Assembly: GCA_951406725.2 (NCBI GenBank)
Contig: OX597827.1
Coordinates: 64,294,001 to 64,358,000, forward strand
Length of the DNA: 64,000 nt
From: Octopus vulgaris
Lineage: Eukaryota
Reading direction: 5' to 3'
In this document: positions 1 through 64,000 of the stretch, one piece after another
Numbering within the stretch: the first letter of the stretch is position 1
Layout of the letters: each line of letters starts with the position of its first letter
The notes under the pieces: generated by a model
What the model saw: the letters and a program-made list of their open reading frames with translations, nothing else
Told to the model about the DNA's origin: nothing
Databases searched by the model: none
Program-made: the position numbers and the translations under genes

Positions 1-262
1 ACGAGGCTCCGGCAGGGGATGGTGGTGATCCCTGCTGTACTCTTTCACCACAACTTTCTCTCACTCTTACTTCCTGTTTCTGTTGTACCTGTATTTCAAA
101 GGGCCGGCCTTGTCACTCTCTGTGTCACGCTGAATATCCCCGAGAACTACGTTAAGGGTACACGTGTCTGTGGAGTGCTCAGCCACTTACACGTTAATTT
201 CACGAGCAGGCTGTTCCGTTGATTCGGATCAACCGGAACCCTCATTGTCGTAACCGACGGAG
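1..262 (+). mobile_element. tRNA-derived SINE, 3' part (same family as 7285-7675)
   Basis: Near-identical to 7402-7663. Confidence 0.85.
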
Positions 263-294
263 TGAAAAATGAGAATGATGGTGATGGTAGTAAT

Positions 295-1195
295 AATGTC
301 GGGAGACCTCCTTCGGTCACGACACAGACCATGGGATCGCACCTAGAAAGTTACCCTCCGAAGCACAAGTCCGGGCAAGGTTGTTTATAGAAGACCAACA
401 GTCGCCCCATGCATACCGGCCTCCCCTCTCCACGCCACCAGTGTTATCCAAGGGAAAGGCAAAGGGGCCGATACAGCTTGGCACCTGTGACGTCGCAACT
501 CATTTCTACAGCTGATTGAACAGGAGCAACGTGAACATAAAGTGTCTTGCTCAAGAACCCAACACGCAGCCCGGTCCGGGATTCGAACTCACAACCTCAC
601 GAATCGTGGGATTGCCCCTAGAAAGTTACCCCCTCCCCTAAGCACAAGTCCGGGCAAGGTTGTTTATAGAAGACCAACAGTCGCCCCATGCATACCGGCC
701 TCCCCTCTTCCACGCCACCAGTGTTATCCAAGGGAAAGGCAAAGGGGCCGCCGATACAGCTTGGCACCCGTGACGTCGCAACTCATTTCTACAGCTGAGG
801 GAACATAAAGTGTCTTGCTCAAGAACCCAACACGCAGCCCGGTCCGGGATTCGAACTCACAACCTCACGAATCGTGGGATTGCACCTAGAAAGTTACCCC
901 CCCACCAAGCACAAGTCCGGGCAAGGTTGTTTATGGAAGACCAACAGTCGCCCATGCATACCGGCCTCCCCTCTTCCACGCTACCAGTGTTATCAAAGGG
1001 AAAGGCAAAGGGGCCGCCGATACAGCTTGGCACCCGTGACGTCGCAACTCATTTCTACAGCTGATTGAACAGGAGCAACGTGAACATAAAAGTGTCTTGC
1101 TCAAGAACCCAACACACAGCCCGGTCCGGGATTCGAACTCACAACTTCACGGTCGTAAGTTCGACGCTCTAACCTCTGAGCCATGCGCCTTCCAC
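295..1195 (-). mobile_element. tRNA-derived SINE with internal tandem triplication
   Basis: Minus-strand head ggcgcatggctcagaggttagagcg...gttcgaatccc has A/B boxes; the body occurs three times (~333, ~608, ~876). Confidence 0.75.
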
Positions 1196-1399
1196 AGTAA
1201 TAATGTAGTAACAGATAATGTAATAGTAGTAGTGGTGGTGGTGGTGGTGGTGGTGGTAGTTGTAGTAGTAGTAGCAGCAGTAGTAGTGGTGGTAGTAGTA
1301 GTTGTTGTTGTTGTAGTAGTAGCAGTAGTAGTGATAGTAGTAGTGGTGGTGGTAGTAGTAGTAACAGTAGTAGTGGTAGTAGTAGTGGTCGTGGTCGTG

Positions 1400-1432
<33 letters not shown>

Positions 1433-1492
1433 ATAGTAGTAGTGGTGGTGGTAGTAGTAACAGTAGTAGTAGTAGTGGTCGTGCTAGTAGTT

Positions 1493-1541
<49 letters not shown>

Positions 1542-1560
1542 CGTGATAATGTATTAGTGC
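1196..1560. repeat. (GTA/GTG)n trinucleotide microsatellite
   Basis: Direct reading; it explains the poly-Val ORF. Confidence 0.95.
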
Positions 1561-1701
1561 TGATAATGCTGTTGTGCTGATAGGATGACAGTATGATATT
1601 GGTGGTAGGGTAGTAGAAAAATTTAGTTTAAGAAGGTCATGGCTGATATTTCTAGCATGTCAAACAACCACAGTGATGTTCCCTCATAGGTTTATTACTA
1701 C

Positions 1702-1747
<46 letters not shown>

Positions 1748-1959
1748 CCCCCAGGTCGATATTGATCCAACAGAACAATGGTCAAAAACATTCCAGCTGT
1801 GACCATCCTGTCATTTCTGCTTCAGCACCCAACCCTCAACCACATTGTCCATTTTTAAGACGGTAAGATGGAAATTTTGAAGGAGATATTGACTGCTATG
1901 TCTAGCAGATCGCCCGACCACGTAGAAGTTGCCTTAAACTCGTTAATCATTTCTACTGG

Positions 1960-2700
1960 AAGCACTAGGCCTCAAATTTGTGGGGACGGGACTAGTCGAT
2001 TTCATCGACCCCAGTGTTTCACTGGCACTTAACGTATCGACCCCGAAAGGATGAAAGGCAAAGTCGACCTTAGCGGAATTTGAACCCAGAACGTAGTGAC
2101 GGGCGAAATACCTATTTCTTTACTACCCACAAGGGGCTAAACACAGAAGGGACTAAGACAGACAAACGGATTAAGTCGATTATATCGACCCCAGTGAGTA
2201 ACTGGTACTTATTTAATCGACCCCGAAAGGATGAAAGGCAAAGTCGACCTCGGCGGAATTTGAACCCAGAACGTAGTGACGGGCGAAATACCTATTTCTT
2301 TACTACCCACAGGGGCTAAACACAGAAGGGACAAAGACAAACGGATTAAGTCGATTATATCGACCCCAGTGAGTAACTGGTACTTATTTAATCCACCACG
2401 AAAGGATGAAAGGCAAAGTCGACCTCGGCGGAATTTGAACTCAGAATGTAATAACAAACGAAATACTTATTTCTTTACTACCCACAAGGGGCTAAACACA
2501 GAGAGGGCAAACAAGGACAGACAAACGGATTAAGTCGGTTATATCGACCCCAGTGAGTAACTGGTACTTATTTAATCCACCACGAAAGGATGAAAGGCAA
2601 AGTCGACCTCCGCGGAATTTGAACTCAGAACGTAACGGCAGACGAAATACTGCTGAACATTTCGCCCGGCGTGCTAACGTTTCTGCCAGCTCGCCGCCTT
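1960..2700 (-). mobile_element. SINE with Meta-domain-like core, tandem ~180-190 bp partial copies
   Basis: Four repeats of aaaggatgaaaggcaaagtcgacct; head ggcggcgagctggcagaaacgttagc ends at ~2699. Confidence 0.75.
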
Positions 2701-2999
2701 AAACTCGTTAATGGCGTTGTGGATTACAACTGGTGGTGATAGTGGTTGTAGGGGTGGTGATGATGATGGTGATAATGGTGGTGCTATCAGTGGCGGTGAT
2801 GGTGGCGGTAGTGGTGGTTATGCGGGTAGTTGCAGAGGTAATGGTAGGGATGATGGCAGTGTTTGCGACGGCGAAGGTAGTCGTGAGGCTGGTTACGGCG
2901 GTAGCGGTGATAATAATGGTAGTGGCAGCAACTGTCATTGACACTGTTGATGAAAGCAGTGATGCCAGCGACAGAGAAAGGCGCTCCGGTATTAACTAG

Positions 3000-3353
3000 C
3001 AGTGGTCAGAGCTCGCAAGATGAGAGAAGTCTGAAACGTGGTCCTTTGCTATTCGTAAGACCCGCAGAAGAGAAAGCAGGTCAACCCCCTACACCGAGAG
3101 CATCGACAGATGGATGAATGCGCATCCAGGCTCAGAGGTTGCGTAGGAAGTCGGGGACAAAAACAGGAAGAAACAGTAAGAGAAAGTTGGGGCGAAAGAG
3201 TAAAACAGGAGTCGCCACCATTCCCTGCCGGAGCCTCGTGTCGCTTTAGGTGTTTTCGCTCAATAAACACACACAACGCCCGGTCTGGGAATCGAAACCG
3301 CGATCCTCCGACCGCGAGTCCGCTGCCCTAACCATTGGGCCATTGCGCCTCCA
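3000..3353 (-). mobile_element. tRNA-derived SINE (head shared with the 7285 family)
   Basis: Reverse complement of gtggaggcgcaatggccca...ggtttcgattcccagaccgggcg. Confidence 0.75.
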
Positions 3354-5865
3354 CGTTGTTTCTGGTGGTAGTGGTAGTGGTAGTGGAGAAGGTGACGGTG
3401 ATGGGAAACATGGTCAATTAGATTTACCCTTTAAAAGCCCCTTAACCCTGAGGAATGAAAGGACAACGTCATTCAAACCCCTGCGGGATTTCAAGTCAGA
3501 AAGAAAATTAGATGCAACTAAAAATTCACAAGATATTTTGTTTGACGCTCAACTAACCCTGTAGTATATGAGCGTGTATACAGATATGTGTATATGTCCG
3601 CGCACGCGAGTGTGCAAGTGTGTATCATAAAACCGAACCAAAGTTTCGTTCAGTCAGCTTTTTGTTCAACGGTACACATCAGCAGACCGAGAAAGAATGG
3701 TTAATAACCGTTGAATGGTTTGAATTACGATCGAAGCATTTCCAGACAGTGACATGGTCTCTGATGTCAATTCTTATTCAACAAGTATGCTTACTTTTAT
3801 TTAAGCCCTCCGCTCCCTATGGAGCACAGGCCATCGGCGACTTTTCTCTAAGATTCTCCACTCTGAATTGCCTTTTCTTCTCCTAGGTTTTGTTAATTTT
3901 GAATTGCCATCGATGCTTCTTCCTCTTTATTTTTCTAGGTAGAGAACTTGTATTTATTTCTAGGAAGAAGTGGTCTATATTAGACTGGCCTCTATCCTTT
4001 GACCTGTTCAGCGTGGAAGGCCCTACAAGGAACTACAAGGAACTTTCAGGGTCATTGAGACACAGAAGCCACCCACACCGCAACAAGGAGTGAACATTGT
4101 GGTGGATTCATTAAGCGTGAGGATTGCTTATTTAAAAGTTCGTAAAAAATTTGAATATCAATTAGTTGATTGAAATTAGGGGCTTTATTTTAAGGATTGA
4201 TGTTGAAGGGCATATGATATAAAGGTTATTTGTAAGGAATCGCAGTAATTCGATTTATTCCTAAGAACTCATATTTTTATTGAGTTCTACGCATGTAATT
4301 CTGGTTGTCTCTTATCTCTTATACTCCATATATATTTAGAAAGGGATGTGTTGTTCTGAATATGTCTGATGAAATGAGATATTTTGTTGGAGCAAGCAAC
4401 TTTTGAATGAGTTCTCTTTGTCTGCTCTATAGCTTGTTGATGTATTATTGACGGAGATATCTGTACAAGACGAAATGTATTTTCCGGGTATTTGCCTTTT
4501 AGATGAAAGTACTATATATTTCTGAAATTGCATACTGTTTCTTTTTCCTTGGTTTGACTGAGATATTCTTGCCAGCAACTTTGCAGTAATGAGACAGTTT
4601 ACGTTCTGAGTTCAAATTACAGAGAAATCAACTCTGCCTTCCATTATCGAGAAAATAAAATACCAATAAAGTACGAATGTCAATTAAATTAACTATTAAG
4701 CAACTCCCAAAATTGAAATCTTGCGCCTATATTTTTCTATTATGAGGCTGCGAGCTGGCAGAATCGTTAGCACTCCGGGCAAAATACTTAGCGACATTTC
4801 GTCAGTCTATACTTTCTGAGTTCAAATTCCGCTGAGACTTTGCCTTTCATACTTTCGACATCTATAAAATAAGTACCAGTTGAACACTGTGGTTCTATGA
4901 GATCGCCCCTCCCCCCTTTAAATTGCAGGCTCTGTGTCTATGTTAGAGATTAATATTTTTGTATTGTATTGTATTGTAACAGTTAATGGAACTTAACATG
5001 TTCTGCAACTTGTTCAGGCAGCATGTGGAATTTATAACCATATTTTCTAATGTGGGAGAGAAATGTATTTACGTTATTTTATATCAATTATTTTTTTACG
5101 GTGGATTATATCGTACAATCTTTCTGTTACAAGTATTTTTAAGATGGCTGCTAGGTGTTGTTTGTGCGGGACAAACACAAACACACACATATATATATAT
5201 ATATACATATATACGACGGGCTTCTTTTAGTTTCCAACAACCAGATCCACTCACAAGGCTTTGGTCGACCCGAGGCTATAGTAGAAGACACTTGCCCAAG
5301 GTGCCACGCAGTGGGACTGAACCCGGAACCATGTGATTGGGAAGTAAACCTCTTATCACATAACCATGCTTGCATATTTTGTATTTTAATGTTAGGTAAC
5401 TGCTTATAGGTACAGCATTTTGGCGGAGTATAAGACGCAATCTCGCTTAAGACTGACGCCTACTGTTTTGTGGAAAAAACAAATTTAATACGCTCGGTAT
5501 CTCATCCATAATATGGTCGCATTAGATGCATGACAATTCTTTTTTTAAGCTTTAAGCATAAACGAAATGCGCGTCTTATACGCCGGTATATACGGTAGAG
5601 GTGGCTGCGTAGTAAGAAGCTTGCTTCCCGACCACATGGTTCCGGGTTTAGTCCCACAGCGTGGCATCTTGGGCAAGTGTCTTCTATTATAGCCTCGGCC
5701 AAACAAAGCCTTGTGGGTGGATTTGGTAGACGGAAACTGAAAGAAACCTGATGTATATATATAAATTTGAAAAAAAAAACCCACCTTTTCTCAAATTTAG
5801 TATTTCTAAATTGAATTTTTTCCTTGTAAGTTTGGAATAATATTCCCTCATATTATTATTATATA

Positions 5866-6258
5866 CTAGCAGTATCGCCCGGCGTTGCTCGGGTTGTAAG
5901 GGAAATAACTATATAAGCATTTTTAGAGAGTTATAGCCAAAAAATAGCAAAAAATGCATTAAAAATTGAAAAAAAATTAAGGTAAATTTTTTTTGAATCG
6001 TTGACACATCGTAGATATTTTTAGAGAGTTACTTCCCTTATATAAAAGCGAAAAAAATGCATTAAAATGGAAAAATATGATGGTAAATTTTTTTTAAATC
6101 GTAGACTCATCGTAGACGCACGCTAATACCCAGAAGGGCTCGATATGAATCACGACTATAAGATACCCGCTTTTGGTTAAACTCCACCGCAAAATGTGGG
6201 AGTAATTACGAATGTAAATCGAAGGGGACAGACACACAACTTCACTCTTATATAAAGA
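5866..6258 (-). mobile_element. Non-autonomous Helitron
   Basis: Minus strand starts TC, ends with a GC hairpin (cccgagcaacgccggg) plus CTAG, sits between A and T with no TSD; related copies at 59492 and 61442. Confidence 0.8.
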
Positions 6259-7284
6259 TGCTTTTTTTTTCAGTCATAGAGTTAGATTTATGAAGGTCTT
6301 CAGTAGAAAATCCTTCGAATTCTGACTCGCTGCTTGATATAATGAAATTCGTATCCATTTTTTGTCAGAATTACAAATTTTGAAAACACAATAGGAACAA
6401 ATTTCGGAAAAAAATCTCCCATAATTCACGGAATTAAAATTACACTTCGATTTTTGTACAAAACTGTATTTGAAGTGTTTACGAAGTATAATACGTGTTT
6501 TCACGAATGTACTAAAGAGATTTACTCTGATATTCTCATTTAAATATGAATAGGTAAATTCGGGCGGTTTGGTAACGAAAGGGTTTATATAAGTGTCGTC
6601 TGTTTATACATAAACACTGTTTCATAGTTTCAGTTTAGTCTTCCTCAAATCACTGTCGCTAATTTACTCTCTTCCAAGAACATTTTCACTCACTGTTATC
6701 TGTTAGCTTCCCATACATTTTACTCATGTATCTATCAGCGTGATAGACAGAAACAAATATTACATTTACTTTCATTTTATTCGTTGCCCACTGTGTGTGT
6801 GCGTTTGCGTGTGGTGTAAACCAGACTAAGAAAAGCATTTGACACACACACCAGAATGTGAGTTTTCTGTAAATTTTGCTTAATTGGAGTTTAAATTTTA
6901 AAAACTGGACCTGGCATGACGCGATGCATTGTACTCTTAAAACTGCTAGGTAAATTGTAATTGAAGAAATCCTATATTGTAGATTTGTATAACTCCCAAA
7001 GGGAGGCAGATAAAATCTGCCTTTTATAATAAGAGATATATATATATATATGACCACCTTGACCGACCAGTCCGTCAGGCGTCCATTTGACACCGCTGGT
7101 CACAGCACGCTGTCCACTCCTCTCTGGATCGCGCCTTTCTCATATATATATATATGCATACACACACACACATATATCTATGTATGTGTGTGTATGTGCG
7201 TGTTTGTCCTTCATTACGGCTTGGCAACCATTGTTGGTGTGTTTAGGTCCCCGTCATACGGCGGTTCGGTATAAGAGACAAAAA

Positions 7285-7675
7285 ATGTGGAGGCGCAATG
7301 GCCCAGTGGTTAGGGCAGCGGACTCGCGGTCATAGGATCGCGGTTTCGATTCCCAGACCGGGCGTTGTGAGTGTTTATTGAGCGAAAACACCTAAAGCTC
7401 CACGAGGCTCCGGCAGGGGATGGTGGTGATCCCTGCTGTACTCTTTCACCACAACTTTCTCTCACTCTTACTTCCTGTTTCTGTTGTACCTGTATTTCAA
7501 AGGGCCGGCCTTGTCACTCTCTGTGTCACGCTGAATATCCCCGAGAACTACGTTAAGGGTACACGTGTCTGTGGAGTGCTCAGCCACTTACACGTTAATT
7601 TCACGAGCAGGCTGTTCCGTTGATTCGGATCAACCGGAACCCTCATCGTCGTAACCGACGGAGTGCTTCCAATCC
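7285..7675 (+). mobile_element. Full-length tRNA-derived SINE with 14-bp TSD
   Basis: A box tggcccagtggtt and B box ggtttcgattccc; ataagagacaaaaa on both flanks; nested in another SINE. Confidence 0.9.
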
Positions 7676-8289
7676 ATAAGAGACAAAAAGTATAAGTACT
7701 AGTTTTTTTTTTTAAAAGTCCTAGGGTCGATTCGTTTGACTAAAACACTCCAAGGCGGTGCTGCAGCACGACCGCAGTCAAATGACAGAAACAAATAAAA
7801 AGAGTATATTACACGACACTGCAGGGAGGCTTTTTTTTTTTTTTTTACTTTTCAGAGCCTATCACTTACCGCCTTTTAAAAACCTGCAGATCGTCGCTGC
7901 CGCCAAACGTGGCACAAGCTCAACATTACTGACGTAAAAATACCTTCCTACTTGGCTCTTTTTTTTTTTTATCTTCTTTTGTTTATAACAATCGCACCAC
8001 ACTTAGTCAATACCTAATTACTCTTCAACATCTCTGCAGGAAACTCTTACAGACTGTATTTAAAATAGCAAAAATCCATAGTTGTTACTTTTGGAGTCAT
8101 GTTTGAGGTCATCGTTTGACATTCGATAATTGATTCCTTCATTAATTTTGTAACGTAAATTTCTTCTTCTTCTTCTTCTTCTTCTTCTTCTTCCATAATT
8201 TATATCACAGCATGGGATGCTGAATCGATTATTTTCAGGTAAAAAAGATTACATTTATTTATACATTTATTGTTGTTATTGTTATTATT

Positions 8290-8518
8290 ATTATTATTTA
8301 AGGCGGCGAGCTGACAGAATCATTAGCAAGCCAGGAAAAAATGCTTGGCGACATTTTGTCCGTCTTTACGTTCTGAGTTCAAATGCGACAAAGGTTGACT
8401 TCGCTTTTCATTCTTTCGGGGTAGATAATAATGAGAATCAGTTATGCACTGGGGTCGATGTAATCGATTAGACCCCCTCACCTCAAATTTCAGGCCTTGT
8501 GCCTATAGCAGAAACGAT

Positions 8519-8577
<59 letters not shown>

Positions 8578-9009
8578 TGATATAATTTGGCGTGCTGGCA
8601 AAATCGTTAACACACCGAGCAAATCGTGTAACGGTCTTCACTTTCTGAGTTCAAATTCGGCTGAGGCCGACTTTGCCTTTCATAATTTCGGGTTCGATAA
8701 AATGAGTACCAGTTGATGACTGGGGTCGATGCTACCGACTCACTCCCTTTTCGGAAGTTGCTGGCCTTGTACCTATTGTAGAACGGATTGAGCTGGCAGA
8801 ATCGTTAGCACTTCGGGCAAAATGCTTAGTGCTGTTTCGTCCGTCTTCACGATCTGAGTTCAAATTTCACAGAAGTCGATTTTGCTTCTCATCTTTTCGT
8901 AGTCGATAACATAAGTACCAGTTGAGCACTTGGGTCCATGGAATCTACTTACCCCGCCCTGAAATATCAGGCTTTGTGCCTATGGAAGAAAGGATTATTA
9001 TTATTATTA

Positions 9010-9050
<41 letters not shown>

Positions 9051-9290
9051 AGCGGTGAACTGGCAGAATCGTTAGCCAGCCGGGCAAAATGCCTAGTGGT
9101 ATTTCGTCCATCTTTACGTTCTCAGTTCAAATTCTGCTGAGGTCGACTTTGCCTTTCATCCTTTCAGGGTCGATAAATTAAATACCAGTCAAGTATTGGG
9201 ATCGATGTAATCGACTATCCCCTTCCCTACTAATTCCAGGCCTTGTGCCTATAGTAGAAAGAATTATTATTATTATTAGTAGTAATAGTA
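8290..9290 (+). mobile_element. Cluster of Meta-domain-like SINEs separated by (TAT/TAA)n
   Basis: Four copies of ctgagttcaaat...gactttgcctttcat. Confidence 0.75.
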
Positions 9291-10158
9291 GTTGTAGTAG
9301 TATTGAGTGAGAGAGCAGTGCATGCCATCAAAGTGACACGGGTAAAATATACGAAGCCCAGAATACCCGTCTGATAAGGGTACACCAGGCACATGCATCA
9401 CAACCATATGTGCACGATATAGTGATCTCATATCAAGATAAACAGCGCATGACCTTGCAGGTGGGGCCCATTTAGAATTTTCGTCAGGCCGAGTAGCCCA
9501 TCCCGCTCAAAAGGTCCCTGAATAAGGGTTGTTTAAGGATGTTGAACAAAACACCTATGTTTCCAAATGTGAAATATCTCTCAAAACATGGCTATGATGC
9601 TCCCCCATTACTTCTGCCCTTTCGGGGTTGATAAATTAAGTACCAGTGAAACACTGGGGTCGTGTAATCGACTTAAGCCCTTCCCGAAAGCTGCCCTGTG
9701 GTAAAAATTTGAAATCATTATCATTATTTTAACTCAGATTTTGTTGGAACTCCTACGGTTCCATACTATCTGTTCTTTGCAGCTATCTAATACCTGATTA
9801 CCTTGGCCGCGCCAAGGAGGTAAACCTTTTGTAATAAGCTCTACTGAGCACTCAATTTCGATTTCCTTTTGATACCTTCTGATACTGCCCCCCCCCCCCC
9901 AAACCTAACAATGACTGGTACTATACTATCTTCACTTTCTTTATTTTCCACCGCCAAGTTATTTTGTATTTAAGAGAATTGTATGCATCTATTGTTTTGC
10001 CTTCGTCCTTGACTATTCATGGGCCAAAGGGTTGTGTAACATCAACTATATAGGTCATGTGGTTCACCTTGTTCACCACCACTAGGTCCGGCTTGTCCTG
10101 AAGCACTCGGTCTATTTGGATTGGAAAAACCCACAGGATTTTGCAGGTCTCTGACTCC

Positions 10159-10390
10159 TATTTCTTTACTACCCACAAGGGGCTAAACACAGAGAGGACG
10201 AACAAGGACAGACAAACGGATTAAGTCGATCATATCGACCCCAGTGCGTAACTGTACTTATTTAATCGACCCCGAAAGGATGAAAGGCAAAGTCGACCTC
10301 GGCGGAATTTGAACTCAGAACGAAACGGCAGACGAAATACTGCTAAGCATTTCGCCCGGCGCGCTAACGTTTCTGCCAGCTCGCCGCCTT
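10159..10390 (-). mobile_element. Full-length Meta-domain-like SINE with 15-bp TSD
   Basis: caggtctctgactcc at 10144-10158 and 10391-10405. Confidence 0.9.
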
Positions 10391-10892
10391 CAGGTCTCTG
10401 ACTCCGTTACTCTGTAGCTTGTGTTCGTACCACGCCTTGCCTCACTCTAACCACTACTGTTCACAGTTTCCCATGTAGCACTTTCCCTACCTCATCGTGT
10501 CGGCCCTACTTATATTGATTTTGGGTATAATGAGGGCATGCGTTCACGATATGGATAATGGTCTATTACAACAAACTCTATTACAGATTCAGCACAGTGG
10601 AGTCATTTGCTCATTCTAAGGTTGCCCCTCATGTTTGTGGTCAAAGCTTAGTCTCTTTTTTCAGTGTTTCTTTCTTCAGCCAGTCCCACATGTTTCCCCA
10701 CTAACTTCAGTTGTGGATACATGGCATTGATCGTCTAGTCCCTTGTTGCACAGTGCTTCTTCATGTCCTTGTACTTCTTGTTTCGTTCTTTTCCTTTTCT
10801 CCTTTCTTCAAATATGCCCTCATCTCTAACTACCACTGACAAAGTTTCCTCACTTTATGGTAAATACTTCAGCAAGTACCCAAGTTCGATAT

Positions 10893-11270
10893 TCTCTCTT
10901 TTACTTGTTTCAGTCATTTGACTGCGGCCATGCTGGAGCACCGCCTTTAGTCGAGCAAATCGACCCCGGGTCTTATTCTTTTGTAAGCCCAGTACTTATT
11001 CTATCGGTCTCTTTTGCCGAACCGCTAAGTTACGGGGACGTAAACACACCAGCATCGGTTGTCAAGCAATGCTAGGGGGACAAACACACACATATATATA
11101 TATAACATATATACGACAGGCTTCTTTCAGTTTCCGTCTACCAAATCCACTCACAAGGCATTGGTCGGCCCGGGGCTATAGCAGAAGACACTTGCCCAAG
11201 ATGCCACGCAGTGGAACTGAACCCGGAACAATGTGGTTGGTTAGCAAGCTACTTACCACACAGCCACTCG
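10893..11270 (-). mobile_element. tRNA-derived SINE with CORE-like cttgggcaagt motif; further copies near 5150, 5600, 13380, 15312, 16230, 17210, 17560, 23697
   Basis: Repeated many times in the window on both strands. Confidence 0.85.
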
Positions 11271-12127
11271 CATGCAGTCTTTCACACTTATCAGTACCCT
11301 TCCTCCATTTGCAAAGTGCTTAGCGGTTTTTCGTCTGCCGCTACGTTCTGAGTTCAAATTCCGCCGAGGTCGACTTTGCTTTTCATCCTTTTGGGGTCGG
11401 TTAAATAAGTACCAGTTACGCACTGGGGTCGATGTAATCGACTTAATCCCTTTGTCTGTCCCCTCTGTGTTTAGCCCCTTGTGGGCAGTAAAGAAATAGA
11501 TATTTCGTCTGCCACTACGTTCTGAGTTCAAATTCCGCCGAGATCGACTTTGCTTTTCATCCTTTCGGGGTCGGTTAAATAAGTACCAGTTACGCACTGG
11601 GGTCGATGTAATCGACTTAATCCGTTTGTCTGTCCCCTCTGTGTGTAGCCCCTTGTGGGCAGTAAAGAAATAGGTATTTCGTCCGTCTTCACTTTCTGAG
11701 TTCAAATTCGGCTGAGGCCGACTTAGCCTTTCATCATTTCGAAATCGATAAAATAAGTACCAGTTGACTACTGGGGTCGATGCTACCGACTCACTCCCTT
11801 CCCAGAAGTTGCTGGCCTCGTACCTATTGTAGAAAGGATTGAGCTCCATTTCCTCATGTATAGGCGATCAGTGTCTGCACGTGAATGATTGTGTCTGCAC
11901 GTTCCATACATGGTTAAGAGCTTTCTGATCTTCCTGTCCAACTCCTTTAGCTTACTTTTATCTAAGTATCTATACAGTTCACCGCACAAAACACCTGACA
12001 ATAGTTTTCCACATTAGCAGAATACACATTATTGGTCGAACGTTGGATACAGTCTTACCTTTTTCAAAATCCTTAACACATAACAATGTTTTCCACTTTG
12101 CCATCAAGATGTTTATTATTATTATTA

Positions 12128-12560
12128 TTGAGTGAGAGAGCAGTTCATGCCATCAAAGTGACACTGGGGTAAAATATACGAAGCCCAATATACCCATCAT
12201 GACTACCCGTCTGATAAGGGTACACCAGGCACATGCATCACAACCATGTGCGCGACATGGTGATCTCATATCAAGATAAACAGCACATGACCTTGCAGGT
12301 GGGGCCCAGTTAGAATTTTCTTCAGGTTGAGTAGCACATCCCGCTCAAAAGGTCCCTGAATAAGGGTTGTTTAAGGATGTTGAAAGAACCACCCATGTTT
12401 CCAGAGGTGAATTATTCAAACCCCAAAGAATCCCTCTCAACACATGGCTATGATGCTCCCCCACTACTTCTGCTCGTGATCAGAGATGCACATATCGTCA
12501 GCCACTAAGGGACATGCTCAACTGGTTAAGGTCAAACAACTGACAAGCAAATCTGTGGTA
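12128..12560. repeat. Interspersed repeat flanked by (TAT)n; second copy at 9304-9620
   Basis: tgagtgagagagcagt..catgccatcaaagtgacac shared between both copies. Confidence 0.7.
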
Positions 12561-13209
12561 TTATTATTATTATTATAGGCGGCGAACCGGTAGAATCGTT
12601 AGCACACCGGGCAAAATGCTTAGCGGTATATCGCCCGTCGCTACGTTTTGAGTTCAAATTCCGCCGAGGTCGATTTTGCCCTTCATCCTTTCGGGGTCGA
12701 TAAATTAAGAACCAGTGAAACACTGGGGTCGATGTAATCAACTAGTCCCCTCCCCCAATTTAAGGCCTTGTACCTCCAGCAAAATGAATTATTATTATTA
12801 GTAGTAGTAGTAGTAGTAGTAGTGAGGCGGTGAGTTGGCAAAATCATTACTGCACCGGGCAAAATGTTTAGCAGCATTTAATCCGTCCTTACGCTCTGAG
12901 TTCAAAATCTGCCGAGGTATATTTTGCCTTTCATCCTTTCGGGGTCGATAAAATAAGTACCAGTTGAGCACTAGGGTCGATGTAATCGACCTACACCCAT
13001 CCCCGAACTTGCTGGCCTGAAGCCAAAATTTGAAATTATTACTATTATTGTTATTGTTCTTATTACTTTTTCGATTTTGCTACTGTACTGCAAAATATTC
13101 AATGCCAATTATATCAATTTAATTTAGCAGTAATTTACATACAATTTTATACGAAATTGGTTTGCAATTGCTCCTAAAATTAATCAGTTTTTTTGTTTTT
13201 TTTAGATAA

Positions 13210-15957
13210 AGAAAAATGTGCTCACTATAATAGAACTCTTTTCAAGCGAACATAAACATGCTATCTATCCAACGCTATGAATATCTTTCGGTAGTAGTGT
13301 CTTGGAGTAAGCGCATACTATAATTATTTACTTCTCGAAAATTCCATCGTCGGATATTAAGATTGCACAAAAATATTCTCTTTTTCTCTTTTTACTTGTT
13401 TCAGTCATTTTGACTGCGGCCATGCTGGAGCACCGCCTTTATTCGAGCAACTCGACCCCGGGACTTATTCTTTGTAAGCCTAGTACTTATTCTATAGGTC
13501 TTTTGCCGAACCGCTATCTGACGGGGACATAAACACACCAGCATCGGTTGTCAAGCAATGCTAGGGGGACAAACACAGACACACAAACATACACGCACAT
13601 ACATATATACGACGGGCTTCTTTCAGTTTCCGTCTACCAAATCCACTCACAAGGCTTTGGACGGCCCGAGGCTATAGTAGAAGACACTTGCCCAAGGTGC
13701 CACGCAGTGGGACTGAACCCGGAACCATGTGGTTAGTAAAATTTCGATTATAAAAAAAAGTAAATTTTATTCTCATTCCTTTCATGTTTCTGAATTCTTT
13801 GCTGGTGTTAAAGGGGAATTTCAACCGTGTTTCGTGGTCTACTACCACAACAGCTCCTTTATACGATCCAGTTAGCTCAAGACATCATCAGGAGGAACCA
13901 CGTCCGGTTTCAGCCCCTACACCTATACCGTTTTGACGTGGAGAGGTCCCCCCTTTCGGAGGTATCTTCATCTCTGGTGTTGGGTGCATGTCTTCTTTCT
14001 TCTGTTCCCTGGCCTCTTCGATGTAGCGTCAACGAGTGTCAGCGGGCGACTGACTGACTTGTCACATTTTTATCCCTTTAAATAATGATAATAATGTTAA
14101 TAATCTACTCCATACTGAAGAAAGCTACTTATTAATAAGTTGTTATTATGTAACTTTTATTGAAAGAAAGCAACTATAAACGGTTAGATTGTCTGGAAAA
14201 TTATTTATAAAGTCCAGTTTTAATATGTTTTTATCAAAATGCAGTTTTGAAACTTCTTTATTACGCTTCTGTTACAAATCATATTCAATGCGACATTTCA
14301 GTTTACTGCGTGGTAGTTTATATTGTTGGAAATATAAAAGTTGCTCTAACATTTGCAGCGCAAATAAACGGTTAGATAACTATAACTATAAACGGTTAGA
14401 TTGTCTGGAAAATTATTTATAAAGTCCAGTTTTAATATGTTTTTATCAAAATGCAGTTTTGAAACTTCTTTATTACGCTTCTGTTATAAATCATATTCAA
14501 TGCGACATTTCAGTTTACTGCGTGGTAATTTATACTGTTGGAAATATAAAAGTTGCTCTAACATTTGCAGCGCAAATAAACGGTTAGATAACTATAACTA
14601 TAAACGGTTAGATTGTCTGGAAAATTATTTATAAAGTCCAGTTTTAATATGTTTTTATCAAAATGCAGTTTTGAAACTTCTTTATTACGCTTCTGTTATA
14701 AATCATATTCAATGCGACATTTCAGTTTACTGCGTGGTAATTTATACTGTTGGAAATATAAAAGTTGCTCTAACATTTGCAGCGCAAATAAACGGTTAGA
14801 TAACTATAACTATAAACGGTTAGATTGTCTGGAAAATTATTTATAAAGTCCAGTTTTAATATGTTTTTATCAAAATGCAGTTTTGAAACTTCTTTATTAC
14901 GCTTCTGTTACAAATCATATTCAATGCGACATTTCAGTTTACTGCGTGGTAGTTTATATTGTTGGAAATATAAAAGTTGCTCTAACATTTGCAGCGCTAC
15001 TTTCTACAGATTATAAGCTCAATCCAGTATCAACCGAGTTTAAGTTGATTCCTATATCCTTTCATATTTGTTGGGTTTTGTAGAAGAAATAGAAAGCTGA
15101 ATAAGAAAACTGGCTTTAATTTACGTCAGTTTGGCATAACTGCATATACATCTCCACCCAACTCCACGATATTACCTCCGCATAACTTTCAAGGAAACGA
15201 ATTTTCTTTAAATGTTATGTTCTAAACATACTTTTCAGATGCTATAAATTACGATCACATCGAAATTTTATGTGAAAAAAATACGGAGTGTGCGATATTT
15301 CATGAATCTCGACGCAGGAGTGGCTGTGTGGTAAGTAGCTTGCTAACCAACCACATGGTTCCGGGTTCAGTCCCACTGCGTGGAATCTTGGGCAAAGTGT
15401 CTTCTGCTATAGCCCCGGGCCGACCAATGCCTTGTGAGTGGATTTGGTAGACGGAAACTGAAAGAAGCCTGTCGTATATATGTATGTGTGTGTTTGTGTG
15501 TCTGTGTTTGTCCCCCTAGCATTGCTTGATAACCGATGCTGGTGTGTTTACGTCCCCGTCACTTAGCGGTTCGGCAAAAGATCTATAGAATAAGTACTGG
15601 GCTTACAAAAAGAATAAGTCCCGGGGTCGATTTGTTCGACTAAAGGCGGTGCTCTAGCATGGCCGCAGTCAAATGACTGAAACAAGTAAAAGAGTATGAA
15701 ATGGGGAAAGAAGTCATGTTGAAAAAGAAATTACCTTTGAGGACTATAACACCCTTTCCTGAAAACTCTTTTTTTATAATCGAAATTTTGAGAATATTTT
15801 TGCGCAATCTTAATATCTGACGAAGGAATTTTCGAGAAGTAAATAATTATGGTAGGTGCTTACTACAAGACACTACTGCCGAAAGACATTCATAGCGTTG
15901 GATAGATAGCATGTTTATCTTCGATTGAAAAGAGATCTATTATAGTGAGCACATTGT
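13210..15957. mobile_element. Foldback-like element with ~200-bp inverted repeats
   Basis: 13210-13380 plus 13738-13760 (split by a SINE) is the reverse complement of 15770-15957. Confidence 0.65.
14172..14997. repeat. Tandem repeat, 212-bp unit, ~4 copies
   Basis: Near-identical ORFs start at 14189, 14401, 14613 and 14825. Confidence 0.95.
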
Positions 15958-16427
15958 TATTTACTCTTCTACTAGTTTCATTCATATGACTGCGGCCATG
16001 CTGGAACACCGCCTTTAGTCGAGCAAATCGACACCAAAACTTATTCTTTTGTAAGTCTAGTACTTATTCTATCGGTCTCTCGTGCTGATAGGCTAAGTTA
16101 TGGGGACGTAAACTCACCAGCACCGGTTGTCAAGCGATGTTCGAGTGGGTGGAACTTTAGCTTGGAACCATGTGGTTGGTAAGCAGACTTGTTACCATTT
16201 AGCCACATATATATATACACGCATACTCTTTACTCTCTTTTACTTGTTTCAGTCATTTGACTGCGGCCATGCTGGAGCACCACCTTTAATCGAGCAACTC
16301 GACCCCAGGACTTATTCTTTTGTAAGCCCAGTACTTATTCTATCGGTCTCTTTTGCCGAACCGCTAAGTAACGGGGACATAAACACACCAGCATCGGTTG
16401 TCAAGCAATGCTAGGGGGACAAACACA

Positions 16428-16485
<58 letters not shown>

Positions 16486-17518
16486 TACGACGGGCTTCTT
16501 TCAGTTTCCGTCTACCAAATCCACTCACAAGGCTTTGGTCTGCTTGAGGCTATAGTAGAAGACACTTGCCCATGCATACGTTTATATATACTTTCGTCAT
16601 TATTTAACATCCACTTTTCCATGCTTGCATAGGTCAGACGGAATTTAATGCAGATTTTTCTGTAGTCGGATGCCTTTTCTGTCGACAACCCTCACTTGGC
16701 TAGATTTGTTTTCCACAGATGATTGGAACAGCCTCGTTTGTATGATGCCGATGTCCATTTACAATCATCACGTGATGTCTAGACAAGATTACAAACAAAC
16801 CCACATGGCTGCGTGGTAGAATGTTTTCTTCCCGACTTCATCGTCACGGGTTCAGTACCACTGGGTGACACCTTGAGCAAGTGTCTTCTACTATGCCCCC
16901 GGACTGGATGTGCATGTATATGTATATATTGTGTCTTTGGGTTTGACAAACGGCGTTGGTTTATTTGCGTCCCCATAAACTGCTGTTCGAAAAAAAGAAA
17001 CCGATAGAATAAGTACCAAAGTTTACAAGAAGTACTGGGGTCCATTTATTCGACTGAAACCCTCCAAAGCGGCGCCCCAGCGTGACCGCAAACCAACGGA
17101 AGACATGTATGTATATAAAAGGTTTCTTTCCGTCTACAAGATCTAAATACAAGGTATATTATAAAGGATTATATATATATATATATATATATATCTCACA
17201 AAATCAGGCGCAAGAGTGGCTGTGTGGTGAGTAGCTTGCTTACCAACCACATGGTCCCGGGTTCAGTTACATTGCGAGGCACCTTGAGCAAGTGTCTTCT
17301 GCCATAGCCTCGGGCCGACCAAAGCACTATGAGTGGATTTGGTAGACGGAAACTGAAAGAAGCCCGTCGTATATATTTGTGTGCCTGTTTGTCCCGTCCA
17401 ACATCGCTTGATAACCGATGATGGTGTGTTTACATCTCCGTAACTTAGCGATGGGGTTGATTTGTTCGATTAAAGGCAGTGTTCCAGCATGGTCACAGTC
17501 AAATGACTGAAACAAAGA

Positions 17519-17558
<40 letters not shown>

Positions 17559-17885
17559 GCGCAGGAGTGGCTGTGTGGTAAGCAGCTTGCTTACCAACCA
17601 CACGGTTCTAGGTTTAGTCCCACGGCGTGGCACCTTGGGCAAGTGTCTTCTACTATAGCCTCGGCCCGACCAAAGCCTTGTGAGTGAATTTGGTAGACGG
17701 AAACTGAAAGGACCCGTCGTATATGTGTGTGTGCGTGCGTGTCCGTGTTTGTGCCCCCACCATCGCTTGACAACCGATTTTGGTGTGTTTACGCAAAACA
17801 GACCGAAGTCCTGAGGTCGATTTGTTCAACTAAAGGTGGTGCTCCAGCATGACCGCAGTCAAATGACTGAAACACAAAAGGGAAA

Positions 17886-17944
<59 letters not shown>

Positions 17945-18667
17945 CGTGACCGACCAGGCTATCAGATGTTGCTACACATCGCTGGTCACAATGCGCTTCG
18001 CATTGTTTTAGCCTTCAAATGACGCCATCCCACTGGCTAAGCGAGCAGGCCAACAGAAGAAAGAGAGAAAGTTGTGGTGAAAGAGTACAGCAGGGATCAC
18101 CACCACCCCCTGCCGGAGCCTTGTGGAGCTTTAGGTGTTTTCGCTCAATAAACACTCACAACGTCCGGCCTGGGAATCGAAACTGCGAGTCCGCTGCCCT
18201 AACCACTGGGCCATTGCGCCTCCACACACACACACACATATACACATGCGTATTTGTATGTGTACTTAGTTACTATAATTCATGCATCAAATTCTACAAT
18301 TTACCATCAAAATATTTTCATATAAAACTATTTTATCGATTACTTTGAAATACACTTCATGCATCCAGCCAAACATCAACCAGTCTAGCATTTTGAGAAG
18401 TGTGCGGATACACTTTATCAAGATGCACTGATATCATTGGTTAGATGGTGGTGGTGATGATAAAATTGTTTGTGCCTGTGATACCGTTGATTCATTTGGT
18501 CACCATTCTGTCACTATGACTTACTAGTATAACGAACAATTTTAATACCAACAAATTGATAAAATGCATCAATATTTTGAAACTAAAACACTACTGTTAA
18601 TGGACAGATATAAATCGATAATTTTGAACTCATAAGAAAAGGTAGGACATCGTATTTGACAAAATTA

Positions 18668-19212
18668 TTGGGTTGTCCGGAAAGTTCGTGCCGATTTATT
18701 TTAGAACATGATTGAGTCCATGAAATAGGATTTGACTACACCTCCATTTAGAACACAGTTTAAGCTATCTTTTCGTGGAAGAAGGTTTATGTTCCTATAA
18801 CCTGTGTTAATTCTGTAAACCTTTAAAATGGAAGATAAGAAAGTTCATTTTCGGCACTTGATGCTTTTCTTTTTCCGTAAAGGGAAAAAAGCCTCACAAA
18901 TAACCAAAGAGATATTCGCAGTTTACGGTGATGTTTCTTTATCCGAAAGAACTGTACGGAAGTGGTTCGTAAGGTTTCGAGCTGGAGATTGTAGCCTTAT
19001 TGATAGAGAGCGATCAGACAGACCATCCGCTACAGATGATGACCAAATCAAGTCATTCATTGAGAATAACACACATTGCACAACCCGAGAATTGGCAGAA
19101 AGCCTCAACCTATCAAAATCCGTCGTTCATGAGCATCTGGTAAAGCTTGGGTAATGGCAAGTATTTATTGATCCTTTTCTAAAAATCGGCACGAACTTTT
19201 CGGACAACCCAA
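18668..19212 (+). mobile_element. Internally deleted mariner; ORF 18828-19154 encodes only the N-terminal HTH DNA-binding part
   Basis: ~30-bp TIRs ttgggttgtccggaaagttcgtgccgattt, TA on both sides; protein HFRHLMLFFFRKG..SERTVRKWF.RFRAGD..RS.RP. Confidence 0.9.
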
Positions 19213-20557
19213 TATCTTGCTAGAATCTTTTTGCTATCTTTCCATTAACATTCCGGTTTCAAATCACGCCATGGTTGACCTCACCAAGTATTCTACTTAA
19301 AGCCCTTTGCTCTATATGAAGCAGAGAGCCATCAACGAATATTCTGGAGTGTTCTAGACACAAGCGCTGCCTTTTCTGCCTGGATCCCTACTTTTTCAGG
19401 TCTACCTCAATATCTCACCTCTATTTTTAAGGTGTCTTCTCTTCCGTTTTCCTTGTGGGTATTTCGTGAAGGAAGGCCTTCCTTTCCTATGTCTTGTTGG
19501 TTTTGAATAATCATCGAAGCTTCTTTAAATTTGCTTTGTCTTTTTTTTCTTTCTAAGTAGCAGTGTTGGCCCTATGCAAATACATTTCCCCCTCTGGTAA
19601 GAGATGGTCCATATTAATCTAGCTTCGATCCTTTGATACGTCGAGCACAGAAGTCTCTACCAGGAACTTGTGCATCACCAGCACACCTCTCGGAGTCATC
19701 GAGGTCGATAAATTAAATACCTTTTTCTTTACTACCCACAAGAGGCTAAACACAGAGGGGACAAACAAACGGATTAAGTCGATTATATCGACCCCCAGTG
19801 CGTAACTGGTACTTATTTAATCAACCCCGAAAGGTTGAAAGGCAATGTCGACCTCGGCGGAATTTGAACTCAGAACGTAGAGGCAGACGATAAATTAAAT
19901 ACCAGTTACGCACTGGGATCGATGTAACCGACTTAATCCCTTTGTCTTTGTTTGTCCCGTCTATGTTTAGCCCCTTGTGGGCAATAAAGAAATAAGAAAT
20001 TGCTGTTCAATAAAATTTAAGGTTGTTAGATGCCAGTGTTCACAGGAACTTTAGGATAAAAAGAAAGGGAAAAAAAACACACTAATATTTATTGTACCAA
20101 TCCAAGGAGCTGGATTTTCAGAACCGTTGAGTCTATGTGGCTTGTGTGTTTGCCTGAACAATAGAAAACCAAGCAGCCGCTCACTGGTTATATCATTACC
20201 AACTCAAAAACTCGAAGATTACTCTTCATTTTCCACATCATAGATTCTATATGCATCAAAATAATCATCACATTTCCTAACATGTCCATTAAAAAACATT
20301 AACGAAAGTACTGGACAGGAATACTTTGCAGTATTTGTTCTCGGGCATTATATTCTGAGCACCCACGTAGGTGTGAGACACCTGTTTTCAGGTATGTCAT
20401 TTTACAGGGCACAACCAAAGCAGCACTACGAGTGGATTTGGTAGACGGAAACTGAAAGAAACCCGTCGTATATATTTGTGTGCCTGTTTGTCCCGTCCAA
20501 CATCGCTTGATAACCGATGTTGGTGTGTTTACATCCCCGTAACTTAGCGATAGATTA

Positions 20558-23500
20558 AGTTAGTTAGTTAGTTAGTTAATTTGGCTCAAAAGCAAATAGC
20601 AAGGCCATGTAGGGGGACATGGAGTTAAGTACAGGGTGGTGTTCATGTAAAGAGTTCAGGCCACTTGAGGTCTAGGGAGGCTTTGAACAAAGCGGTCGTC
20701 GGCATCTTCACCATCTCGTCTGGCAGCTTGTTCCACGGATCCGCAACTCGGACGGAGAAAGCTCCTCTCCTTCGATTGATGAAATCGTCGCAGGTAGAGC
20801 TTTTCGGAATGACCCCGCAGCCGACGCTCCGGAGCAGGAGTGAAGAACAGCTCTTTCGAGAGGTTACACTTCCCGCTTATGATGTTGTGGGCGAGAATGA
20901 GATCACCACGGCGGCGGCGTTTTTCAAGAGAATAAAGGTCGAGCGTCCTCAGCCTTTCTTCGTAGGACAAATTTTTGAGACCATGAACCATGCGGGTAGC
21001 CAGCCTCTGGACTCTTTCGAGGTGCTGTATGTCTTTGAGGAGATAAGGAGAAGAGGCTTGAATCCCATACTCCAATATGGGTCTCACCAGCGTGACATAG
21101 GGTGGCAGGAATATGGCTGCTGTGAGCATTCCGAATGACCGTCGAATCAAAAACAGAATTCCGCGCGCTTTGTTGGCAGCATGGACGCACTGGGCCGAAG
21201 GCGAAAAGGAGGAATCCACCAAGATACCCAGGTCCTTTACCTGATCGGTCCTCTCCAGCAGCAGACGACCCGGCTCGAAATCAAGCTGAGTTGCAGGAGT
21301 AGAGCCGACAGGCAGATGACAGCACTTTGACACGTTCAGACACAGGTCCCAATCGTTAGACCACTTCCAAATTTGGTGGAGGCATCGACGAAGATCCTCT
21401 ATACTACCGCGAGGAGCGACCAGTTTGATATCGTCGGCAAATAGAAGGGTGTGTTGCGTGAGGTCGTCGGGCAAGTCATTTATGAAGATTAAGAACAAGG
21501 GCCCAAGCACTGAACCTTGAGGCACGCCACTGCTCGCACTGGAGACGTCGGACCGCGAACCATTAACTTGAACTTGGAAGGAGCGATCTGAGAGGAAGGC
21601 ACCAACCCATCGTACAATATCCGGATGGAAACTACATGCTTGAAGCTTGACAAGTAGTAGGCGGTGGTTTACCGAGTCAAAAGCTTTGGCAAAGTCCAAT
21701 AAAACGATGTCAACAGCATCACTATCATCGAGGATGCGCGTCACCAATTCTTCCATTACTAGTAAGTTGGTCAAGCATGATCTCTTCGGCACGAAGCCGT
21801 GTTGGGAATCAGTGATCGAGGCTGTGTTTAGGAGGTGGAGCATCATACTTTTCTTAAGGATGGTTTCGAACATCTTGCTGATTATTGATGTAAGGGAAAC
21901 CGGTCGGTAGTTAAGCGGGTCTTCGCGGCTCCCTTTCTTGAAAATTGGGCAGATTATCGCTGTTCTCCAGTCTGCAGGTATAACACCCGTCGCCAATGAC
22001 ATATTGAATAGTCGTGTTAAGGGCTCGCAGATGACCGGAGCCAACGCTTTGATAACCCGTGGGTGTATGCCGTCAGGGCCGTGACCCTTGTTGACATCGA
22101 GGCCTTGAATAACACGTTTGACTTCGTCCCGCGTGATGATCAATCGAAGCATTGGAGGTACCGATCTATCAAATGGAGGGGTTTCACGACCATCATCTTG
22201 TTTGAAAATAGTTGAAAAAGCCTCGGCAAATAATTGACTGTTGATAAGGGTCCTCAATCGATACGCCTGTTGAGTCTACCAACGTTGCAATCTGGTTGTT
22301 CAAGCGGGAATTCCGCTGGACATGGGCAAAGAAGGTTTTTGGATTGCTACAGGCATTTGCCGCGATTTTGTATTCATAACTGAAGCGTTCTTTCTTTTCA
22401 ATTTTCACGGCTCGGTCTCGTTGAGTTTTGTACACCTCAAAAGCTGCAGTCGAATCCAGATTTTTGAATTCAGCCCAAGCAATATCTCTGAGTCGACGTT
22501 CTCGTTTAACCTTCTTCGTCACCCAGGGCTTGTGTTTCTTCCTCATGGGAAGCCTAACGGGAACTGCCTGGTCAGTCAAACAGATTACATATGCTTTGAG
22601 GGATGACCATAGTTCGTCAACTGAGGACAACGTCATCAAGGAACGCCAGTCCAGAAGCGTGGAAGCCTCGGTTAGAATTTCAGGATTAGTTGCAGAGAAG
22701 ACTACGTGGCAGCGAAGTAATCGTGGGCGTGGAAAAAGTTGTGTGCATGACGAACTTCAGGACCGCATGATCACTCTTGGCAAGAGGGGCGCACACAGAT
22801 ACGTCTGACACTGATCTTGGATAGCGGGAGAATACCAGATCTAGCATAGATGGCTGCTGCCCAGACCGATGCCTTGTCGGATATTCAACATGTTGCGATA
22901 GAAAACAATCTTCAGCCACGTCAAGAAGGGCCTGGCCGAACCGGGAAGATGTACAAATTGATGCGGGTCAATCGATCGTGGGAGCGTTGAAGTCGCCTAG
23001 TACCAAGCAGTCATGCGAAGCTGAAACGAATCTTATCGCTTCGAGTAGATGAGCATCGTCCTGGGGGTCGGCCTGTAGACAGCCAACACGGGCAGGCAAA
23101 ACTCAGATAGGCTCAGCTTGCAATAGACGGCATCGAATTTGGTTGCAGGTTGAGCATTTGTGGGTAGAATACCGCAGGACGGTTTGTGCTCAGACTTAAC
23201 ATACACAGCAACACCTCCACCTCGCCTTTTTCCTCTGTCACATCTGAAAAGGACGTAGCCCTGCAGGTGGATTTCTGAGTCCTTTACTGCTGGAGTCAGC
23301 GAAGTCTCGGTGATAGCTATCACATCAGGGGAGTCGCGTGTGGCCAGTGTAAATAGTTCACTGAACTTCGGGAATAAGGAGCACGAGTTGGTGTAGACGA
23401 TGCTGAGCTGTGAAGTCTGAGGGGCGGGAGTTGGGGAACAAGCAGAATAAAGGGCATCAGAGATAGCATCGTTGACGGGGGTATCAACTTCACTTCGATT

Positions 23501-23690
23501 TGCCCTCACATCACTTTCCCTGTCAGCACTACAGCATGGGACCAGAGGTAGGACTTGATTATCTGTCCATCTTGGATTCGTAAACCCTTCTCTCCCATTT
23601 GTTTCCTCATCTTTAGCTCGGATATCAGGTTCCTCCGGCGAATTCTCTCTCTTAGTACCGATAGGCTTGTTACTGAGATACAATGAGGAA
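20558..23690 (-). mobile_element. CR1-type LINE ORF2 (APE endonuclease + RT), frameshifted, with (TAAC)n tail
   Basis: YTN..PDVIAITET..GGGVAVYV (APE); NYRPVSLTS, QHGF, LDFAKAFD, GVPQGSVLGP, FADD (RT); LRGH C-terminus. Confidence 0.9.
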
Positions 23691-25804
23691 TCACTTTTGT
23701 TTACTCTTTTACTTGTTTCAGTCATTTGACTGCGGCCATGCTGGAGCACCGCCTTAACTCGAGCAAATCGACCCCAGGACTTATTCTTTGTAAGCCTAGT
23801 ACTTATTCTATAGGTCTTTTGCCGAACCGCTAAGTTAAGGGGATGTAAACACACCAGCATCAGTTGTCAAGCGATGTCGGCGGGGACAAACACATATATA
23901 CAAGACGGGCTTCTTTCAGTTTCCGTCTATCAAATCCACTCACAAGGCTTTGGTCGGCCCGAGGCTATAGTAGAAGACACTTGCCCAAGGTGCCACGCAG
24001 TGGGACTGAACTCGGAACCATGTGGTTTGGTAAGCAAGCTACTTACCACACAGCCATTCCTACTTTCTATGTTAACAGCATTGTTTTAACGTCGACTTTT
24101 CCATGCTTGCATGGGTCAGACAGAATTTGTACAAGCGTATTTTTTTTTTCTACAGCCAGATGCCCTTGCTGAGCCAACACTCACCTGTTTCCAAGTAAGG
24201 TAATATTTCCGAGGTCCAGAAGATCAGAAATGTGTGACGGTAATTTCGTTTATGACACAAAAACTCAAGGCAAGAAGACAACGACACACACACACGACGA
24301 GTTGGTTTCAATTTCCATTTACCAAATTCACTCTTTGAGGCTTTGGTTGGCATGGGTCCTATAGATGACACTTGCCAAAAGCGGCACACAGTGGGACAGA
24401 ACCTGAGATCATACAATCAAGGAATCTCCTTACCAGCTGAATGCCTTTTCTACTGATAACCCATATATTTTTCAGGGAAGGGGTATATTATTCTATGTAT
24501 TTTTATAGGCACAAAACCTTCATGACCCATGAACAAGGAAAATTATATTTTTAATGCCCATGGTTGAGTAATCTTCGGAGAAGCAGCACAAATGCAAACA
24601 CGTTTCACTCAGACTGTGGCCTTGCTGGGGCAATGCTTCATGGAATTTTAGTCGAACGAATCGCCTCCAATACTTGTTTCTGTCTACCAAATCCACTTAA
24701 AAGATTTTGGTTGGCGTGTAGCTATAGAAGTCACTTACCCAAGGTGGAACACAATGAGACTGAACCTGGAACCACGTGGTTGGGAGGCAAACTTCTTAGC
24801 CATACTATTTATTTTCTGGATTTATCGGGAATGCCATCACAAACACTATGTTTTACTGAAGCAAGTTACTGAGAGTTACTTGTCGATCTTGGTAATGCAA
24901 TAAGGGCCATTCCTTGTGGTTGAGTGAGTTTCAGGTCAACTTAAATAGGCATAGACGTGGCTCTGAGGCAAGAAGTTTGCTTCCTAGCCATATATGGTTC
25001 TTGGTTCAGTCCCACTGTGCTTTTTTTTGTTTCTTAGTCTTGACATTGTGTGATAGTTTTAAAGGACAAGAAATATGAAACTGAAGAAAGAAAAAATAAG
25101 GAAAACAAGAATTCAAGTGTAAAAATAGAGTTTATTTCACCAATATTTTGGCAAGTACATTGACATGACAACTTACAATGGAGAGTAAAGAATGGTGACA
25201 TCAACAAGCATTGGGAAAATATTACATATATGTAATTTAGTCCTTTATTATTTGAACTGACCCAGACGTTTCACCATACAAGCCAACACAGTATATAGTG
25301 TAAACATCCAAATATCTATATTTCCAAATCCTGCTGTATTTCAGAGGGAACTTTTGGTCTTGCAAAAAGTTAACCTAGCTTTAGCCTGAAAATTTTCACT
25401 TGTAAGCTGGAAAATGTGGTACCTGTTTTATTAACATCTGTATGGTACCTGTTTTATTAACCAAGCAGATCTGGCCTCTCACACGTACCCTACAGTGTCA
25501 TTTTAAAACTAAATGATCATTGAAATTTTCAAAATGTTAATGTATGATTAATTCAAAACAATGTAGTTAAACAGGCATCACAATTCACAGAGTGATCTGA
25601 ATGCTAAAGGGTTAAAAATGATCAACTGTGTTTATATTCATATACCATATAAAAATGATTCATAAAACAATGGACAACAAATGATCAATCAGTAAAGCCA
25701 AATATTTTGACAAACATAAATAATTAACCAAATTCAAGATTTGTGACAAAATATTTTTGATATTTTTTCAGACACAATACCATAGTCTACAAAAGAAAAA
25801 AAAA

Positions 25805-26020
25805 AAAAAAACCTACTGCAATGAACATATAAGAAAAAAAAATTCTACTGCAGTGACCATATAAAAAAATAACAATTTTGCTGCAGTGACCATATAAAAA
25901 AAAAAAATTACTGCAGTGACCTTATAGGAAAAAAATTAAAAAAATACTGCAGTGATCATTTAAGAAAAAAAAAAAAAAAAATTCTACTACACTCACCATA
26001 TAAGTAAAAAAAAAAAAAGG
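25805..26020. repeat. Minisatellite: tactgcagtgaccatata + poly-A, ~6 copies
   Basis: Direct reading. Confidence 0.8.
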
Positions 26021-27020
26021 TGCCCAGGAAGGTCAAGAAAATACTTCTTGCCTGAACTGTTCTTTATAAATGTGGATTTTACCAAACAAGTAACTCAGTG
26101 CTATTATTCACAAGTGAGTACAGTAATTTCTTTTAAATTTATTAACTTTTCTATTATTTAACTTGAGCTATTAATAAATTTAACATCTGTCTCTGTATAT
26201 ATTGAACAATTTCTCTTAGTTGTATATGTTTAAAAGCCTAAAATATGTTCATGTCACAACACCATGGTTTTGGGTTCAGTCCTACTCTGTGGTACCTTGG
26301 GCAAGTGTCTTCAACTTATAGGCAGGGACCAACCAATGCATTTTATGTGGAATTGTTTGATGGAAACTATATGAAGCCTGTTGCATGTGAGTATATATAC
26401 CATCTCTATTATGTGATGCATGCTATGGCTGGCTATTAACAAAAAGTGAAAAATACTCATTAAAAATCACAATAATTTACAGGGTAATGGCAATAAGGGC
26501 TGTGGAATGGATAGTGAAAGGGTCTGGCCTGGCAGGTGTCTCAGGGTACTGCAGCCTGGGCCCAGCCATTACCTTGCTACTGCAAGAAAGTTCAGACCAT
26601 TGAATATTTGCACCTCATTAGATTATGAATCCTTTTTAACATTCCCCGAAAGGGCTTTTTTTGAGGTTTCAAAACTGTCTCTGATAATAATTTTGAATGC
26701 TTATAATTCTATTTTTATCTTTTACTGGTTGGTTTCAGTCACTAGACTGCAGAGTTTAGTTGAACAAATCAACCCTAGTACTTTTTTTTCTTTTTAATTA
26801 TATTAGTATCTGATACTTATTCTATTGGTTCCTCTTTGCCAAAACAAGGGGATGTAAACAAACAAGACACACACAAAAGGCTTCTTTCAGTTTCTGTCTA
26901 CTAAATCCACTTTGGGGTACTATATTTGCTCAAGATGTCACACTCATGTGGTTGAAGAGAAAACTTCTGAGTACACAGCCACGCCAGCACCACTTCTGTG
27001 GTAAATTAATAGTATTCAAT

Positions 27021-27555
27021 GACCGCATCCTGTCCCCTTTAGTTGCTGCCTTTTCATCCCACATATATGACACTAACCACGTCTCTTCAATTCCTTTTCC
27101 TTCCCTCCCGGGCCCTCACAACTCTTCTTCACCTTAGACGTAAAATCCCTATACACGGTAATTCCACACAACGATGGTCTCTTAGCCCTCCAATACTTCC
27201 TCGATCGTCGCCCTGACCCCACACTCAGCACCCCCACCCTTCACCTGGCAGAGCTCATCCTCACCCTCAACTGCTTTACGTTCGCTGGGGAAACCTACCA
27301 ACAGGAGTCTGGAGTCGTGATGGGGATGAGAATGAGCCCCAAGCATTCTCTCAATTCTCCAGGCTGGCCCCAGAGCTATATGGTCGCTACATAGATGACA
27401 CCTCCCTCTCTCATGAACAACTGCCACTTCATCTCTTTCTTCTAGCTTCCACCCTTCTCTTCAATTCACTTCTATCTCTGACACCTCTGTTAACTTCCTT
27501 GACATCTCTCTTACCATTGACAACCCCACCCATTCCCTCACCACGTATATTTTCA
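27021..27555 (+). pseudogene. Penelope-like element RT fragment
   Basis: FFTLDVKSLYTVIPHNDGLLALQYFL and LAELILTLNCFTFAGETYQQESGVVMG. Confidence 0.75.
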
Positions 27556-27560
27556 CCAGT

Positions 27561-27695
27561 AAGAAATTTCGAAGTGAACAAGAAATGAAATCTCATTGGC
27601 TAAATAAACACAAAAAAAATTTCATGAGAGCTATAAGCCATCCAATGTATGATACCATAATGAAGAAGGTCCTTGAATGTATTAAACTTAAAGAG
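27561..27695 (+). pseudogene. Parvovirus-like NS1 fragment (type A, diverged copy of 41963-42085)
   Basis: KKFRSEQEMKSHWLN..NFMRAISHPMYDT.MKKVLECIKLK in both copies. Confidence 0.7.
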
Positions 27696-27711
27696 ATAAG
27701 AGGCAGATAAA

Positions 27712-27800
27712 ATGGCACCCTGTTTGTGAACCTCAATCATAACAGGTACATAGGCACAGTGTACATCGGATGAACCAGATGATGATTTATTATCAAGTAA
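27712..27800 (+). pseudogene. Short piggyBac transposase fragment
   Basis: Similar to 50281-50365 (YNK.MGGVDRLNQMMSYY region). Confidence 0.55.
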
Positions 27801-28009
27801 TAAATAGTACACAAGCGTTAAGTTGTATGATACACTTGGTCTTCAACAACAGAATGGCACTTCACAATTCTTGTGAACTGACATTACAAGATGGAAATCG
27901 CCAATTTAATAATGACAGTGAGGGACTAGATTTCTTTCGCAAACAATATTATTCCCAGTACTGTAAATAACCCAACAGCAGACAGGAAATCTGCTAGCGG
28001 CAGCGTACA

Positions 28010-30762
28010 TAGAAGCAAGAGACTTCCGTGGTTGGACAGCTTTGCATGATGCTGTGAATAACCATCAAACTGAAGCTGTGAAGCTCTTAATATCTCGGAG
28101 CAGCGTGGTGAATGTGAAGAACTAATACGGCCAGACTCCTCTCCATCTGGCAGCAGGGTCATGTGAGAAGGAATGGACAGATGTCGTGGCAGCATTAATA
28201 AAACATAGCGCTCTTGAGGTGAATGCACGAGATAAGAATGGTCACACACCTCTATACTGTGCCTGTTCAAGTGGATACACAAACACAGTTGGCATGTTGA
28301 GTAAAATGGCATCGATGTCAATGTGGTGGACAAAGGTGGTAACACACCAGAGGCAGTTCAGGAGCGTATTATACAATCTTTGATAAAATCAATGATGATG
28401 ACGCTGAAGGTGTGAAAACCTTAATAGAGAAGAATCCAGATCAAATTCACAAACCTAATGTAAGGGGACAAACTCCTTTAATGTTTGCCTGTGTAAACGG
28501 CAACAGAAGAATAATTGAGATGTTTATAGATGCAAGACAATTCCGTGGTTGGATAGACTTACATGATACTGTGAATAACCATAAAACTGATGCTGTGACG
28601 CTCTTAATATCTCGGAGCAGCGAGGTGAATGTGAAGAATGAATCCAGATATGATGATGCTGAAGGTGTGAAAACTTTAATAGAGAAGAAGCCAGATCAAA
28701 TTAAGAGGACAAACTCCTTTAATGTTTGCCTGTGTAAACGGCAACAGAAGAATAATTGAGATGTTTATAGATGCAAGACAATTCCGTGGTTGGATAGACT
28801 TACATGATACTGTGAATAGCCATAAAACGGATGCTGTGAAGCTCTTAATATCTCGGAGCAGCGCGGTGAATGTGAAGAACTAATAAGGCCAGACTCTCCT
28901 CCATTTGACAGTAGGGTCATGTGAGAAGGAATGGACAGATGTCGTGGCAGCATTAATAAAACATAGAGCTGTTGAGGTGAATGCACGAGATTAAGAAGGG
29001 TCGCACACATCTATACTGTGCCTGTTCAAGTGGATACACAAACACAGTTGGCATGTTGAGTAAAATGGCATCGATGTCAATGTGGTTGACAACAGTGGTA
29101 ACACACCAGAGGCAGTTCAGGAGCGTATTATACAATCTTTGATAAAATCAATGATGATGACGCTGAAGGTGTGAAAACCTTAATAGAGAAGAATCCAGAT
29201 CAAATTCACAAACGTAATGTAAGGGGACAAACTCCTTTAATGTATTCCCATGTAAGGGTCAACACAAGAATAATTGAGATGTTTATAGATGCAAGACACT
29301 TCCGTGGTTGGACATCTTTACATGATGCTGTGAATAGGCATCAACATCAAGCAGTGAAGCTCTTAATATCTCGGAGCATCGAGGTGAATGTAAAGAACTA
29401 ATATGGCCAGACTCCCCTCCATTTGGCTGCAGGGTCATGTGAGAAGGAATAGACAGATGGGATGGCAGTATTATTGCAACAGAGCGGTGTTCTGGTGAAT
29501 GCAAGAGATAAGAATGGTCGCATACCTCTACTCTGTGCCTGTTCAAGTGGATACACAAAAACATATACATAACCCAGAATAAAAACCCAATAATCGAATC
29601 TGAAGACATGGCGTATTATACAATCTTTGATAAAATCAAAGATGGTGACACTGAAGGTTTGAAAACCTTAATAGAGAAGAATCCAGGTCAAATTCACAAA
29701 CCTAATGTAAGGGGACAAACTCCTTTAATGTTTGCCTGTGTAAACGGCAACAGAAGAATAATTGAGATGTTTATAGATGCAAGACAATTCCGTGGTTGGA
29801 TAGACTTACATGATACTGTGAATAACCATAAAACTGATGCTGTGACGCTCTTAATATCTCGGAGCAGCGAGGTGAATGTGAAGAATGAATCCAGATATGA
29901 TGATGCTGAAGGTGTGAAAACTTTAATAGAGAAGAAGCCAGATCAAATTAAGGGGACAAACTCCTTTAATGTTTGCCTGTGTAAACGGCAACAGAAGAAT
30001 AATTGAGATGTTTATAGATGCAAGACAATTCCGTGGTTGGATAGCCTTACATGATACTGTGAATAGCCATAAAACGGATGCTGTGAAGCTCTTAATATCT
30101 CGGAGCAGCGCGGTGAATGTGAAGAACTAATACGGCCAGACTCCTCTCCATCTGGCAGCAGGGTCATGTGAGAAGGAATGGACAGATGTCGTGGCAGCAT
30201 TAATAAAACATAGTGCTCTTGAGGTGAATGCACGAGATTAAGAAGGGTCGCACACATCTATACTGTGCCTGTTCAAGTGGATACACAAACACAGTTGGCA
30301 TGTTGAGTAAAATGGCATCGATGTCAATGTGGTAGACAAAGGTGGTAACACACCAGAGGCAGTTCAGGAGCGTATTATACATACAATCTTTGATAAAATC
30401 AATGATGATGACGCTGAAGGTGTGAAAACCTTAATAGAGAAGAATCCAGATCAAATTCACAAACATAATGTAAGGGGACAAACTCCTTTAATGTATTCCC
30501 ATGTAAGGGGCAACACAAGAATAATTGAGATGTTTATAGATGCAAGACACTTCTGTGGTTGGACAGCTCTACATGATGCTGTGTAAAGGCGTCAGCTTGA
30601 AGCCGTGAAAATCTTAATATCTCAGAGGATCGAGGTGAATGTAAAGAACTAATATGGCCAGACTCCCCTCCATTTGGCTGCAGGGTCATGTGAGAAGGAA
30701 TGGACAGATGTGGAGGCAGTATCATTGCAACAGTGCGCAGTTCTGGTGAATCCACAAGATAA
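28010..30762 (+). pseudogene. Degenerate ankyrin-repeat array with ~1247-bp direct duplication
   Basis: GQTPLMFAC, GWTALHDAV, GQTPLHLAA and GHTPLYCAC motifs; many stops; ORF offsets 28765/30012 and 28953/30200. Confidence 0.85.
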
Positions 30763-30769
30763 ACACTGC

Positions 30770-31357
30770 AGGTAGATCAATGAAATTGTTCAACTATATT
30801 AAATAGTTATCCGGACTCAAAGAATATGCACTCATTAAGATGAAGCAAGAGTGGTGCCAGAAGCAAAACAATGAAAATTTCTTAGGAGCTTTAGCTCATC
30901 CTATGTTTGATTCAATAGCCAGAAATGTGGCCGATTCATGCAAAATGGAAATACTCGCCACTAAATTCCAAAACATGAAATGGAATAAATTCCATGTTCG
31001 TGAATATCACACTGTAGCTACATCACTACGTATATTTCAAAATATATTGAAAGTACAAAACATTCTTATAGATGAATTTGTAACAGACGTATGGAATCTT
31101 CTAAATCAAAAACTTCCAAAAACAAACACTTTCGTACTTGAAGGAGTCCCAAGTAGTGGAAAATCATATATTTGTCGCAGTATTGCACAACTCTTTCAAT
31201 ATTCAGAAACAATACAAGGTACATCTCTTTCCCTTTCCAAGATATGTACCAGACCGAAATTTGCCTCTTTTAGGAACCTAACACGACGTTAGAAACGCTT
31301 CAAACCTTCATAAAGTTGGCTGAAGGAGTAGACACTGCAGTATCCGTAAAATTCAAA
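30770..31357 (+). pseudogene. NS1: Parvovirus/densovirus NS1 SF3 helicase fragment (type B)
   Basis: KLPKTNTFVLEGVPSSGKS (Walker A); after a frameshift FPFQDM..ICLF*EP (Walker B) and QTFIKLAEG. Confidence 0.8.
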
Positions 31358-31645
31358 ACCAAACTCCTTTAATGTTTGCCTGTGTAAACGGCAACAGAAG
31401 AATAATTGAGATGTTTATAGATGCAAAGACACTTCCGTGGTTGGACAGCCTTACATGATACTGTGAATAGCCATAAAACGGATGCTGTGACGCTCTTAAT
31501 ATCTCGGAGCAGCGAGGTGAATGTGAAGAACTAATAAGGCCAGACTCTCCTCCATTTGACAGTAGGGTCATGTGAGAAGGAATGGACAGATGCTGTGAAA
31601 GCATTAATGAACCATAGCGCTCTTCAGGTGAGTGCACGAGATATG
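31358..31645 (+). pseudogene. Ankyrin-repeat fragment
   Basis: Same sequence family as the 28-30.7 kb array. Confidence 0.8.
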
Positions 31646-31844
31646 AAGGCTGGGGGGGGTGCAGTTTTGGAATTGAACATGCATGCGGAGCCTGAAATAT
31701 CAGAACAATTGACTGAGAATACCAGAATGGGATATTTTTCATTTATCATTTTCGTATTTCAATTTCCATATTTATGTAATTGTGATGTTTTATGTCCCCT
31801 CTGTTTAGCCCTTTATGGGTAATAAAGACATATATATAGGCTAG

Positions 31845-33005
31845 TCTAGGTGAGTTGTTTGCTACCATGAAATCGGAAGATGCTGCATCTTTCTTGGCAG
31901 CAAAGGTTATTATACCTAGCAATAAGAAGTGTAAAAAAGGGCACCGAATGATAAATTGGTAGCGAATAATGTTTGCTGGCGGTGTAATCGCAAAGGCTGC
32001 AATCAGGAGTTGTCTGTCCGGAAGGGAACATGGCTTGAAGGCTGCACGCTCCCTCTGCAGACCGTAGTCCTTTTTTTGTACTCTTGGGTCAAGGAACTGA
32101 CTACAGTGCGTTATTGTGTAGAAGAACTGGGGATGAGCCACGGTTCAGTTGTGGATTACAACAATTATGTGCGAGAAATATGCGCGCATGACTTGCTAAT
32201 GAACCCAATTGTAATAGGTGGTCCTGGGAAGATTGTCGAGATAGACGAGAGTCTTCTCTAGGAGGAAGTTTAATCGAGGAAGGGTGTTACCTCAGCAATG
32301 GGTATACGGTGGGGTGTGTCGTGAGACCAGAAGTTTTCCTTTATGCAGTACCTTGTACAAAATTGCAAACTTTCGTTCCTTCAAATTTATTTCATTTCAA
32401 ATTACAATAGGAAACTTGATGTGCCTTTTGGGCGTAATTCCACAACCTGCAAACACTGACGCTGACAATTTCGACAGGGACACGCTGCTCAGACTGCAAA
32501 ACATGCTTCATGTGCACAACAGCTATATTCGAACTGGGGATGAGCCACAGTTCAGCTGTGGACTACAACAATTATGTGCGAGAAATATGCGCGCATGACT
32601 TGCTAATGAACCCAATTGTAATAGGTGGTCCTGGGAAGATTGTCAAGACAGTCTTCTGTAGGAGGAAGTTTAATCGAGGAAGGGTGTTTACCTCAGCAAT
32701 GGGTATTCGGTGGGGTGTGTCGTGAGACCAGAGAAGTTTTCCTTTATGCAGTACCTTGTCGGAATTGCGACACACTCGAAGAATGCATCCGTCGCTCAAT
32801 CCTCCCAGGTACCACAATATTTAGTGACCTGTGGAGGGCTTATTCACATATTCCAGAGATCGAGGGATACAATTTGACAGAATGGTGAACCACAGCATCG
32901 AGTTTGTTGACTCCGTTGATAACACACACCCAACAAATAGAGAGTACTTGGGCGTGTTTGAAATGGGGTAACAAGCGACTTTGTGGTACATATCGTTCTA
33001 TGATT
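31845..33005 (+). pseudogene. Merlin (IS1595/ISXO2-like DDE) transposase family A, duplicated and interrupted
   Basis: WRC..C..SVRKGTW, IGGPGKIVEIDES, RKFNRGR..QQWVFGG, ILPGTTIFSDLWRAY. Confidence 0.85.
32360..32532 (+). pseudogene. Helitron RepHel fragment
   Basis: FLQIYF and DRDTLLRLQNMLHVHNSYIR. Confidence 0.65.
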
Positions 33006-33010
33006 GACAT

Positions 33011-33141
33011 ATAAATATATCTTAATTGTAGTGTGAGAAAAGTATATATATTCTAGATTTTTATAAAAATATATTCTTTCAAAAACATTTTATCATCAGA
33101 ATATATATACTTTTCTCACACTACAATTAAGATATATTTAT
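33011..33141. repeat. Near-perfect ~44-bp inverted repeat (hairpin/MITE-like)
   Basis: ataaatatatcttaattgtagtgtgagaaaagtatatatattct ... agaatatatatacttttctcacactacaattaagatatatttat. Confidence 0.85.
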
Positions 33142-33326
33142 TTTAAATCGTTCATCCTTCTCCCCCCCCCCCACAACAAAAATTAGTTTGAAAGAGGGGA
33201 CAGAGAAAGTTCTAAAATCTAACCAATCAGAGCTAACTGACTTCTTACCACGATAGTGAAAATAACTTTATTAGTTATTTTCATTTTATCTTCACCAGTT
33301 GAACTGTGAGATAAAATTAAAAAATA

Positions 33327-34205
33327 ATGTTGTATGAGATAGAAAGTATCGTGAAAGACTTTGATAGTATTTATTCCTTCCTCAAGGACAAAAAGGTCTT
33401 AAGTTCCTCTTCGCCAAATTGTTCGAGATGCCAGAGAGAGATGACTGATAAAACACAATCAAGAAAAAGTATTTCGCTGCCCAACTCACAAAGGGGAAAA
33501 AGAATCAATTAGAAGGAACTCCTATCTCGAAAATAGCAGATTGAAACTACATGATTTCATACATATAATATATTGTTGGGGCAATAACCTAACAATAACA
33601 GCAACAATAGCAATGACTGGATTGTCAAAATGTACCGTTATTCAATGGTTCCAATACATGCGAGATATCTGTAGTAACAATCTGGTCAACAATCCATACC
33701 AAATTGGTGGTGTCGGAAAAGTTGTTGAAATAGATGAAAGTCTGATGTGCAAGAGGAAGTACAATAGAGGGAGAACGCCACAAGAGAGATGGGTCTTTGG
33801 AGGTTATGATAGAGAAGAGAAAAAGGCTTCCTACTCTTCGTAGCTGACCGTTCCTCGGAAACTCTGCTACCCATCATCAAAAAATATATTAGACTGGGCA
33901 CAACAATTCATTCGGATTGCTGGGCCGCCTATAATGGGATTGCAGAAATGGATGTGACACCAAAATACATCCATTTCAAAGTAAACTATTCCCAGAATTT
34001 TGTGGATCCGCTAACAGGTGTACACACAAATTCTGTGGAATGTTACTGGAAAAATGCAAAAAGAAAATTTAAAACGATGATGGGGGTACATTCCACCATG
34101 GTGGACTCGTACCTTGAGTTTCTGTGGAAGGAACAGTATGGACAAAATGAAAACGATTGTGTGATGAATATTCTGAAACATCTTTCAGAATGGTATAAAA
34201 TTTGA
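33327..34205 (+). pseudogene. Merlin transposase family B, near full length, frameshifted
   Basis: IGGVGKVVEIDES..KRKYNRGR..WVFGG; HSDCWAAY; NFVDPLTGVHTNSVECYW; upstream CCAAT box; 5' part repeated at 51482-51860. Confidence 0.85.
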
Positions 34206-34968
34206 AGGGGTATGATGTCACGCGTGTATTGAAACCATTGAAAAGAAAATTTAAAACGATGATGAGGATACATTCCACCATGGTGGACTCGTACCTTGAG
34301 TTTCTGTGGAAGGAACAGTATGGACAAAATGAAAACGATTGTGATGAATATTCTGAAACATCTTTCAGAATGGTATAAAATTTGAAGGGGTATGATGTCA
34401 CGCGTGTATTGAAACCATTGAAAAGGAAATTTAAAACGATGATGAGGATATATTCCACCATGGTGGACTCGTACCTTGAGTTTCTGTGGAAGGAACAGTA
34501 TGGACAAAATGAAAACGATTGTGTGATGAATATTCTGAAACATCTTTCAGAATGGTATAAAATTTGAAGGGGTATGATGTCACGCGTGTATTGAAACCAT
34601 TGAAAAGAAAATTTAAAACGATGATGAGGATACATTCCACCATGGTGGACTCGTACCTTGAGTTTCTGTGGAAGGAACAGTATGGACAAAATGAAAACGA
34701 TTGTGTGATGAATATTCTGAAACATCTTTCAGAATGGTATAAAATTTGAAGGGGTATGATGTCACGCGTGTATTGAAACCATTGAAAAGAAAATTTAAAA
34801 CGATGATGAGGATACATTCCACCATGGTGGACTCGTACCTTGAGTTTCTGTGGAAGGAACAGTATGGACAAAATGAAAACGATTGTGTGATGAATATTCT
34901 GAAACATCTTTCAGAATGGTATAAAATTTGAAGGGGTATGATGTCACGAGTGTATTGAAACCATTGAA
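34059..34968. repeat. Tandem repeat, 180-182-bp unit, ~5 copies, built from the Merlin 3' end
   Basis: ORF offsets 34382/34564/34746. Confidence 0.95.
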
Positions 34969-37207
34969 TAACAGAAATTAGAACGTGACATTTCTGCTAA
35001 GCTGCCGCAATTGCTTAATTAAGACTTAAATTGAAAGGTGCAAATATGTGACGAGGTTGAAAAAAAATGTATTTATCTAATTGACTATTTTGCTACACTG
35101 TCATAAAATCGCTACAATATCATGAAAAAATTAAGGTATGTACAACATATATTATTGTATACATATATACAGTATCTACAATAAGTTAGTACACACAACG
35201 ATTTTTTAAATTTTTACTTCTTAGAACTTTATTTTTTCGTAGGATTTAAATGAAACTCGATGTAAACCTAGCCATATATGTAAATTTAAATATGCATAAA
35301 CGTTAGGGTTCAAATTTGTTGTTTATTACAAATTATAGGAGAAAATCCATAGTCACAGTACAATAAATTAGTACACAGCTATGGAAGTCACTAATCATGA
35401 ATAAATATTTACTTAAATAGCTATAAATTGCAGAACTTTCTGTTGGCACCTTTTTATTGTACCCTAATAAATAACCAAAGGCATTTCATTGGCTGTTTGT
35501 TTACATTACGCTGCTATTGCTTGGATCTATTGCTACCAAAGTTTCTCTCATATTATTCTTGGAAATGGCTCCTCGTGGCAATGAATTACATGAAAAAACT
35601 CGTGAAACTATTGTTAATTTATTCAAGAGTGGTCATTCATATACGGAAATAAGTGGCAATGTAAATATCAGCCGAAATACGGTAACAAAAGTTGTTCAAC
35701 GGTACAAAAAAGCTGGAACCGTCACAAATGGCTGCCGTCCCGGTCGACCAAATAAGTTTTGTGATCGAACTAAGAGGCGCATGAAACAACTTATAGAGGG
35801 AAGCAGACGTCGGAGTGCTGCTAGCGTCGCAGAAGAAATTTCACACAGTTTAAACGTAACTGAGTGCTCAGACAGTGCGCAACATTCTCCACGAAGACGG
35901 GTTTAAAGGCTGCATGCCCCGAAGGAAGCCTCTGCTGAAAACTTCCCACAAAAAGAAGCGTTGTGAATTTGCTAATAATCATAAAGACAAAGATATGCAG
36001 TTTTGGGACAAAATCCTTTGGTCTGACGAGACGAAAATAAATCTATTCGGCTCAGATGGCGTTAAGCGTGTGTGGCGACGAAAAGGGGAGGCTTACAAGG
36101 ATAAGTGTGTCGTGCCAACTGTCAAGCATGGAGGTGGGAGCTTGATGATTTGGGGGTGTATGAGTGCCAAAGGAGATAAACGACTTGCTTTCATCGAAGG
36201 AAAAATGGATTCAAAACTATTGCCAGATATTGGAGGAAAACATGTTACCAAGTTTAACAAGTGTTGGCAGACGTGGAGTTTTCCAGCAGGATAACGACCC
36301 TAAGCACACGTCGCGGCCTACGAAGGCGTTCTTAGAAAGTAAGCGAGTGAATACCTTACCATGGCCGAGTATGTCACCTGATTTGAACCCAATAGAGCAT
36401 CTGTGGGAGCATCTAAAACGGAAAATTGCAGGGAAAAATCCGAGAAATATTAACGAAAACAAGGAGGTCATCAAATGTAAATGGAACGCAATTCCGGCAG
36501 ACACATGTCGTAAACTAGTGGAACCAATGCCTAGGAGGTTGTCTGCTGTTATTGATAACAATGGAGGCCATACAAAGTATTAAAAATAGGCTTATTTGTT
36601 TAAAGCGCTCCTGTGTACTTACTTTTTGTTACTTGTTCTAAATGTTTTTGTTTAATTATTCTACATTGAAAAGATATTTGTTCCTTCATAGTTTATAAAG
36701 TTATTAAACCACTACATGGCTATGTTCACATCGAGTTTCATTTAAATCCTACGAAAAAAATATAGTTGTAAGAAGTAAAAATTTTTTAAAAATCGTTGTG
36801 TGTACTAACTTATTGTAGATACTGTATATACACTTTTAAAAATTATTTACTTTGTTCAAAAAATATTAATATTAATTAATTTTCAAGAATTATTTAATTT
36901 ATATAATTAATTCATTAATTTTATTCTGTAAAATAGCAATTCATTTATCTGTAAATCCGCGAGGAAAGCGACTATGTAATTTTTTTGTGTAAAATTGAAA
37001 ATGTTATATACACACACACACACACAAACACATATTTTTTGTGAAATCCAACACCTTTTTGTCTTAAAAAAGCAGAAATGTATCTGAAAAAATCCGGGGG
37101 GGGGGGGTTAACGCGCATGCGCAAGTCACCTCGTTGGATCTCGAGTAGAGAACCTACGTCTGGTGCACGCGCCCGTGCAACCGGGACCACTACAATAGAC
37201 AAGTACC
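34935..37207 (-). mobile_element. Truncated Merlin-type element in the opposite orientation, hosting the Tc1 insertion
   Basis: Minus strand reads SVIQWFQYTRDI (cf. TVIQWFQYMRDI at 33632); TIR-like ccgggaccact..aagtacc ends at 37207, as in the MITEs at 58150 and 60812. Confidence 0.55.
35170..36824 (+). mobile_element. Full-length Tc1 (DD34E) transposon with IR/DR-type ends; transposase 35565-36583 has two frameshifts
   Basis: TA-CAGT..ACTG-TA ends, >100-bp TIRs with inner repeats; GRP, ILWSDETKINLFG, TVKHGGGS, FQQDNDPKH, SPDLNPIEHLW. Confidence 0.95.
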
Positions 37208-37583
37208 TGATTGACATATCTCGGCGAATTCATGAGGTGGTGCAGACACGAGAAATGTGACCTTTGGGAGGAATTGCTGGCAAACATTAGAAATTTCTCC
37301 AATTATTGTTAATCCTTTCGGTACTAGATTAGCTGAGGATTACTTGACATTTTATATCTGCTGTAATATTTGCAGCTTTAATAAATTGTTATAGTATGAA
37401 ACAATTGTACTAAATTACCGGATCTATTCTTGTTGCTTATATATATACATATATATATATATATATGTGTATATTATATATTTATATATACTTTCATCAT
37501 CGTTTGAACAAGCAGACACTTAATTTTTCTCAGATAGAAAGACATCAACCCGGAATCAAAACCCAATAATCGAATTTGAAGAC

Positions 37584-39165
37584 ATGATGTATTATACAAT
37601 CTTTGATAAAATTGAAGATGGTGACGCTGAAGGTGTGAAAACCTTAATAGAGAAGCACCCAGTTAAAATTAACCACCATGATGTAAGGGGACGAATTCCT
37701 TTAATGTATTCCCATGTAAGGGACAACACAAGAATAATTGAGATGTTTATAGATGCAAGACACCTCTGTGGTTGGACAGCTCTACGTAATGCTGTGTATA
37801 GACGTCATCTTGAAGCCGTGAAAATCTTAATATCTCGGAGCATCGAGGTGAATGTAAAGAACTAATAACTAATATGTCCAGACTCCTCTGGAAACAACAT
37901 ACATACATATAACTTGAATCTGAAGATCTTACGATCTCGGGGTAGCGACGTGAATGTGAAGAACAAATATGGCCAGACTCCTCTCCGTTTAGCAGCAGGG
38001 TCATGTAAGAAGGAATGGACAGATGCCGTGGCAGCATTAATACAACAGAATACTGTTCAGGAGAATCCACGAGATAAGAAACTCTCTGGAAACTATATAC
38101 ATATATATAACTTGAAAATGAAGATCTTACGATCTCGGAGAAGCGAGATAAATGTGAAGAACAAATATGGCCAGACTCCTCTCTGTTTGGCAGCAGGGTC
38201 ATGTAAGAGGGAATGGACAGATGTCGTGGCAGCATTAATACAACAGAGTACCGTTCAGGAGAATCCACGAGATAAGAAACTCTCTGGAAACAATGTACAT
38301 ATATATAACTTGAAAATGAAGATCTTACGATCTCGGAGCAGCGAGATAAACGTGAAGAACCAGACTCCTCTCCGTTTGGCAGCAGGGTCATGTAAGAGGG
38401 AATGGACAGATGTCGTGGCAGCATTAATACAACAGAGTACTGTTCAGGAGAATCTACGAGATAAGAAACTCTCTGGAAACAATGTACATATATATAACTT
38501 GAAAATGAAGATCTTACGATCTCGGAGCAGCGAGATAAACGTGAAGAACCAGACTCCTCTCCGTTTGGCAGCAGGGTCATGTAAGAGGGAATGGACAGAT
38601 GTCGTGGCAGCATTAATACAACAGAGTACCGTTCAGGAGAATCCACGAGATAAGAAACTCTCTGGAAACAATGTACATATAGATAACTTGAAAATGAAGA
38701 TCTTACGATCTCGGAGCAGCGAGATAAACGTGAAGAACCAGACTCCTCTCCGTTTGGCAGCAGGGTCATGTAAGAGGGAATGGACAGATGTCGTGGCAGC
38801 ATTAATACAACAGAGTACCGTTCAGGAGAATCTACGAGATAAGAAACTCTCTGGAAACAATATACATATATATAACTTGAAAATGAAGATATTACTATCT
38901 CGGGGCAGCAATGTCAACGTGAAAAACAAATATGGCCAGACACCTCTCTGTTTGGCAGCAGGGTCATGTGAGAAGGAATGGACAGATGTCGTGGCAGCAT
39001 TAATAAAACATAGCGCTGTTGAGGTGAATGCACGAGATAAGGGTCGCACACATCTATACTGTGCCTGTTCAAGTGGATACACAAACACAGTTGGCATGTT
39101 GAGTAAAATGGCATCGATGTCAATGTGGTTGACAAAGGTGGTAACACACTACTGAGGTAGTTCAG
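37584..39165 (+). pseudogene. Ankyrin-derived locus; ORF 37914-39155 consists of ~6 tandem 180-186-bp units
   Basis: NVKNKYGQTPL.LAAG repeats; shares its 5' leader with the copy at 29570. Confidence 0.8.
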
Positions 39166-39169
39166 GAGC

Positions 39170-39958
39170 GAAGGTATGATATGGTGTCTCTAATGCTGAA
39201 CCAGGATCATGAAGCTACTGTTCACCGTCCCAGGGTCTCTAGGGCCCATACCCTCAACGTTGGCACACTGAAAGGTAGGTCTGGCGAGATTGTTGAGATG
39301 CCTGAACGGAGATGTGTTGATATATGTTGCATCCAAGAAGTGAGGTGGAGAGGCTTCTGCAAGGTTCCTCACAGGCAAAGAACACAGGTATAAGATTTTC
39401 TGGTCAAGGAACACTGATGGGGCTGGGAGCATGGGTATACTTCTCGCTGAAAAATGGGTAGATAAGGTAATTGAGGCAGTTCAGGAGCGAAAGTATAATG
39501 CGGTGTGTATGATGCTGAACCAGGATCACGAAGCTACTGTCGACCGTCCCACGGTCTCTAGGGCCCATACCTCCCACACCCTCAACGTTGGCACACTGAA
39601 AGGTAGGTCTGGCGAGATTGTTGAGATGCCTGAACGGAGATGTGTTGATATATGTTGCATCCAAGAAGTGAGGTGGAGAGGCTTCAGCTAGGTTCCTCAC
39701 AGGCAAAGAACACAGGTATAAGATTTTCTGGTCAAGGAACACTGACGGGGCTGGGAGCATGGGCATACTTCTCGCTGAAAAATGGGTAGATAAGGTAATT
39801 GAGGCAGTTCAGGAGCGAAGGTATAATGCGGTGTGTATGATGCTGAACCAGGATCATGAAGCTACTGTCGACCGTCCCACGGTCTCTAGGGCCCATACCT
39901 CCCACACCCTCAACGTTGGCACACTGAAAGGTAGGTCTGGCAAGATTGTTGAGATGCC
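39170..39958 (+). pseudogene. RTE LINE endonuclease N-terminus, tandem ~328-bp repeats
   Basis: TLNVGTLKGRSGEIVEM..RR.VDICCIQEVRWRG..GILLAEKWVDKVIE. Confidence 0.85.
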
Positions 39959-40755
39959 ACAAATACGACTTCATTAAGAAAATTATGAAGAAATGCAACA
40001 GCACAGACATGGGGGACATTATAAGATTCTGCAAAAACACGCCGAAACTACAATACCAAAATAACTGGAGCAACATCTACAGAAACACTCCAAACATTAA
40101 CAATAATTACGGCCGCAGCCACAAATATTGAAACATTGAGCATGCCCATATGAGAACAAATCAGAGACAAGAAACAATTCTTCTCATATAACACAAACAA
40201 CTACCATAACGTTCAAACATCGCTGGATATATACGACGAGTGGCTACACCACCACAACATAGACGCAGAAAAATTCGGTAGACACACATTCGAAGTCTGT
40301 CATAAACTTAATCCCAAAATTAACGGCTTGCATATTACAGGAGCAAGTAACTCGGGTAAAAGCTACGTCTTAAGAAGCATCAGGAACGGATTGATGAACT
40401 GCGGCAGAATGAGATGCCAAGCCAGCGAAAATATCACGTTCGGCACGTGCATCGACAAAACATTAATATACACCGACGAAATGTGGTTCACAACAAACAA
40501 CGTTGAAGAAGCGAAATGTATTCTAGAAGGCACAGATACATACATAAGCATTAAGCATCAGGTGGAAAGAATATTAAAAAGAACTTCGTCATTATCAACT
40601 TCCATTCAAGACCCATGGCATGTTGTTCTACAGGAAGAACAAGCTCTCAAAAATAGACTTTTCATTTACGAAACAAGTCGCAGCATGCCATAGCTAAAGG
40701 ACTGGGGCAAAGTCAAACTTAACCTGTTAATGTGGTTGACCATCTGGCGAAGAAA
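39957..40755 (+). pseudogene. NS1: Parvovirus/densovirus NS1 SF3 helicase fragment (type C)
   Basis: PKINGLHITGASNSGKS (Walker A), LIYTDE (Walker B), EEAKCILEG (B'), ALKNR..KLNLLMW. Confidence 0.8.
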
Positions 40756-41930
40756 AGCTTCCAGAATTTCTACATCACTCTCTCAGAACTATTACCAAGA
40801 TTTATCTCTACTGAATTCCAGTGGTTAACACAAAACTTCTTTGCTATTTTTACCTTTTTCTTTTCTAGTTCCTGTTGTGTATGCATACATACAGATGTAT
40901 GTGGGAGTGGACACGAGTGTCAATGGCTTTTGTGAACTGCCTCATGTACCGACGGTGTACTGTCGTTTTGAACACCCAGGGAGGGCATACTGCGGATCGT
41001 CATAACTTTCAGAAAAACCGACATTTTTATGATGAAATTTTCTATGAATATGTCTTATACCATGTAGATTCCAAATATACAAAATTTTTCCAGAAAATTG
41101 TTTTAGGAGTGGTGGGGGAGGCGTTTCGGAAAATTCACCCCGTTGAGTCCACCTCAACTTTCAGGAAAATGGATATTTTTTAATGAAATTATCTACAAAT
41201 AGACCTTGGACTACATAGTTTCCGAGCATATAGGAGTTTTTTTTTTTGGGGGGGGGGGACAATTGGGGGTTATTTTTTTAGAATAGTTTCCTTCTCAAGG
41301 TTATTTTGGAACAATTAATCCATATTTGTTACATTTTCTCCACTTTGTGCATCTGTAGATTTCTATTCAAGCAACAGGCAATGATGGTAAAGGAAGCCCC
41401 CACCAGAAAACTCATGCTGAAAATAACAGCTGTCTGGTACACAAATACATGTTAAGACAACCTATCTGCTGTATATGATTTTTTCCCCTACTTTAAGTAA
41501 ATACCCAGATAAATGGTTCTTATAGAAAGGCAGAAGACACCAGAAGCAAAAATAAAATCTGGTGCAGTACAACAAAAGTAAAGAGAAAGAAATGTCTATA
41601 CAAAACTGGTTGACTGACAGGGTAGTGTGCTTTTCGAGTTGAGTGTCGGTTTTTCTGAGTTGGTGGTGATGATATTGTGAGTTATTGAAACTTTGTTATT
41701 GTTGAACGATCGCCTCTCCGCTAAATTCTTAGAATTCCTTCACCTCCCTCCTGACCGGCTTGTCTCCCTTGCCAAAAGGGCAGTGCATAGTGCAGAAATT
41801 TTATCCAATCAGGGACAAGCATTTTTTTTTATGCTGACGTGTCAATGAAGAATTCAGTGACTGGTTGATGTGGAACCGTCATTCAAATCCAAAAGTGGAA
41901 CAATGTTAACTTGGTTTAATTATTTGACAT

Positions 41931-41962
<32 letters not shown>

Positions 41963-42515
41963 AAAAAATTTAGAAGTGAGCAAGAAATGAAGTCGCACTG
42001 GCTTAACAACTAAAACTTTATGAGGGCTATAAGCCACCCAATGTACGATACAGTAATGAAGAAAGTATTAGAATGCATAAAATTAAAAACACTTGTGCCA
42101 TTTAAAGAAAAATTCGAGAGCATGAACTGGGAACTTTTTGATAATAACAAAAATGAATATATGGACAAAGATATGTCACTGAAAGTCTTCAAAAGTATTT
42201 TAATGACACAAGACATTTGCGAAGCGCTATTCGTACAAAACGTTTGGGAAACTTTAACAAAGAAAAAACCCAAAAGAAACCTTTCAGTTCTGAGAGGATT
42301 ACCAAACACCGGCAAATCCATGATAGCACACACGTCAGCACCATTCAAGGTACCAGCAGCTTTCCGTTTCAGAATCTGATAAACGTAGAAATTGGTCTAA
42401 TTGAAGAGCCAAACTTCACCCTCAAAACATTACAAACATTTAAAAAATTAGCCGAGGGAACTGATACGGAAGTGTTAGTTAAATTCAAGCAAGATCAAAT
42501 TAAACAGAACTCATA
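41963..42515 (+). pseudogene. NS1: Parvovirus/densovirus NS1 SF3 helicase fragment (type A)
   Basis: KPKRNLSVLRGLPNTGKS; FPFQNL..IGLIEEP..QTFKKLAEG; aligns by eye with type B. Confidence 0.8.
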
Positions 42516-42524
42516 AAAGTTATA

Positions 42525-43165
42525 TGTCCAGGAAAAGAAAAAAATGACTCTAGAGATGGTATACATAGCTATCAATAAATAGAATGACAGTCTATTGCAT
42601 GACATTGATAACACCCCATCAGCAGAACGGGTTCGAACACACAGGGTATTACCCAAACATACGGAAATCTACTAAATCGATCAGTTAAACTTGGAAACTA
42701 TACGCTCTAAATATAAAGCTGACATTTACGGTCCTCGACAAATCTTACATGAGTCGTTCGAGGACATATGTCGAAATTTCATCCCACAAACAGCCGAAAA
42801 AACAAAGACGACCATTTAAGGTAGGTGGTGTCTTGCATTCAGGTAGGCTGCATAAATGTGTGTGGCCTGTCGTCGAACTGGAAGCAAGGGCGCTTCCTAA
42901 ATGACGTCAGGTCACACCATTTGCAAATACGTGACATGAGCGTTACACCAGTACGTGAAGAACCAAATAAGACCCCCTCATTGACTCAGGAAGAAATAAT
43001 TTTTCTCGCATGAGGAAATAGGTACGGCACTGTGGTAGTGTAGTTTAGAACTGAAGGAACTGCTTGGAGGATGGCAGCAAGAACTGTAAAAACAGACAAA
43101 GTAATTCTTTTCCACTCATATATAGGAAGAAAAACAACCAGAATCAAGGTGGAAATATTTTGCAC
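42525..43165 (+). pseudogene. L1/Tx1-like LINE pieces (ORF1 end, ORF2 start, ORF1 internal), recurring at 47250-47700, 48547-48775 and 49247-49550
   Basis: IQVGCINV(R/C)GL resembles the APE N-terminal motif and follows the ORF1 stop; repeated blocks. Confidence 0.55.
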
Positions 43166-44300
43166 AGTTGACTGCCCTAGATGCCATTTACAATGTACAC
43201 TCCGAAAAAATACAAGCATCTTCCGATGTAGAAGGACTGTTCGCCGTCGAAGACAAAGGCCAACGCAATGTGGATATTCTATATCGCTATACAACAACAC
43301 TTTTTTTGGAGCGGAGTCAGATACCACTCTGTAAAGTCCTGTTATTTATAAATTACTTCCTTACAGACTGTTGGTCGCATGCATTAGTCATGGAAAATTT
43401 AAACATTTCATATCCAACCTCAATTGATTGGCGATCCTTCTGCTTGGAGGTTTGTCAGCATTGGGTTGAAAATTACCAGGACCAAATCGGTGGACCAGGA
43501 GTTGAAGTAGAGATCGATGAGACGGTTATTGTAAGAAGAAAGTACAATCGTGGAAGACTCCCAAAAACTATCTGGCTTTTCGGTGCGGTAGAGCGAGTAG
43601 CCAAAACAAAAGTTTTGATATCTCTTTCATCTGAGTGTGGTGAAGAGGAAAGGCGAGATGCCGCCACACTGATCCCCTTAATTACCCGATATATACGCCA
43701 AGGGTCCATAGTATATAGTGATTCTTGGAAGTGCGTCAGGGTAGGGGGGGGGAGGGAGGCTGAATGTATATAAATATCATTTCAATGCAACTTTCAATAT
43801 AATTAGAAGACTACTAGCTATAATGCCTCACACACCAAGATACCATCGCTTCTGTTTCACACTGAACAACTACAATGAGGAAGATGTACATAGAATTAAT
43901 AATTTGGACCATATACGTTACATGGTTGTGGGAAAGGAAATATCCACCACTGGAACTATACATCTTCAGGGATATATTCACACTGTTGTTAGAGTTAGCC
44001 TTAAGGCTATGAAAAAAAGGATTTCTCCGAGAGCACATGTCGAGATGGCAAAAGGATCAGAAAAACAGAATATAGATTACTGTCAGAAAGAAGGAGATTA
44101 CTTCACCAAAGGAGAGACTATTGAAGGGGAAATTTAGAAATTCCGCATCAACCACAATGAAAATTTTGTTGATCCCACAAACGCATCGGTGCACACACAG
44201 ACGATAGAGAGATTGTGGGGGTCAGTTAAGAGATCAGTTGTTTGCCCAGGGATTCGTGCCTGTTATTTAAAGCAATACCTCGCCAAGTTCCTACTTATGG
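43165..44300 (+). pseudogene. Merlin transposase family D, split by the CRESS Rep insertion
   Basis: IGGPGVEVEIDET..RRKYNRGR..WLFG..YSDSW, resumes INHNENFVDP..HTQTIERLW at ~44140. Confidence 0.85.
43823..44137 (+). CDS. rep: CRESS-DNA virus (circovirus-like) Rep, N-terminal HUH endonuclease domain only
   Basis: RCR motif I CFTLNN, motif II HLQGY, motif III YCQKEG; TATA-like tatataaa at ~43768; no helicase half. Confidence 0.85.
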   Translation: MPHTPRYHRFCFTLNNYNEEDVHRINNLDHIRYMVVGKEISTTGTIHLQGYIHTVVRVSLKAMKKRISPRAHVEMAKGSEKQNIDYCQKEGDYFTKGETIEGEI

Positions 44301-44660
44301 AAACCAAATGGACACAAACAAATATTGGAACACAATCATTTTCACATAATGTGGAAATGTAGTTCTCAACGTTGTCCATCAAATGACAGCACTTGGCAGA
44401 AAACTATCCAGGAATACTGGAAGGCTACAGGGTAAAAGCATAAGATACCAAACGCACAGCGTGTAAAATTTCCATCTGCATAAGCTAATTACTTTTGCAA
44501 ACCCCCTAGGCAATTCTTATTAACTACAACAGATGAAACAATTCAGCAACTTAATGATTGGTGTCATGAAGACTACATGGAAACCAACAGACAAACTTCA
44601 CCTAATAAACCATCAGTCTCTTTCCAACAACATTTCAGGGAAATCAATGAAGCTCTTTAA
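44300..44660 (+). pseudogene. Probable parvovirus NS1 N-terminal HUH nuclease fragment
   Basis: One frame reads EHNHFHIMW (HUH) ... NYFCKPPR (Y..K), with two stops. Confidence 0.5.
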
Positions 44661-44849
44661 CTACATAAAATATCTTTAGGGTTACACATAATTTTTTTCT
44701 CTTATTTCTTAATTTACTTTCTTTTATATAATTTGTAATATCGAACGGATAATGTAAACGTTTATCTTCATATTCTAGTCTGTATAATTTGTAACATCTT
44801 TGTTGCACATTCGAAAAATTGTTTTGTTGCTACCCACTGTTGGGTATGC

Positions 44850-45205
44850 AAGCTGCAGGCAAAAGCATGTCTGCTGAACCGATGTTAGGAGATAAAAGAC
44901 TGGACCACCTTCTACACAAGAGGAAGGAAGTACACTACTGTAGAGGTGGGGTTTACAAGTGAAGAAGAAGCAATGAGACACGCCACTATGGTCTTGAAAA
45001 CAACTAGGTGGGTACTCTTACCTACCTATTGCAGAAGACGAGCCGCGAGAGTAAGGATTGGAAAAGAGCCACCAGAAAAGAACGTATAAAGGCTGGTAGC
45101 AGCCATAATATACAATTGCAAAGATGTGGTGGAAATTCTCAAAGTAGAAAAGTCAAGAGATATCAACTGGTGGGGTTATGGTGTGAAGCCACAAGCTCCG
45201 ACGGG
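44850..45205 (+). pseudogene. LINE ORF1 fragment (paralog of the 43000 and 45756 pieces)
   Basis: RGRKYTTVEVGF..MVLKT..VLLPTY resembles GNRYGTVVV.F..TVKT..ILFHSY. Confidence 0.45.
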
Positions 45206-45209
45206 TCCC

Positions 45210-45485
45210 AGCAATCCTTCTAAAGGGGCTCTAACAAGACTACTTTAGATTCTCTTCCAGAGTCTTCCTTGCAACTGGGAGGTCTGCATATGTCATTTCT
45301 ATAATGGAGGTAGTAGAGTAATTGTTAAAAATTATAAACCTGTCTCTCTAACTTCACCTGTCAGCAAAGTCATGGAATACATTGTCAGGAAGAAACTCCT
45401 TGCATTCCTTGTAAATAATGACTTGCTCCCTGACACCCAGCATGGCTTCCGCTCAAGAAGAAGCTGCCTTACACAGCCTTTGTAA
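45210..45485 (+). pseudogene. CR1/Jockey-group RT fragment
   Basis: NYKPVSLTSPVSKVMEYIV..QHGFRSRRSCLTQ. Confidence 0.75.
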
Positions 45486-45537
45486 CATGCTTTGAGAAGA
45501 GCCATGAAAAGTCAACCTGCAACTGTGTGTAATAATC

Positions 45538-45585
45538 AGGAGAAGCCATGCCACGGTGAAATTTGTGGAAAAACTTGTTCCTTGG
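45538..45585 (+). pseudogene. Degenerate C2H2 zinc-finger remnant; similar pieces at 49637-49680 (+) and ~58700-58760 (-)
   Basis: EKPCHGEICGKT and EKPHHSEICGGT versus the consensus EKPYHCEICGKTF. Confidence 0.5.
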
Positions 45586-46374
45586 TCTGGGATGGATTTT
45601 CAATATAATCCACATAATTTCAAATCCTTTAAATACAAGCTATAAGGTCATGTCCAAAAAGTGGTGGTGAGTAAGAGAATTAATCCTTTAGCATTTAAAC
45701 AGGCTACATCTGGCCCCATCACTCGTTTTATGTTCAAGCTGGCCAAATTCAGCCAATGCCTGCAAAAAATGAAACCGTGGAAAAGTGTCTGGCGCCCATT
45801 TGGGACAAAATTGTATATACAGGAAAGAGAGTAAGAAGTGCTACAGTTGAGGTGCATTTCACAGATGCCGAAACGACAAAGCAAATATCTACGCAGACAT
45901 TGAGGAATGATGAAATAATCCGCATTCAGCTGAGAGGGACTGAGTGCTCGTGTGTCAGTAGAAGGAAGAAGACCGAGGTGTTTCAAGTGTTGGAGAGAAG
46001 GGATATGTAATGCCAGAATGTGGAAAAGTAAAAAATGGCAAAGAAGGTAGATGTTCCTCCCGCAAAAGAGAAAAAGTATGGAAACTAACAAGGAGGCGAA
46101 AAAAATGGGGGGAAAAAAAAACCTGAGAAAGAGAAAGAAAAAGGGAGTTACCGTTATGAAAGAGTGTACTTGGAGGACCAGAATGAAAGGAGTTGCAAAC
46201 AAGAACCTATATCTCTGGCACAGGCTCGCTGAATTTCTTCAGATACCATCTGAAGAGCAATATAGGGCTGAAGAGAAGACAACTGTCACAGGGGATATAC
46301 AAGAAAAGATGGAAGGATGTTGTGAGGAAGTTGGGAGTGACTGTCCCTACTTAACCCTTTCATCACTAACCCGG

Positions 46375-46795
46375 CCAAGAGAACCTATTGTTATTTAAAT
46401 GTAAAAAAACCGGCGATTGGTATCGATTAGACTATAATAATTACAAATCGCTAATTATGAAGGAACTACAAAAAAAATATAAGATCACATCTATAGAAAA
46501 CCTGAAGGATATTAACCGAAAAATAAAAGAAGTAATGACCAAACTGGATCTACTAGGTAAGACTGAACCTCTCAAACCTCAGGAGCCAAGGACTAACATC
46601 AAGGACCATAAAAAAGGACTCCCGGAAAACAGGAGTAAGACTAATATGCCCAACTAAGTCAGATATAGGAAGACTTAGCAAAACCATTCTGGACAGTTAT
46701 TCCATGGATTAAACCTCACATTCCACTCAATTTATGGATCAATACTGATGATGTTCTAGAGTGGTATAACTCCATTATTGATAGAAATGGTTGAC
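46375..46795 (+). pseudogene. Penelope-like element RT N-terminal fragment (second family)
   Basis: KC.KTGDWY..Y..LI..KYK, IKDHK and LWINTDDVLEWY match KADKT / LKDHK / QW.NT..VI.WF. Confidence 0.6.
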
Positions 46796-46799
46796 CGAC

Positions 46800-47660
46800 C
46801 TAGCAGAGCCAGAGCCTTAAAGTTACCATCCAGGCAGCACCAGAAATGCTAGAAGAAATTGTAGAGAACATCAACTTCAGTGAAGAGATCACTTTGCGAG
46901 TGGTGGTAGAGGGGCAAAAACCCCGGTGCTACAAATGGGCCACATTTGAGTGGACTGCCCCACCCGCAAAAAAGGAAGAAGGAAGCGGTGATGTGTTGAA
47001 AGGCGAAAGGATAAAGAAGGGAAAAAACAACAGGACGCCGACAGAAGAAAACGATTTCACTCCAGTGAGACAAAGAAAAACTCCTAAAAGAAGCACAAAA
47101 ACCCCAAGCACAAACAAGAAAAAAAAATACCCCACCCCACCACAAGAACCGCCCCCCCCCCCCCCTGCATCCAACTCTAGACAACCACCCCTACCCCTCA
47201 GTGCTGAACAATTTCCTCCCCACCCAGACTCCACCCTATCACCCCCACAATGTCCAGGAAAAGAAAAAAATTACTCTAGAGATGGTATACAAAGCTATCA
47301 ATAAATAGAATGACAGTCTATTGCATGACATTGATAACACCCTATCAGCGGAACGGGTTCGAACACACAGGGTATTACTCAAACATACGGAAATCTACTA
47401 AATCGATCAGTTAAACTGGGAAACTATACGCTCTAAATATAAAGCTGACATTTACGGTCCTTGACACAACTTACACGAGTCGTTGTTCGAGGACATATAT
47501 CGAAATTTCATCCCACGAACAGCCGAAAAAACAAAGACGACCATTTAAGGTAGGTGGTGTCTTGCATTCAGGCTGGCTGCATAAATGTGCGTGGCCTGTT
47601 GTCGAACTGGAAGCAAGGGCGCTTCCTAAATGACGTTAGGTCAAACCATTTGCAAATACG
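46800..47660 (+). pseudogene. L1/Tx1-like LINE ORF1 C-terminal half plus ORF2 start
   Basis: LRVVVEGQKPRCYK (eroded zinc knuckle), K/P-rich tail, then INVRGL. Confidence 0.55.
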
Positions 47661-47699
47661 TGACATGAACTTTACCAGTATGTGAAAAACCAAATTGGA

Positions 47700-48546
47700 A
47701 ATATTTTGCACAGTTGACTGCTCTAGATGCCATTTACAATGTACACTCCGAGAAAATACAAGCATCTTCTGATGTGGAAGGACTGTTCGCCGCCGAAGAC
47801 AAAGGCCAATGCAATGTGGATATTCTATATCGCTATACAACAACACTTTTTTTCGAGGGGAGTCAGATACCACCCTGTAAAGTCCTGTTATTTATAAATT
47901 CCTTATAGACTGTTGGTCGCATGCATTAGTCATGGAAAATTTAAACATTTCATATCCGACCTCGATTGATTGGCGATCCTTCTGCTTGGAGGTTTGTCAG
48001 CATTGGGTTGAAAATTACCAGGACCAAATCGGTGGACCAGGAGTTGAAGTAGAGATCGATGAGACGGTTATTGTAAGAAGAAAGTACAATCGTGGAAGAC
48101 TCCCAAAAACTATCTGGCTTTTCGGTGCGGCAGAGCGAGTAGCCCAAAAAAAAGTTTTGATACCTCTTTCATCTGAGTGTGGTGAAGAGGAAAGGCGAGA
48201 TGCCGCCACACTGATCCCCTTAATTACCAGATATATACGCCAAGGGTCCATAGTATATAGCGATTCTTGGGCTGCATATAACTCTTTTAGAAATCTCGGC
48301 TATACCCACTTCCGCATCAACCACAATGAAAATTTTGTTGATCCCACAAACGCATCGGTGCACACACAGACGATAGAGAGATTGTGGGGGTCAGTTAAGA
48401 GATCAGTTGTTCGCCCAGGGATTCGTGCCTGTTGCTTAAAGCAATACCCCGCCAAGTTCCTATTTACAGAAAGCATCAAACCTACAGCCAAGAGAATACA
48501 CGTATTCTTATTGGCAGCAGCAAGTCTTTATCCTGGCCCGAGATAA
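47700..48546 (+). pseudogene. Merlin transposase family D, uninterrupted copy (ORF 47932-48546); third partial copy at 48775-49247
   Basis: VEIDET, SDSWAAY, INH..FVDP..HTQTIERLW. Confidence 0.9.
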
Positions 48547-49794
48547 TTTCATCCCACGAACAGCCGAAAAAACAAAGATGACCATTTAAGGTAGGTGATG
48601 TCTCGCATTCAGGTAGGCTGCATAAATGTGCGTAGCCTGTCGTTGAACTGGAAGCAAGGGCACTTCCTAAATGACGTCAGGTCACAGCATTTACGTATAA
48701 GAGACCTGAGCAGTACACCCACACTCATATCTGGGAAGAATAACAACCAGAATCAAGGTGGAAATATTTTGCACAGTTGACTGCCCTAGATGCCATTTAC
48801 AATGTACACTCCACGAAAATACAAGCATCTTCTGATGTGGAAGGACTGTTCGCCGCCGAAGACAAAGGCCAACGCAATGTGGATATTCTATATCGCTATA
48901 CAACAACACTTTTTTTCGAGGGGAGTCAGATACCACCCTGTAAAATCCTGTTATTTGTAAATTACTTCCTTACAGACTGTTGGTCGCATGCATTAGTCAT
49001 GGAAAATTTAAACATTTCATATCCGACCTCGATTGATTGGCGATCCTTCTGCTTGGAGGTTTGTCAGCATTGGGGCTGAAAATTACCAGGACCAAATCGG
49101 TGGACCAGGAGTTGAAGTAGAGATTAATGAAACAGTTATTGTAAGAAGAAAGTATAATTGTGGAAGACTCCCAAAAACTATCCGGCTTTTCGGTGGGATA
49201 GAGCGAGTAGCCAAAAAAAAAAATTTTGATACCTTTCATCTGAGTGTGGGCTGCATAAATGTGCGTAGCCTGTCGTCGAACTGGAAGCAAGGGCGCTTCC
49301 TAAATGACGTCAGGTCACAGCATTTACGTATAAGAGACCTGAGCAGTACACCAGTACGTGAAGAACCAAATAACACCCCTCATTGACTCAGGAAGACAGA
49401 GGAGGAAATAGGTACGGCACTGTGGTAGTATAGCTTAGAACTGAAGAAACTGCTTGGAGGATGGCAGCAAGAACTGTAAAAACAGACAAAGTAATTCTTT
49501 CACACTCATATCTGGGAAGAAAAACAACCAGAATCAAGGTGGAAGTATTTTGTGTAATGTGATTAATGAAATGCTTGCAAATAAAAACCTTTTTCCTTTT
49601 TTAAACCTTATTCAAAGTGAATATGAGGTCGGCCTGAGAGAAACCACACCACAGTGAAATTTGTGGAGGAACTTTAACCTTAGTTCAAAAAGACTTTCAA
49701 AAATGGTCCCAAAGTATGGGAGTCAAATAATGAAACAAGGAGTTCAGTACTCTAATAAGAAATTTATACGTGTATGTATTTATTACACATGCAT

Positions 49795-50780
49795 ATAGAA
49801 TGATGGTGGGCTATAAAGGCCGGGTACGTTTCTGACAGTATATGCCCCGAAAGCCCACAAAATGGGGGATCAAAGTTTGGAAGATTTGCGAATCAAATAC
49901 TGGGTGCTGCTCAGGATTCGAATTTTATACAGGCAAAAGAGACAATCATGTAAGTCAGCATGGCCTAGGGTACGATGTGGTCCGGAATTTATCACTTCCA
50001 TACCATAACCAGGGCCGTATATTATTTTATTGACAGATTTTTCAGTTCGATCAAACTTGCAGAGAATTTAGATACTGTGGCAACACATACATGTGCTACA
50101 GTGATCGCTAGTAGAAAAGGACTGCCGTTGGATATAAAAAAAAAGGTGAAATGGCTTCTGCATATCCAAGTCTAAAAGGAATTAATCACCGCGATATTGC
50201 CATCAACGGCAGAAAGGAAATTTGCTAGCGACCGCGATCAATTGTCTGTCTACCTGTGCACGGCCACATGTGGATGAAAATGGCACGCCGTTTGTGAACC
50301 TTAATTATAACAAGTAGATGGGTGGAGTAGATCGGCTGAATCAGATGATGTCTTACTATCCAGTTGGCAGACCGGGGAATAAATGGTCATGATAACTGGT
50401 TTGGTATATAGTAAACATGAGTATTACTAATGTGTTTATACTATATGCCAAATCAGGACCGGCTCGGAAGCGATGCGACCATCTACAGTTCCGAGCAGAT
50501 GTAGTAACGCAACTAAGAGCTGGTTATTCCTAAAAAAAAAAAATAACCGTAGGGAGAAAAAGCAATGCCTGCCAGAGGGATATCCTTCTGAATTCAGCCG
50601 ATCTCCATAAATTAGAAAAAAATGGAGGGTCGCAAAAGGCAGTGTCGTGAATGCCTTCATCAAACAAGGAAAGCTCCTAGTGGAAGGGCTGTTGAAACAA
50701 CTTTCCAATGTGCATTCTGCAAGGTTGCATTATGTAGAGCAGGGTGCTTAACAAATTTTCACGATATGAATATTGTTTGA
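49795..50780 (+). pseudogene. piggyBac transposase (catalytic core plus C-terminal Cys-rich domain), degenerate
   Basis: QYMPRKPTKWGIKVW, FYTGK, DRFFSS, MGGVDRLNQM, C..C...TTFQCAFCKVALC. Confidence 0.85.
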
Positions 50781-51058
50781 TTTGTATATATGTGTGATTT
50801 GATTTTATAAATATTTTCAAAATTACTTCGTTTTTCTTTTTCTTTGTGTAATTTTAATTATAAATAAATATATTCTTGCATTATTTATTCATTATTGTTG
50901 TTTTTAAAAAAGAAATCAAACCAAATCTGCACAAATGACCACCACCGCGATCACATCCACCAATCAGCATGACCACTGACCACCACCGAAACCGCGCGTA
51001 ATTCAAAGTTTGAATGTTCTTCACTTTGATATCAACACGTGCGAAAAAATTTTCAATA

Positions 51059-51482
51059 TGGCTTCTGCATATCCAAGTCTAAAAGGAATTAATCACCGCG
51101 ATATTGCCATCGCCACGGCGATGTGATACCAGAAGATATTTTTTAGTGGCAGTGGAAGATCGGACAGCCGACACCCTTTTACAAATTATACAAGAGCATA
51201 TATTGCCTTGTACAACCATAATTTCCGACCTTTGGCGTTCGTATAACACGCTCAATCAGCTAGGATACAGGCATTTGACCTTGAATCATTCAATAAATTT
51301 TGTTGATCCGGTAAGATTTGCCACAACCCACCATATAGAATGTTTATGGAAGCATGTGAAGAATCGCAACAAAAGAGAAAATGGAACAGCCCGAAATTTA
51401 CTTCAGACCCATCTCATCGAATTCATGTGGCGTTATGAATTTAAGGACGAAATATTCGGAAAGTTATTGGAGCAAATTCGAC
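51059..51482 (+). pseudogene. Merlin transposase family E (start fused to C-terminal half)
   Basis: FLVAVEDRTADTL..ILP.TTIISDLWRSY..LNHSINFVDP..IECLW..EFMWR. Confidence 0.85.
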
Positions 51483-51862
51483 AGTTTGAAAGAGGGGACA
51501 GAGAGAGAGTTCTAAAATCTAACCAATCAGAGCTAACTGACTTCTTACCATGTGCTCTTGTATACTTTATTTTCACCAGATGAACTGTGAGATAAAATTA
51601 ATTACGTCTGTTAAATATTATTAAATATGTTATATGAGATAGAAAGTATCGTCAAAGACTTCGATACCATATATTCCTTCCTAAAGGAGAAAAATTTTGA
51701 GCAGCGTTTCTCCGCTTTGTGCAAAATGCCAGAGAGAAATGACTGATAAAACATAAAGAAAAGATATTTCGGTGCCCAACACACAAAGGGGAAAAAGTAT
51801 CAATTAGGAAGAAATCCTATCTTGAAAATAGTAAATTGAAATTACATAACTTTATGCACTTC
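51482..51862 (+). pseudogene. Merlin family B upstream region and 5' coding end (diverged copy of 33185-33560)
   Basis: Shared agtttgaaagaggggacagag..ctaaccaatcagagc and MLYEIESIVKDFD. Confidence 0.8.
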
Positions 51863-51933
51863 TGTATGTGTGTGCAAACAGATGTATGTATACATCATTA
51901 CAGTTGTGACGATTTCTAATAAAAAAGAATCTC

Positions 51934-52003
51934 TGAGAGAGGAGAGAGAGGAGAGAGGAGAGAGAGGAGAGAGAGAGAGGGGAGAGAGAGGAGAGAGAGA
52001 GAG

Positions 52004-52083
<80 letters not shown>

Positions 52084-52140
52084 GAGAGAGAGGAGAGAGA
52101 GAGAGAGAGAGAAAGTGTGTGTGTGTGTGTGTGTGTGTGC
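51934..52140. repeat. (GA)n-(GT)n microsatellite
   Basis: Direct reading. Confidence 0.95.
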
Positions 52141-52184
52141 ACATATGTATGGGTATATAACACGCATGCATGGAACTTACGGGC

Positions 52185-52410
52185 GTTGAATTGCTTAATT
52201 ACCTCGTAACTTCTACGGATTAAAAATAAAATATTTGTGCTACGCATTCGACACTTTAGCTCCGTCAGAAGAAAAAGAGGCTTTCAAACAAAGATATATT
52301 AGATACAAGTTACCGAATCCAGCATACTTTCTTGTAAAAATCTAAACTTAAGCTCAACCCAGCCATATGGGAAATACTTTTTGATAATCATGCTACTGAA
52401 TTACAAATTG
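52185..52410 (+). pseudogene. Probable NS1 helicase C-terminal fragment
   Basis: LITS, EEKEAFKQRYIRY and KLNPAIWEIL parallel EEQALKNRLFIY..KLNLLMW of type C. Confidence 0.5.
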
Positions 52411-53959
52411 GATCACGCAGTTCCGTCCGATGAAGAAAACGTACTTAAAGTAATGGACATGATGGAAAATAAAAACCAAAGCAGCGACAACGATACAGAT
52501 GCGGTTGACAGCAGTACCGAACTCACCCCCCCAAAAAAAAGGAACCTGTGACACCACCGAACTCTCAGAATTAAATAAAGATTGTATAAAAGAAAAAGAA
52601 AAAGATGAAGGCATGCAAGTAATGCTGCTGCACCTTCATCATACTTTCTATCTATCTCGCGGACAGACAGACGCAAGTCAAATGGGCTCCACGTAAGTTG
52701 GTATTTTTATACGTTCAAAAGTGTATATTGACAAATATTTTGTGTCTAAAAGTTGTGCAACAACATCCACTCTTATACTTGAAGCCGAAGCCGAACCGAT
52801 ATCAAAGAAAGGCCAAAGTGATACACTAGTATCAAAGAAAGGCCAAAGTGCAAGTCAAGCGTGACGCAGAGACAAAAGAGCAAGATTCCTTGCAACCAGA
52901 TGCTGAACCTGACAGTTTGAACACTACTAACACCACCACCATAGGAATATTCCCTTGTATTTGTTTGTCATTCTGACTGTGGCCAAGCTGGAGCACTGCC
53001 TATAGTCGAGCGCTTGATGAATGAGCTAACTTGAGGTTGAACATCAAAAGATAAACAAAGAAAGATAAGTGATGGGGTGTGGCTTGTGGGGTCCCAGCAT
53101 CTCTCACACCATATTATTTCATTCACCTTTACCTTGTATACACCTTGTTCAGTTTGGTTAGATTAAAAAAGGAGGTCAAACTACAGTTGTGGATTGGTGT
53201 AATTTCTGTCGTAAAGTATGTGAACAAATTCCATTGAAATCGACGATTTGAATGCCAATGGACAGCCATTAATTCTACAGAATTTTTATTTTAACACAAA
53301 TTTTCGTTAGTAAATGATTTTCCCTTACCCAACCACATGTGGTCCTAGTGGAGATATGCACTGATCAAACGATTATCTTTAAGGCTGTGTGAATGTGTGA
53401 TTGTTTAAAGATTCTTCAATTTTGATTTTGAAGTATTTAAAATTATTTGTTGCACAAAAAGCGGTTTCTTATCACTACAGGCATGGATGTATGATTAAGA
53501 AATTTACTTTGCAAACACGCAGAATCAAGTTCAATCCCACTACACAACACACAGGGTCAAGAGTCTATAGTCTCAGGTTGACCAACGTCTTATGGAAGAA
53601 AACTGTGCAGAAGCCTGTCTAGTGTATGTGTGTACATGTCTGACAACACATCCTACTAAAACAAAATTTGTGTTACGGCAAAGATGAATCAACCAACCAG
53701 AAAAATGTACATTGACAAAATAAGGTTGCTGTCACCGACCAAACATAGGAAGGCTTTGCACCCCACCCCACAACATTTTCGCCATAAATAGAGAACTATT
53801 AGCTTCTGAATTTTGAAAATTTGAGGTAACTTTGGCCAATCATGAGCCATGTCTGCGACTATAAGGAATATATTCTACCCCCATGTTGATAAAAAATATT
53901 CTACGTAAAACCATGTGTGGACGCTGTGTTCCCCTGCTTGTGTCCATGTTTCATTATAG

Positions 53960-55020
53960 CAGCAAGCTCCTGTAACCTCGAGTCTGTCATGGAGACACGG
54001 AGAGTAGAGGATGCGGTTTTGTACTTGCATTGCACAGCTGTTGATAATAACAGCTATGTCAGGGAAGTATTCAAAGAGGTCCCGCTCCGCCATCCAGTTA
54101 AGGTTGGTGATCCTAGGAAGATTGTCGAGATTGGCAAAATAGTATTCTCAAGACAAGTACAACTGAAGGGTCCTACCCAAGCAGTGGGCTTTTGGAGGAG
54201 TGTCAAGAAATGAGACCATTTTTTTCTTTGTGGCACCATGTTGGAATCATGACACATTGGAGGAATGCATACAACACTCAATTCTTCCAGGAACCAAAAG
54301 TTTTCAGTGATTTGTGGACGGCATACTCTCACATTACTGAAATTGACGGTTACAGGTAATTCTTTAGTGCATGATGATATTAAAGGGGAAATAACAATTA
54401 GCAGAGATAATTAAATTCTCACTGAAAGTAAATTTCTTCATTAAAAGTAATATCGCAGTGAGTGGCATCCTGGCCGTTGGCTTTTCGGTGGCATTGAAAG
54501 AATTTGCAAAAAATGCTTACAAGTCGATGTGTCTGAGCGTACTGAACAGACATCATCTGATCTAATTCAATGCTGGATTCTCCCATAGAGTCACGGCTGG
54601 TGATCCTACAGCAATATCGGAAGCCTAAATGACAGCGTGTATACTCACAAAGTGGTTGTGCATCAGAAGTTCTGCATGTCAAATTATTAGGCAGCTCTTT
54701 TTTTATTGATGGCTATAGCCAACATCTACATAGTTTAACAGCAAGTTGACTTATTTATCTCCCCTTTTAATTTTTATTTACTTCTTTACAAAGGTGCTGA
54801 AAGATAACCACGGTTACAATTTTAAGCTTAGAACAGTGAACCACAAAATTGGGGTTTGTTGAAGCCAGACTCAAAAAGTGGAGAGTGCATGAGCCTCTAT
54901 AAAGTGAGGTAATAAATGACAGTGACACTCACCATTGTATGGTTGACTCATATCTCAGAGTTTATGTGGTACAGGAGACATGAAAATTATTTGTTCGAGA
55001 AATTGCTCAAATGCAGTTTT
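53960..55020 (+). pseudogene. Old Merlin transposase remnants (family A-like)
   Basis: AVDNNSYVREV..PVKVGDPRKIVEI; FSDLW; VNH; EFMW. Confidence 0.6.
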
Positions 55021-57104
55021 AACTGTTTTCAACAAACTAGTAGACAAAATGCTGTTTTCTTTTAGAAAAATCTAATTTGTGATGTGCTGTTTATTGAATT
55101 AAATGCATATTAAATGCTTAAACCTACAAAATATGTTTACTCACTATTTACTCATTGATGTGGTTGTGATGGGTGCTAAAAAATACCAGCTAAATAAGCC
55201 TTAAATCACGTACACAGATACGCAAACATACATAAATTGAAACTAAGGAAACTGCATTGATAACCAGGAAACCAAGCAGTGGTGGTGATGTAGAGGAAAA
55301 TTTAGAATATTAATAGAAATTATTCTTAAGTCCCATGATTCATAGTGCTGGTTATCCCATTTCTATGGCATAAATAACCAAGATCAAAAAGTCCCTACTG
55401 AACAGGTGGCCAGTCTTAAGCAAGGTTACCCATCTGCAGCTGAGGGACTGGAGCAGCGTAAAACAAAGTGTTTTGCTCAAGAACAACGCATTGCCCAGCC
55501 TGGGAATTGAAACCACTATCTTGTAAACATGACAGCAATACCCTGACCACTAGGCCACGTGCCTCCATGCAACGTAAACAGAAGCCACAGTTAAATATTA
55601 CAATTATAAGGGTTTAAGAGTGGTGAGAGCCAGACAATTGCTTAAGAAAAAAAAAAAGAAAAAAAGCTGTACAAACGTTTTCAAAATTACAAAAATACGA
55701 ATCAGGAAATATTTGGTTTGATGTAAGGTTTAAAAAAAAAAAAAAAAAAATGTTAACATTGTTAGAATAATAAAGAAAATAACCATACAGTATAGTATAA
55801 TTTAACAGATTTTTCAGCCCGAATCAAAAATCTAGTTCAAGAGTATATCCCCCCCCCCATTTCTAAGATTAATAGTTATGATTTCTAACATTTAGCAGGT
55901 TATTAGTTATTCCTGGGAAAAGATGTAGTTGCTTAATTCCATCTCGGGAATTTTACTGCTCCACCAAAAAGGCGATTCTTTCTTGCAGAGTGGTGGCTTA
56001 TGTGCCTTGATGACCCAGAGAATTATGCCACCAGCAGGGCAACAAGCACCTGGTAGAGATTGCCATGCCAGAGAGGTCAAAGGACAAATGTGGATCACCA
56101 CTTCCCAAAGGTAAAATAGGGATTGTGTGGAATACCAATGCCCCCACCCCTGCCCGCAAAAAAACCCAGCAATGCTGAAGTATTGATGGTAGTTCAAAAG
56201 TGCTTTCTCCAGGGAAACAAGTTATGGTACAGCAAAATGTGAAAAGGGATGGACAGGTAGCACCCTAAAGAAACCAACATCTTGCATTTTACACCAAGTC
56301 CTGACTTGGAACCTCCAAGAGTGGATGTCCTCAAAATAGCTGGAGGTAGGATGCAGAGAAGCAGAAAAGACAGTTTAGAGTTAAGGGCAGTGGATTGGAG
56401 GGAAAAAAAAAAAAAAAAAGATGGCCCAGTGCTTTAAGTACTTGATAGGTACTTATTTCATATCGTAACAGATGCAACTAAATGCTTACAAGGTAATATT
56501 TTGCCTATCACTACATTGATTCTACCTATCATCAGATTAAAAATTTAAAAAGTCATATGTCAATAATAGAGATAAAAATATTGATACCACATTAAATACA
56601 GCATTAATATAATAGACAAAAAAAAACAAACAAACTTAAAGATGGTACAATCAGATGAGTGAAAACAGTAAAAAGAAAAACACAGGTCATTGTTCCAAAT
56701 TTCTCAGCACAGTACATAGCGAATGTACTAGTATCTACAGTTGATAACGTAGCTGATAGACAGGCCAATATCATTGGCTAACCAGCAAATTGACTTACCT
56801 TCCAATCATTTTCTCAGGGGTGGAGGGTGTTCTTTTTGTCGTTTTTTTTTCTTTTCGTTTCTTTTAAATTGTTTTTATAATTCAAAGTTAAGAACTTCTT
56901 CTGTCTTGAAGACTTATCTTTTTATTGTTTGTTTTTGTTGACAGATTTTCTTTGTAGTCAATTTGCAAGTTTGGAGATCATTGTGACTCTTCAACCCCCG
57001 AAGTCAGTCCTGTATCCAGCATACAAGGCATATAATCAAGTGTTCAAATTGTGTCCATCCAACCCATTAATTTTCAGATCTTCAGACAGTGTTCATCTAG
57101 GATT

Positions 57105-57388
57105 ACATTTAGCACCATCCGTTCGTGTCCGTTGCCAGCCTCGCCTGGCCCCCCGTGCCGGTGGCACGTAAAAGCACCATCCGTTCGTGGCCGTTTGCCA
57201 GCTCCGTCTGGCACGTAAAAAGCACCCACTACACTCACGGAGTGGTTGGCATTAGGAAGGGCATCCAGTCGTAGAAACACTGCTAGATCTGACTGGGCCT
57301 GATGCAGCCTTCCGGCTTCACAGACCCCAGTTGAACCGTCCAACCCATGCTAGCATGGAAAACGGACTCTAAATGATGATGATGATGT
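57105..57388. mobile_element. SINE/RTE-tail-like repeat ending in (GAT)n
   Basis: gttggcattaggaagggcatccag..aacccatgctagcatggaaaacggac..gatgatgat. Confidence 0.6.
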
Positions 57389-58149
57389 AGCCTTTCAATT
57401 TTAGTTCTTCAAATCCTACAATAATAAAATGAGATCTGACAGCTATTTCGGAAACTACCAAACGGGATCTCCCACTGGTTTATTCAGTTTGACACTGGTT
57501 GCCCATGACGTATAACAATTCCGACAATCTGTATAGTTGGTTGTGCAGCTGTCTGACCTCGTACCGATGGGCAGGTTAACAGCTTGACATCTTGCGAATT
57601 TGTTTGCGTTAGTCTCTTCAACCATAAATAATGCGGAAACCTGCCAGCTTTTGTAACGGCTCTGGTAGAAAGCTATGTTGGTAATGCACTGACCCGACTA
57701 GGCTGTGAGCAGTACATAGTACTTACTGGTGGTGATGCAGTAGAACCAGATCAGATAGTGTTGCACTATCACCATCGTTTCCAGTTAGTTGCTAATCGAC
57801 ATAGTAACAGATTGCAGTAGTGGCACAGTTAGTTGTAACACATAGTATAGATTGCAGTATAGGAGCATTACATTCAGCTGGTTGTAATAGGCACAGTATA
57901 TACCACAGTGCAGGAGTGTTACATTCAGTTGGTTGTAATAGAGTTCAGATTGTGGCAAAGCACTGTTTAATTCAGTTTATGGTAACAGACATAAGCATAG
58001 CATGTGGTGAAATATGTAATGCAGACAATGGATTGTATTACAGTAATTAACAGTTAATTAGTTGTAAGAGTATTTTATGGTCTAGCCAATTGGCTGTAAT
58101 GTTCATTTAGAAAAAATTGCTGATCATTTCAGATAGCATTCAATTACCT

Positions 58150-58237
58150 GGTACTTGTATCGCAGAGTGGTCCCGGTTTGCGCACACACGCAGACGCGCG
58201 TCTGCGCAAACCGGGACCACTCTGCGATACAAGTACC
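58150..58237. mobile_element. Merlin-type MITE (almost a pure palindrome)
   Basis: GGTACT..AGTACC ends; flanks caattacct / caattaccc (9-bp TSD, one mismatch). Confidence 0.8.
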
Positions 58238-58282
58238 CAATTACCCTTACAAAAAATTATGAACTACTTAATGGTGTGATCC

Positions 58283-58496
58283 TTAACCCTTTCGTTACCA
58301 ACCCGGCCCTGGCTCTGTAGTATTAATGTCTTGTTTTCATAAGTTTTTCATTAAAATCTCCCACCAAACCTTAGTTGCAATTTATGTTCCTAACACTAGC
58401 TTAATGATAAGTTATTTTACTAAATTCTTTATTATACTTAAAATAATTGAAAGAAACACAGAGCATCTCAAAATAAATAAATTAACGAAAGGGTTA
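58283..58496. mobile_element. piggyBac-type MITE; related elements at 60107-60318 and ~25370-25615
   Basis: TTAA-CCCTTTCGTTA ... TAACGAAAGGG-TTAA. Confidence 0.75.
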
Positions 58497-58530
58497 AGAA
58501 ACTTCATTAACTATGGAGAATAACCAAGAC

Positions 58531-58561
<31 letters not shown>

Positions 58562-58939
58562 GGTGTACAAAGGGATTTGCTTGGCTGTTAGCTCCACAGA
58601 AATAGTCCAAGATATTGCCACTGCTGTTGCTTTTAATGAGCAAAACCTTTGAACTTTGTAAAGAATTGGTCTTTTCCATGAAGGAAACGGTTACTTAAGG
58701 CAAAAGTTTTTCCACAAATTTCACGGTGATGGAACTTCTCTGAAGCCATTTTTAATTCATTGGAGATAAAGTCCCGAACTGATTCTTCTGTTGTCTAACC
58801 ATATATCTATATCAACATCAGCACAAATTCCTGTCTACGCAGCCGGTAGTTCTTCAAAGTTAACATGGCGGAGGAGAAAATCTCTATATACATACGAAGT
58901 TACAAAATATAAGTGACCCCGACTTTCCTGTGCACTTAC

Positions 58940-59050
58940 ACGGCTCCCACCATCTCAGTCTGCATATGTCATGTCCACCAGTTCCTAAGAAGTCTTCTAA
59001 AGCCAATGAATGTTCTGTACTGACATTGTTGGTTAGACACTGAAATCCAC
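58940..59050 (-). other. Candidate exon of a minus-strand transcript
   Basis: Acceptor ttttttttgtcattttttctag|G and donor CGT|gtaagt on the minus strand. Confidence 0.4.
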
Positions 59051-59491
59051 CTAGAAAAAATGACAAAAAAAAAGAACATTATTGCAGAAGTTTTAGAGAA
59101 CAGCTGACAGAATGAGATAAAATAGGTATGAATGACTGGACACTGATCTTGTTTTAAGCATGAGTGCTTTTGGGCACTAAAAGCAAACAAACACATACAT
59201 GTAGAAATTAGAGACATAATTTATTAATTGAAATTGAGAAACAAAGTTAAAAGTTTAGCAGTAGTGATTCTAAGTTTGTCAATTGTGTGGGAAAAAAAAA
59301 AAAAATTCATGGTGCCAGAGGAGAAAGCACCTGATATCAAATAAGTGGGGCCATAATGACTGAGCCAAAACGCCCCAAACCTTGTACCCCCACCTCTTTC
59401 TCTCTCTGCAATTTCAATAGTTATTTTAGTTCAGCTCCCAATAACCATCGTTATGGCAGCACGTGGTTTGGCAAAAGACAAATAGATAGAA

Positions 59492-59874
59492 CTAGCAGTA
59501 TCGCCCGGCGTTGCTCGGGTTTGTAAGGGAAATAACTATAAAGCATTTTTAGAGAGTTTAGGCCAAAAAATAGCAAAGAAATGGGGGAAAAAAATTATGG
59601 TAAATTTTTTTTTTGATAGTTAAAAAGGTCGAGTTGCGTCCCCTAGACCATCTGTGGTTTGTGTTTCTGATTGTCGACCCCATGTCGAATTTATCGATCT
59701 TTTTCAGAACTGGGGGAACTTTTCAAAATTTTCGCTGCGTTAGTTTTGAATTATGACATTGGGCTATGTGTGTGTGTCAAGTTTCATCAGAATCGGTTGA
59801 AAGCCGTGGTCAGAGTGAGGGTACAACCAAACAGACACACAGACAAACTGCCGTTTATATATAGAGAGAAGAGA
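59492..59874 (-). mobile_element. Non-autonomous Helitron inserted in a SINE
   Basis: TC..hairpin-CTAG ends; splits the SINE sequence gatagaa|taagtact at an A/T junction with no TSD. Confidence 0.8.
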
Positions 59875-60811
59875 TAAGTACTAGGCTTACAAAGCGTAAG
59901 TCCTGGGGTCGATTTGCTCGACTAAAGGCGGTGCTCCAGCATGGCCACAGTCAAACGACTGAAACAAGTAAAAGAGAGAGACAATACAAGACAAATTCAA
60001 AACAATACATGCTTTACTTCTGGCAGTCTAATTTGAATGCTAAAGGGTCAAATCTTCGAATTTTCTCAGTCCCAAATGGACTCCTCTAATCTTTATACTC
60101 TCAGAATTAACCCATTAGCCATTAAACCGGCCATATCCAGCCCAAATATTGTTTTATGTTCAAACTAGATTCAGCCACTCACACCTGCCTTACAATGTCA
60201 TTCCAAAAATAGGCAATTACGTCATTGAAGACATAAGCCACGAAAATGTGTGATTAAATCCAAAACGATGTGAATTAATAGGCAGTGCCATTCGACAAAT
60301 TGAATGCTAATGGATTAAACGCTGGTTACGAACACTAACTGGCACAGATTAATGAATTATTCTGAAGCGTCAATGCATGGAAACGAATTTCTTAGTAGCT
60401 GATTAGCTAAACAAACTCAAAGCATTCTCTCCCATTCAAAATAATTCAGGTCACTAGGTCTCTCAGCAGAGTTGACAAAAGAACAAGAAAGAGATAAGTA
60501 GACAGTGCCCTATAAAAGATGTAGGAACATTAAGACAAAATATTTGAGGAAAAATACAGCAACACTGTTTATGATAGCCAACCCACACCAACATGCAGAA
60601 CGGATATGAATATGATTAGTATTCACAAATGACACGTAGCACCCACTTAAATCTATAAATTTTTCCACTCAACAGTCGAATAAAGAAATGCTACTAAAAA
60701 AAAGTAAGAGAATCATAAACCTTACCAATAGAAGGTTACCCTTGCCGGGTACATGACATTTAAATTAAATAAAAAAAAAAGTGCAGGAGATACGGAGATA
60801 AATGAATTCCT

Positions 60812-61035
60812 GGAATTACTTAAGAAGAGTGGTTCCGGTGCGCCCACTCGCGCATCCGTGCTAGCTAGTCGTGACTAGTCGATCCTTACTTGGTGTTTTT
60901 TCTGTCCTATTTACTTTGTTTAAAAAAATTATTTACTTTGCTAGATAGTCGTCGCAGGATCGACTAGTCACGACTAGCTAGCGCGGATGCGAGAGTACGT
61001 GAGTGCGCGCATCGGGACCACTCTTAAGTAGTACC
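60812..61035. mobile_element. Merlin-type MITE with perfect 9-bp TSD
   Basis: GG..CC ends, ~70-bp imperfect TIRs, tgaattcct on both sides; relative at 62189-62462. Confidence 0.85.
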
Positions 61036-61441
61036 TGAATTCCTTTTCTGTTATTCTTAATTTCAACATCTTACCGATGTCGAATGTGGAAATTAGATTT
61101 TTAACTTGACGTTAATTGAAATCCATTCGATTATTTTGAATATCGATCATAAATATAAATCGTTAAAGGATACAAAGACGAAATCAACTGACTGCTTCAA
61201 CATTTGAATTTATTCGTTACTACGGTGCTAAAATAGCTGAAGCAGTTGTGATATATATTGACAGAAGTCAGAGAAATACCTATTCCACAGCCTAAGTTGT
61301 AAGTCTATCCGAAATAAGGTTTAATTCGGGTGTAACCAGCGAAAATTTGTTGAATAATAAAGAAATAAATACAAAATACAATAGTATTTTTCATAACTCC
61401 AGTAAGCAGACTTTTTCAACTCCTCTCCAAAATATATTCTA

Positions 61442-61800
61442 CTAGCAGTATCGCCCGGCGTTGCTCGGGTTTGTAAGGGAAATAACTATATAAGCATTTT
61501 TAGAGAGTTATAGCCAAAAAATGCATTAAAAATGGAAAAAAAATTATGGTAAATTTTTTTAAAAATCGTTGACTCATCGTAGACATTTTTAAAGAGTTAC
61601 TTCCCTTATATAATAGCGAAAAAATGGTAAATTTATTTTTTAAATCGTAGACTCATCGCAGACGCGCGCTAATACCCAGAAGGGCTCGATATGAATCACG
61701 ACTATAAGATACCCGGTTTTGGTTAAACTGCACCGCAAAATGTGGGAGTAGTTAGGAATCTAAATCGTAGGAGACAGACACAACTTCTCTTTTATATATA
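61442..61800 (-). mobile_element. Non-autonomous Helitron (copy of 5866-6258)
   Basis: High similarity to that copy, including the hairpin-CTAG end. Confidence 0.8.
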
Positions 61801-62648
61801 TTCAATATATTAAAACATTAAAACACAAAATAGTATGATAGATAAGAATGAACCAGAATTGTTGGGCTTGGTTTAATAGTAGCAGTGCGGCATAAACGGA
61901 AGAAAGAAGTCAGCATGTGCGTATTACATTTTACAAGGCATTCTTGTAGAATAGAGTCGGAAATTCTCAAATGAACTAAAAACTGCCGTTGATTCGAACC
62001 CGTCTGTCTGGTAAGTCATAGATTACGAATCTGCAAATAAATTTTTTTTTTAAAGACGATTTTTGTCACGGTTTTCTAACGAAAAGCTTTTTTTTTAAAA
62101 TTTTTTTTTTTACTAATTTGTTTTAAACATCTGAAATTATTATTCGTTAAAATTATGTTTTGCAGATCCTTAAGCTACAATGTTGAGAGGTACTACTAGC
62201 GAACAGTGGTCCCGGTGCGCGCACACGCTAGCTAGTCGTAAGTAGTCGATCCTACAACGACTTTTAACCCTAACCTTAGTTTGTTTATAAAAATAATTCA
62301 TTTACTTAGTTTAAAAAATTATTTACTTTGTTCGAAAAATATTTAATTTTCTTTTGATATGTATTCAGCCTTGAAATACGAACATACGCGCAAGTCGTCT
62401 TACGATCGACTACTTTACGACTAGCTAGCGCGGATGCGCGCACCGGACCACTGTTCGCCAGTGAGCAATTAATTAAGAGCTTGGGTTACTCAAGTGTCTG
62501 CAGCTGTTTATCATATCACTGATAGGACAGAATGCGTAGGCGCATAACATACGTTGTTCGTTCGAGTTTAGACTTGTTGCCTCCCGCCACCTTTGTTAAA
62601 GACCTTGACGGAATTCTAGTTGAGGTGCGTGCCTAAACAAGGATTTCG

Positions 62649-63198
62649 GGATCTTTTCCTTTTGAAAGGCACATGTCAACACAATTTTCTAGTTAACTAA
62701 ACACTTTAAAACTTCGTATACTGGTAGAATGTGTCAAATTTGTAATTCGCTTGTTTAACGTAGTTTAATTTTTCGAATTTTAATCAACCATTTTGTCTAA
62801 TTGAGCTAAAATCATTTGCTGCGCCTAAAACTGAGACAACATCCTGTCACTAACCCAAACCCTAAATTTTAGCCTTTCGTTTTTTTTTTCTTAATTGTTA
62901 AATTAATTTAAGGATAACAATTTAGAAAAAAAAAAAAAACGAAAGGCTAAAATTTAGGGTTTTGGTTAGTAACAGGATGTTGTCTCAGTTTTAGGCGCAG
63001 CAAATGGTTTTAGCTCAATTAGAGGCGATTCATTGGTTAAAATTCAAACTACGTTAAACTAACAAATTACAATTTTCTCAAGAAAGCCAAGAGAAAAAAG
63101 AATTTTACTTTGAACACATTCTACCAGTATACGAAGTTTTAAAGTGTTTAGTTAACTAGAAATTGTGTTGAAAACTGCCGTTCAAAAGGAAAAGATCC
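62649..63198. mobile_element. Foldback MITE with ~240-bp TIRs, GG..CC ends and 8-bp TSD (Merlin-like)
   Basis: ggatcttttccttttgaa..ttcaaaaggaaaagatcc; flanks ggatttcg / ggattgcg. Confidence 0.8.
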
Positions 63199-64000
63199 GG
63201 ATTGCGCCAAGAAATAACGGGTTAATTGGAGGGAGACCCCTCAGCTTCGGTCACCCTGTCCGACTTACATCGGCCTTTTTTCGAACATATTTAAAAGCAT
63301 AAAAATTAATAATAATAAAACATTATCAAAGTTTGGCGATCTAAAAAAAAAAAAAAAAAAAGATTTTTACGGAAACCGACGGAAAGGTCTACTAGAGACG
63401 AAAGATAGCCCTGCCCAAAGTTTATACTGAAGTGGAAATAAAATGTGAAAATATGTGCAAATCAGTTATTAAAACAGATGTTACGTCGGGTTTTCGAAGA
63501 AAGTCGCATTAACTGCAACAAATTACCGACGTAAGTTGAGGTAAAAAGACGATACTGTATGTAAATGAGGAAAAAAAAGAAAAACAGGATTAAGCGAAGT
63601 CTAAGAATGCAAATAAAATATCGAAACCTGTTATGACGTGTCACTGTCCCGACGAACGAAATTAAAAAGCGGACGGAATTCTGGCTTTTATACACAATAA
63701 TCTAAATTTTTTTTTTTGATTTGTGTTCACACGAGAATTCATTATTATCAAAAAAAAAAAAAAAGAAAAAGAAAAACTGGGTGCGTGTTATTTAGCAGTT
63801 ATTTTTAGCACCTCTCACGACCACTTCTTTGTGACTCAGACACGTATCGATGTTTTTAAATATTTTTCTGCCTGCAAACACAATGGAGTGATTTATGCGC
63901 CCAGTGGCGGCGGCCCATTGTTGGGATTCAAGCAAAAAATTTTGACTGTCCGTTAATTTAAAACTCTGATTTGGAAAAAAAAAAAAAAAAAAAAATTGAA

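Follow-up and report, generated by a model that had tools for sequence, protein, structure and literature searches.

Composition of the locus

The window, a 64,000-nucleotide stretch of Octopus vulgaris DNA, contains a patchwork of mobile-element, virus and host-gene pieces, referred to here as the archive. In a hand-compiled map, 45 pieces covered 86% of 27,021-55,213; 35 of these measured 90-1000 bp (median 399 bp), in agreement with the original prediction of more than 30 abutting pieces of mostly 0.1-1 kb. Every element type it had named was recovered (parvoviral NS1, CRESS Rep, Merlin, piggyBac, Helitron, Penelope, RTE, CR1, L1/Tx1-like and Tc1). Its right end at 55,020 was revised, as the last Merlin piece extends to 55,213. 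The Helitron name (32,428-32,532) and the Penelope, RTE, CR1 and Tx1/L1 clade names are those that we take the motifs to indicate, and the polarity of the two SINE tail remnants is likewise presumed.

27,021-55,213, no strand: whole archive, a patchwork of co-oriented pieces from which the flank's common repeats are absent
27,021-27,540, plus: Penelope-type RT piece
27,543-27,692, plus: parvoviral NS1 piece (C-like)
27,709-27,798, plus: piggyBac piece, 79% like 50,277-50,364
27,808-27,965, plus: Merlin C family, 5' part
27,960-30,760, plus: array of intronless (processed) ankyrin copies
30,768-31,357, plus: parvoviral NS1 helicase piece A (broken)
31,358-31,650, plus: ankyrin duplicate
31,737-31,832, plus (presumed): SINE tail remnant
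31,830-33,008, plus: Merlin A, two copies 92% alike, flanking the Helitron piece
32,428-32,532, plus: presumed Helitron RepHel piece, between the Merlin A copies
33,011-33,077, minus: fold-back of the Merlin B 5' end (first exception)
33,078-37,207, plus: Merlin B with a 182-bp x5 tandem duplication, split by Tc1
35,170-36,829, plus: full-length Tc1 with inverted repeats and TA target duplication, a canonical insertion into Merlin B
37,524-39,152, plus: second processed ankyrin copy, 189-bp x6 tandem duplication
39,153-39,958, plus: RTE-type LINE 5' coding piece, x2.5
39,959-40,750, plus: parvoviral NS1 piece B (broken)
40,994-41,555, no sense strand: one arm of an older MITE
41,861-42,512, plus: parvoviral NS1 piece C (broken)
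42,524-43,161, plus: Tx1/L1-type pieces X (duplicate) and U
43,162-44,306, plus: Merlin C piece, split by the CRESS piece
43,729-44,140, plus: CRESS-virus Rep N-terminal piece with upstream non-coding DNA, inside Merlin C
44,334-44,720, plus: parvoviral NS1 N-terminal piece D
44,800-46,354, plus: Tx1/L1-type pieces Y, T and W, and CR1-type RT piece (45,250-45,488)
46,406-46,787, plus: second Penelope-type piece
46,808-49,552, plus: Tx1-type X, Merlin C copies 2 and 3, and local duplicates
49,817-50,800, plus: piggyBac piece; a 54-bp stretch inside is identical to 51,058-51,111
51,058-51,892, plus: Merlin D and Merlin B2 pieces
52,644-52,886, plus: young Tx1-type LINE, 5' part, its first 128 bp matching many dispersed copies at 95-98%
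52,950-53,011, minus (presumed): SINE tail remnant (second exception)
53,784-55,213, plus: Merlin E, split by Merlin F (54,440-54,690)

Six Merlin lineages were distinguished, with 28-50% identity between them, and B has a second subfamily (B2); at least five families had been anticipated. The Merlin B coding part was 93-96% like a dispersed copy, with an alignment of ~2 kb; this and the full-length Tc1 depart from the earlier description of all pieces as fragments. The presumed Helitron piece showed 89% amino-acid identity to long RepHel-type ORFs. Retroelement pieces comprised two Penelope-type, one RTE-type, one CR1-type and several Tx1/L1-type LINE sequences, again as predicted. No LTR-element domain was present among the Pfam matches in the window, and the Gypsy/ERV LTR-driven strand bias of strictly flamenco-like loci was not seen there. 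For an ORF at 52,303-52,548, neither a second copy in the genome nor a homolog was found. Local duplication accounts for many pieces; near-duplicates are numerous at 47-49.5 kb, and tandem arrays also occur.

The five parvoviral NS1 pieces represent at least three lineages, 29-39% identical to each other. Nearest proteins were 64-81% identical for NS1 and 33-50% for Rep. The window accounts for two of the nine Parvo_NS1 matches in the 2.8-Gb genome, and its CRESS Rep piece is the sole Viral_Rep match; no additional CRESS piece was found in the window or in 40 loci examined. The CRESS piece has taken the place of 39 bp in Merlin C, and no target duplication accompanies it. Derivation of the Merlin C piece from spliced mRNA was rejected, as the source continues in frame at the one junction tested.

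A further 4.7 kb, overlooked earlier, derives from a multi-exon ankyrin gene family of the host; the copies in the archive lack introns and are 69-89% identical to dispersed exon copies. The exons are contiguous in the window, whereas at six dispersed loci the matches stop at or beside AG/GT boundaries and lie kilobases apart; exons of an intron-bearing host gene have thus been fused without introns, as in a processed pseudogene. Viral or transposon origin of these pieces was rejected: no close protein relative was found, but host paralogs matched exon by exon. The locus is therefore not purely a parasite record.

Orientation of the pieces

The plus strand holds 30 of 32 independent oriented pieces in the hand-compiled map (binomial p=2.5e-7, the test originally proposed), a hand-made tally that assumes independence and leaves 14% of the stretch without annotation. 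Stop-to-stop segments of ≥52 aa inside 26.8-55.6 kb, six GA-repeat segments excluded, were scanned against Pfam without regard to strand. Mobile-element or ankyrin matches occurred in 26/100 plus segments vs 0/124 minus segments; the only other matches, unrelated and below cut-off, were in three plus and two minus segments. Dense transposon remnants with strong orientation bias, as in uni-strand clusters, are thus found at this locus. The bias is common to pieces of every origin, be it DNA transposon, LINE, virus or host cDNA, and pieces of 50-150 bp are as strongly polarised as kilobase-long ones. The predicted uniformity, bar one Merlin end, is nearly total: two minus pieces were found, the Merlin B fold-back and the SINE tail at 52,950-53,011.

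Flank elements lie on both strands, as had been noted, with mariner on plus and a CR1-like LINE on minus. Flank-flank self-matches numbered 115 plus and 136 minus, against 93 and 2 inside the archive. The flank's common repeats make up 0% of the 28 kb; the background median is 5.7%, and none of 28 background stretches fell below 1%. The genome's most abundant, RNA-mobilised SINEs are missing from the archive. AT skew was dropped as evidence, since the value of +0.12 is not exceptional against a background reaching +0.35.

Putative transcription from the minus strand

Three features right of the archive bear on its transcription.

55,214-59,050, minus: putative transcribed leader of a long minus-strand exon; unique-bin depth ~9-66 in X1 and X3
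59,051-59,080, minus: splice acceptor (polypyrimidine tract and AG), where contigs of X1 and X3 cease aligning
62,000-64,000, no strand: CpG-rich stretch (o/e 1.5) with candidate donors 62,553 and 63,269; possible promoter or first exon

Contigs of X1 and X3, two public runs of one study that are presumed to represent RNA, terminate their alignment at base 59,050, exactly at the minus-strand acceptor, and carry 28 and 93 further letters. Unique-bin depth in these runs was 21-57 left of 59,050, on the archive side, and 0-8 to the right, and X3 contigs extend into the archive at depth 14-26. This contig stop and the one-sided depth point to a long transcript running antisense to the archive pieces. 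The predicted minus-strand transcription thus gains indirect support from X1 and X3, but the step was missing from X10, which has no cover around the acceptor, and from X5, where depth was 3 to its left and 9 to its right. X1 is without cover over 52,150-55,263, yet holds 0.92 of the words of 39,960-47,240, and the gap carries no evidential weight. The alignments displayed for the runs included no splice joint at 59,050 and no joint to donors 60,726 or 61,075; 59,050 and the archive were not bridged by any one contig, and no upstream exon was found. Bin depth speaks against donor 60,726. Further candidate donors right of the acceptor lie at 62,553, 63,269 and 65,280. No protein-coding gene was seen in 64-84 kb.

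Related loci in the genome

Six of the nine parvoviral loci in the genome, including that in the window, are co-oriented archives, making parvoviral matches an efficient pointer to such loci. The five sister loci show the same architecture with different content. They lie at C19:23.958-23.992 Mb (C19a), C9:9.50 to beyond 9.58 Mb (C9a), C12:68.50-68.576 Mb, C25:13.688-13.734 Mb and C29:19.146-19.162 Mb, while the archive and its putative leader occupy C14:64,321,021-64,353,050. Element matches co-oriented/opposed to the parvoviral anchor, counting local duplicates and self-hits, were 11/0 at C19a, 21/4 at C9a, 24/1 at C12, 10/1 at C29 and 19/2 at C25, the last examined as a prospective test after the prediction had been made. 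The remaining three are not archives (C5 ordinary; C20, 4 plus and 5 minus; C19b, 3 plus and 1 minus). Archive loci span ~16 to >84 kb and share few pieces, and not their order. Repeat-poverty was weak at C12 and C29, and C9a carried the one gag-protease match. No border element or promoter sequence common to the archives was found, only common MITEs being matched; none of 30 loci examined contained the motif of the 33-bp repeat at the left border, and CpG peaks at sister right ends were inconsistent. The genome has four Piwi-domain gene loci, with PIWI and AGO clades not separated.

Interpretation

Judged from its sequence, the locus is probably uni-strand piRNA-cluster-like, its content having come from transposition, ragged capture of DNA, capture of cDNA and local duplication. 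A Pol II transcript would begin right of 59 kb, splice into the acceptor at 59,050 and continue as one very long exon leftwards through the patchwork, with indirect support from 59.0 to 52.2 kb and by extrapolation beyond. This exon would be antisense to nearly every piece. The precursor may be processed to small RNAs that are bound by PIWI and silence matching transposons and ssDNA viruses, and perhaps the host ankyrin family as well. The archive shows that pieces arrived by canonical transposition (Tc1), ragged insertion replacing host bases (the CRESS piece), capture of spliced cDNA (ankyrin) and local duplication; antisense pieces may have been retained by selection, inserted directionally, or both. 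At least five more such loci appear to exist in the genome. Several candidate targets are young, 93-98% identical to dispersed copies. Counting against this, ankyrin (69-89%), the MITE (~75%) and Merlin E (71-80%) are distant from present copies, and many pieces are unsuited to efficient targeting because they are too diverged.

A bolder version would make these loci an acquisition system, and not only a selected trap: transcription-coupled repair or reverse transcription would insert short pieces of any invader DNA or RNA at hand, always antisense, into a few dedicated long exons. We regard this as doubtful. Short pieces as polarised as long ones, ragged ends, absence of the common SINEs and the six of nine parvoviral loci are compatible with it. 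Such a system would give cephalopods heritable, spacer-like memory of transposons, ssDNA viruses and occasionally the animal's own expanding gene families.

It is unlikely that the archive is a neutral repair or insertion sink, a fragile transcribed site patched one-way with mechanistic polarity and no small-RNA function. The patches would consist of DNA or of reverse-transcribed RNA, and their polarity would come from RT-primed end healing or template jumping. Ragged ends without target duplications at the CRESS junction, the spliced host cDNA, the 54-bp identical local copy, the many tandem duplications and the polarised 50-150-bp pieces all fit, and RT template switching is proposed for the shared orientation of Aedes EVEs in the accessible text of 10.1101/127498. 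Such a sink leaves unexplained the co-orientation of the canonical Tc1 insertion, the absence of the most abundant RNA-mobilised SINEs and why the polarity is antisense to the transcript; moreover, the one Merlin junction tested is not a splice junction, and the CRESS piece includes upstream non-coding DNA.

Distinctly unlikely is a lncRNA or giant last exon whose bias arises only from purifying selection against terminating or mis-splicing sense insertions; PIWI would play no part in any silencing, which would proceed by direct pairing, endo-siRNA or editing. The putative spliced minus-strand transcript and the lack of a protein-coding gene in 64-84 kb are compatible with this, and a polyadenylation-signal argument is raised for flamenco-like loci in the available part of PMC10643416. 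Avoidance of such signals was not seen here, however: AATAAA occurs 18 times in 28 kb of the transcript strand vs ~12.5 expected from base composition. Internal coding pieces without these signals are equally polarised, and virus enrichment and five sister loci of different content stay unexplained.

Cargo-carrying elements take up gene pieces mostly in one orientation, and the archive contains a presumed Helitron piece; a relic of a giant Helitron or Pack-type element with gathered co-oriented fragments is nonetheless very improbable. Outside the window, the 40 candidates scored per genome search match single pieces only, none spanning two neighbouring pieces, and the sister loci revealed neither shared order nor a common end sequence. 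An assembly artefact or contaminant patchwork, as the near-duplicates at 47-49.5 kb and tandem arrays might suggest, is scarcely credible, because 20 runs of 7 studies with 4 organism labels contain 0.32-0.92 of the words of 39,960-47,240, one independent 2,917-nt contig spans several junctions and the right border without extra letters, and the archive is embedded in an 84.7-Mb contig.

Comparison with known systems

Mammalian pachytene precursors can contain a processed host-gene copy, an antisense pseudogene with a role, a likeness to the archive. Pachytene clusters are TE-poor. They also have a long unspliced exon, as the archive would, but in the accessible text of PMC7782496, PMC4105748 and PMC6461890 the long exons come first; that of the archive would follow an intron and consists almost wholly of foreign sequence.

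The gastropod and bivalve piRNA clusters of PMC6128900 are, like the archive, enriched for a young, non-representative TE subset. They are defined by small RNAs and enriched in Gypsy, Kolobok, hAT or R2; the main text describes no cephalopod loci and contains neither 'strand' nor 'viral'. Piwil1/2 are conserved in molluscs in that analysis, which includes O. bimaculoides, and piRNAs are reported in O. bimaculoides in the available part of PMC12479628; accessible text of PMC9115989 mentions piRNA in its references only. The openly searchable literature yielded no description of a cephalopod uni-strand piRNA locus, although supplements of PMC12479628 may list O. bimaculoides loci, possibly orthologs, and no relevant paper on endogenous parvovirus in octopus. 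If confirmed, the present loci would be the first uni-strand source loci of piRNAs to be mapped in any cephalopod, recognisable from sequence alone, with parvoviral matches (six of nine here) as a practical guide to them. Octopus small-RNA and population data could then directly address two questions: does the polarity of clusters reflect directed capture or selection acting on randomly inserted pieces, and do DNA-virus pieces in the genome serve as inherited antiviral guides in a mollusc?

Jumbled parvoviral fragments also form the IHHNV EVE clusters of Penaeus monodon, proposed to be piRNA-like; as far as PMC9357335 describes them, reading directions are scrambled, with one virus type per cluster, whereas the archive has several viruses and many TEs co-oriented. 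In Aedes aegypti, several virus families lie among TE fragments in one orientation, as in the archive, and the clusters yield antisense piRNAs (accessible text of 10.1101/127498 and PMC7522710). The virus pieces of the archive, five parvoviral and one CRESS, are correspondingly all on plus, opposite the putative transcript. The Aedes EVEs differ in deriving from RNA viruses, in LTR-dense loci, with capture credited to LTR template switching (10.1101/127498, in part); those of the archive come from ssDNA viruses without LTR context.

Flamenco and flam-like loci, according to the available part of PMC10643416, hold TE remnants antisense to a single-strand, promoter-driven, spliced precursor, an arrangement that the archive would share, and were first picked by strand bias in genome sequence. 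There, Gypsy LTR elements drive the bias and loci reach hundreds of kilobases. The archive, known from sequence, has no LTR domain in the window; its pieces, with a median of 0.4 kb, come from Merlin, Tc1, piggyBac, Helitron, LINEs, ssDNA viruses and host cDNA, and such loci measure ~16 to >84 kb. Unlike flamenco and the Aedes clusters, these loci would thus record DNA transposons, LINEs, ssDNA viruses and a host gene family without LTR context.

Strand polarity and composition

The archive, a patchwork at 27,021–55,213, is a real, non-random structure. Stop-to-stop segments of both strands were scanned against Pfam, with six GA-repeat segments excluded. Within 26.8–55.6 kb, element or ankyrin domains occurred in 26 of 100 plus-strand and 0 of 124 minus-strand segments; five segments gave solely unrelated sub-threshold matches. 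Self-comparison inside the archive yielded 93 same-strand against 2 opposite-strand pairs, both of the latter being an element's own inverted repeats. The flanks gave 115 and 136 pairs, respectively, and 127 segments scanned in the left flank held a mariner on plus and a CR1-like LINE on minus.

The window occupies C14:64,294,001–64,358,000 of a genome whose repeat types and C2H2 zinc-finger arrays would suit an octopus. A piece map was built from searches of this genome (2.8 Gb, 227 contigs) for source copies and from local BLAST. The 45 mapped pieces cover 86% of 27,021–55,213. After duplicates were collapsed, 30/32 oriented pieces lay on plus (p=2.5e-7; tally compiled by hand, independence assumed). 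Every element class named at first was recovered, the Penelope, RTE, CR1, Tx1 and Helitron labels being provisional, from motifs and from RT, endonuclease or GIY-YIG matches in related copies. Ankyrin repeats (~4.7 kb) had been overlooked.

Other features of the window
18,819, plus: mariner piece, left flank
20,659–23,866, minus: CR1-like LINE, left flank, 539-aa RT ORF
25,793–26,018: tandem array shortly before the archive's left edge, near the inferred transcript 3' end; about six units of 32–36 bp, containing A-runs and an invariant core; core motif absent from 30 loci checked
45,540–45,650 and 49,600–49,720, plus (archive), and 58,690–58,760, minus (leader): short related stretches, spotted by eye
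52,150–52,640: A-rich, broken ORF-like stretch, single-copy in the genome; a homolog search found none; possibly from an unfamiliar virus or element
58,140–58,240, 60,820–61,035, 62,190–62,465 and 62,645–63,200: CpG-rich hairpin MITEs clustered in the putative promoter/leader

Cargo and acquisition

A search for a close protein relative of the ankyrin pieces found none. They match a multi-copy host gene family exon by exon (69–89% identity, six fetched loci). The host matches end at or beside AG and GT boundaries, kilobases apart; the same exons are contiguous in the window. Judged from sequence, these pieces are processed cDNA copies, and they share the orientation of all else in the archive. 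The family is expanded and multi-exon (stretches L067–L078, from contigs C1, C31, C5, C6, C10 and C9); C31 carries many copies, and a single exon with its splice sites recurs in tandem, at least 14 times, at C9:53.80 Mb.

The full-length Tc1 inserted with duplication of its TA target. In one Merlin, 39 bp gave way to the CRESS Rep piece, which brings along upstream non-coding DNA; no duplication accompanies this replacement. A 54-bp stretch inside piggyBac is identical to 51,058–51,111, and tandem and segmental duplications are frequent. Ankyrin cDNA, Tc1 insertion, ragged CRESS piece and duplications thus indicate at least four filling routes, all of one polarity. Directed, spacer-like capture of pieces is doubtful, and a polarised repair sink devoid of function we consider unlikely.

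Left-flank repeats, presumably mostly SINEs, cover 46% of the left flank (inflated, as the flank itself is the library), 0% of 27,021–55,020 and 7% of the right flank. Across 28 background stretches of 7–10 kb, fetched for other purposes, the median was 5.7% and none fell under 1%. The archive holds the genome's only Viral_Rep match and 2 of its 9 Parvo_NS1 matches (each a minimum count). Viral contigs, mostly of ~2 kb, are 33–50% identical to the Rep piece, and eight proteins are 64–81% identical to NS1 piece B. AT skew (+0.12) was given no weight as evidence, background reaching +0.35.

Transcription

Words of 39,960–47,240 were present at 0.32–0.92 in 20 runs from 7 studies, 0/20 recorded as RNA. 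Contigs of four public runs, presumed RNA (X1, X3, X5 and X10), were aligned to 52,150–62,500. In both X1 and X3, from one study, a contig alignment ends exactly at 59,050, the first base past a minus-strand polypyrimidine-AG acceptor, beyond which the contigs run on with 28 (X1) and 93 (X3) non-matching letters. Masking is not the cause, because the skipped repeats were homopolymers elsewhere. Unique-bin depth was ~21–57 immediately left of 59,050 versus 0–8 right; in X3 it continued at 14–26 to 52,165, a single 2,917-nt contig spanning the archive's right border. We read this pattern as the trace of an RNA spliced on the minus strand, with a long exon that reaches into the archive and is antisense to the pieces there. 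The predicted minus-strand transcription thereby gains indirect support from the acceptor stop and depth step in X1 and X3, but the step is absent from X5 and X10. X1 has zero cover over 52,150–55,263, no contig in the four runs joins 59,050 to the archive, the rows displayed contain no splice joint at 59,050, and a search for an upstream exon located none. Candidate features farther right are a CpG-rich region (62–64 kb, o/e 1.5) and donors at 62,553 and 63,269; the 20 kb that follow show no obvious coding gene. A lncRNA that merely avoids sense insertions we hold quite improbable: the strand of the transcript shows no depletion of AATAAA (18 observed, ~12.5 expected).

Sister loci

All seven further Parvo_NS1 loci were fetched, and 4/7 are co-oriented patchworks, a polarity with which a strand-blind Pfam scan agrees.

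Element-protein matches with/against the parvoviral strand (tallies count local duplicates and library self-hits)
C19:23.96 Mb: 11/0; flank repeats 0% over 34 kb
C9:9.5 Mb: 21/4; flank repeats near 0% over >80 kb
C12:68.5 Mb: 24/1; weaker repeat-poverty
C29:19.15 Mb: 10/1; weaker repeat-poverty
C5: ordinary locus
C19:2.6 Mb: 3/1; not an archive
C20: 5/4; not an archive

A prospective test with another NS1 region as query returned one new locus, C25:13.69 Mb, where 80 kb held 19/2 matches and a 46-kb zone with 0–6% flank repeats. Together with the earlier loci, 6/9 parvoviral loci are therefore archives. Since few pieces and no ends are common to these loci, they do not represent duplicates of a single composite element; a cargo element is highly improbable, and an artefact scarcely credible.

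Uninterrupted RTE-type LINE ORFs (endonuclease-RT; 1,073 aa, L048:1039–4257; 1,101 aa, L044:5163–8465) lie in the C9:9.5 Mb and C19:2.6 Mb loci on the parvoviral piece's strand. Near the latter, L045:8245–8649 is a 3-hydroxyacyl-CoA dehydrogenase C-terminal piece, possibly another processed host copy. At C20:32.05–32.09 Mb (L046, L023, L024, L047), strand blocks run plus to 13 kb (one minus), minus at 18–33 kb, then plus; the locus could be inverted or bidirectional. At C12:68.52–68.535 Mb (L041, L021), a ~1.6-kb unit with a Helitron helicase piece forms at least seven head-to-tail repeats.

Proposed function and comparison with known clusters

With its polarity, cargo, acquisition routes, SINE absence and recurrence, and a long antisense transcript indirectly shown, the archive is probably a piRNA-cluster-like source of silencing small RNAs. 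The transcript would be processed into piRNAs, and these would silence cognate elements. Several cognate elements are young (dispersed copies 93–98% identical). The genome has four Piwi-domain loci (PIWI and AGO clades taken together). In molluscs, Piwil1/2 as well as piRNAs of somatic tissue have been described (PMC6128900), and piRNAs are reported from O. bimaculoides (PMC12479628).

Literature on octopus or cephalopod piRNAs, EVEs and endogenous parvoviruses, covered mostly at title level, yielded no such loci. Membership of the piRNA-cluster class is putative. In its working the archive would resemble flamenco-type clusters (PMC10643416) and Aedes EVE clusters (10.1101/127498), but it lacks the LTR/Gypsy signature of both. 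It differs from shrimp IHHNV clusters (PMC9357335) in being polarised and multi-source.

Follow-up and report, generated by a model that had tools for sequence, protein, structure and literature searches.

A strand-polarised store of parvovirus-type, circovirus-like and transposon fragments in Octopus vulgaris as a candidate piRNA cluster

Make-up of the locus

The window analysed here is a stretch of 64,000 nucleotides from the genome of Octopus vulgaris, and its core, at 27–55 kb (64.321–64.349 Mb of C14), is a 28-kb region of plus-strand inserts in which broken scraps of one circovirus-like gene and of at least four replication genes of parvovirus type are interspersed with transposon fragments that, from 27 to 54 kb, all lie on the same (plus) strand, a polarity that the initial annotation did not note. 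Besides NS1, the store contains Merlin/IS1595, Tc1, piggyBac, LINE, ankyrin and CRESS-Rep fragments, and the pieces are short, broken and devoid of terminal structures. Pfam matches below threshold in tandem-repeat frames were attributed to chance.

At the left edge lies a reverse-transcriptase fragment (27077–27540, with an ORF at 27077–27391), which matches no Pfam family and which we take to be Penelope-like. Next, at 28009–31649, come broken coding units of ankyrin repeats arranged in tandem (seven Ank ORFs, self-alignment 79–96%), an array interrupted by one of the NS1 pieces and with a single relative elsewhere in the genome. Merlin/IS1595-type transposase fragments (31935–32990, PF12762) precede a second Merlin-type transposase that carries a 182-base tandem of its own 3' end (33445–34985, PF12762, E 5e-14), and self-comparison and Pfam place a Tc1-type element with inverted ends and its transposase in three frames at 35164–36830. 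A second ankyrin array, of a 189-base unit (37524–39170, tandem repeat and Pfam), abuts a 328-base tandem at 39153–39958, without Pfam match and presumably derived from a LINE endonuclease-like piece; the 'LINE_EN' matches returned by genome probes were dropped, as they were due to a SINE inside the probe. A LINE piece and a Merlin-type transposase, split by the circovirus-like gene, occupy 42524–44306 (self-comparison, Pfam and junctions), and the Merlin part has 41 more matches, at 84–95%, elsewhere in the genome. Further right are LINE reverse-transcriptase and ORF1-like fragments (45249–47301; RVT_1, E 9e-4), of which the ORF1-like pieces match the LINE-rich loci L001, L040 and L060, local duplicates of the LINE-Merlin unit lacking the Rep insert (47250–49552, self-comparison and Pfam), a piggyBac-type transposase fragment (49836–50172, PF13843), Merlin-type transposase fragments (51083–51892, Pfam and tblastn) and, as the right edge of the cluster, a decayed Merlin-type fragment (54028–54354; tblastn E 2e-5, and blastn).

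The circovirus-like (CRESS) Rep, which the initial annotation had passed over, is a plus-strand, single-copy insert at 43729–44140 that matches PF02407 (Viral_Rep) with E 9e-23 and PDB 2hw0 with E 2e-14, and is the only Viral_Rep match in the genome (one of three candidates). Its FTLNN, HLQG and YCQK, which we take to be rolling-circle motifs I–III, align to 2hw0. The fragment stops after the nuclease domain, so that helicase domain and capsid are absent, and the origin nonanucleotide found no match within 43–45 kb. The insert puts 412 bases in the place of 39 transposase bases, with no target-site duplication.

Contigs from four public runs, belonging to four studies, map onto the stretch (5 of 24 runs were taken into this placement). 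The left transposase-Rep junction is bridged by one contig each in runs X1, X5 and X9, and since these runs are independent, faulty assembly does not account for the mosaic. Run X1 is without cover at 52.2–52.9 kb and 53.7–55.3 kb, where X18 continues; this was not counted as evidence.

The NS1 pieces and their sources

The three distinct SF3 Walker A motifs reported in the initial annotation, all on the plus strand, were recovered as GVPSSGKS at 31,143, GASNSGKS at 40,340 and GLPNTGKS at 42,296, and a six-frame scan gave one further G-x4-GK[ST] match, at 44,843, without family support. Walker A and Walker B are both present, as expected of SF3 helicases, and the HMM comparison proposed earlier returned Parvo_NS1 (Pfam) at 40154–40690 (E 6e-14), 42014–42376 (E 1e-6) and 30807–31289 (E 1.6e-3), the last of which also matches PPV_E1_C (E 4e-7). 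The helicase piece with GVPSSGKS (B, 30759–31357) is interrupted by stops, shifts frame near 31,226, and agrees at 72 of 130 amino acids with P0218, a protein on a contig of 4,017 bases. The GASNSGKS piece (C, 39955–40800; PF01057, E 6e-14), likewise with a frameshift and stops, belongs to a second deep clade, is 81% identical to P0001, and among solved structures matches only AAV Rep (E 4.5e-6) and parvovirus NS1. The GLPNTGKS piece (A, 41873–42510) has a TA expansion at 41,931 and a frameshift near 42,330; an 11-base deletion within it, at 42,106, is present in two of the four runs compared.

Three other pieces had been suspected. A second, diverged type A piece near 27,561 is real, and corresponds to A' at 27543–27700, from between nuclease and helicase, and is 87% identical in amino acids to the C9 copy across 47 codons. 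So is the probable HUH piece, a single-copy, B-like nuclease fragment at about 44307–44676 (39% over 84 amino acids to P0039, E 7e-16), which aligns with the N-terminal part of full-length relatives, in which HxH precedes Walker A. For the C-terminal piece (D), a plus-strand match was found at 52165–52550, but its support, 48–57% over 21 amino acids to three other copies, is weaker than that of the others and the weakest of the six. All six NS1 pieces lie on the plus strand, as had been stated. That no terminal hairpin or capsid gene had been recognised also agrees with the analysis: near the NS1 pieces there are just inverted matches of 10–11 bases, which is expected for internal fragments, and no capsid gene was matched in Pfam within the window.

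The capture of at least three distinct NS1 genes was borne out and extended, in that the pieces go back to a minimum of four sources (likely five) that evolved separately and fall into two deep clades. As claimed, the types are strongly diverged (35–51% amino acid identity between types), and independent capture is favoured by saturated synonymous sites and by pN/pS values of 0.06–0.59 between window pieces. Over 43 codons A and A' are 93% identical in amino acids, with 6/1/21 differences at first/second/third codon positions, and judged by its sequence A' is a source separate from A. The HUH piece differs from B by 3/2/8 in a 16-codon overlap and is likely a fifth source, on the same kind of comparison, while D could share its source with B or with the HUH piece. 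It might be supposed that all pieces stem from a single integration that was duplicated and decayed, local tandem duplication being common here (ankyrin and Merlin units), or from faulty assembly. Third-position bias and the low identity between types refute the former, junctions spanned by contigs from independent runs oppose the latter, and we assign this explanation a negligible probability.

The pieces match best to NS1 proteins of parvovirus type whose sources are unnamed or unclassified; 2 of 28 proteins checked carry an organism name. The nearest named ones are 'nonstructural [Octopus vulgaris]' (P0034), an O. bimaculoides protein (P0035), hypothetical proteins of Lamellibrachia and Turdus hortulorum parvoviridae sp. 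(P0116). A tree of 151 sequences, read without the misaligned C25 piece, resolves two NS1 clades, each with support 1.0. The window pieces resemble the NS1 of Parvoviridae in having HUH nuclease and SF3 helicase in NS1 order, but the two clades contain no classified member in this tree, which itself holds no classified references. The earlier attribution to mollusc parvoviruses holds in part: the A/B lineage extends beyond molluscs to the tubeworm Lamellibrachia, and viral origin and host are only inferred, as no capsid was identified. A search of viral contigs gave two matches for A/B, at 22–23%, and none for type C, and the metagenome contigs searched for relatives gave no match.

These observations bear on whether the NS1-like pieces might derive, instead of from viruses, from HUH/SF3 mobile elements that lack a capsid and reside in invertebrate genomes. 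Such an origin would agree with the lack of a recognised capsid in the window, with the many long A/B-type ORFs in Lamellibrachia and on long contigs, one of which (835,705 bases) carries seven, and with the frames beside the C20 copy, capsid-like by eye, that match neither Pfam nor PDB. Parvoviral VPs are described as highly divergent in the cited portion of one report (PMC13426907). We nevertheless consider mobile elements quite improbable as the source. There is no near-identical copy family, the pieces of the window and the remaining loci compared being 57–82% identical (A/B-to-A, C-to-C) with high or saturated synonymous distance in the same comparisons; most atlas neighbours of P0004 are clusters of viral NS1; and contigs of about 4 kb, the typical size of small parvovirus genomes, carry the nearest relative of B as well as many of the neighbours in the tree.

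Strand polarity, compartment and transcription

Among ORFs of at least 62 amino acids at 25–64 kb, 24 of the 91 on the plus strand and none of the 99 on the minus strand match a transposon, viral or ankyrin family, and by our own count all 16 separate inserts are on the plus strand (p about 3e-5). AT skew runs from +0.085 to +0.19 across seven consecutive 4-kb bins. SINE probes matched once in the 28 kb, whereas flanks and controls have 3.7–12 matches per 10 kb, distributed over both strands, and the 200-kb flanks gave 0 transposon or viral Pfam matches (150 longest of 187 ORFs). The core shows two features of uni-strand clusters: fragments derived from transposons are densely packed across tens of kb, and they are co-oriented.

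The initial annotation had captures funnelled into this one site, and that idea needed correction on two counts. Twelve other primary NS1 loci exist, eight of them in similar co-oriented transposon clusters, and the presence of transposon, ankyrin and CRESS-Rep fragments shows that the site is not parvovirus-specific. Within 10 kb of the 12 other loci, transposon-type ORFs number 25 on the NS1 strand and 3 on the opposite one, the ORFs of one locus not being independent of each other, compared with one such ORF in 12 control stretches of 10 kb; by locus, a sign test of co-orientation gives 8 versus 2 (p = 0.055), two loci having no transposon ORF and two a single opposite one. The 25-to-3 count leaves out three host-type ORFs (two on the same strand, one opposite), the locus of the C3 secondary copy (an RT and a PHD ORF, both opposite) and the C1 ankyrin locus, which has none. 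Among the 12 loci, the one on C1 is supported by a single Pfam match together with tblastn. A virus-specific hot spot targeted by NS1 itself could account for the window's share of the genome search with P0039 (7 of 24 matches). It is very unlikely all the same, given that transposons, ankyrin units and the CRESS Rep are equally enriched and polarised, that terminal hairpins are absent, and that those 12 loci exist.

Run X1 (a contig set of 55 million letters) holds 93% of sampled words, and its contigs on the core, of 1.3 and 2.9 kb, are unspliced. None of the 24 runs is recorded as RNA and the RNA status of contig sources, X1 included, is a guess, so that this cover is a hint of transcription only. 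Among the matches listed for contigs on the stretch there is no canonical splice joint, poly(A) signals occur on both strands at the frequency predicted by composition and without bias, and A>G versus T>C counts carry no strand signal. Minus-strand exons suspected at 56.8, 57.6, 58.8 and 61.1 kb were rejected, there being no splice joint among the matches listed; X1 contigs cross the first two. The C3 secondary copy, with a non-canonical skip and no tail, gives no strand information. The genome contains four Piwi-domain gene loci.

An insertion-prone stretch in a minus-strand intron or lncRNA, purged of sense inserts because these disturb the transcript and yielding no piRNAs, would explain the polarity without small RNAs and would accord with what may be unspliced cover in the runs presumed to be RNA. 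It leaves unexplained the density of coding fragments and near absence of SINEs, as well as the placement here of the genome's sole Viral_Rep match and the similar setting of 8 of 12 other NS1 loci, and we hold it to be unlikely, though the least so of the alternatives.

A candidate piRNA cluster and its known counterparts

We favour, with a probability of roughly 0.7, the reading of 27–55 kb as a polarised store of transposon and viral coding scraps that likely serves as a uni-strand (flamenco-type) piRNA cluster. Short pieces of viral DNA or cDNA would have been patched in singly during germline infections, via non-homologous repair, a mode of capture for which we count the replacement of transposase bases by Rep without duplication. 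The locus would be transcribed as one long minus-strand RNA, antisense to all inserts, which PIWI proteins would cut into 5'-U piRNAs able to pair with transposon and NS1/Rep mRNAs, and inserts in plus orientation would be preferentially retained. The layout does not imply a role in defence, since in the psyllid Diaphorina citri EVE-derived piRNAs were dispensable for the antiviral piRNA response, as stated in the cited portion of that work (PMC7527727). The wider proposal, that candidate clusters across the octopus genome form a heritable record of ssDNA-virus infection (NS1 from two undescribed parvovirus lineages and the CRESS Rep) whose piRNAs are used against living relatives, is speculative and on balance doubtful.

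The locus is a mapped candidate, open to testing, for virus memory by piRNAs in animals other than arthropods, and points to octopus as the likely host of two unclassified NS1 clades, mostly from unnamed contigs, and of a CRESS virus. As a rule we offer that NS1 relics sit in strand-polarised transposon clusters, which applies to 9 of 13 primary NS1 loci. The literature searched, mostly non-subscription main texts, held no report of an octopus EVE or piRNA cluster; the supplements of PMC5013282, on six molluscs, may include a cephalopod.

In kind, we judge the octopus locus to be already known from the psyllid densovirus EVE, the slug clusters and the starfish parvo-like piRNAs. The uni-strand clusters of the mollusc Arion vulgaris and the flamenco cluster of Drosophila share with it dense transposon fragments on one strand, and produce piRNAs from the strand opposite to the fragments; the octopus locus, seen at the level of sequence, adds several ssDNA-virus pieces that the cited sections on those clusters do not describe (PMC11615739). 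Clusters of Lymnaea and Crassostrea are rich in young DNA transposons and unlike the rest of the genome in make-up, and the word 'viral' is absent from the main text of that report (PMC6128900). The Diaphorina citri densovirus EVE is a 621-base parvovirus-family piece in a piRNA cluster that gives antisense primary piRNAs, and involves, per the cited portion, one virus with a known living partner (PMC7527727), in contrast to the octopus locus, where no living partner has been identified for the CRESS Rep and the four or more NS1 sources. In starfish and a sea anemone, parvo-like EVEs give negative-sense transcripts and 5'-U piRNA-like RNAs, and integration within or close to piRNA loci is proposed by the authors of the study; that report, in the portion cited, presents small RNAs without genomic context (PMC6085071), and it is this context that the octopus locus now provides.

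Separate NS1 pieces on one strand

Contigs from four public sequencing runs cover 39,960-51,900 with few differences, and the left junction between a transposase and a Rep gene is spanned by a contig in three of the four. One of the runs carries a different species label and, over 874 letters, departs from the window at 11, with a further 6 gap letters. On these grounds we take the locus to be real and probably older than the split from that species; one of the compared runs, X1, is possibly related to the assembled animal and was not taken as independent by itself.

The three Walker A motifs of the initial annotation were recovered in place, in frames that match Parvo_NS1 (Pfam). Probing with full-length natural relatives and with copies from elsewhere in the genome, we mapped six NS1 pieces, and the claim that all lie on the plus strand holds for every one: A' (27,543-27,700), B (30,759-31,357), C (39,955-40,800), A (41,873-42,510), a HUH piece (44,307-44,676) and D (52,165-52,550). 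A', the HUH piece and D correspond to the pieces annotated at 27561, 44300 and 52185 (the last as C-terminal), D being the weakest of the six. The pieces measure 0.15-0.85 kb and all fall short of a whole gene, with stops or frameshifts in all but one; Pfam searches of ORFs and inverted-match searches near the pieces recognised no capsid gene or hairpin in the window, as initially annotated. Two parts of piece C recur (98-100%) in a secondary copy of 218 bases, set in SINE-rich DNA on another contig (G000:C3:182,284,382-182,284,599).

A and A' share 93% protein identity, with 6, 1 and 21 differences at first, second and third codon positions over 43 codons (pN/pS 0.06). On aligned codons, A and B, correctly described at the outset as strongly diverged, are 51% identical, against 35% for B and C. 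Over the 16 codons that the HUH piece shares with B there are 3, 2 and 8 differences at the respective positions, and D has no overlap with the other five. By this codon-position comparison the divergence arose under purifying selection, prior to insertion; A, A', B and C therefore stem from four distinct sources, as the proposal of independent captures had it, and the HUH piece is likely a fifth. Seven other genomic loci were compared codon by codon as well, and none of them gave rise to a window piece.

A FastTree phylogeny of 151 helicase segments (202 columns, stop-free pieces only) separates C from A and B, and the two resulting clades each have support of 1.0. Relatives of C comprise eight Logan proteins (64-81%), and those of A/B number 56, among them Lamellibrachia proteins and long ENA contigs. 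Seven A/B-type NS1 proteins (P0043, P0055, P0060, P0064, P0068, P0070 and P0081) have the same figure, 835,705 bases, for their longest contig, which suggests that some other organism has a larger NS1 cluster. One of 28 proteins looked up is virus-labelled (unclassified parvovirus, E 1e-40), and the window pieces could be assigned to no subfamily.

A strand-polarised block and its circovirus-like Rep

The viral pieces sit among five Merlin-type fragments, a Tc1 element, piggyBac, LINE pieces and two ankyrin arrays, and ORFs matching transposon, viral or ankyrin families account for 24 of 91 on the plus strand and 0 of 99 on the minus strand. AT skew is sustained along the block, and SINE probes match once in its 28 kb, as against 32 times (18 plus, 14 minus) in the window's first 26 kb. 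Among the 150 longest of 187 ORFs in the 200-kb flanks, of which 70 kb is low-complexity, no transposon or viral families were found, and tblastn returned one LINE RT piece.

The initial annotation overlooked a circovirus-like Rep nuclease domain at 43,729-44,140, the only one of three candidates in the genome to match Viral_Rep. It takes the place of 39 bases in a transposase of Merlin type and shows no target-site duplication, while the rest of the genome holds another 41 matches to the interrupted family. The arrangement points to patching of a repair type once the transposon piece was in place.

The ankyrin units (28,009-31,649 and 37,524-39,170) could stem from a foreign or lost element; no intact close host paralogue was found, and the only relative outside the cluster is a 94% copy of 37,466-37,738, the start of a unit, at G000:C1:172.160 Mb (L068/L069). 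Just beyond the cluster lie a near-complete LINE (20,659-23,866, minus) and a mariner fragment (18,819-19,151, plus). To the right of the window, at 28-100 kb (L022-L028), about 40 kb at 13-18% GC is followed by strongly skewed satellite; the flanks show a single recognised host-type gene, a 500-aa C2H2 zinc-finger ORF some 87 kb to the left of the window (L010:2659-4158, minus).

Recurrence at other NS1 loci

Three genome searches yielded 12 other primary NS1 loci plus one short secondary copy, both counts being lower bounds. Within 10 kb of the 12 loci, 25 transposon-type ORFs have the orientation of the NS1 piece and 3 the opposite one, counted among the 150 longest ORFs per batch (of 465 and 427); a single such ORF was found in 12 control stretches of 10 kb. 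By locus there are eight co-oriented clusters, while two loci have one opposite match each and two have no match (sign test, p = 0.055). AT skew, read along the NS1 sense, is positive at all 12 loci, with values near zero at two. The initial suggestion that captures were funnelled into one site is corrected by this recurrence: the funnel is a class of loci, of which the one in the window is the richest found.

At C29:19.15 Mb (L034/L035) is a second multi-NS1 cluster, which combines Merlin and Tc1 pieces with type-A relics from two or more sources that are 80% alike. The longest type-A relic (C9:9.513-9.518 Mb, L032/L033) is flanked by LINE ORF1-like and endonuclease/RT pieces; the C9 ORF is 100% identical to a protein labelled 'nonstructural [Octopus vulgaris]', and the C9 copy shares 84% identity with a protein of O. 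bimaculoides. Upstream of a type-C piece, stop-broken frames that look capsid-like by eye (G000:C20:32,074,264-32,075,547, L043, minus) had zero Pfam or PDB matches. A 334-aa intronless SAXO1/2-like ORF co-oriented within a polarised cluster (L062:1233-2234, C15:58.565 Mb) is possibly a captured host retrocopy.

A candidate piRNA cluster

In fourteen small runs, classed as RNA by automated guess, 47-93% of sampled words are present. Run X1 amounts to 55 million letters of contig, some 2% of the 2.8-Gb genome, yet unspliced contigs from it, 1,334 and 2,917 bases long, fall on the core; since whole-genome sequencing would hardly yield these from so small a fraction, X1 is likely RNA or otherwise enriched, a hint of transcription and not proof. 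With the composition, polarity, independence and recurrence of the locus established, we assign a probability of roughly 0.7 to a mechanism in which viral pieces would be captured by patching in the germline, one long minus-strand precursor RNA would be processed into antisense piRNAs, and inserts in one orientation would be preferentially retained. A bolder reading, in which the locus works as an antiviral memory directed at two parvovirus lineages not yet described, is rather unlikely. The locus is richer than first described, an EVE-rich uni-strand piRNA-cluster candidate that is known in kind; the literature searched held no octopus report of one.

Six molluscs are reported with parvovirus-related sequences, and the word 'octopus' is absent from the main text of that source as available to us (PMC5013282). 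Parvo-like sequences of starfish and anemone give rise to RNA of negative sense and to small RNAs with a 5'-U (PMC6085071). In a psyllid, a densovirus EVE inside a piRNA cluster produces antisense piRNAs, which the accessible text describes as dispensable for the antiviral response (PMC7527727). PIWI genes are conserved across molluscs, whose piRNA clusters are enriched in young DNA transposons (PMC6128900), and a top cluster of the slug Arion yields minus-strand piRNAs over tightly packed plus-strand transposon fragments (PMC11615739).

Follow-up and report, generated by a model that had tools for sequence, protein, structure and literature searches.

A co-oriented patchwork of transposon, virus-like and host fragments in Octopus vulgaris and the possible part of break repair in its assembly

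Analysis of the window, that is, the whole stretch of 64,000 nucleotides of Octopus vulgaris DNA, revealed a 28-kb patchwork (27020..55210, coding strand plus) in which transposon, virus-like and host fragments all face the same way; it is wider than the span of 31350-51500 given in the original prediction. The patchwork was probably, at moderate confidence, built by repeated repair of DNA breaks through end-joining of the polymerase-theta type within a likely long antisense transcript, a candidate piRNA precursor. In such a process breaks would be patched with any template nearby, namely resident DNA, viral DNA and, at least once, cDNA or a retrocopy, and ordinary transposition and, later, local duplication or deletion would add to the break-patched pieces. 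Inserts antisense to the transcript would be retained, giving rise to the common orientation; the transcript itself would run on the minus strand, starting near 59 kb, and would yield piRNAs.

Extent and composition of the patchwork

Between 31350 and 51500 the pieces are densely packed and joined without spacers, and about 75% of this span matches fetched donor loci, Tc1 and most viral pieces being those without a fetched donor. The median piece length is 379 bases (24 delimited pieces). Five piggyBac pieces, several Merlin families and four parvovirus-like pieces are stored in the stretch. Local duplications and deletions are frequent in the patchwork, near-identical local repeats are abundant in the region, and CpG depletion extends over 24-60 kb. 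The zinc-finger-like relics and a possible host exon gave no Pfam match in 18 frames. The mapped features are the following:

27705..28023, plus: a Merlin D piece between two piggyBac pieces, the second of which comes from further upstream in piggyBac (back-jump)
28009..31649, plus: spliced ankyrin-gene pieces amplified in tandem, interrupted near 30.8-31.3 kb by an SF3-helicase (parvovirus-like) piece
31839..33008, plus: Merlin A with a Helitron coding piece (32356-32531)
33009..37207, plus: Merlin B, lying as an insertion within Merlin A, with an intact right TIR but no left arm; internal array of 182 bases x5
35170..36824, plus: Tc1 with both TIRs, at a TA within Merlin B
37328..39204, plus: host-derived block, a 5' part and then intron-less ankyrin exons; array of 189 bases x6 inside
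39202..39957, plus: 5' coding part of RTE, in frame with the ankyrin piece to which it is joined; 328-base unit x2.5
39959..40747, plus: broken parvovirus-like NS1 fragment; one relative (75%) on C19
41960..42520, plus: second broken parvovirus-like NS1 fragment
42524..43728, plus: chimera of a LINE piece, a piggyBac piece, an L295-family piece and Merlin D, found again at 47250-49552 with later deletions
43729..44140, plus: circovirus-like Rep fragment within Merlin D
44800..47651, plus: pieces of LINE ORF1, CR1 RT, a TTAA-bounded stub, LINE, piggyBac 5' end, Penelope-like element and LINE
47708..48549, plus: sister Merlin D copy without the Rep insert, an internal pre-insertion control
49803..50859, plus: 3' half of piggyBac, containing a 54-base patch
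50858..51858, plus: Merlin E, AG joint, Merlin B-like piece
54355..54809, plus: Merlin-like element inside Merlin F, beyond the span first noted
59050..59080, minus: right edge of continuous cover by run X1, with a minus-strand 3' splice-site motif; an A-rich tract on plus

No genomic donor was found for 44307-44799. Merlin E begins 214 bases upstream of its own ATG and has an internal deletion with a snap-back filler (51120-51124), and the Merlin B-like piece after the AG joint begins upstream of a CCAAT-like box.

The pieces had been described as end-less and directly fused, TSDs and TIRs being confined to Tc1 and one Merlin end. The dense fusion holds, and none of the 13 piece ends checked carries a poly(A) tail; two Merlins and the Tc1, however, are ordinary insertions with target duplications. 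Merlin B, to which that Merlin end belongs, is bordered by TGATTGAC at 33001-33008 and again at 37208-37215 (12 bases with ATAT included), and the Merlin-like element at 54355-54809 carries a TIR at each end and a TSD of 9 bases (54346-54354 and 54810-54818). All three of these cut-and-paste insertions lie in the common orientation. Furthermore, two terminal stubs start at TTAA, one at 45680 and one at 46348 (piggyBac 5' end, 46348-46405).

Joints, fillers and templated inserts

The junction evidence of the original prediction consisted of five joints quoted as short overlaps, and re-measurement against the donors showed it to be weaker than stated, three of the five being later duplication or deletion joints and not captures. 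At about 39473 the overlap is real (4-5 exact bases, 39472-39476; 9 with one mismatch), but it joins a 328-base tandem duplication. The joint at 49248 likewise belongs to a duplication and has one exact base (4 with one mismatch), and that at 48720 is a blunt deletion joint (0 bases), the CCAC overlap being rejected on donor sequence. At 32531 the overlap is a single G, the quoted GAA being rejected because the Helitron donors read on as CAG. The AG overlap at 51483 (2 bases) was borne out.

The comparison of microhomology with chance was based on 27 joints selected by the analyst as having both sides identified, 11 of local rearrangement and 16 donor-to-donor; the set excludes the ankyrin-RTE joint, TSD joints and those beside unidentified donors, and the donors, which diverge by 3-25% from the window, may not be the true templates. 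Three nulls were applied (unmutated, half-mutated and laxest). The local rearrangement joints exceed chance (mean overlap 2.09 versus 0.83-1.07, p 0.005-0.012), as does the whole set (p 0.005-0.019). The donor-to-donor joints are not clearly above it, the outcome depending on the null: their mean overlap is 1.31, with p of 0.22 (unmutated), 0.11 (half-mutated) and 0.025 (laxest), and seven of the 16 have zero overlap.

Fillers constitute better evidence of end-joining than overlaps. Fillers of 5-20 bases occur at five of the 27 joints, in excess of expectation under two nulls but not at full divergence (p 0.26). Compared with random fillers they are closer matches to nearby sequence (sum p 0.014); individually, two reach p of about 0.04 and three are not significant. 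Snap-back inverted repeats make up two of the fillers. The 9-base filler at 27799-27807 is mostly an inverted copy of 27785-27792.

Target deletion can be assessed where the empty site is known, i.e. for two inserts, the Rep fragment and the 54-base patch. The Rep insert took the place of 39 Merlin D bases and has no TSD (lengths of 4-14 bases tested). Its last 8 bases, together with the base at which the target resumes, form a 9-base match to the deleted target bases, a match equalled by one of 390 alternative end points; this 9-base variant is present in the local sister copy and in none of 30 dispersed copies. In the Rep piece 94 bases precede the ATG, with a G-rich box and a TATA-like box, and no genomic donor of the piece was found. 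The patch at 50151-50204 (54 bases), inside piggyBac, is identical to 51058-51111, 900 bases away; its joints have 2- and 1-base overlaps and a few target bases were lost. Two back-jumps of the form A-B-A, at 27705-28023 and 31839-33008, were also identified; in the latter the Helitron piece is flanked by two copies of a Merlin A stretch of about 240 bases, both joints having a 1-base overlap. The proposal of capture by end-joining or template switching is upheld at several joints, by the Rep insert, the 54-base patch, the snap-back fillers and the back-jumps; the donor-to-donor overlaps are not clearly in excess of chance, and several pieces are ordinary insertions.

These inserts also bear on an explanation in which transposons nested into one another and later lost their ends, as in fly clusters, so that the joints would be deletion scars rather than captures. 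The three TSD-bearing elements, the two TTAA stubs, the lost arm of Merlin B, the frequent local deletions and duplications and a donor-to-donor overlap near chance all fit it. It is nevertheless considered unlikely, since (i) the sister copy shows the loss of 39 bases, and no more, at the Rep insert; (ii) templated copying is needed to account for the 54-base patch and for piggyBac pieces that are out of order; (iii) a Helitron piece within a duplication of about 240 bases is unlike a transposition footprint; (iv) viral and host pieces do not transpose.

Orientation, RNA templates and a candidate transcript

All 12 distinct Pfam-annotated pieces (54 frames) lie on the plus strand, while 21 minus-strand frames gave no Pfam match, in a set that omitted 27001-30700, 36701-39000, 48001-49000 and 52001-52100. 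The strand of the donor ORFs agrees with that of the pieces in the patchwork. A control region of 143 kb gave 12 plus and 10 minus tblastn matches; the corresponding count within the window (50/50 plus) is partly circular, the sense of the library having been taken from the window, and tblastn was used for control regions only.

The shared orientation had been ascribed to RNA or cDNA templating, with reverse transcriptase jumping among transposon, viral and host RNAs or cDNA patching the breaks. RNA contributed at least once, because the ankyrin piece spans three paralogue exon joints exactly and lacks the introns of 1118, 3042 and 962 bases (3/3 aligned joints). The predicted absence of donor introns was thereby confirmed in the one host-gene piece, the sole piece with known donor introns. 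The 5' part of the host block is 86-94.5% like G000:C1:172.16 Mb, and the ankyrin sequence stops at a paralogue exon end, which RTE adjoins at an acceptor-like site. The RTE-ankyrin splice is putative, since just past it the window departs at two bases from every one of the 25 RTE copies examined. No intron-containing parent of the ankyrin piece was found above 78%, the roughly 143 kb surrounding the C1 copy contained no further ankyrin exon, and a search for the next ankyrin exon past the RTE joint returned none.

In addition to the exact splicing and the acceptor-like site, an RNA route is favoured by the coding content of the majority of pieces, by the A-B-A back-jumps and by the known capture of cDNA with 1-5 base overlaps in mouse zygotes (PMC4516963). 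It is, all the same, distinctly unlikely as the source of the orientation. Such a route would take up transcribed sequence only and leave no transposition footprints; TSD elements, TTAA-bounded termini and pieces extending upstream of start codons were found, transcription starts being inferred from motifs. The TSD-bearing elements (Merlin B, Tc1 and the 54355 Merlin) share the orientation; the Rep and Merlin E pieces include promoter-like boxes and reach upstream beyond their ATGs; the filler at Rep is a copy of deleted target DNA; and the processed copy of the ankyrin 5' part on C1 (94.5%) may have been a DNA intermediate. The orientation is therefore not the product of mRNA copying, because TSD insertions and promoter-bearing pieces share it; its likely explanation is that inserts lying antisense in a likely piRNA-precursor transcript were retained.

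Such a long minus-strand transcript, antisense to the pieces and a candidate piRNA precursor, is suggested by contig cover and sequence motifs. Twenty runs from seven studies contain the stretch or part of it. Contigs of run X1 (presumed to be RNA; 55 Mb of contigs), up to 3.5 kb long, cover 39960-47129 and 52140-59050, in cover that carries no strand information and from which the tool masks repeats. X1 is free of hundred-fold repeat peaks, which two large runs show at 41-47 kb, and runs X5, X9 and X16 cover 52-59 kb patchily. Past 59.05 kb only short, low-depth X1 contigs occur among the contigs listed. A minus-strand acceptor would account for the edge at 59050, although its A-rich tract could also be a repeat mask or an oligo-dT priming site on plus. 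The same contigs bear on a chimeric assembly, which the plentiful near-identical local repeats might suggest. One X1 contig spans 44213-47129 with three differences and contigs of X10, X15 and X18 bridge further joints; an artefact is refuted for 39960-47129 and 52140-59050 and is practically dismissed overall.

A CRISPR-like, actively fed memory is regarded as very improbable. In it, breaks in the transcribed precursor would be preferentially patched with templates from transposons and viruses, while orientation would be set, and further pieces of families already stored recruited, through pairing with the antisense transcript. Under such a reading orientation would be written at capture, not selected later.

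Relation to known repair routes and piRNA clusters

The acquisition mechanism had been proposed as distinct; the repair route is already known. Class 2 templated sequence insertions are described as truncated at both ends, without TSD or poly(A), with a small target deletion and short overlaps or fillers (PMC5110952), and in mouse zygotes retrotransposon, genomic and cDNA pieces are captured at breaks (PMC4516963). The octopus pieces share with these the truncation at both ends, the short overlaps and fillers, the occasional spliced cDNA and the several pieces per site. The Rep insert (no TSD, no poly(A), 39-base target deletion) resembles class 2 insertions; the three TSD-bearing elements (Merlin B, Tc1 and the 54355 Merlin) do not. 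In contrast to those scattered or induced single events, the octopus pieces are piled in one locus in a single orientation and include DNA-virus pieces. Repair by SD-MMEJ with polymerase theta is reported to give a mixture of blunt, short-overlap and filler joints, the fillers repeating nearby DNA, inverted or direct (PMC2943611). The octopus joints show a similar mixture and fillers templated from flanking DNA, but they are old, mutated and fit in part only, and polymerase theta is a candidate enzyme.

Uni-strand, transposon-antisense piRNA clusters have been described in the slug Arion (PMC11615739) and as flamenco-like loci (PMC10643416), and antisense 3' UTR insertions are likewise uni-strand and transposon-antisense (PMC13226689). 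The patchwork resembles them in its dense transposon fragments on one strand and its candidate long transcribed unit; unlike those clusters, which are mainly Gypsy, it consists of DNA transposons, LINEs, ssDNA-virus and host pieces, and its piRNA output is presumptive. In the unidirectional piClusters of Aedes aegypti, viral pieces of several families lie amid co-oriented transposon fragments, much as here, and RNA viruses are captured beside LTR elements, for which template switching was proposed (10.1101/127498). The octopus viruses differ in being DNA viruses with no LTR partner found, and one viral joint has a DNA-repair filler. Both the repair chemistry and the kind of locus are known; their combination was not found in a literature search, which, judged from titles and abstract openings, returned no work on the junction chemistry of piRNA clusters.

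The usual picture of a piRNA cluster is a trap for whole transposons, whereas short pieces are found here, with at least one viral entry at a break with a filler. Break repair would offer DNA viruses and host genes, which are unable to jump, a route into a mollusc antisense archive. The acquisition of sequence by such clusters would thereby become a countable junction test, applicable across clusters and related species.

Content and strand of the patchwork

A chain of fragments occupies 27.0-55.2 kb of the window (G000:C14:64294001-64358000, in an animal genome of 2.8 Gb), and genome searches, with at most 40 candidates scored per query, matched donors for about 75% of the 31350-51500 span. 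The 24 delimited pieces measure 58-1879 bases (median 379). Within the patchwork, Pfam supports IS1595/Merlin, Tc1, piggyBac, RT, Parvo_NS1, Viral_Rep and ankyrin, while the pieces we take to be RTE, Helitron, Penelope-like and LINE ORF1 were named from donor translations; Merlin A-G, L295 and similar names are working labels for elements. Contigs of four public sequencing runs bridge many joints, which excludes an assembly error as the source of the patchwork. The runs that contain 39960-47240 fall under four coded organism labels; several NS1 substitutions in this stretch are common to two of the runs (X10 and X18), and an 11-base deletion at 42106, relative to the assembly, is common to four.

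The 12 distinct Pfam-annotated pieces lie on the plus strand and none of 21 minus-strand frames gave a match (p 0.0005); the recognisable ORFs of other donors agree with this strand. A 143 kb control region contained 12 plus and 10 minus matches. Just outside the patchwork, a CR1-like LINE (20656-23600, minus strand) runs opposite to everything inside. The window also holds a 212-base unit repeated 3.9 times at 99% identity (14172-14997) and palindromic MITE-like elements (58150-58237, with Merlin-type ends, 60800-61046 and 62646-63201).

The pieces had been described as end-less, which does not apply to all of them. Three elements carry target duplications:

33009-37207, plus strand: Merlin B, inside Merlin A, flanked by a target duplication of 8 bases (12 if ATAT is counted); the left arm is missing
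within Merlin B, plus strand: Tc1, inserted at TA
54355-54809, plus strand: Merlin-like element with TIRs and a 9-base target site duplication (TSD)

All three TSD-bearing elements face the plus direction, and one piggyBac 5' end and one other terminal stub start at TTAA. The start of Merlin B (33011-33141) is a hairpin, and a relative on another contig (L236, on C9) has two inverted arms, which suggests a fold-back family prone to the loss of one arm.

Overlaps, fillers and probable break patches at the joints

The original prediction proposed capture through RNA/cDNA templates or microhomology on the basis of five joints. On donor alignment two are as stated and three are secondary rearrangements. 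The Merlin E-Merlin B joint (51483) has AG in both donors, as proposed; the Helitron-Merlin A overlap (32531) is one base, not three; the RTE-ankyrin joint (39473) overlaps by 4-5 exact bases and closes a 328-base tandem unit; the Merlin D-LINE joint (49248), a duplication joint, has one exact base (four with a mismatch); and the deletion at 48720 is blunt.

Overlap was scored at 27 joints whose two sides are both known; TSD joints, joints with one side unknown and the joint between ankyrin and RTE were left out. For the null, the same donors were re-joined at randomly chosen positions, 3000 times at each of three levels of added divergence (none, half and full). Mean exact overlap at 16 donor-to-donor joints was 1.31 vs 1.05, 0.89 and 0.70 (p 0.22, 0.11 and 0.025, respectively). 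For the 11 local joints, which are duplications, deletions or patches, the mean was 2.09 vs 1.07, 0.97 and 0.83 (p 0.012, 0.009 and 0.005). An earlier test of 25 joints, with the laxest null only, gave p 0.0095 and 0.007. Because the local joints exceed every null whereas the donor-to-donor excess is null-dependent, microhomology is established for remodelling joints and not for capture joints.

On the end-joining question, fillers are better evidence than overlap. Five joints carry 5-20 extra bases. Taken together, these resemble nearby DNA more closely than random fillers would (p 0.014), and two of them, at 27799 and 51120, repeat the adjoining sequence in inverted orientation. With no or half divergence added, joints with fillers are more numerous than the null gives (p 0.0003 and 0.0007), but not with full divergence (p 0.26). 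The best example is the circovirus-like Rep piece (43729-44140), whose empty site is seen in a sister Merlin D copy (47708-48549): 39 bases were lost, a TSD is absent, and the end of the insert matches 9 of the deleted bases, in a form that the sister copy has and that 0 of 30 dispersed copies show. Only 1 of 390 alternative end points matches as well. The viral piece was therefore inserted into a break at this site, and target bases were copied in the process. In addition, a 54-base patch in piggyBac is identical to 51058-51111, and in two cases (27705-28023 and 31839-33008) the donor resumes upstream of its stop. At an ankyrin array joint (28633-28650, 29880-29897), the filler is a copy of sequence lying about 200 bases upstream. 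The fillers, patch and upstream resumptions match SD-MMEJ (PMC2943611) and class 2 templated insertions (PMC5110952) as the available parts of these papers describe them. Several joints appear to work like polymerase-theta break patches.

RNA versus DNA as the template

If RNA were the general template, donor introns should be absent. The ankyrin pieces indeed cross three paralogue exon joints gap-free (introns of 1118, 3042 and 962 bases absent), and therefore an RNA step belongs to their history. Genome searches (at most 40 candidates scored per query) found no intron-bearing parent more than 78% alike, and a processed copy of the 5' part of this ankyrin gene, truncated by a SINE, is 94.5% alike (L190, G000:C1:172160.4-172160.9 kb); thus the RNA step may be older than the capture. 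One ankyrin piece (39161-39476 region) stops exactly where a paralogue exon does, and its reading frame carries on into RTE at a site resembling a splice acceptor. There the sequence departs by two bases from each of the 25 RTE copies examined; a splice is possible at this joint, perhaps to an RTE that had become an exon of the source mRNA. The terminal stubs speak against a general RNA route, as do the starts of two pieces: Rep begins 94 bases ahead of its ATG, including a TATA-like box, and Merlin E begins 214 bases ahead of its ATG. The available text of a mouse zygote study reports both cDNA and DNA captured at breaks (PMC4516963).

Shared orientation and likeness to piRNA clusters

RNA templating had also been offered as the cause of the shared orientation; copying from mRNA cannot be the cause, because cut-and-paste insertions and promoter-bearing pieces face the same way. 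The simplest reading is that antisense inserts would be retained within a transcribed unit, giving one orientation. Long contigs of a run guessed to be RNA (X1) cover 39960-47129 and 52140-59050, in a comparison that took in 39960 to 47.2 kb and the sequence from 52.1 kb rightwards; beyond 59050 only short, low-depth contigs are among the matches listed. At this edge there is a splice-acceptor motif on the minus strand. The strand is only inferred, because 28 letters at the edge are unaligned, repeats are masked and the tract is A-rich on the plus strand. Observed/expected CpG is 0.29-0.97 at 24-60 kb vs 0.80-1.08 at 2-24 kb and 1.08-1.46 at 60-68 kb, the last being a possible promoter region. 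CpG depletion is expected of a methylated transcribed unit. On its left side the depleted domain (24000-60000) extends about 3 kb beyond the first fragment. Three related, decayed zinc-finger-linker-like stretches (45540-45576 and 49640-49680, plus; near 58.7 kb, minus) gave no match in a Pfam search; of these, the stretch on the minus strand may be what is left of a host gene.

In sequence layout, the patchwork equals a slug uni-strand piRNA cluster (PMC11615739), flamenco-like loci (PMC10643416) and virus-bearing Aedes clusters (10.1101/127498), as far as the available parts of these sources describe them, and is a candidate to work like a uni-strand piRNA cluster. The portions available of further reports describe unidirectional slug clusters (PMC12506671), enrichment of molluscan clusters in DNA transposons (PMC6128900) and, in flies, piRNA immunity for which antisense insertions within a host 3' UTR are enough (PMC13226689). 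A possible second locus of this kind (L243/L244, G000:C19:23958000-23977800) has a parvovirus-like NS1 piece among LINE ORF1 and Helitron matches, 8 of 8 on one strand, probably 2-4 elements. Every ingredient, cluster layout and break-patch chemistry alike, is already known; a literature search covering few subscription journals found no paper joining the two. The original observation is thus partly confirmed and its interpretation partly supported. The archive holds many copies from a host ankyrin family (28009-31649, 37584-39204), many members of which lie on another contig (C31), 70-78% alike. Antisense RNA from this ankyrin-bearing archive could act on host genes.

What the first reader, a model, noticed from the sequence alone, without database searches (positions are those of the whole stretch)
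43730..44140. Circovirus-like Rep endonuclease, with a TATA-like leader, inserted into one copy of a Merlin fragment
Seen: an open 104-aa ORF with all three RCR motifs, truncated before the helicase. It replaces ~40 bp of Merlin D between gattcttgg and ttccgcatc. The sister copy at 48262-48330 is uninterrupted, and its tttagaaat reappears at the right junction. There is no TSD. Inference: a recent CRESS virus capture added after the local duplication, so the locus kept acquiring sequence, and a pre-insertion reference exists inside the window.
Basis: partly seen in the sequence, partly recalled or inferred. Interest (0 to 1): 0.8.

Follow-up and report, generated by a model that had tools for sequence, protein, structure and literature searches.

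The report
Viral Rep fragment in octopus transposon
A small piece of a circular DNA virus was patched into a broken transposon in an octopus genome, inside a stretch of same-direction virus and transposon scraps, and a relative of that virus gave rise to a repeat family spread over many chromosomes.

Summary
Confirmed and larger than reported. A 404-bp CRESS-virus piece (TATA leader plus about 101 Rep codons; Viral_Rep E 9e-23) interrupts one Merlin copy, with no TSD. The 8-mer at the right junction carries two changes private to the sister copy (0 of 26 other copies), so it is host DNA, supplies the stop codon, and dates the capture after those changes. Contigs of 4 of 4 runs (two organism labels) span the insert; one label has a frameshift, so it is a fossil. 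It sits in a 24-kb block where 12 of 12 recognised virus, transposon and ankyrin fragments face one way, like a unistrand piRNA cluster (no small-RNA data). The same virus lineage integrated elsewhere. One ori-rep-cap-ori copy has two TAGTATTAC hairpins, and a neutrally evolving satellite carries the first 35-38 Rep codons (124 matches, 33 loci, 13 contigs). Codon-position patterns show the satellite and the window copy were separate integrations. The relative's helicase is not circovirus-type, so 'circovirus-like' is too narrow. Ten literature searches of the held library found no paper on octopus CRESS elements.

The parts
43729..44132 (+). CRESS-virus insert (94-nt leader plus about 101 Rep codons); single copy in the genome
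43767..43775 (+). TATA-like box of the viral rep leader
   Evidence: a TATA box also precedes the ATG in the C15 copy and the satellite units
43823..44137 (+). 104-aa Rep endonuclease ORF; motif I 43856-43870, II 43961-43972, III 44078-44089; last codons and stop made by the junction
44133..44140 (+). 8 nt of host Merlin sequence kept at the right junction; carries two changes private to copy B; followed by a 16-nt loss with 1 nt of overlap
43142..43728 (+). Merlin (DDE_Tnp_IS1595) copy A, left of the insert
44141..44306 (+). Merlin copy A, right of the insert
47688..48546 (+). Merlin copy B, uninterrupted sister; 48271-48309 is the pre-insertion reference
   Evidence: (E 5.6e-14)
48722..49249 (+). 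Merlin copy C, ends before the insertion site
42524..42968 (+). Left part of the local duplication (94% to 47250-47695)
27400..51800 (+). One-direction block of ankyrin, parvovirus NS1, Merlin, Tc1, CRESS Rep, RT and piggyBac fragments; SINE-core-free and microsatellite-poor
40154..40693 (+). Parvovirus NS1 fragment
   Evidence: E 6.1e-14
42014..42376 (+). Second parvovirus NS1 fragment (78% relative at 27558-27692)
30807..31289 (+). Third SF3 helicase fragment, parvovirus NS1-like
   Evidence: PPV_E1_C E 4.4e-7; Parvo_NS1 E 0.0016, below its cut-off

Best explanation
A non-coding endogenous viral element. A CRESS DNA virus of an octopus-associated lineage infected the germ line. A linear piece of its genome (promoter plus Rep nuclease domain) was patched into a break in Merlin copy A by error-prone end joining, after the local duplication. 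That gives no TSD, loss of target bases and a retained host patch. SHOWN: viral identity, junction anatomy, order relative to changes shared with copy B, presence in two organism labels, a frameshift in one, one-direction context, and further integrations of the same lineage (the C15 ori-rep-cap-ori copy and a rep-leader satellite). INFERRED: end joining as the mechanism (about 0.8), and that the 24-kb block is a unistrand piRNA-cluster-like locus read from the minus strand, which would make the fragment an antisense record of the infection (about 0.5).
For: Viral_Rep E 8.9e-23. One DNA copy, and the only place matching PF02407 or aa 39-101. Private 8-mer in 0 of 26 other Merlin copies that cover the site; A and B are sisters at 95/87. 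Contigs span 43689-44170/44215 with 0 substitutions in 4 of 4 runs from 4 studies; B runs have a 2-bp deletion. Strand test: of 148 minus-strand ORFs of 50 aa or more, only the antisense of the ankyrin repeat hit Pfam, with 0 passing stretches. Plus-strand hits give 12 fragments, or 9 counted conservatively; two-sided p 0.0005 or 0.004. The block has 0 SINE-core hits against 10 in 0-27.4 kb, and 9.4 bp/kb of microsatellite against 26 and 33 in the flanks. 13 small runs guessed to be RNA hold 67-97% of the words. A similar co-oriented Merlin/parvo/Tc1 mosaic lies at C29:19.15 Mb. Unidirectional EVE/TE loci make antisense piRNAs in Aedes (10.1101/127498, passages). piRNA clusters exist in molluscs (PMC6128900, listing and passages).
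Against: No small-RNA or stranded data were available. The RNA label of the runs is a guess, and I could not lay a silent control. The 51.8-64 kb flank also has 0 SINE-core hits. Local duplications reduce the number of independent fragments. The four other CRESS loci examined lie in ordinary, mixed-strand DNA, and only 1-2 of 6 other parvovirus loci look like mosaics. An empty allele of copy A cannot be told from copy B in contigs (joint 43728-44141). X1 is nearly identical to the window and may be its source. Organism B differs from the window at only 17 of about 4,800 positions, against 8 of about 4,900 for X9 (table 8), so it gives a weak lower age bound.
Confidence: 0.7

Rival explanations
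1. Inert graveyard: the same end-joining capture, but the block is only heterochromatic debris; its one-way orientation comes from local duplication and chance, with no small-RNA role.
For: Tandem duplications are common in the block. No small-RNA evidence. Other CRESS copies lie in ordinary DNA.
Against: 9 of 9 unrelated source families face one way, p about 0.004. There is continuous cover by contigs of runs guessed to be RNA.
Confidence: 0.3
2. Rep-mediated integration: the viral Rep nicked its origin and joined the strand to a look-alike host site, so the insert starts at the nick.
For: The insert starts 124 nt before Rep residue 11; the C15 copy's nonamer ends 110 nt before it. The first bases resemble the 3' arm of the C15 hairpin. 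The C15 copy itself is longer than one unit, origin to origin.
Against: Leader similarity to the C15 origins is not above chance (1358 and 198 of 2000 shuffles). No hairpin at the left junction (z 1.14). Origin distances in 56 of 72 viral contigs range 48-213 nt. Most Merlin copies carry the same 5 letters at this site, so they may be host or microhomology. The right end looks like repair.
Confidence: 0.12
3. Domesticated mini-Rep or a Replitron-like helicase-less transposon.
For: Open 104-aa frame with all three motifs and a TATA leader; Replitrons are Y1 Reps without a helicase (PMC10288648, passages).
Against: Single copy. The stop codon is host-derived. The close relative continues. Frameshift in organism B. 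No terminal direct repeat seen at the junctions. The insert is too young for an open frame to mean selection.
Confidence: 0.04
4. Assembly chimera or viral contamination.
For: The region is repetitive, and one homopolymer differs from all runs laid.
Against: Single contigs span both junctions in 4 of 4 runs, at single-copy depth in the two DNA runs (21 and 50).
Confidence: 0.02

Closest known systems
Endogenous CRESS/circovirus-like Rep elements in eukaryotes (Liu et al. 2011, PMC3198968; passages read)
   Same: Rep fragments in host genomes, often from several invasions of similar viruses; usually under 10 copies, near 60 in salmon louse and Varroa.
   Different: The word 'mollus' does not occur in its main text (supplements not seen). 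Here there is a pre-insertion sister copy 4.5 kb away, and over 120 copies of a 5' piece in tandem arrays.
Geminivirus-related DNA of Nicotiana (review PMC3187698, passages and reference titles only)
   Same: Repeats of ssDNA-virus rep-derived DNA multiplied in a host genome after few integrations.
   Different: Plant, geminivirus. The octopus arrays keep only leader plus 35-38 codons, mixed with AT-rich 12-13/24/37-bp and 32-bp subrepeats, at 33 or more loci. Details of the Nicotiana repeat's structure are recalled, not read.
EVE-bearing unidirectional piRNA clusters of Aedes aegypti (10.1101/127498, passages)
   Same: Virus and transposon fragments interspersed in one orientation over tens of kb.
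   Different: There the EVEs come from RNA viruses next to LTR elements, and piRNAs were measured. Here they are ssDNA viruses among DNA transposons, and piRNAs are untested.
Replitrons (PMC10288648, passages)
   Same: Y1 HUQ-type Rep without a helicase.
   Different: Replitrons are multi-copy, with short terminal direct repeats, a second domain and GYxxK in motif III. This is one truncated copy with YCQK.
Circoviridae Rep (PCV2; PDB hits)
   Same: Nuclease motifs I-III; the relative on C15 has an ambisense layout with TAGTATTAC on the rep strand.
   Different: The lineage's helicase does not match solved circovirus Reps. Its motifs look nanovirus/CRESS4-5-like (motif pattern recalled; groups described in PMC5923481, passages).

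Membership tests
Cressdnaviricota EVE | HUH Rep nuclease with motifs I-III | tested here: met
   best environmental relatives 40-54% identical
Cressdnaviricota EVE | Integrated in host DNA, heritable | tested here: met
   junction-spanning contigs in 4 of 4 runs, two organism labels
Cressdnaviricota EVE | SF3 helicase, capsid and nonanucleotide hairpin | tested here: not met
   absent from the window fragment; present in the relative on C15 (capsid only a lead, score 0.90)
Circoviridae | Circovirus-type helicase (PF00910, match to PCV2 Rep) | tested here: not met
   tested on the C15 relative, not on the window copy, which has no helicase: no circovirus hit at E<=10; no Pfam hit; PF00910 finds 0 in the genome. 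Rep chimerism could uncouple the domains
Circoviridae | Rep phylogeny inside the family | tested here: inconclusive
   45-row nuclease tree mostly unresolved; only P0001+P0035 at 100/99; no named references
Replitron / Helitron-like element | Multiple copies with defined termini | tested here: not met
   one copy; no direct repeat at the junctions; array ends share no terminus in the 19 stretches shown
Unistrand piRNA cluster | Co-oriented TE/virus fragments | tested here: met
Unistrand piRNA cluster | Long precursor transcript antisense to the fragments | tested here: inconclusive
   contigs of runs guessed to be RNA cover 30 and 28 of 30 bins; no strand, no silent control
Unistrand piRNA cluster | Dense 1U-biased piRNAs | not testable with these tools
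   no small-RNA reads were laid
Virus-derived satellite DNA | Tandem units of viral origin evolving neutrally | tested here: met
   69 full ungapped units (14 gapped and 51 partial set aside): differences 33/35/33% by codon position, 11 of 69 with stops; window vs units 35/15/50%

The most novel reading that the evidence does not exclude
Octopus keeps a record of an undescribed CRESS-virus lineage in three forms: a more-than-unit-length integrant, a satellite family built on the viral rep promoter and first codons and spread to 33 or more loci without transposon ends, and an antisense fragment trapped with parvovirus pieces in a piRNA-producing locus. That locus would act as heritable immunity against DNA viruses in a cephalopod.
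Probability: 0.3. Interest if true: 0.8.

Novelty: new variant of a known kind. Interest (0 to 1): 0.62.

Why it matters
It ties an environmental CRESS lineage to a cephalopod host, something metagenomes alone cannot do. It gives a rare before-and-after pair, 4.5 kb apart, for how ssDNA virus pieces enter a germ line. It shows a dispersed animal satellite with a traceable viral origin. It also names a specific 24-kb locus and strand where one small-RNA library would test whether molluscan piRNA clusters store DNA-virus sequence.

Tried and rejected
Insert begins at the Rep nick site: not supported. Nonanucleotide-like hairpin in the satellite leader: no fold (z 1.56). Window copy as parent of the satellite: rejected; 69% nt identity with a coding-type pattern, and leaders not alike (510 of 2000 shuffles). 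Shared termini or TSDs of the arrays: none seen. Family placement by nuclease tree: unresolved, and my helicase labels there were rough regular expressions that left most top hits unclassed. PF00910 search missed the helicases later found with the C15 query, so family searches here are lower bounds; the PF01057 and NS1 searches also found only 1 of the window's 3 fragments. PHROGs gave one unknown-function hit among 20 proteins. One row of alignment A2 had wrong coordinates and is junk. In one search the queries came from the window, so its 16/0 count is not an independent test, and short 'LINE_EN' hits are probably a SINE overlapping that ORF (inferred from coordinates). Earlier-findings look-ups were empty. 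Literature: searches showed no paper on octopus CRESS elements or on a CRESS-derived animal satellite; the library lacks most subscription papers, and I opened no supplements. PMC6011040 does not mention viruses in its main text. Automatic annotation already labels the C15 protein 'Replication associated protein'.

Full report
OBSERVATION. The ORF at 43823-44137 encodes 104 aa with motifs FTLNN, HLQG and YCQK. It matches Viral_Rep at E 8.9e-23 and 8 solved Rep sequences. It interrupts a Merlin/IS1595-type transposase fragment whose two halves are 95-96% identical to an intact copy B. 412 bp stand where copy B has 39 bp, with no TSD. The genome is G000 (2.8 Gb, 227 contigs). A protein 96% identical to one of its ORFs over the matched part is labelled Octopus vulgaris.

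JUNCTIONS AND ORDER. Among 26 other Merlin copies covering the site (27 examined, 1 too short), none has copy B's TTTAGAAA, which differs from the family by two changes. That 8-mer ends the insert in copy A, an overlap reached by 0 of 367 pseudo-ends and 29 of 20,000 shuffles. It is therefore host DNA, it supplies the stop codon, and the capture came after those two changes. Copies A and B are sisters (95/87 in a 24-row tree; 362 of 371 and 156 of 163 identical), and the duplication extends into flanking DNA. The viral part is 43729-44132. Its closest relative over aa 51-102, P0035 (79%), continues past the break. Loss of target bases, a retained patch and no TSD fit error-prone end joining (inference from established repair signatures). 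The idea that the insert starts at the Rep nick site was tested and not supported.

REALITY AND AGE. The insert DNA occurs once in G000. 19 of 24 listed runs hold half or more of the words of 43400-44450, under two organism labels. In 4 of 4 runs laid (4 studies), one contig spans the insert with 0 substitutions. X1 reaches 30 letters past 44140, the others 72-75, and X1 may be the window's source. Both organism-B runs have a 2-bp deletion at 43835, so the frame is not kept. B differs from the window at only 17 of about 4,800 positions, 11 of them in one 1-kb piece, so the lower age bound is weak. The upper bound is the 3% between copies A and B. An empty allele cannot be told from copy B.

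CONTEXT. From 27.4 to 51.8 kb every recognised fragment is on the plus strand: ankyrin repeats, three parvovirus NS1-like pieces, four Merlin pieces, Tc1, the Rep, an RT and piggyBac. Of 148 minus-strand ORFs, only the antisense of the ankyrin repeat hit Pfam, with 0 passing stretches. That is 12 of 12 (p 0.0005), or 9 of 9 counted conservatively (p 0.004). The block has positive AT skew, no SINE cores and few microsatellites, though the right flank also lacks SINE cores. Parvovirus NS1 matches are rare genome-wide: 8 by family and 18 by protein, both lower bounds. Of 6 other parvovirus loci examined, C29:19.15 Mb is a similar mosaic and C9:9.5 Mb has 3 co-oriented hits. The 4 other CRESS loci examined are ordinary. 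This anatomy resembles unidirectional EVE-bearing piRNA clusters of Aedes (10.1101/127498, passages), and molluscs have piRNA clusters (PMC6128900, listing and passages). Small RNAs were not tested; the runs' RNA label is a guess.

THE LINEAGE ELSEWHERE IN THE GENOME. (a) C15:38.11 Mb holds an ori-rep-cap-ori copy. Two TAGTATTAC hairpins lie 2,144 bp apart (z -4.73 and -2.41). The rep starts with nearly the same N-terminus, has an internal gap over motif II, and keeps a helicase. An opposite-strand, arginine-rich ORF is a capsid lead (score 0.90). (b) Its helicase finds 9 matches at 8 loci, and a 64% relative labelled O. bimaculoides. It matches no solved circovirus Rep at E<=10. Its motifs look nanovirus/CRESS4-5-like (recalled pattern), but Reps are often chimeric (PMC5923481, passages), and the link to the window copy is indirect, through P0035 and the shared N-terminus. 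(c) The first 35-38 residues find 124 further matches at 33 loci on 13 contigs (126 matches in all, from 150 of 173 candidates scored). An exact 20-mer occurs 54 times, control 0. 18 of these loci were fetched at 10 kb or more. They are arrays of about 0.3-15 kb made of a TATA leader, ATG and 35-38 codons, AT-rich 12-13/24/37-bp subrepeats and a 32-bp repeat, with no shared ends. Among 69 full units, differences fall evenly on codon positions (33/35/33%; about 90% identity between arrays; 11 with stops). Against the window Rep they fall 35/15/50% at 69% identity. So the arrays are neutral satellite, and the two diverged while still viruses: separate integrations. Over aa 1-35 the four best of 259 proteins are an array unit, P0157, P0007 and the C15 N-terminus. 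How the arrays spread is not shown; circular-DNA amplification with end-joined reinsertion is my preferred guess (about 0.5).

MECHANISM AND VERDICT. Best reading: a dead viral fragment captured by repair after a local duplication (high confidence), inside a locus that probably works like a unistrand piRNA cluster (even odds). It is a Cressdnaviricota EVE, not shown to be Circoviridae, and not a Replitron (PMC10288648, passages). Endogenous Reps are known (PMC3198968, passages), and multiplied geminivirus DNA is known in Nicotiana (PMC3187698, passages). Ten searches of the held library showed nothing on octopus CRESS elements or on a CRESS-derived animal satellite; that is limited evidence of novelty, and supplements were not read. 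Novelty: new variant of a known kind. Interest 0.62.

Noticed in passing
L128 4865-7060 (G000:C15:38.11 Mb): More-than-unit-length CRESS integrant, ori-rep-cap-ori, two TAGTATTAC hairpins 2,144 bp apart; rep has an internal gap; flanks are ordinary SINE-rich DNA.
   Followed up: yes
L105-L124 (e.g. G000:C5:120.82 Mb, C3:31.62 Mb, C18:34.61 Mb): Dispersed satellite arrays whose unit holds a viral rep leader and first 35-38 codons; some arrays switch strand internally (L108, L112) and include a separate 32-bp repeat of unknown origin.
   Followed up: yes
L136 (G000:C11:25.61 Mb), L137, L138, L139, L140, L142, L143: Further CRESS helicase fragments; L136 also has a capsid-like ORF (34% to the C15 one) on the opposite strand and a close relative labelled O. 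bimaculoides.
   Followed up: partly
L186-L187 (G000:C29:19.14-19.16 Mb): Second co-oriented mosaic of Merlin, parvovirus NS1, Tc1 and RT fragments; candidate for the same kind of locus.
   Followed up: partly
window 27967-39152: Ankyrin-repeat fragments duplicated many times (189-bp and about 1.25-kb units), interleaved with a parvovirus-like helicase piece; host or viral origin unknown.
   Followed up: no
window 40154-40693; G000:C19:23.97 Mb, C19:2.60 Mb, C20:32.07 and 34.47-34.49 Mb: An octopus family of parvovirus NS1 fossils, up to 83% identical to the window copy.
   Followed up: partly
window 46804-47304: 166-aa plus-strand ORF resembling a LINE ORF1 tail with a decayed zinc knuckle (recalled pattern; no Pfam hit).
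   Followed up: no
window 43744: All four runs laid have one G fewer in the G run than the assembly.
   Followed up: partly
window 62646-63201, 60800-61046, 33011-33141, 58150-58237: Self-complementary (inverted-repeat) stretches, the largest 556 bp at 78%.
   Followed up: no
P0007/P0157 (unnamed public contigs): A frameshifted Rep of the same lineage, with an N-terminus close to the satellite unit; probably another host fossil.
   Followed up: partly
window 20659-23866 (-) and 18819-19151 (+): LINE RT/endonuclease and a mariner HTH outside the block, in opposite orientations.
   Followed up: no
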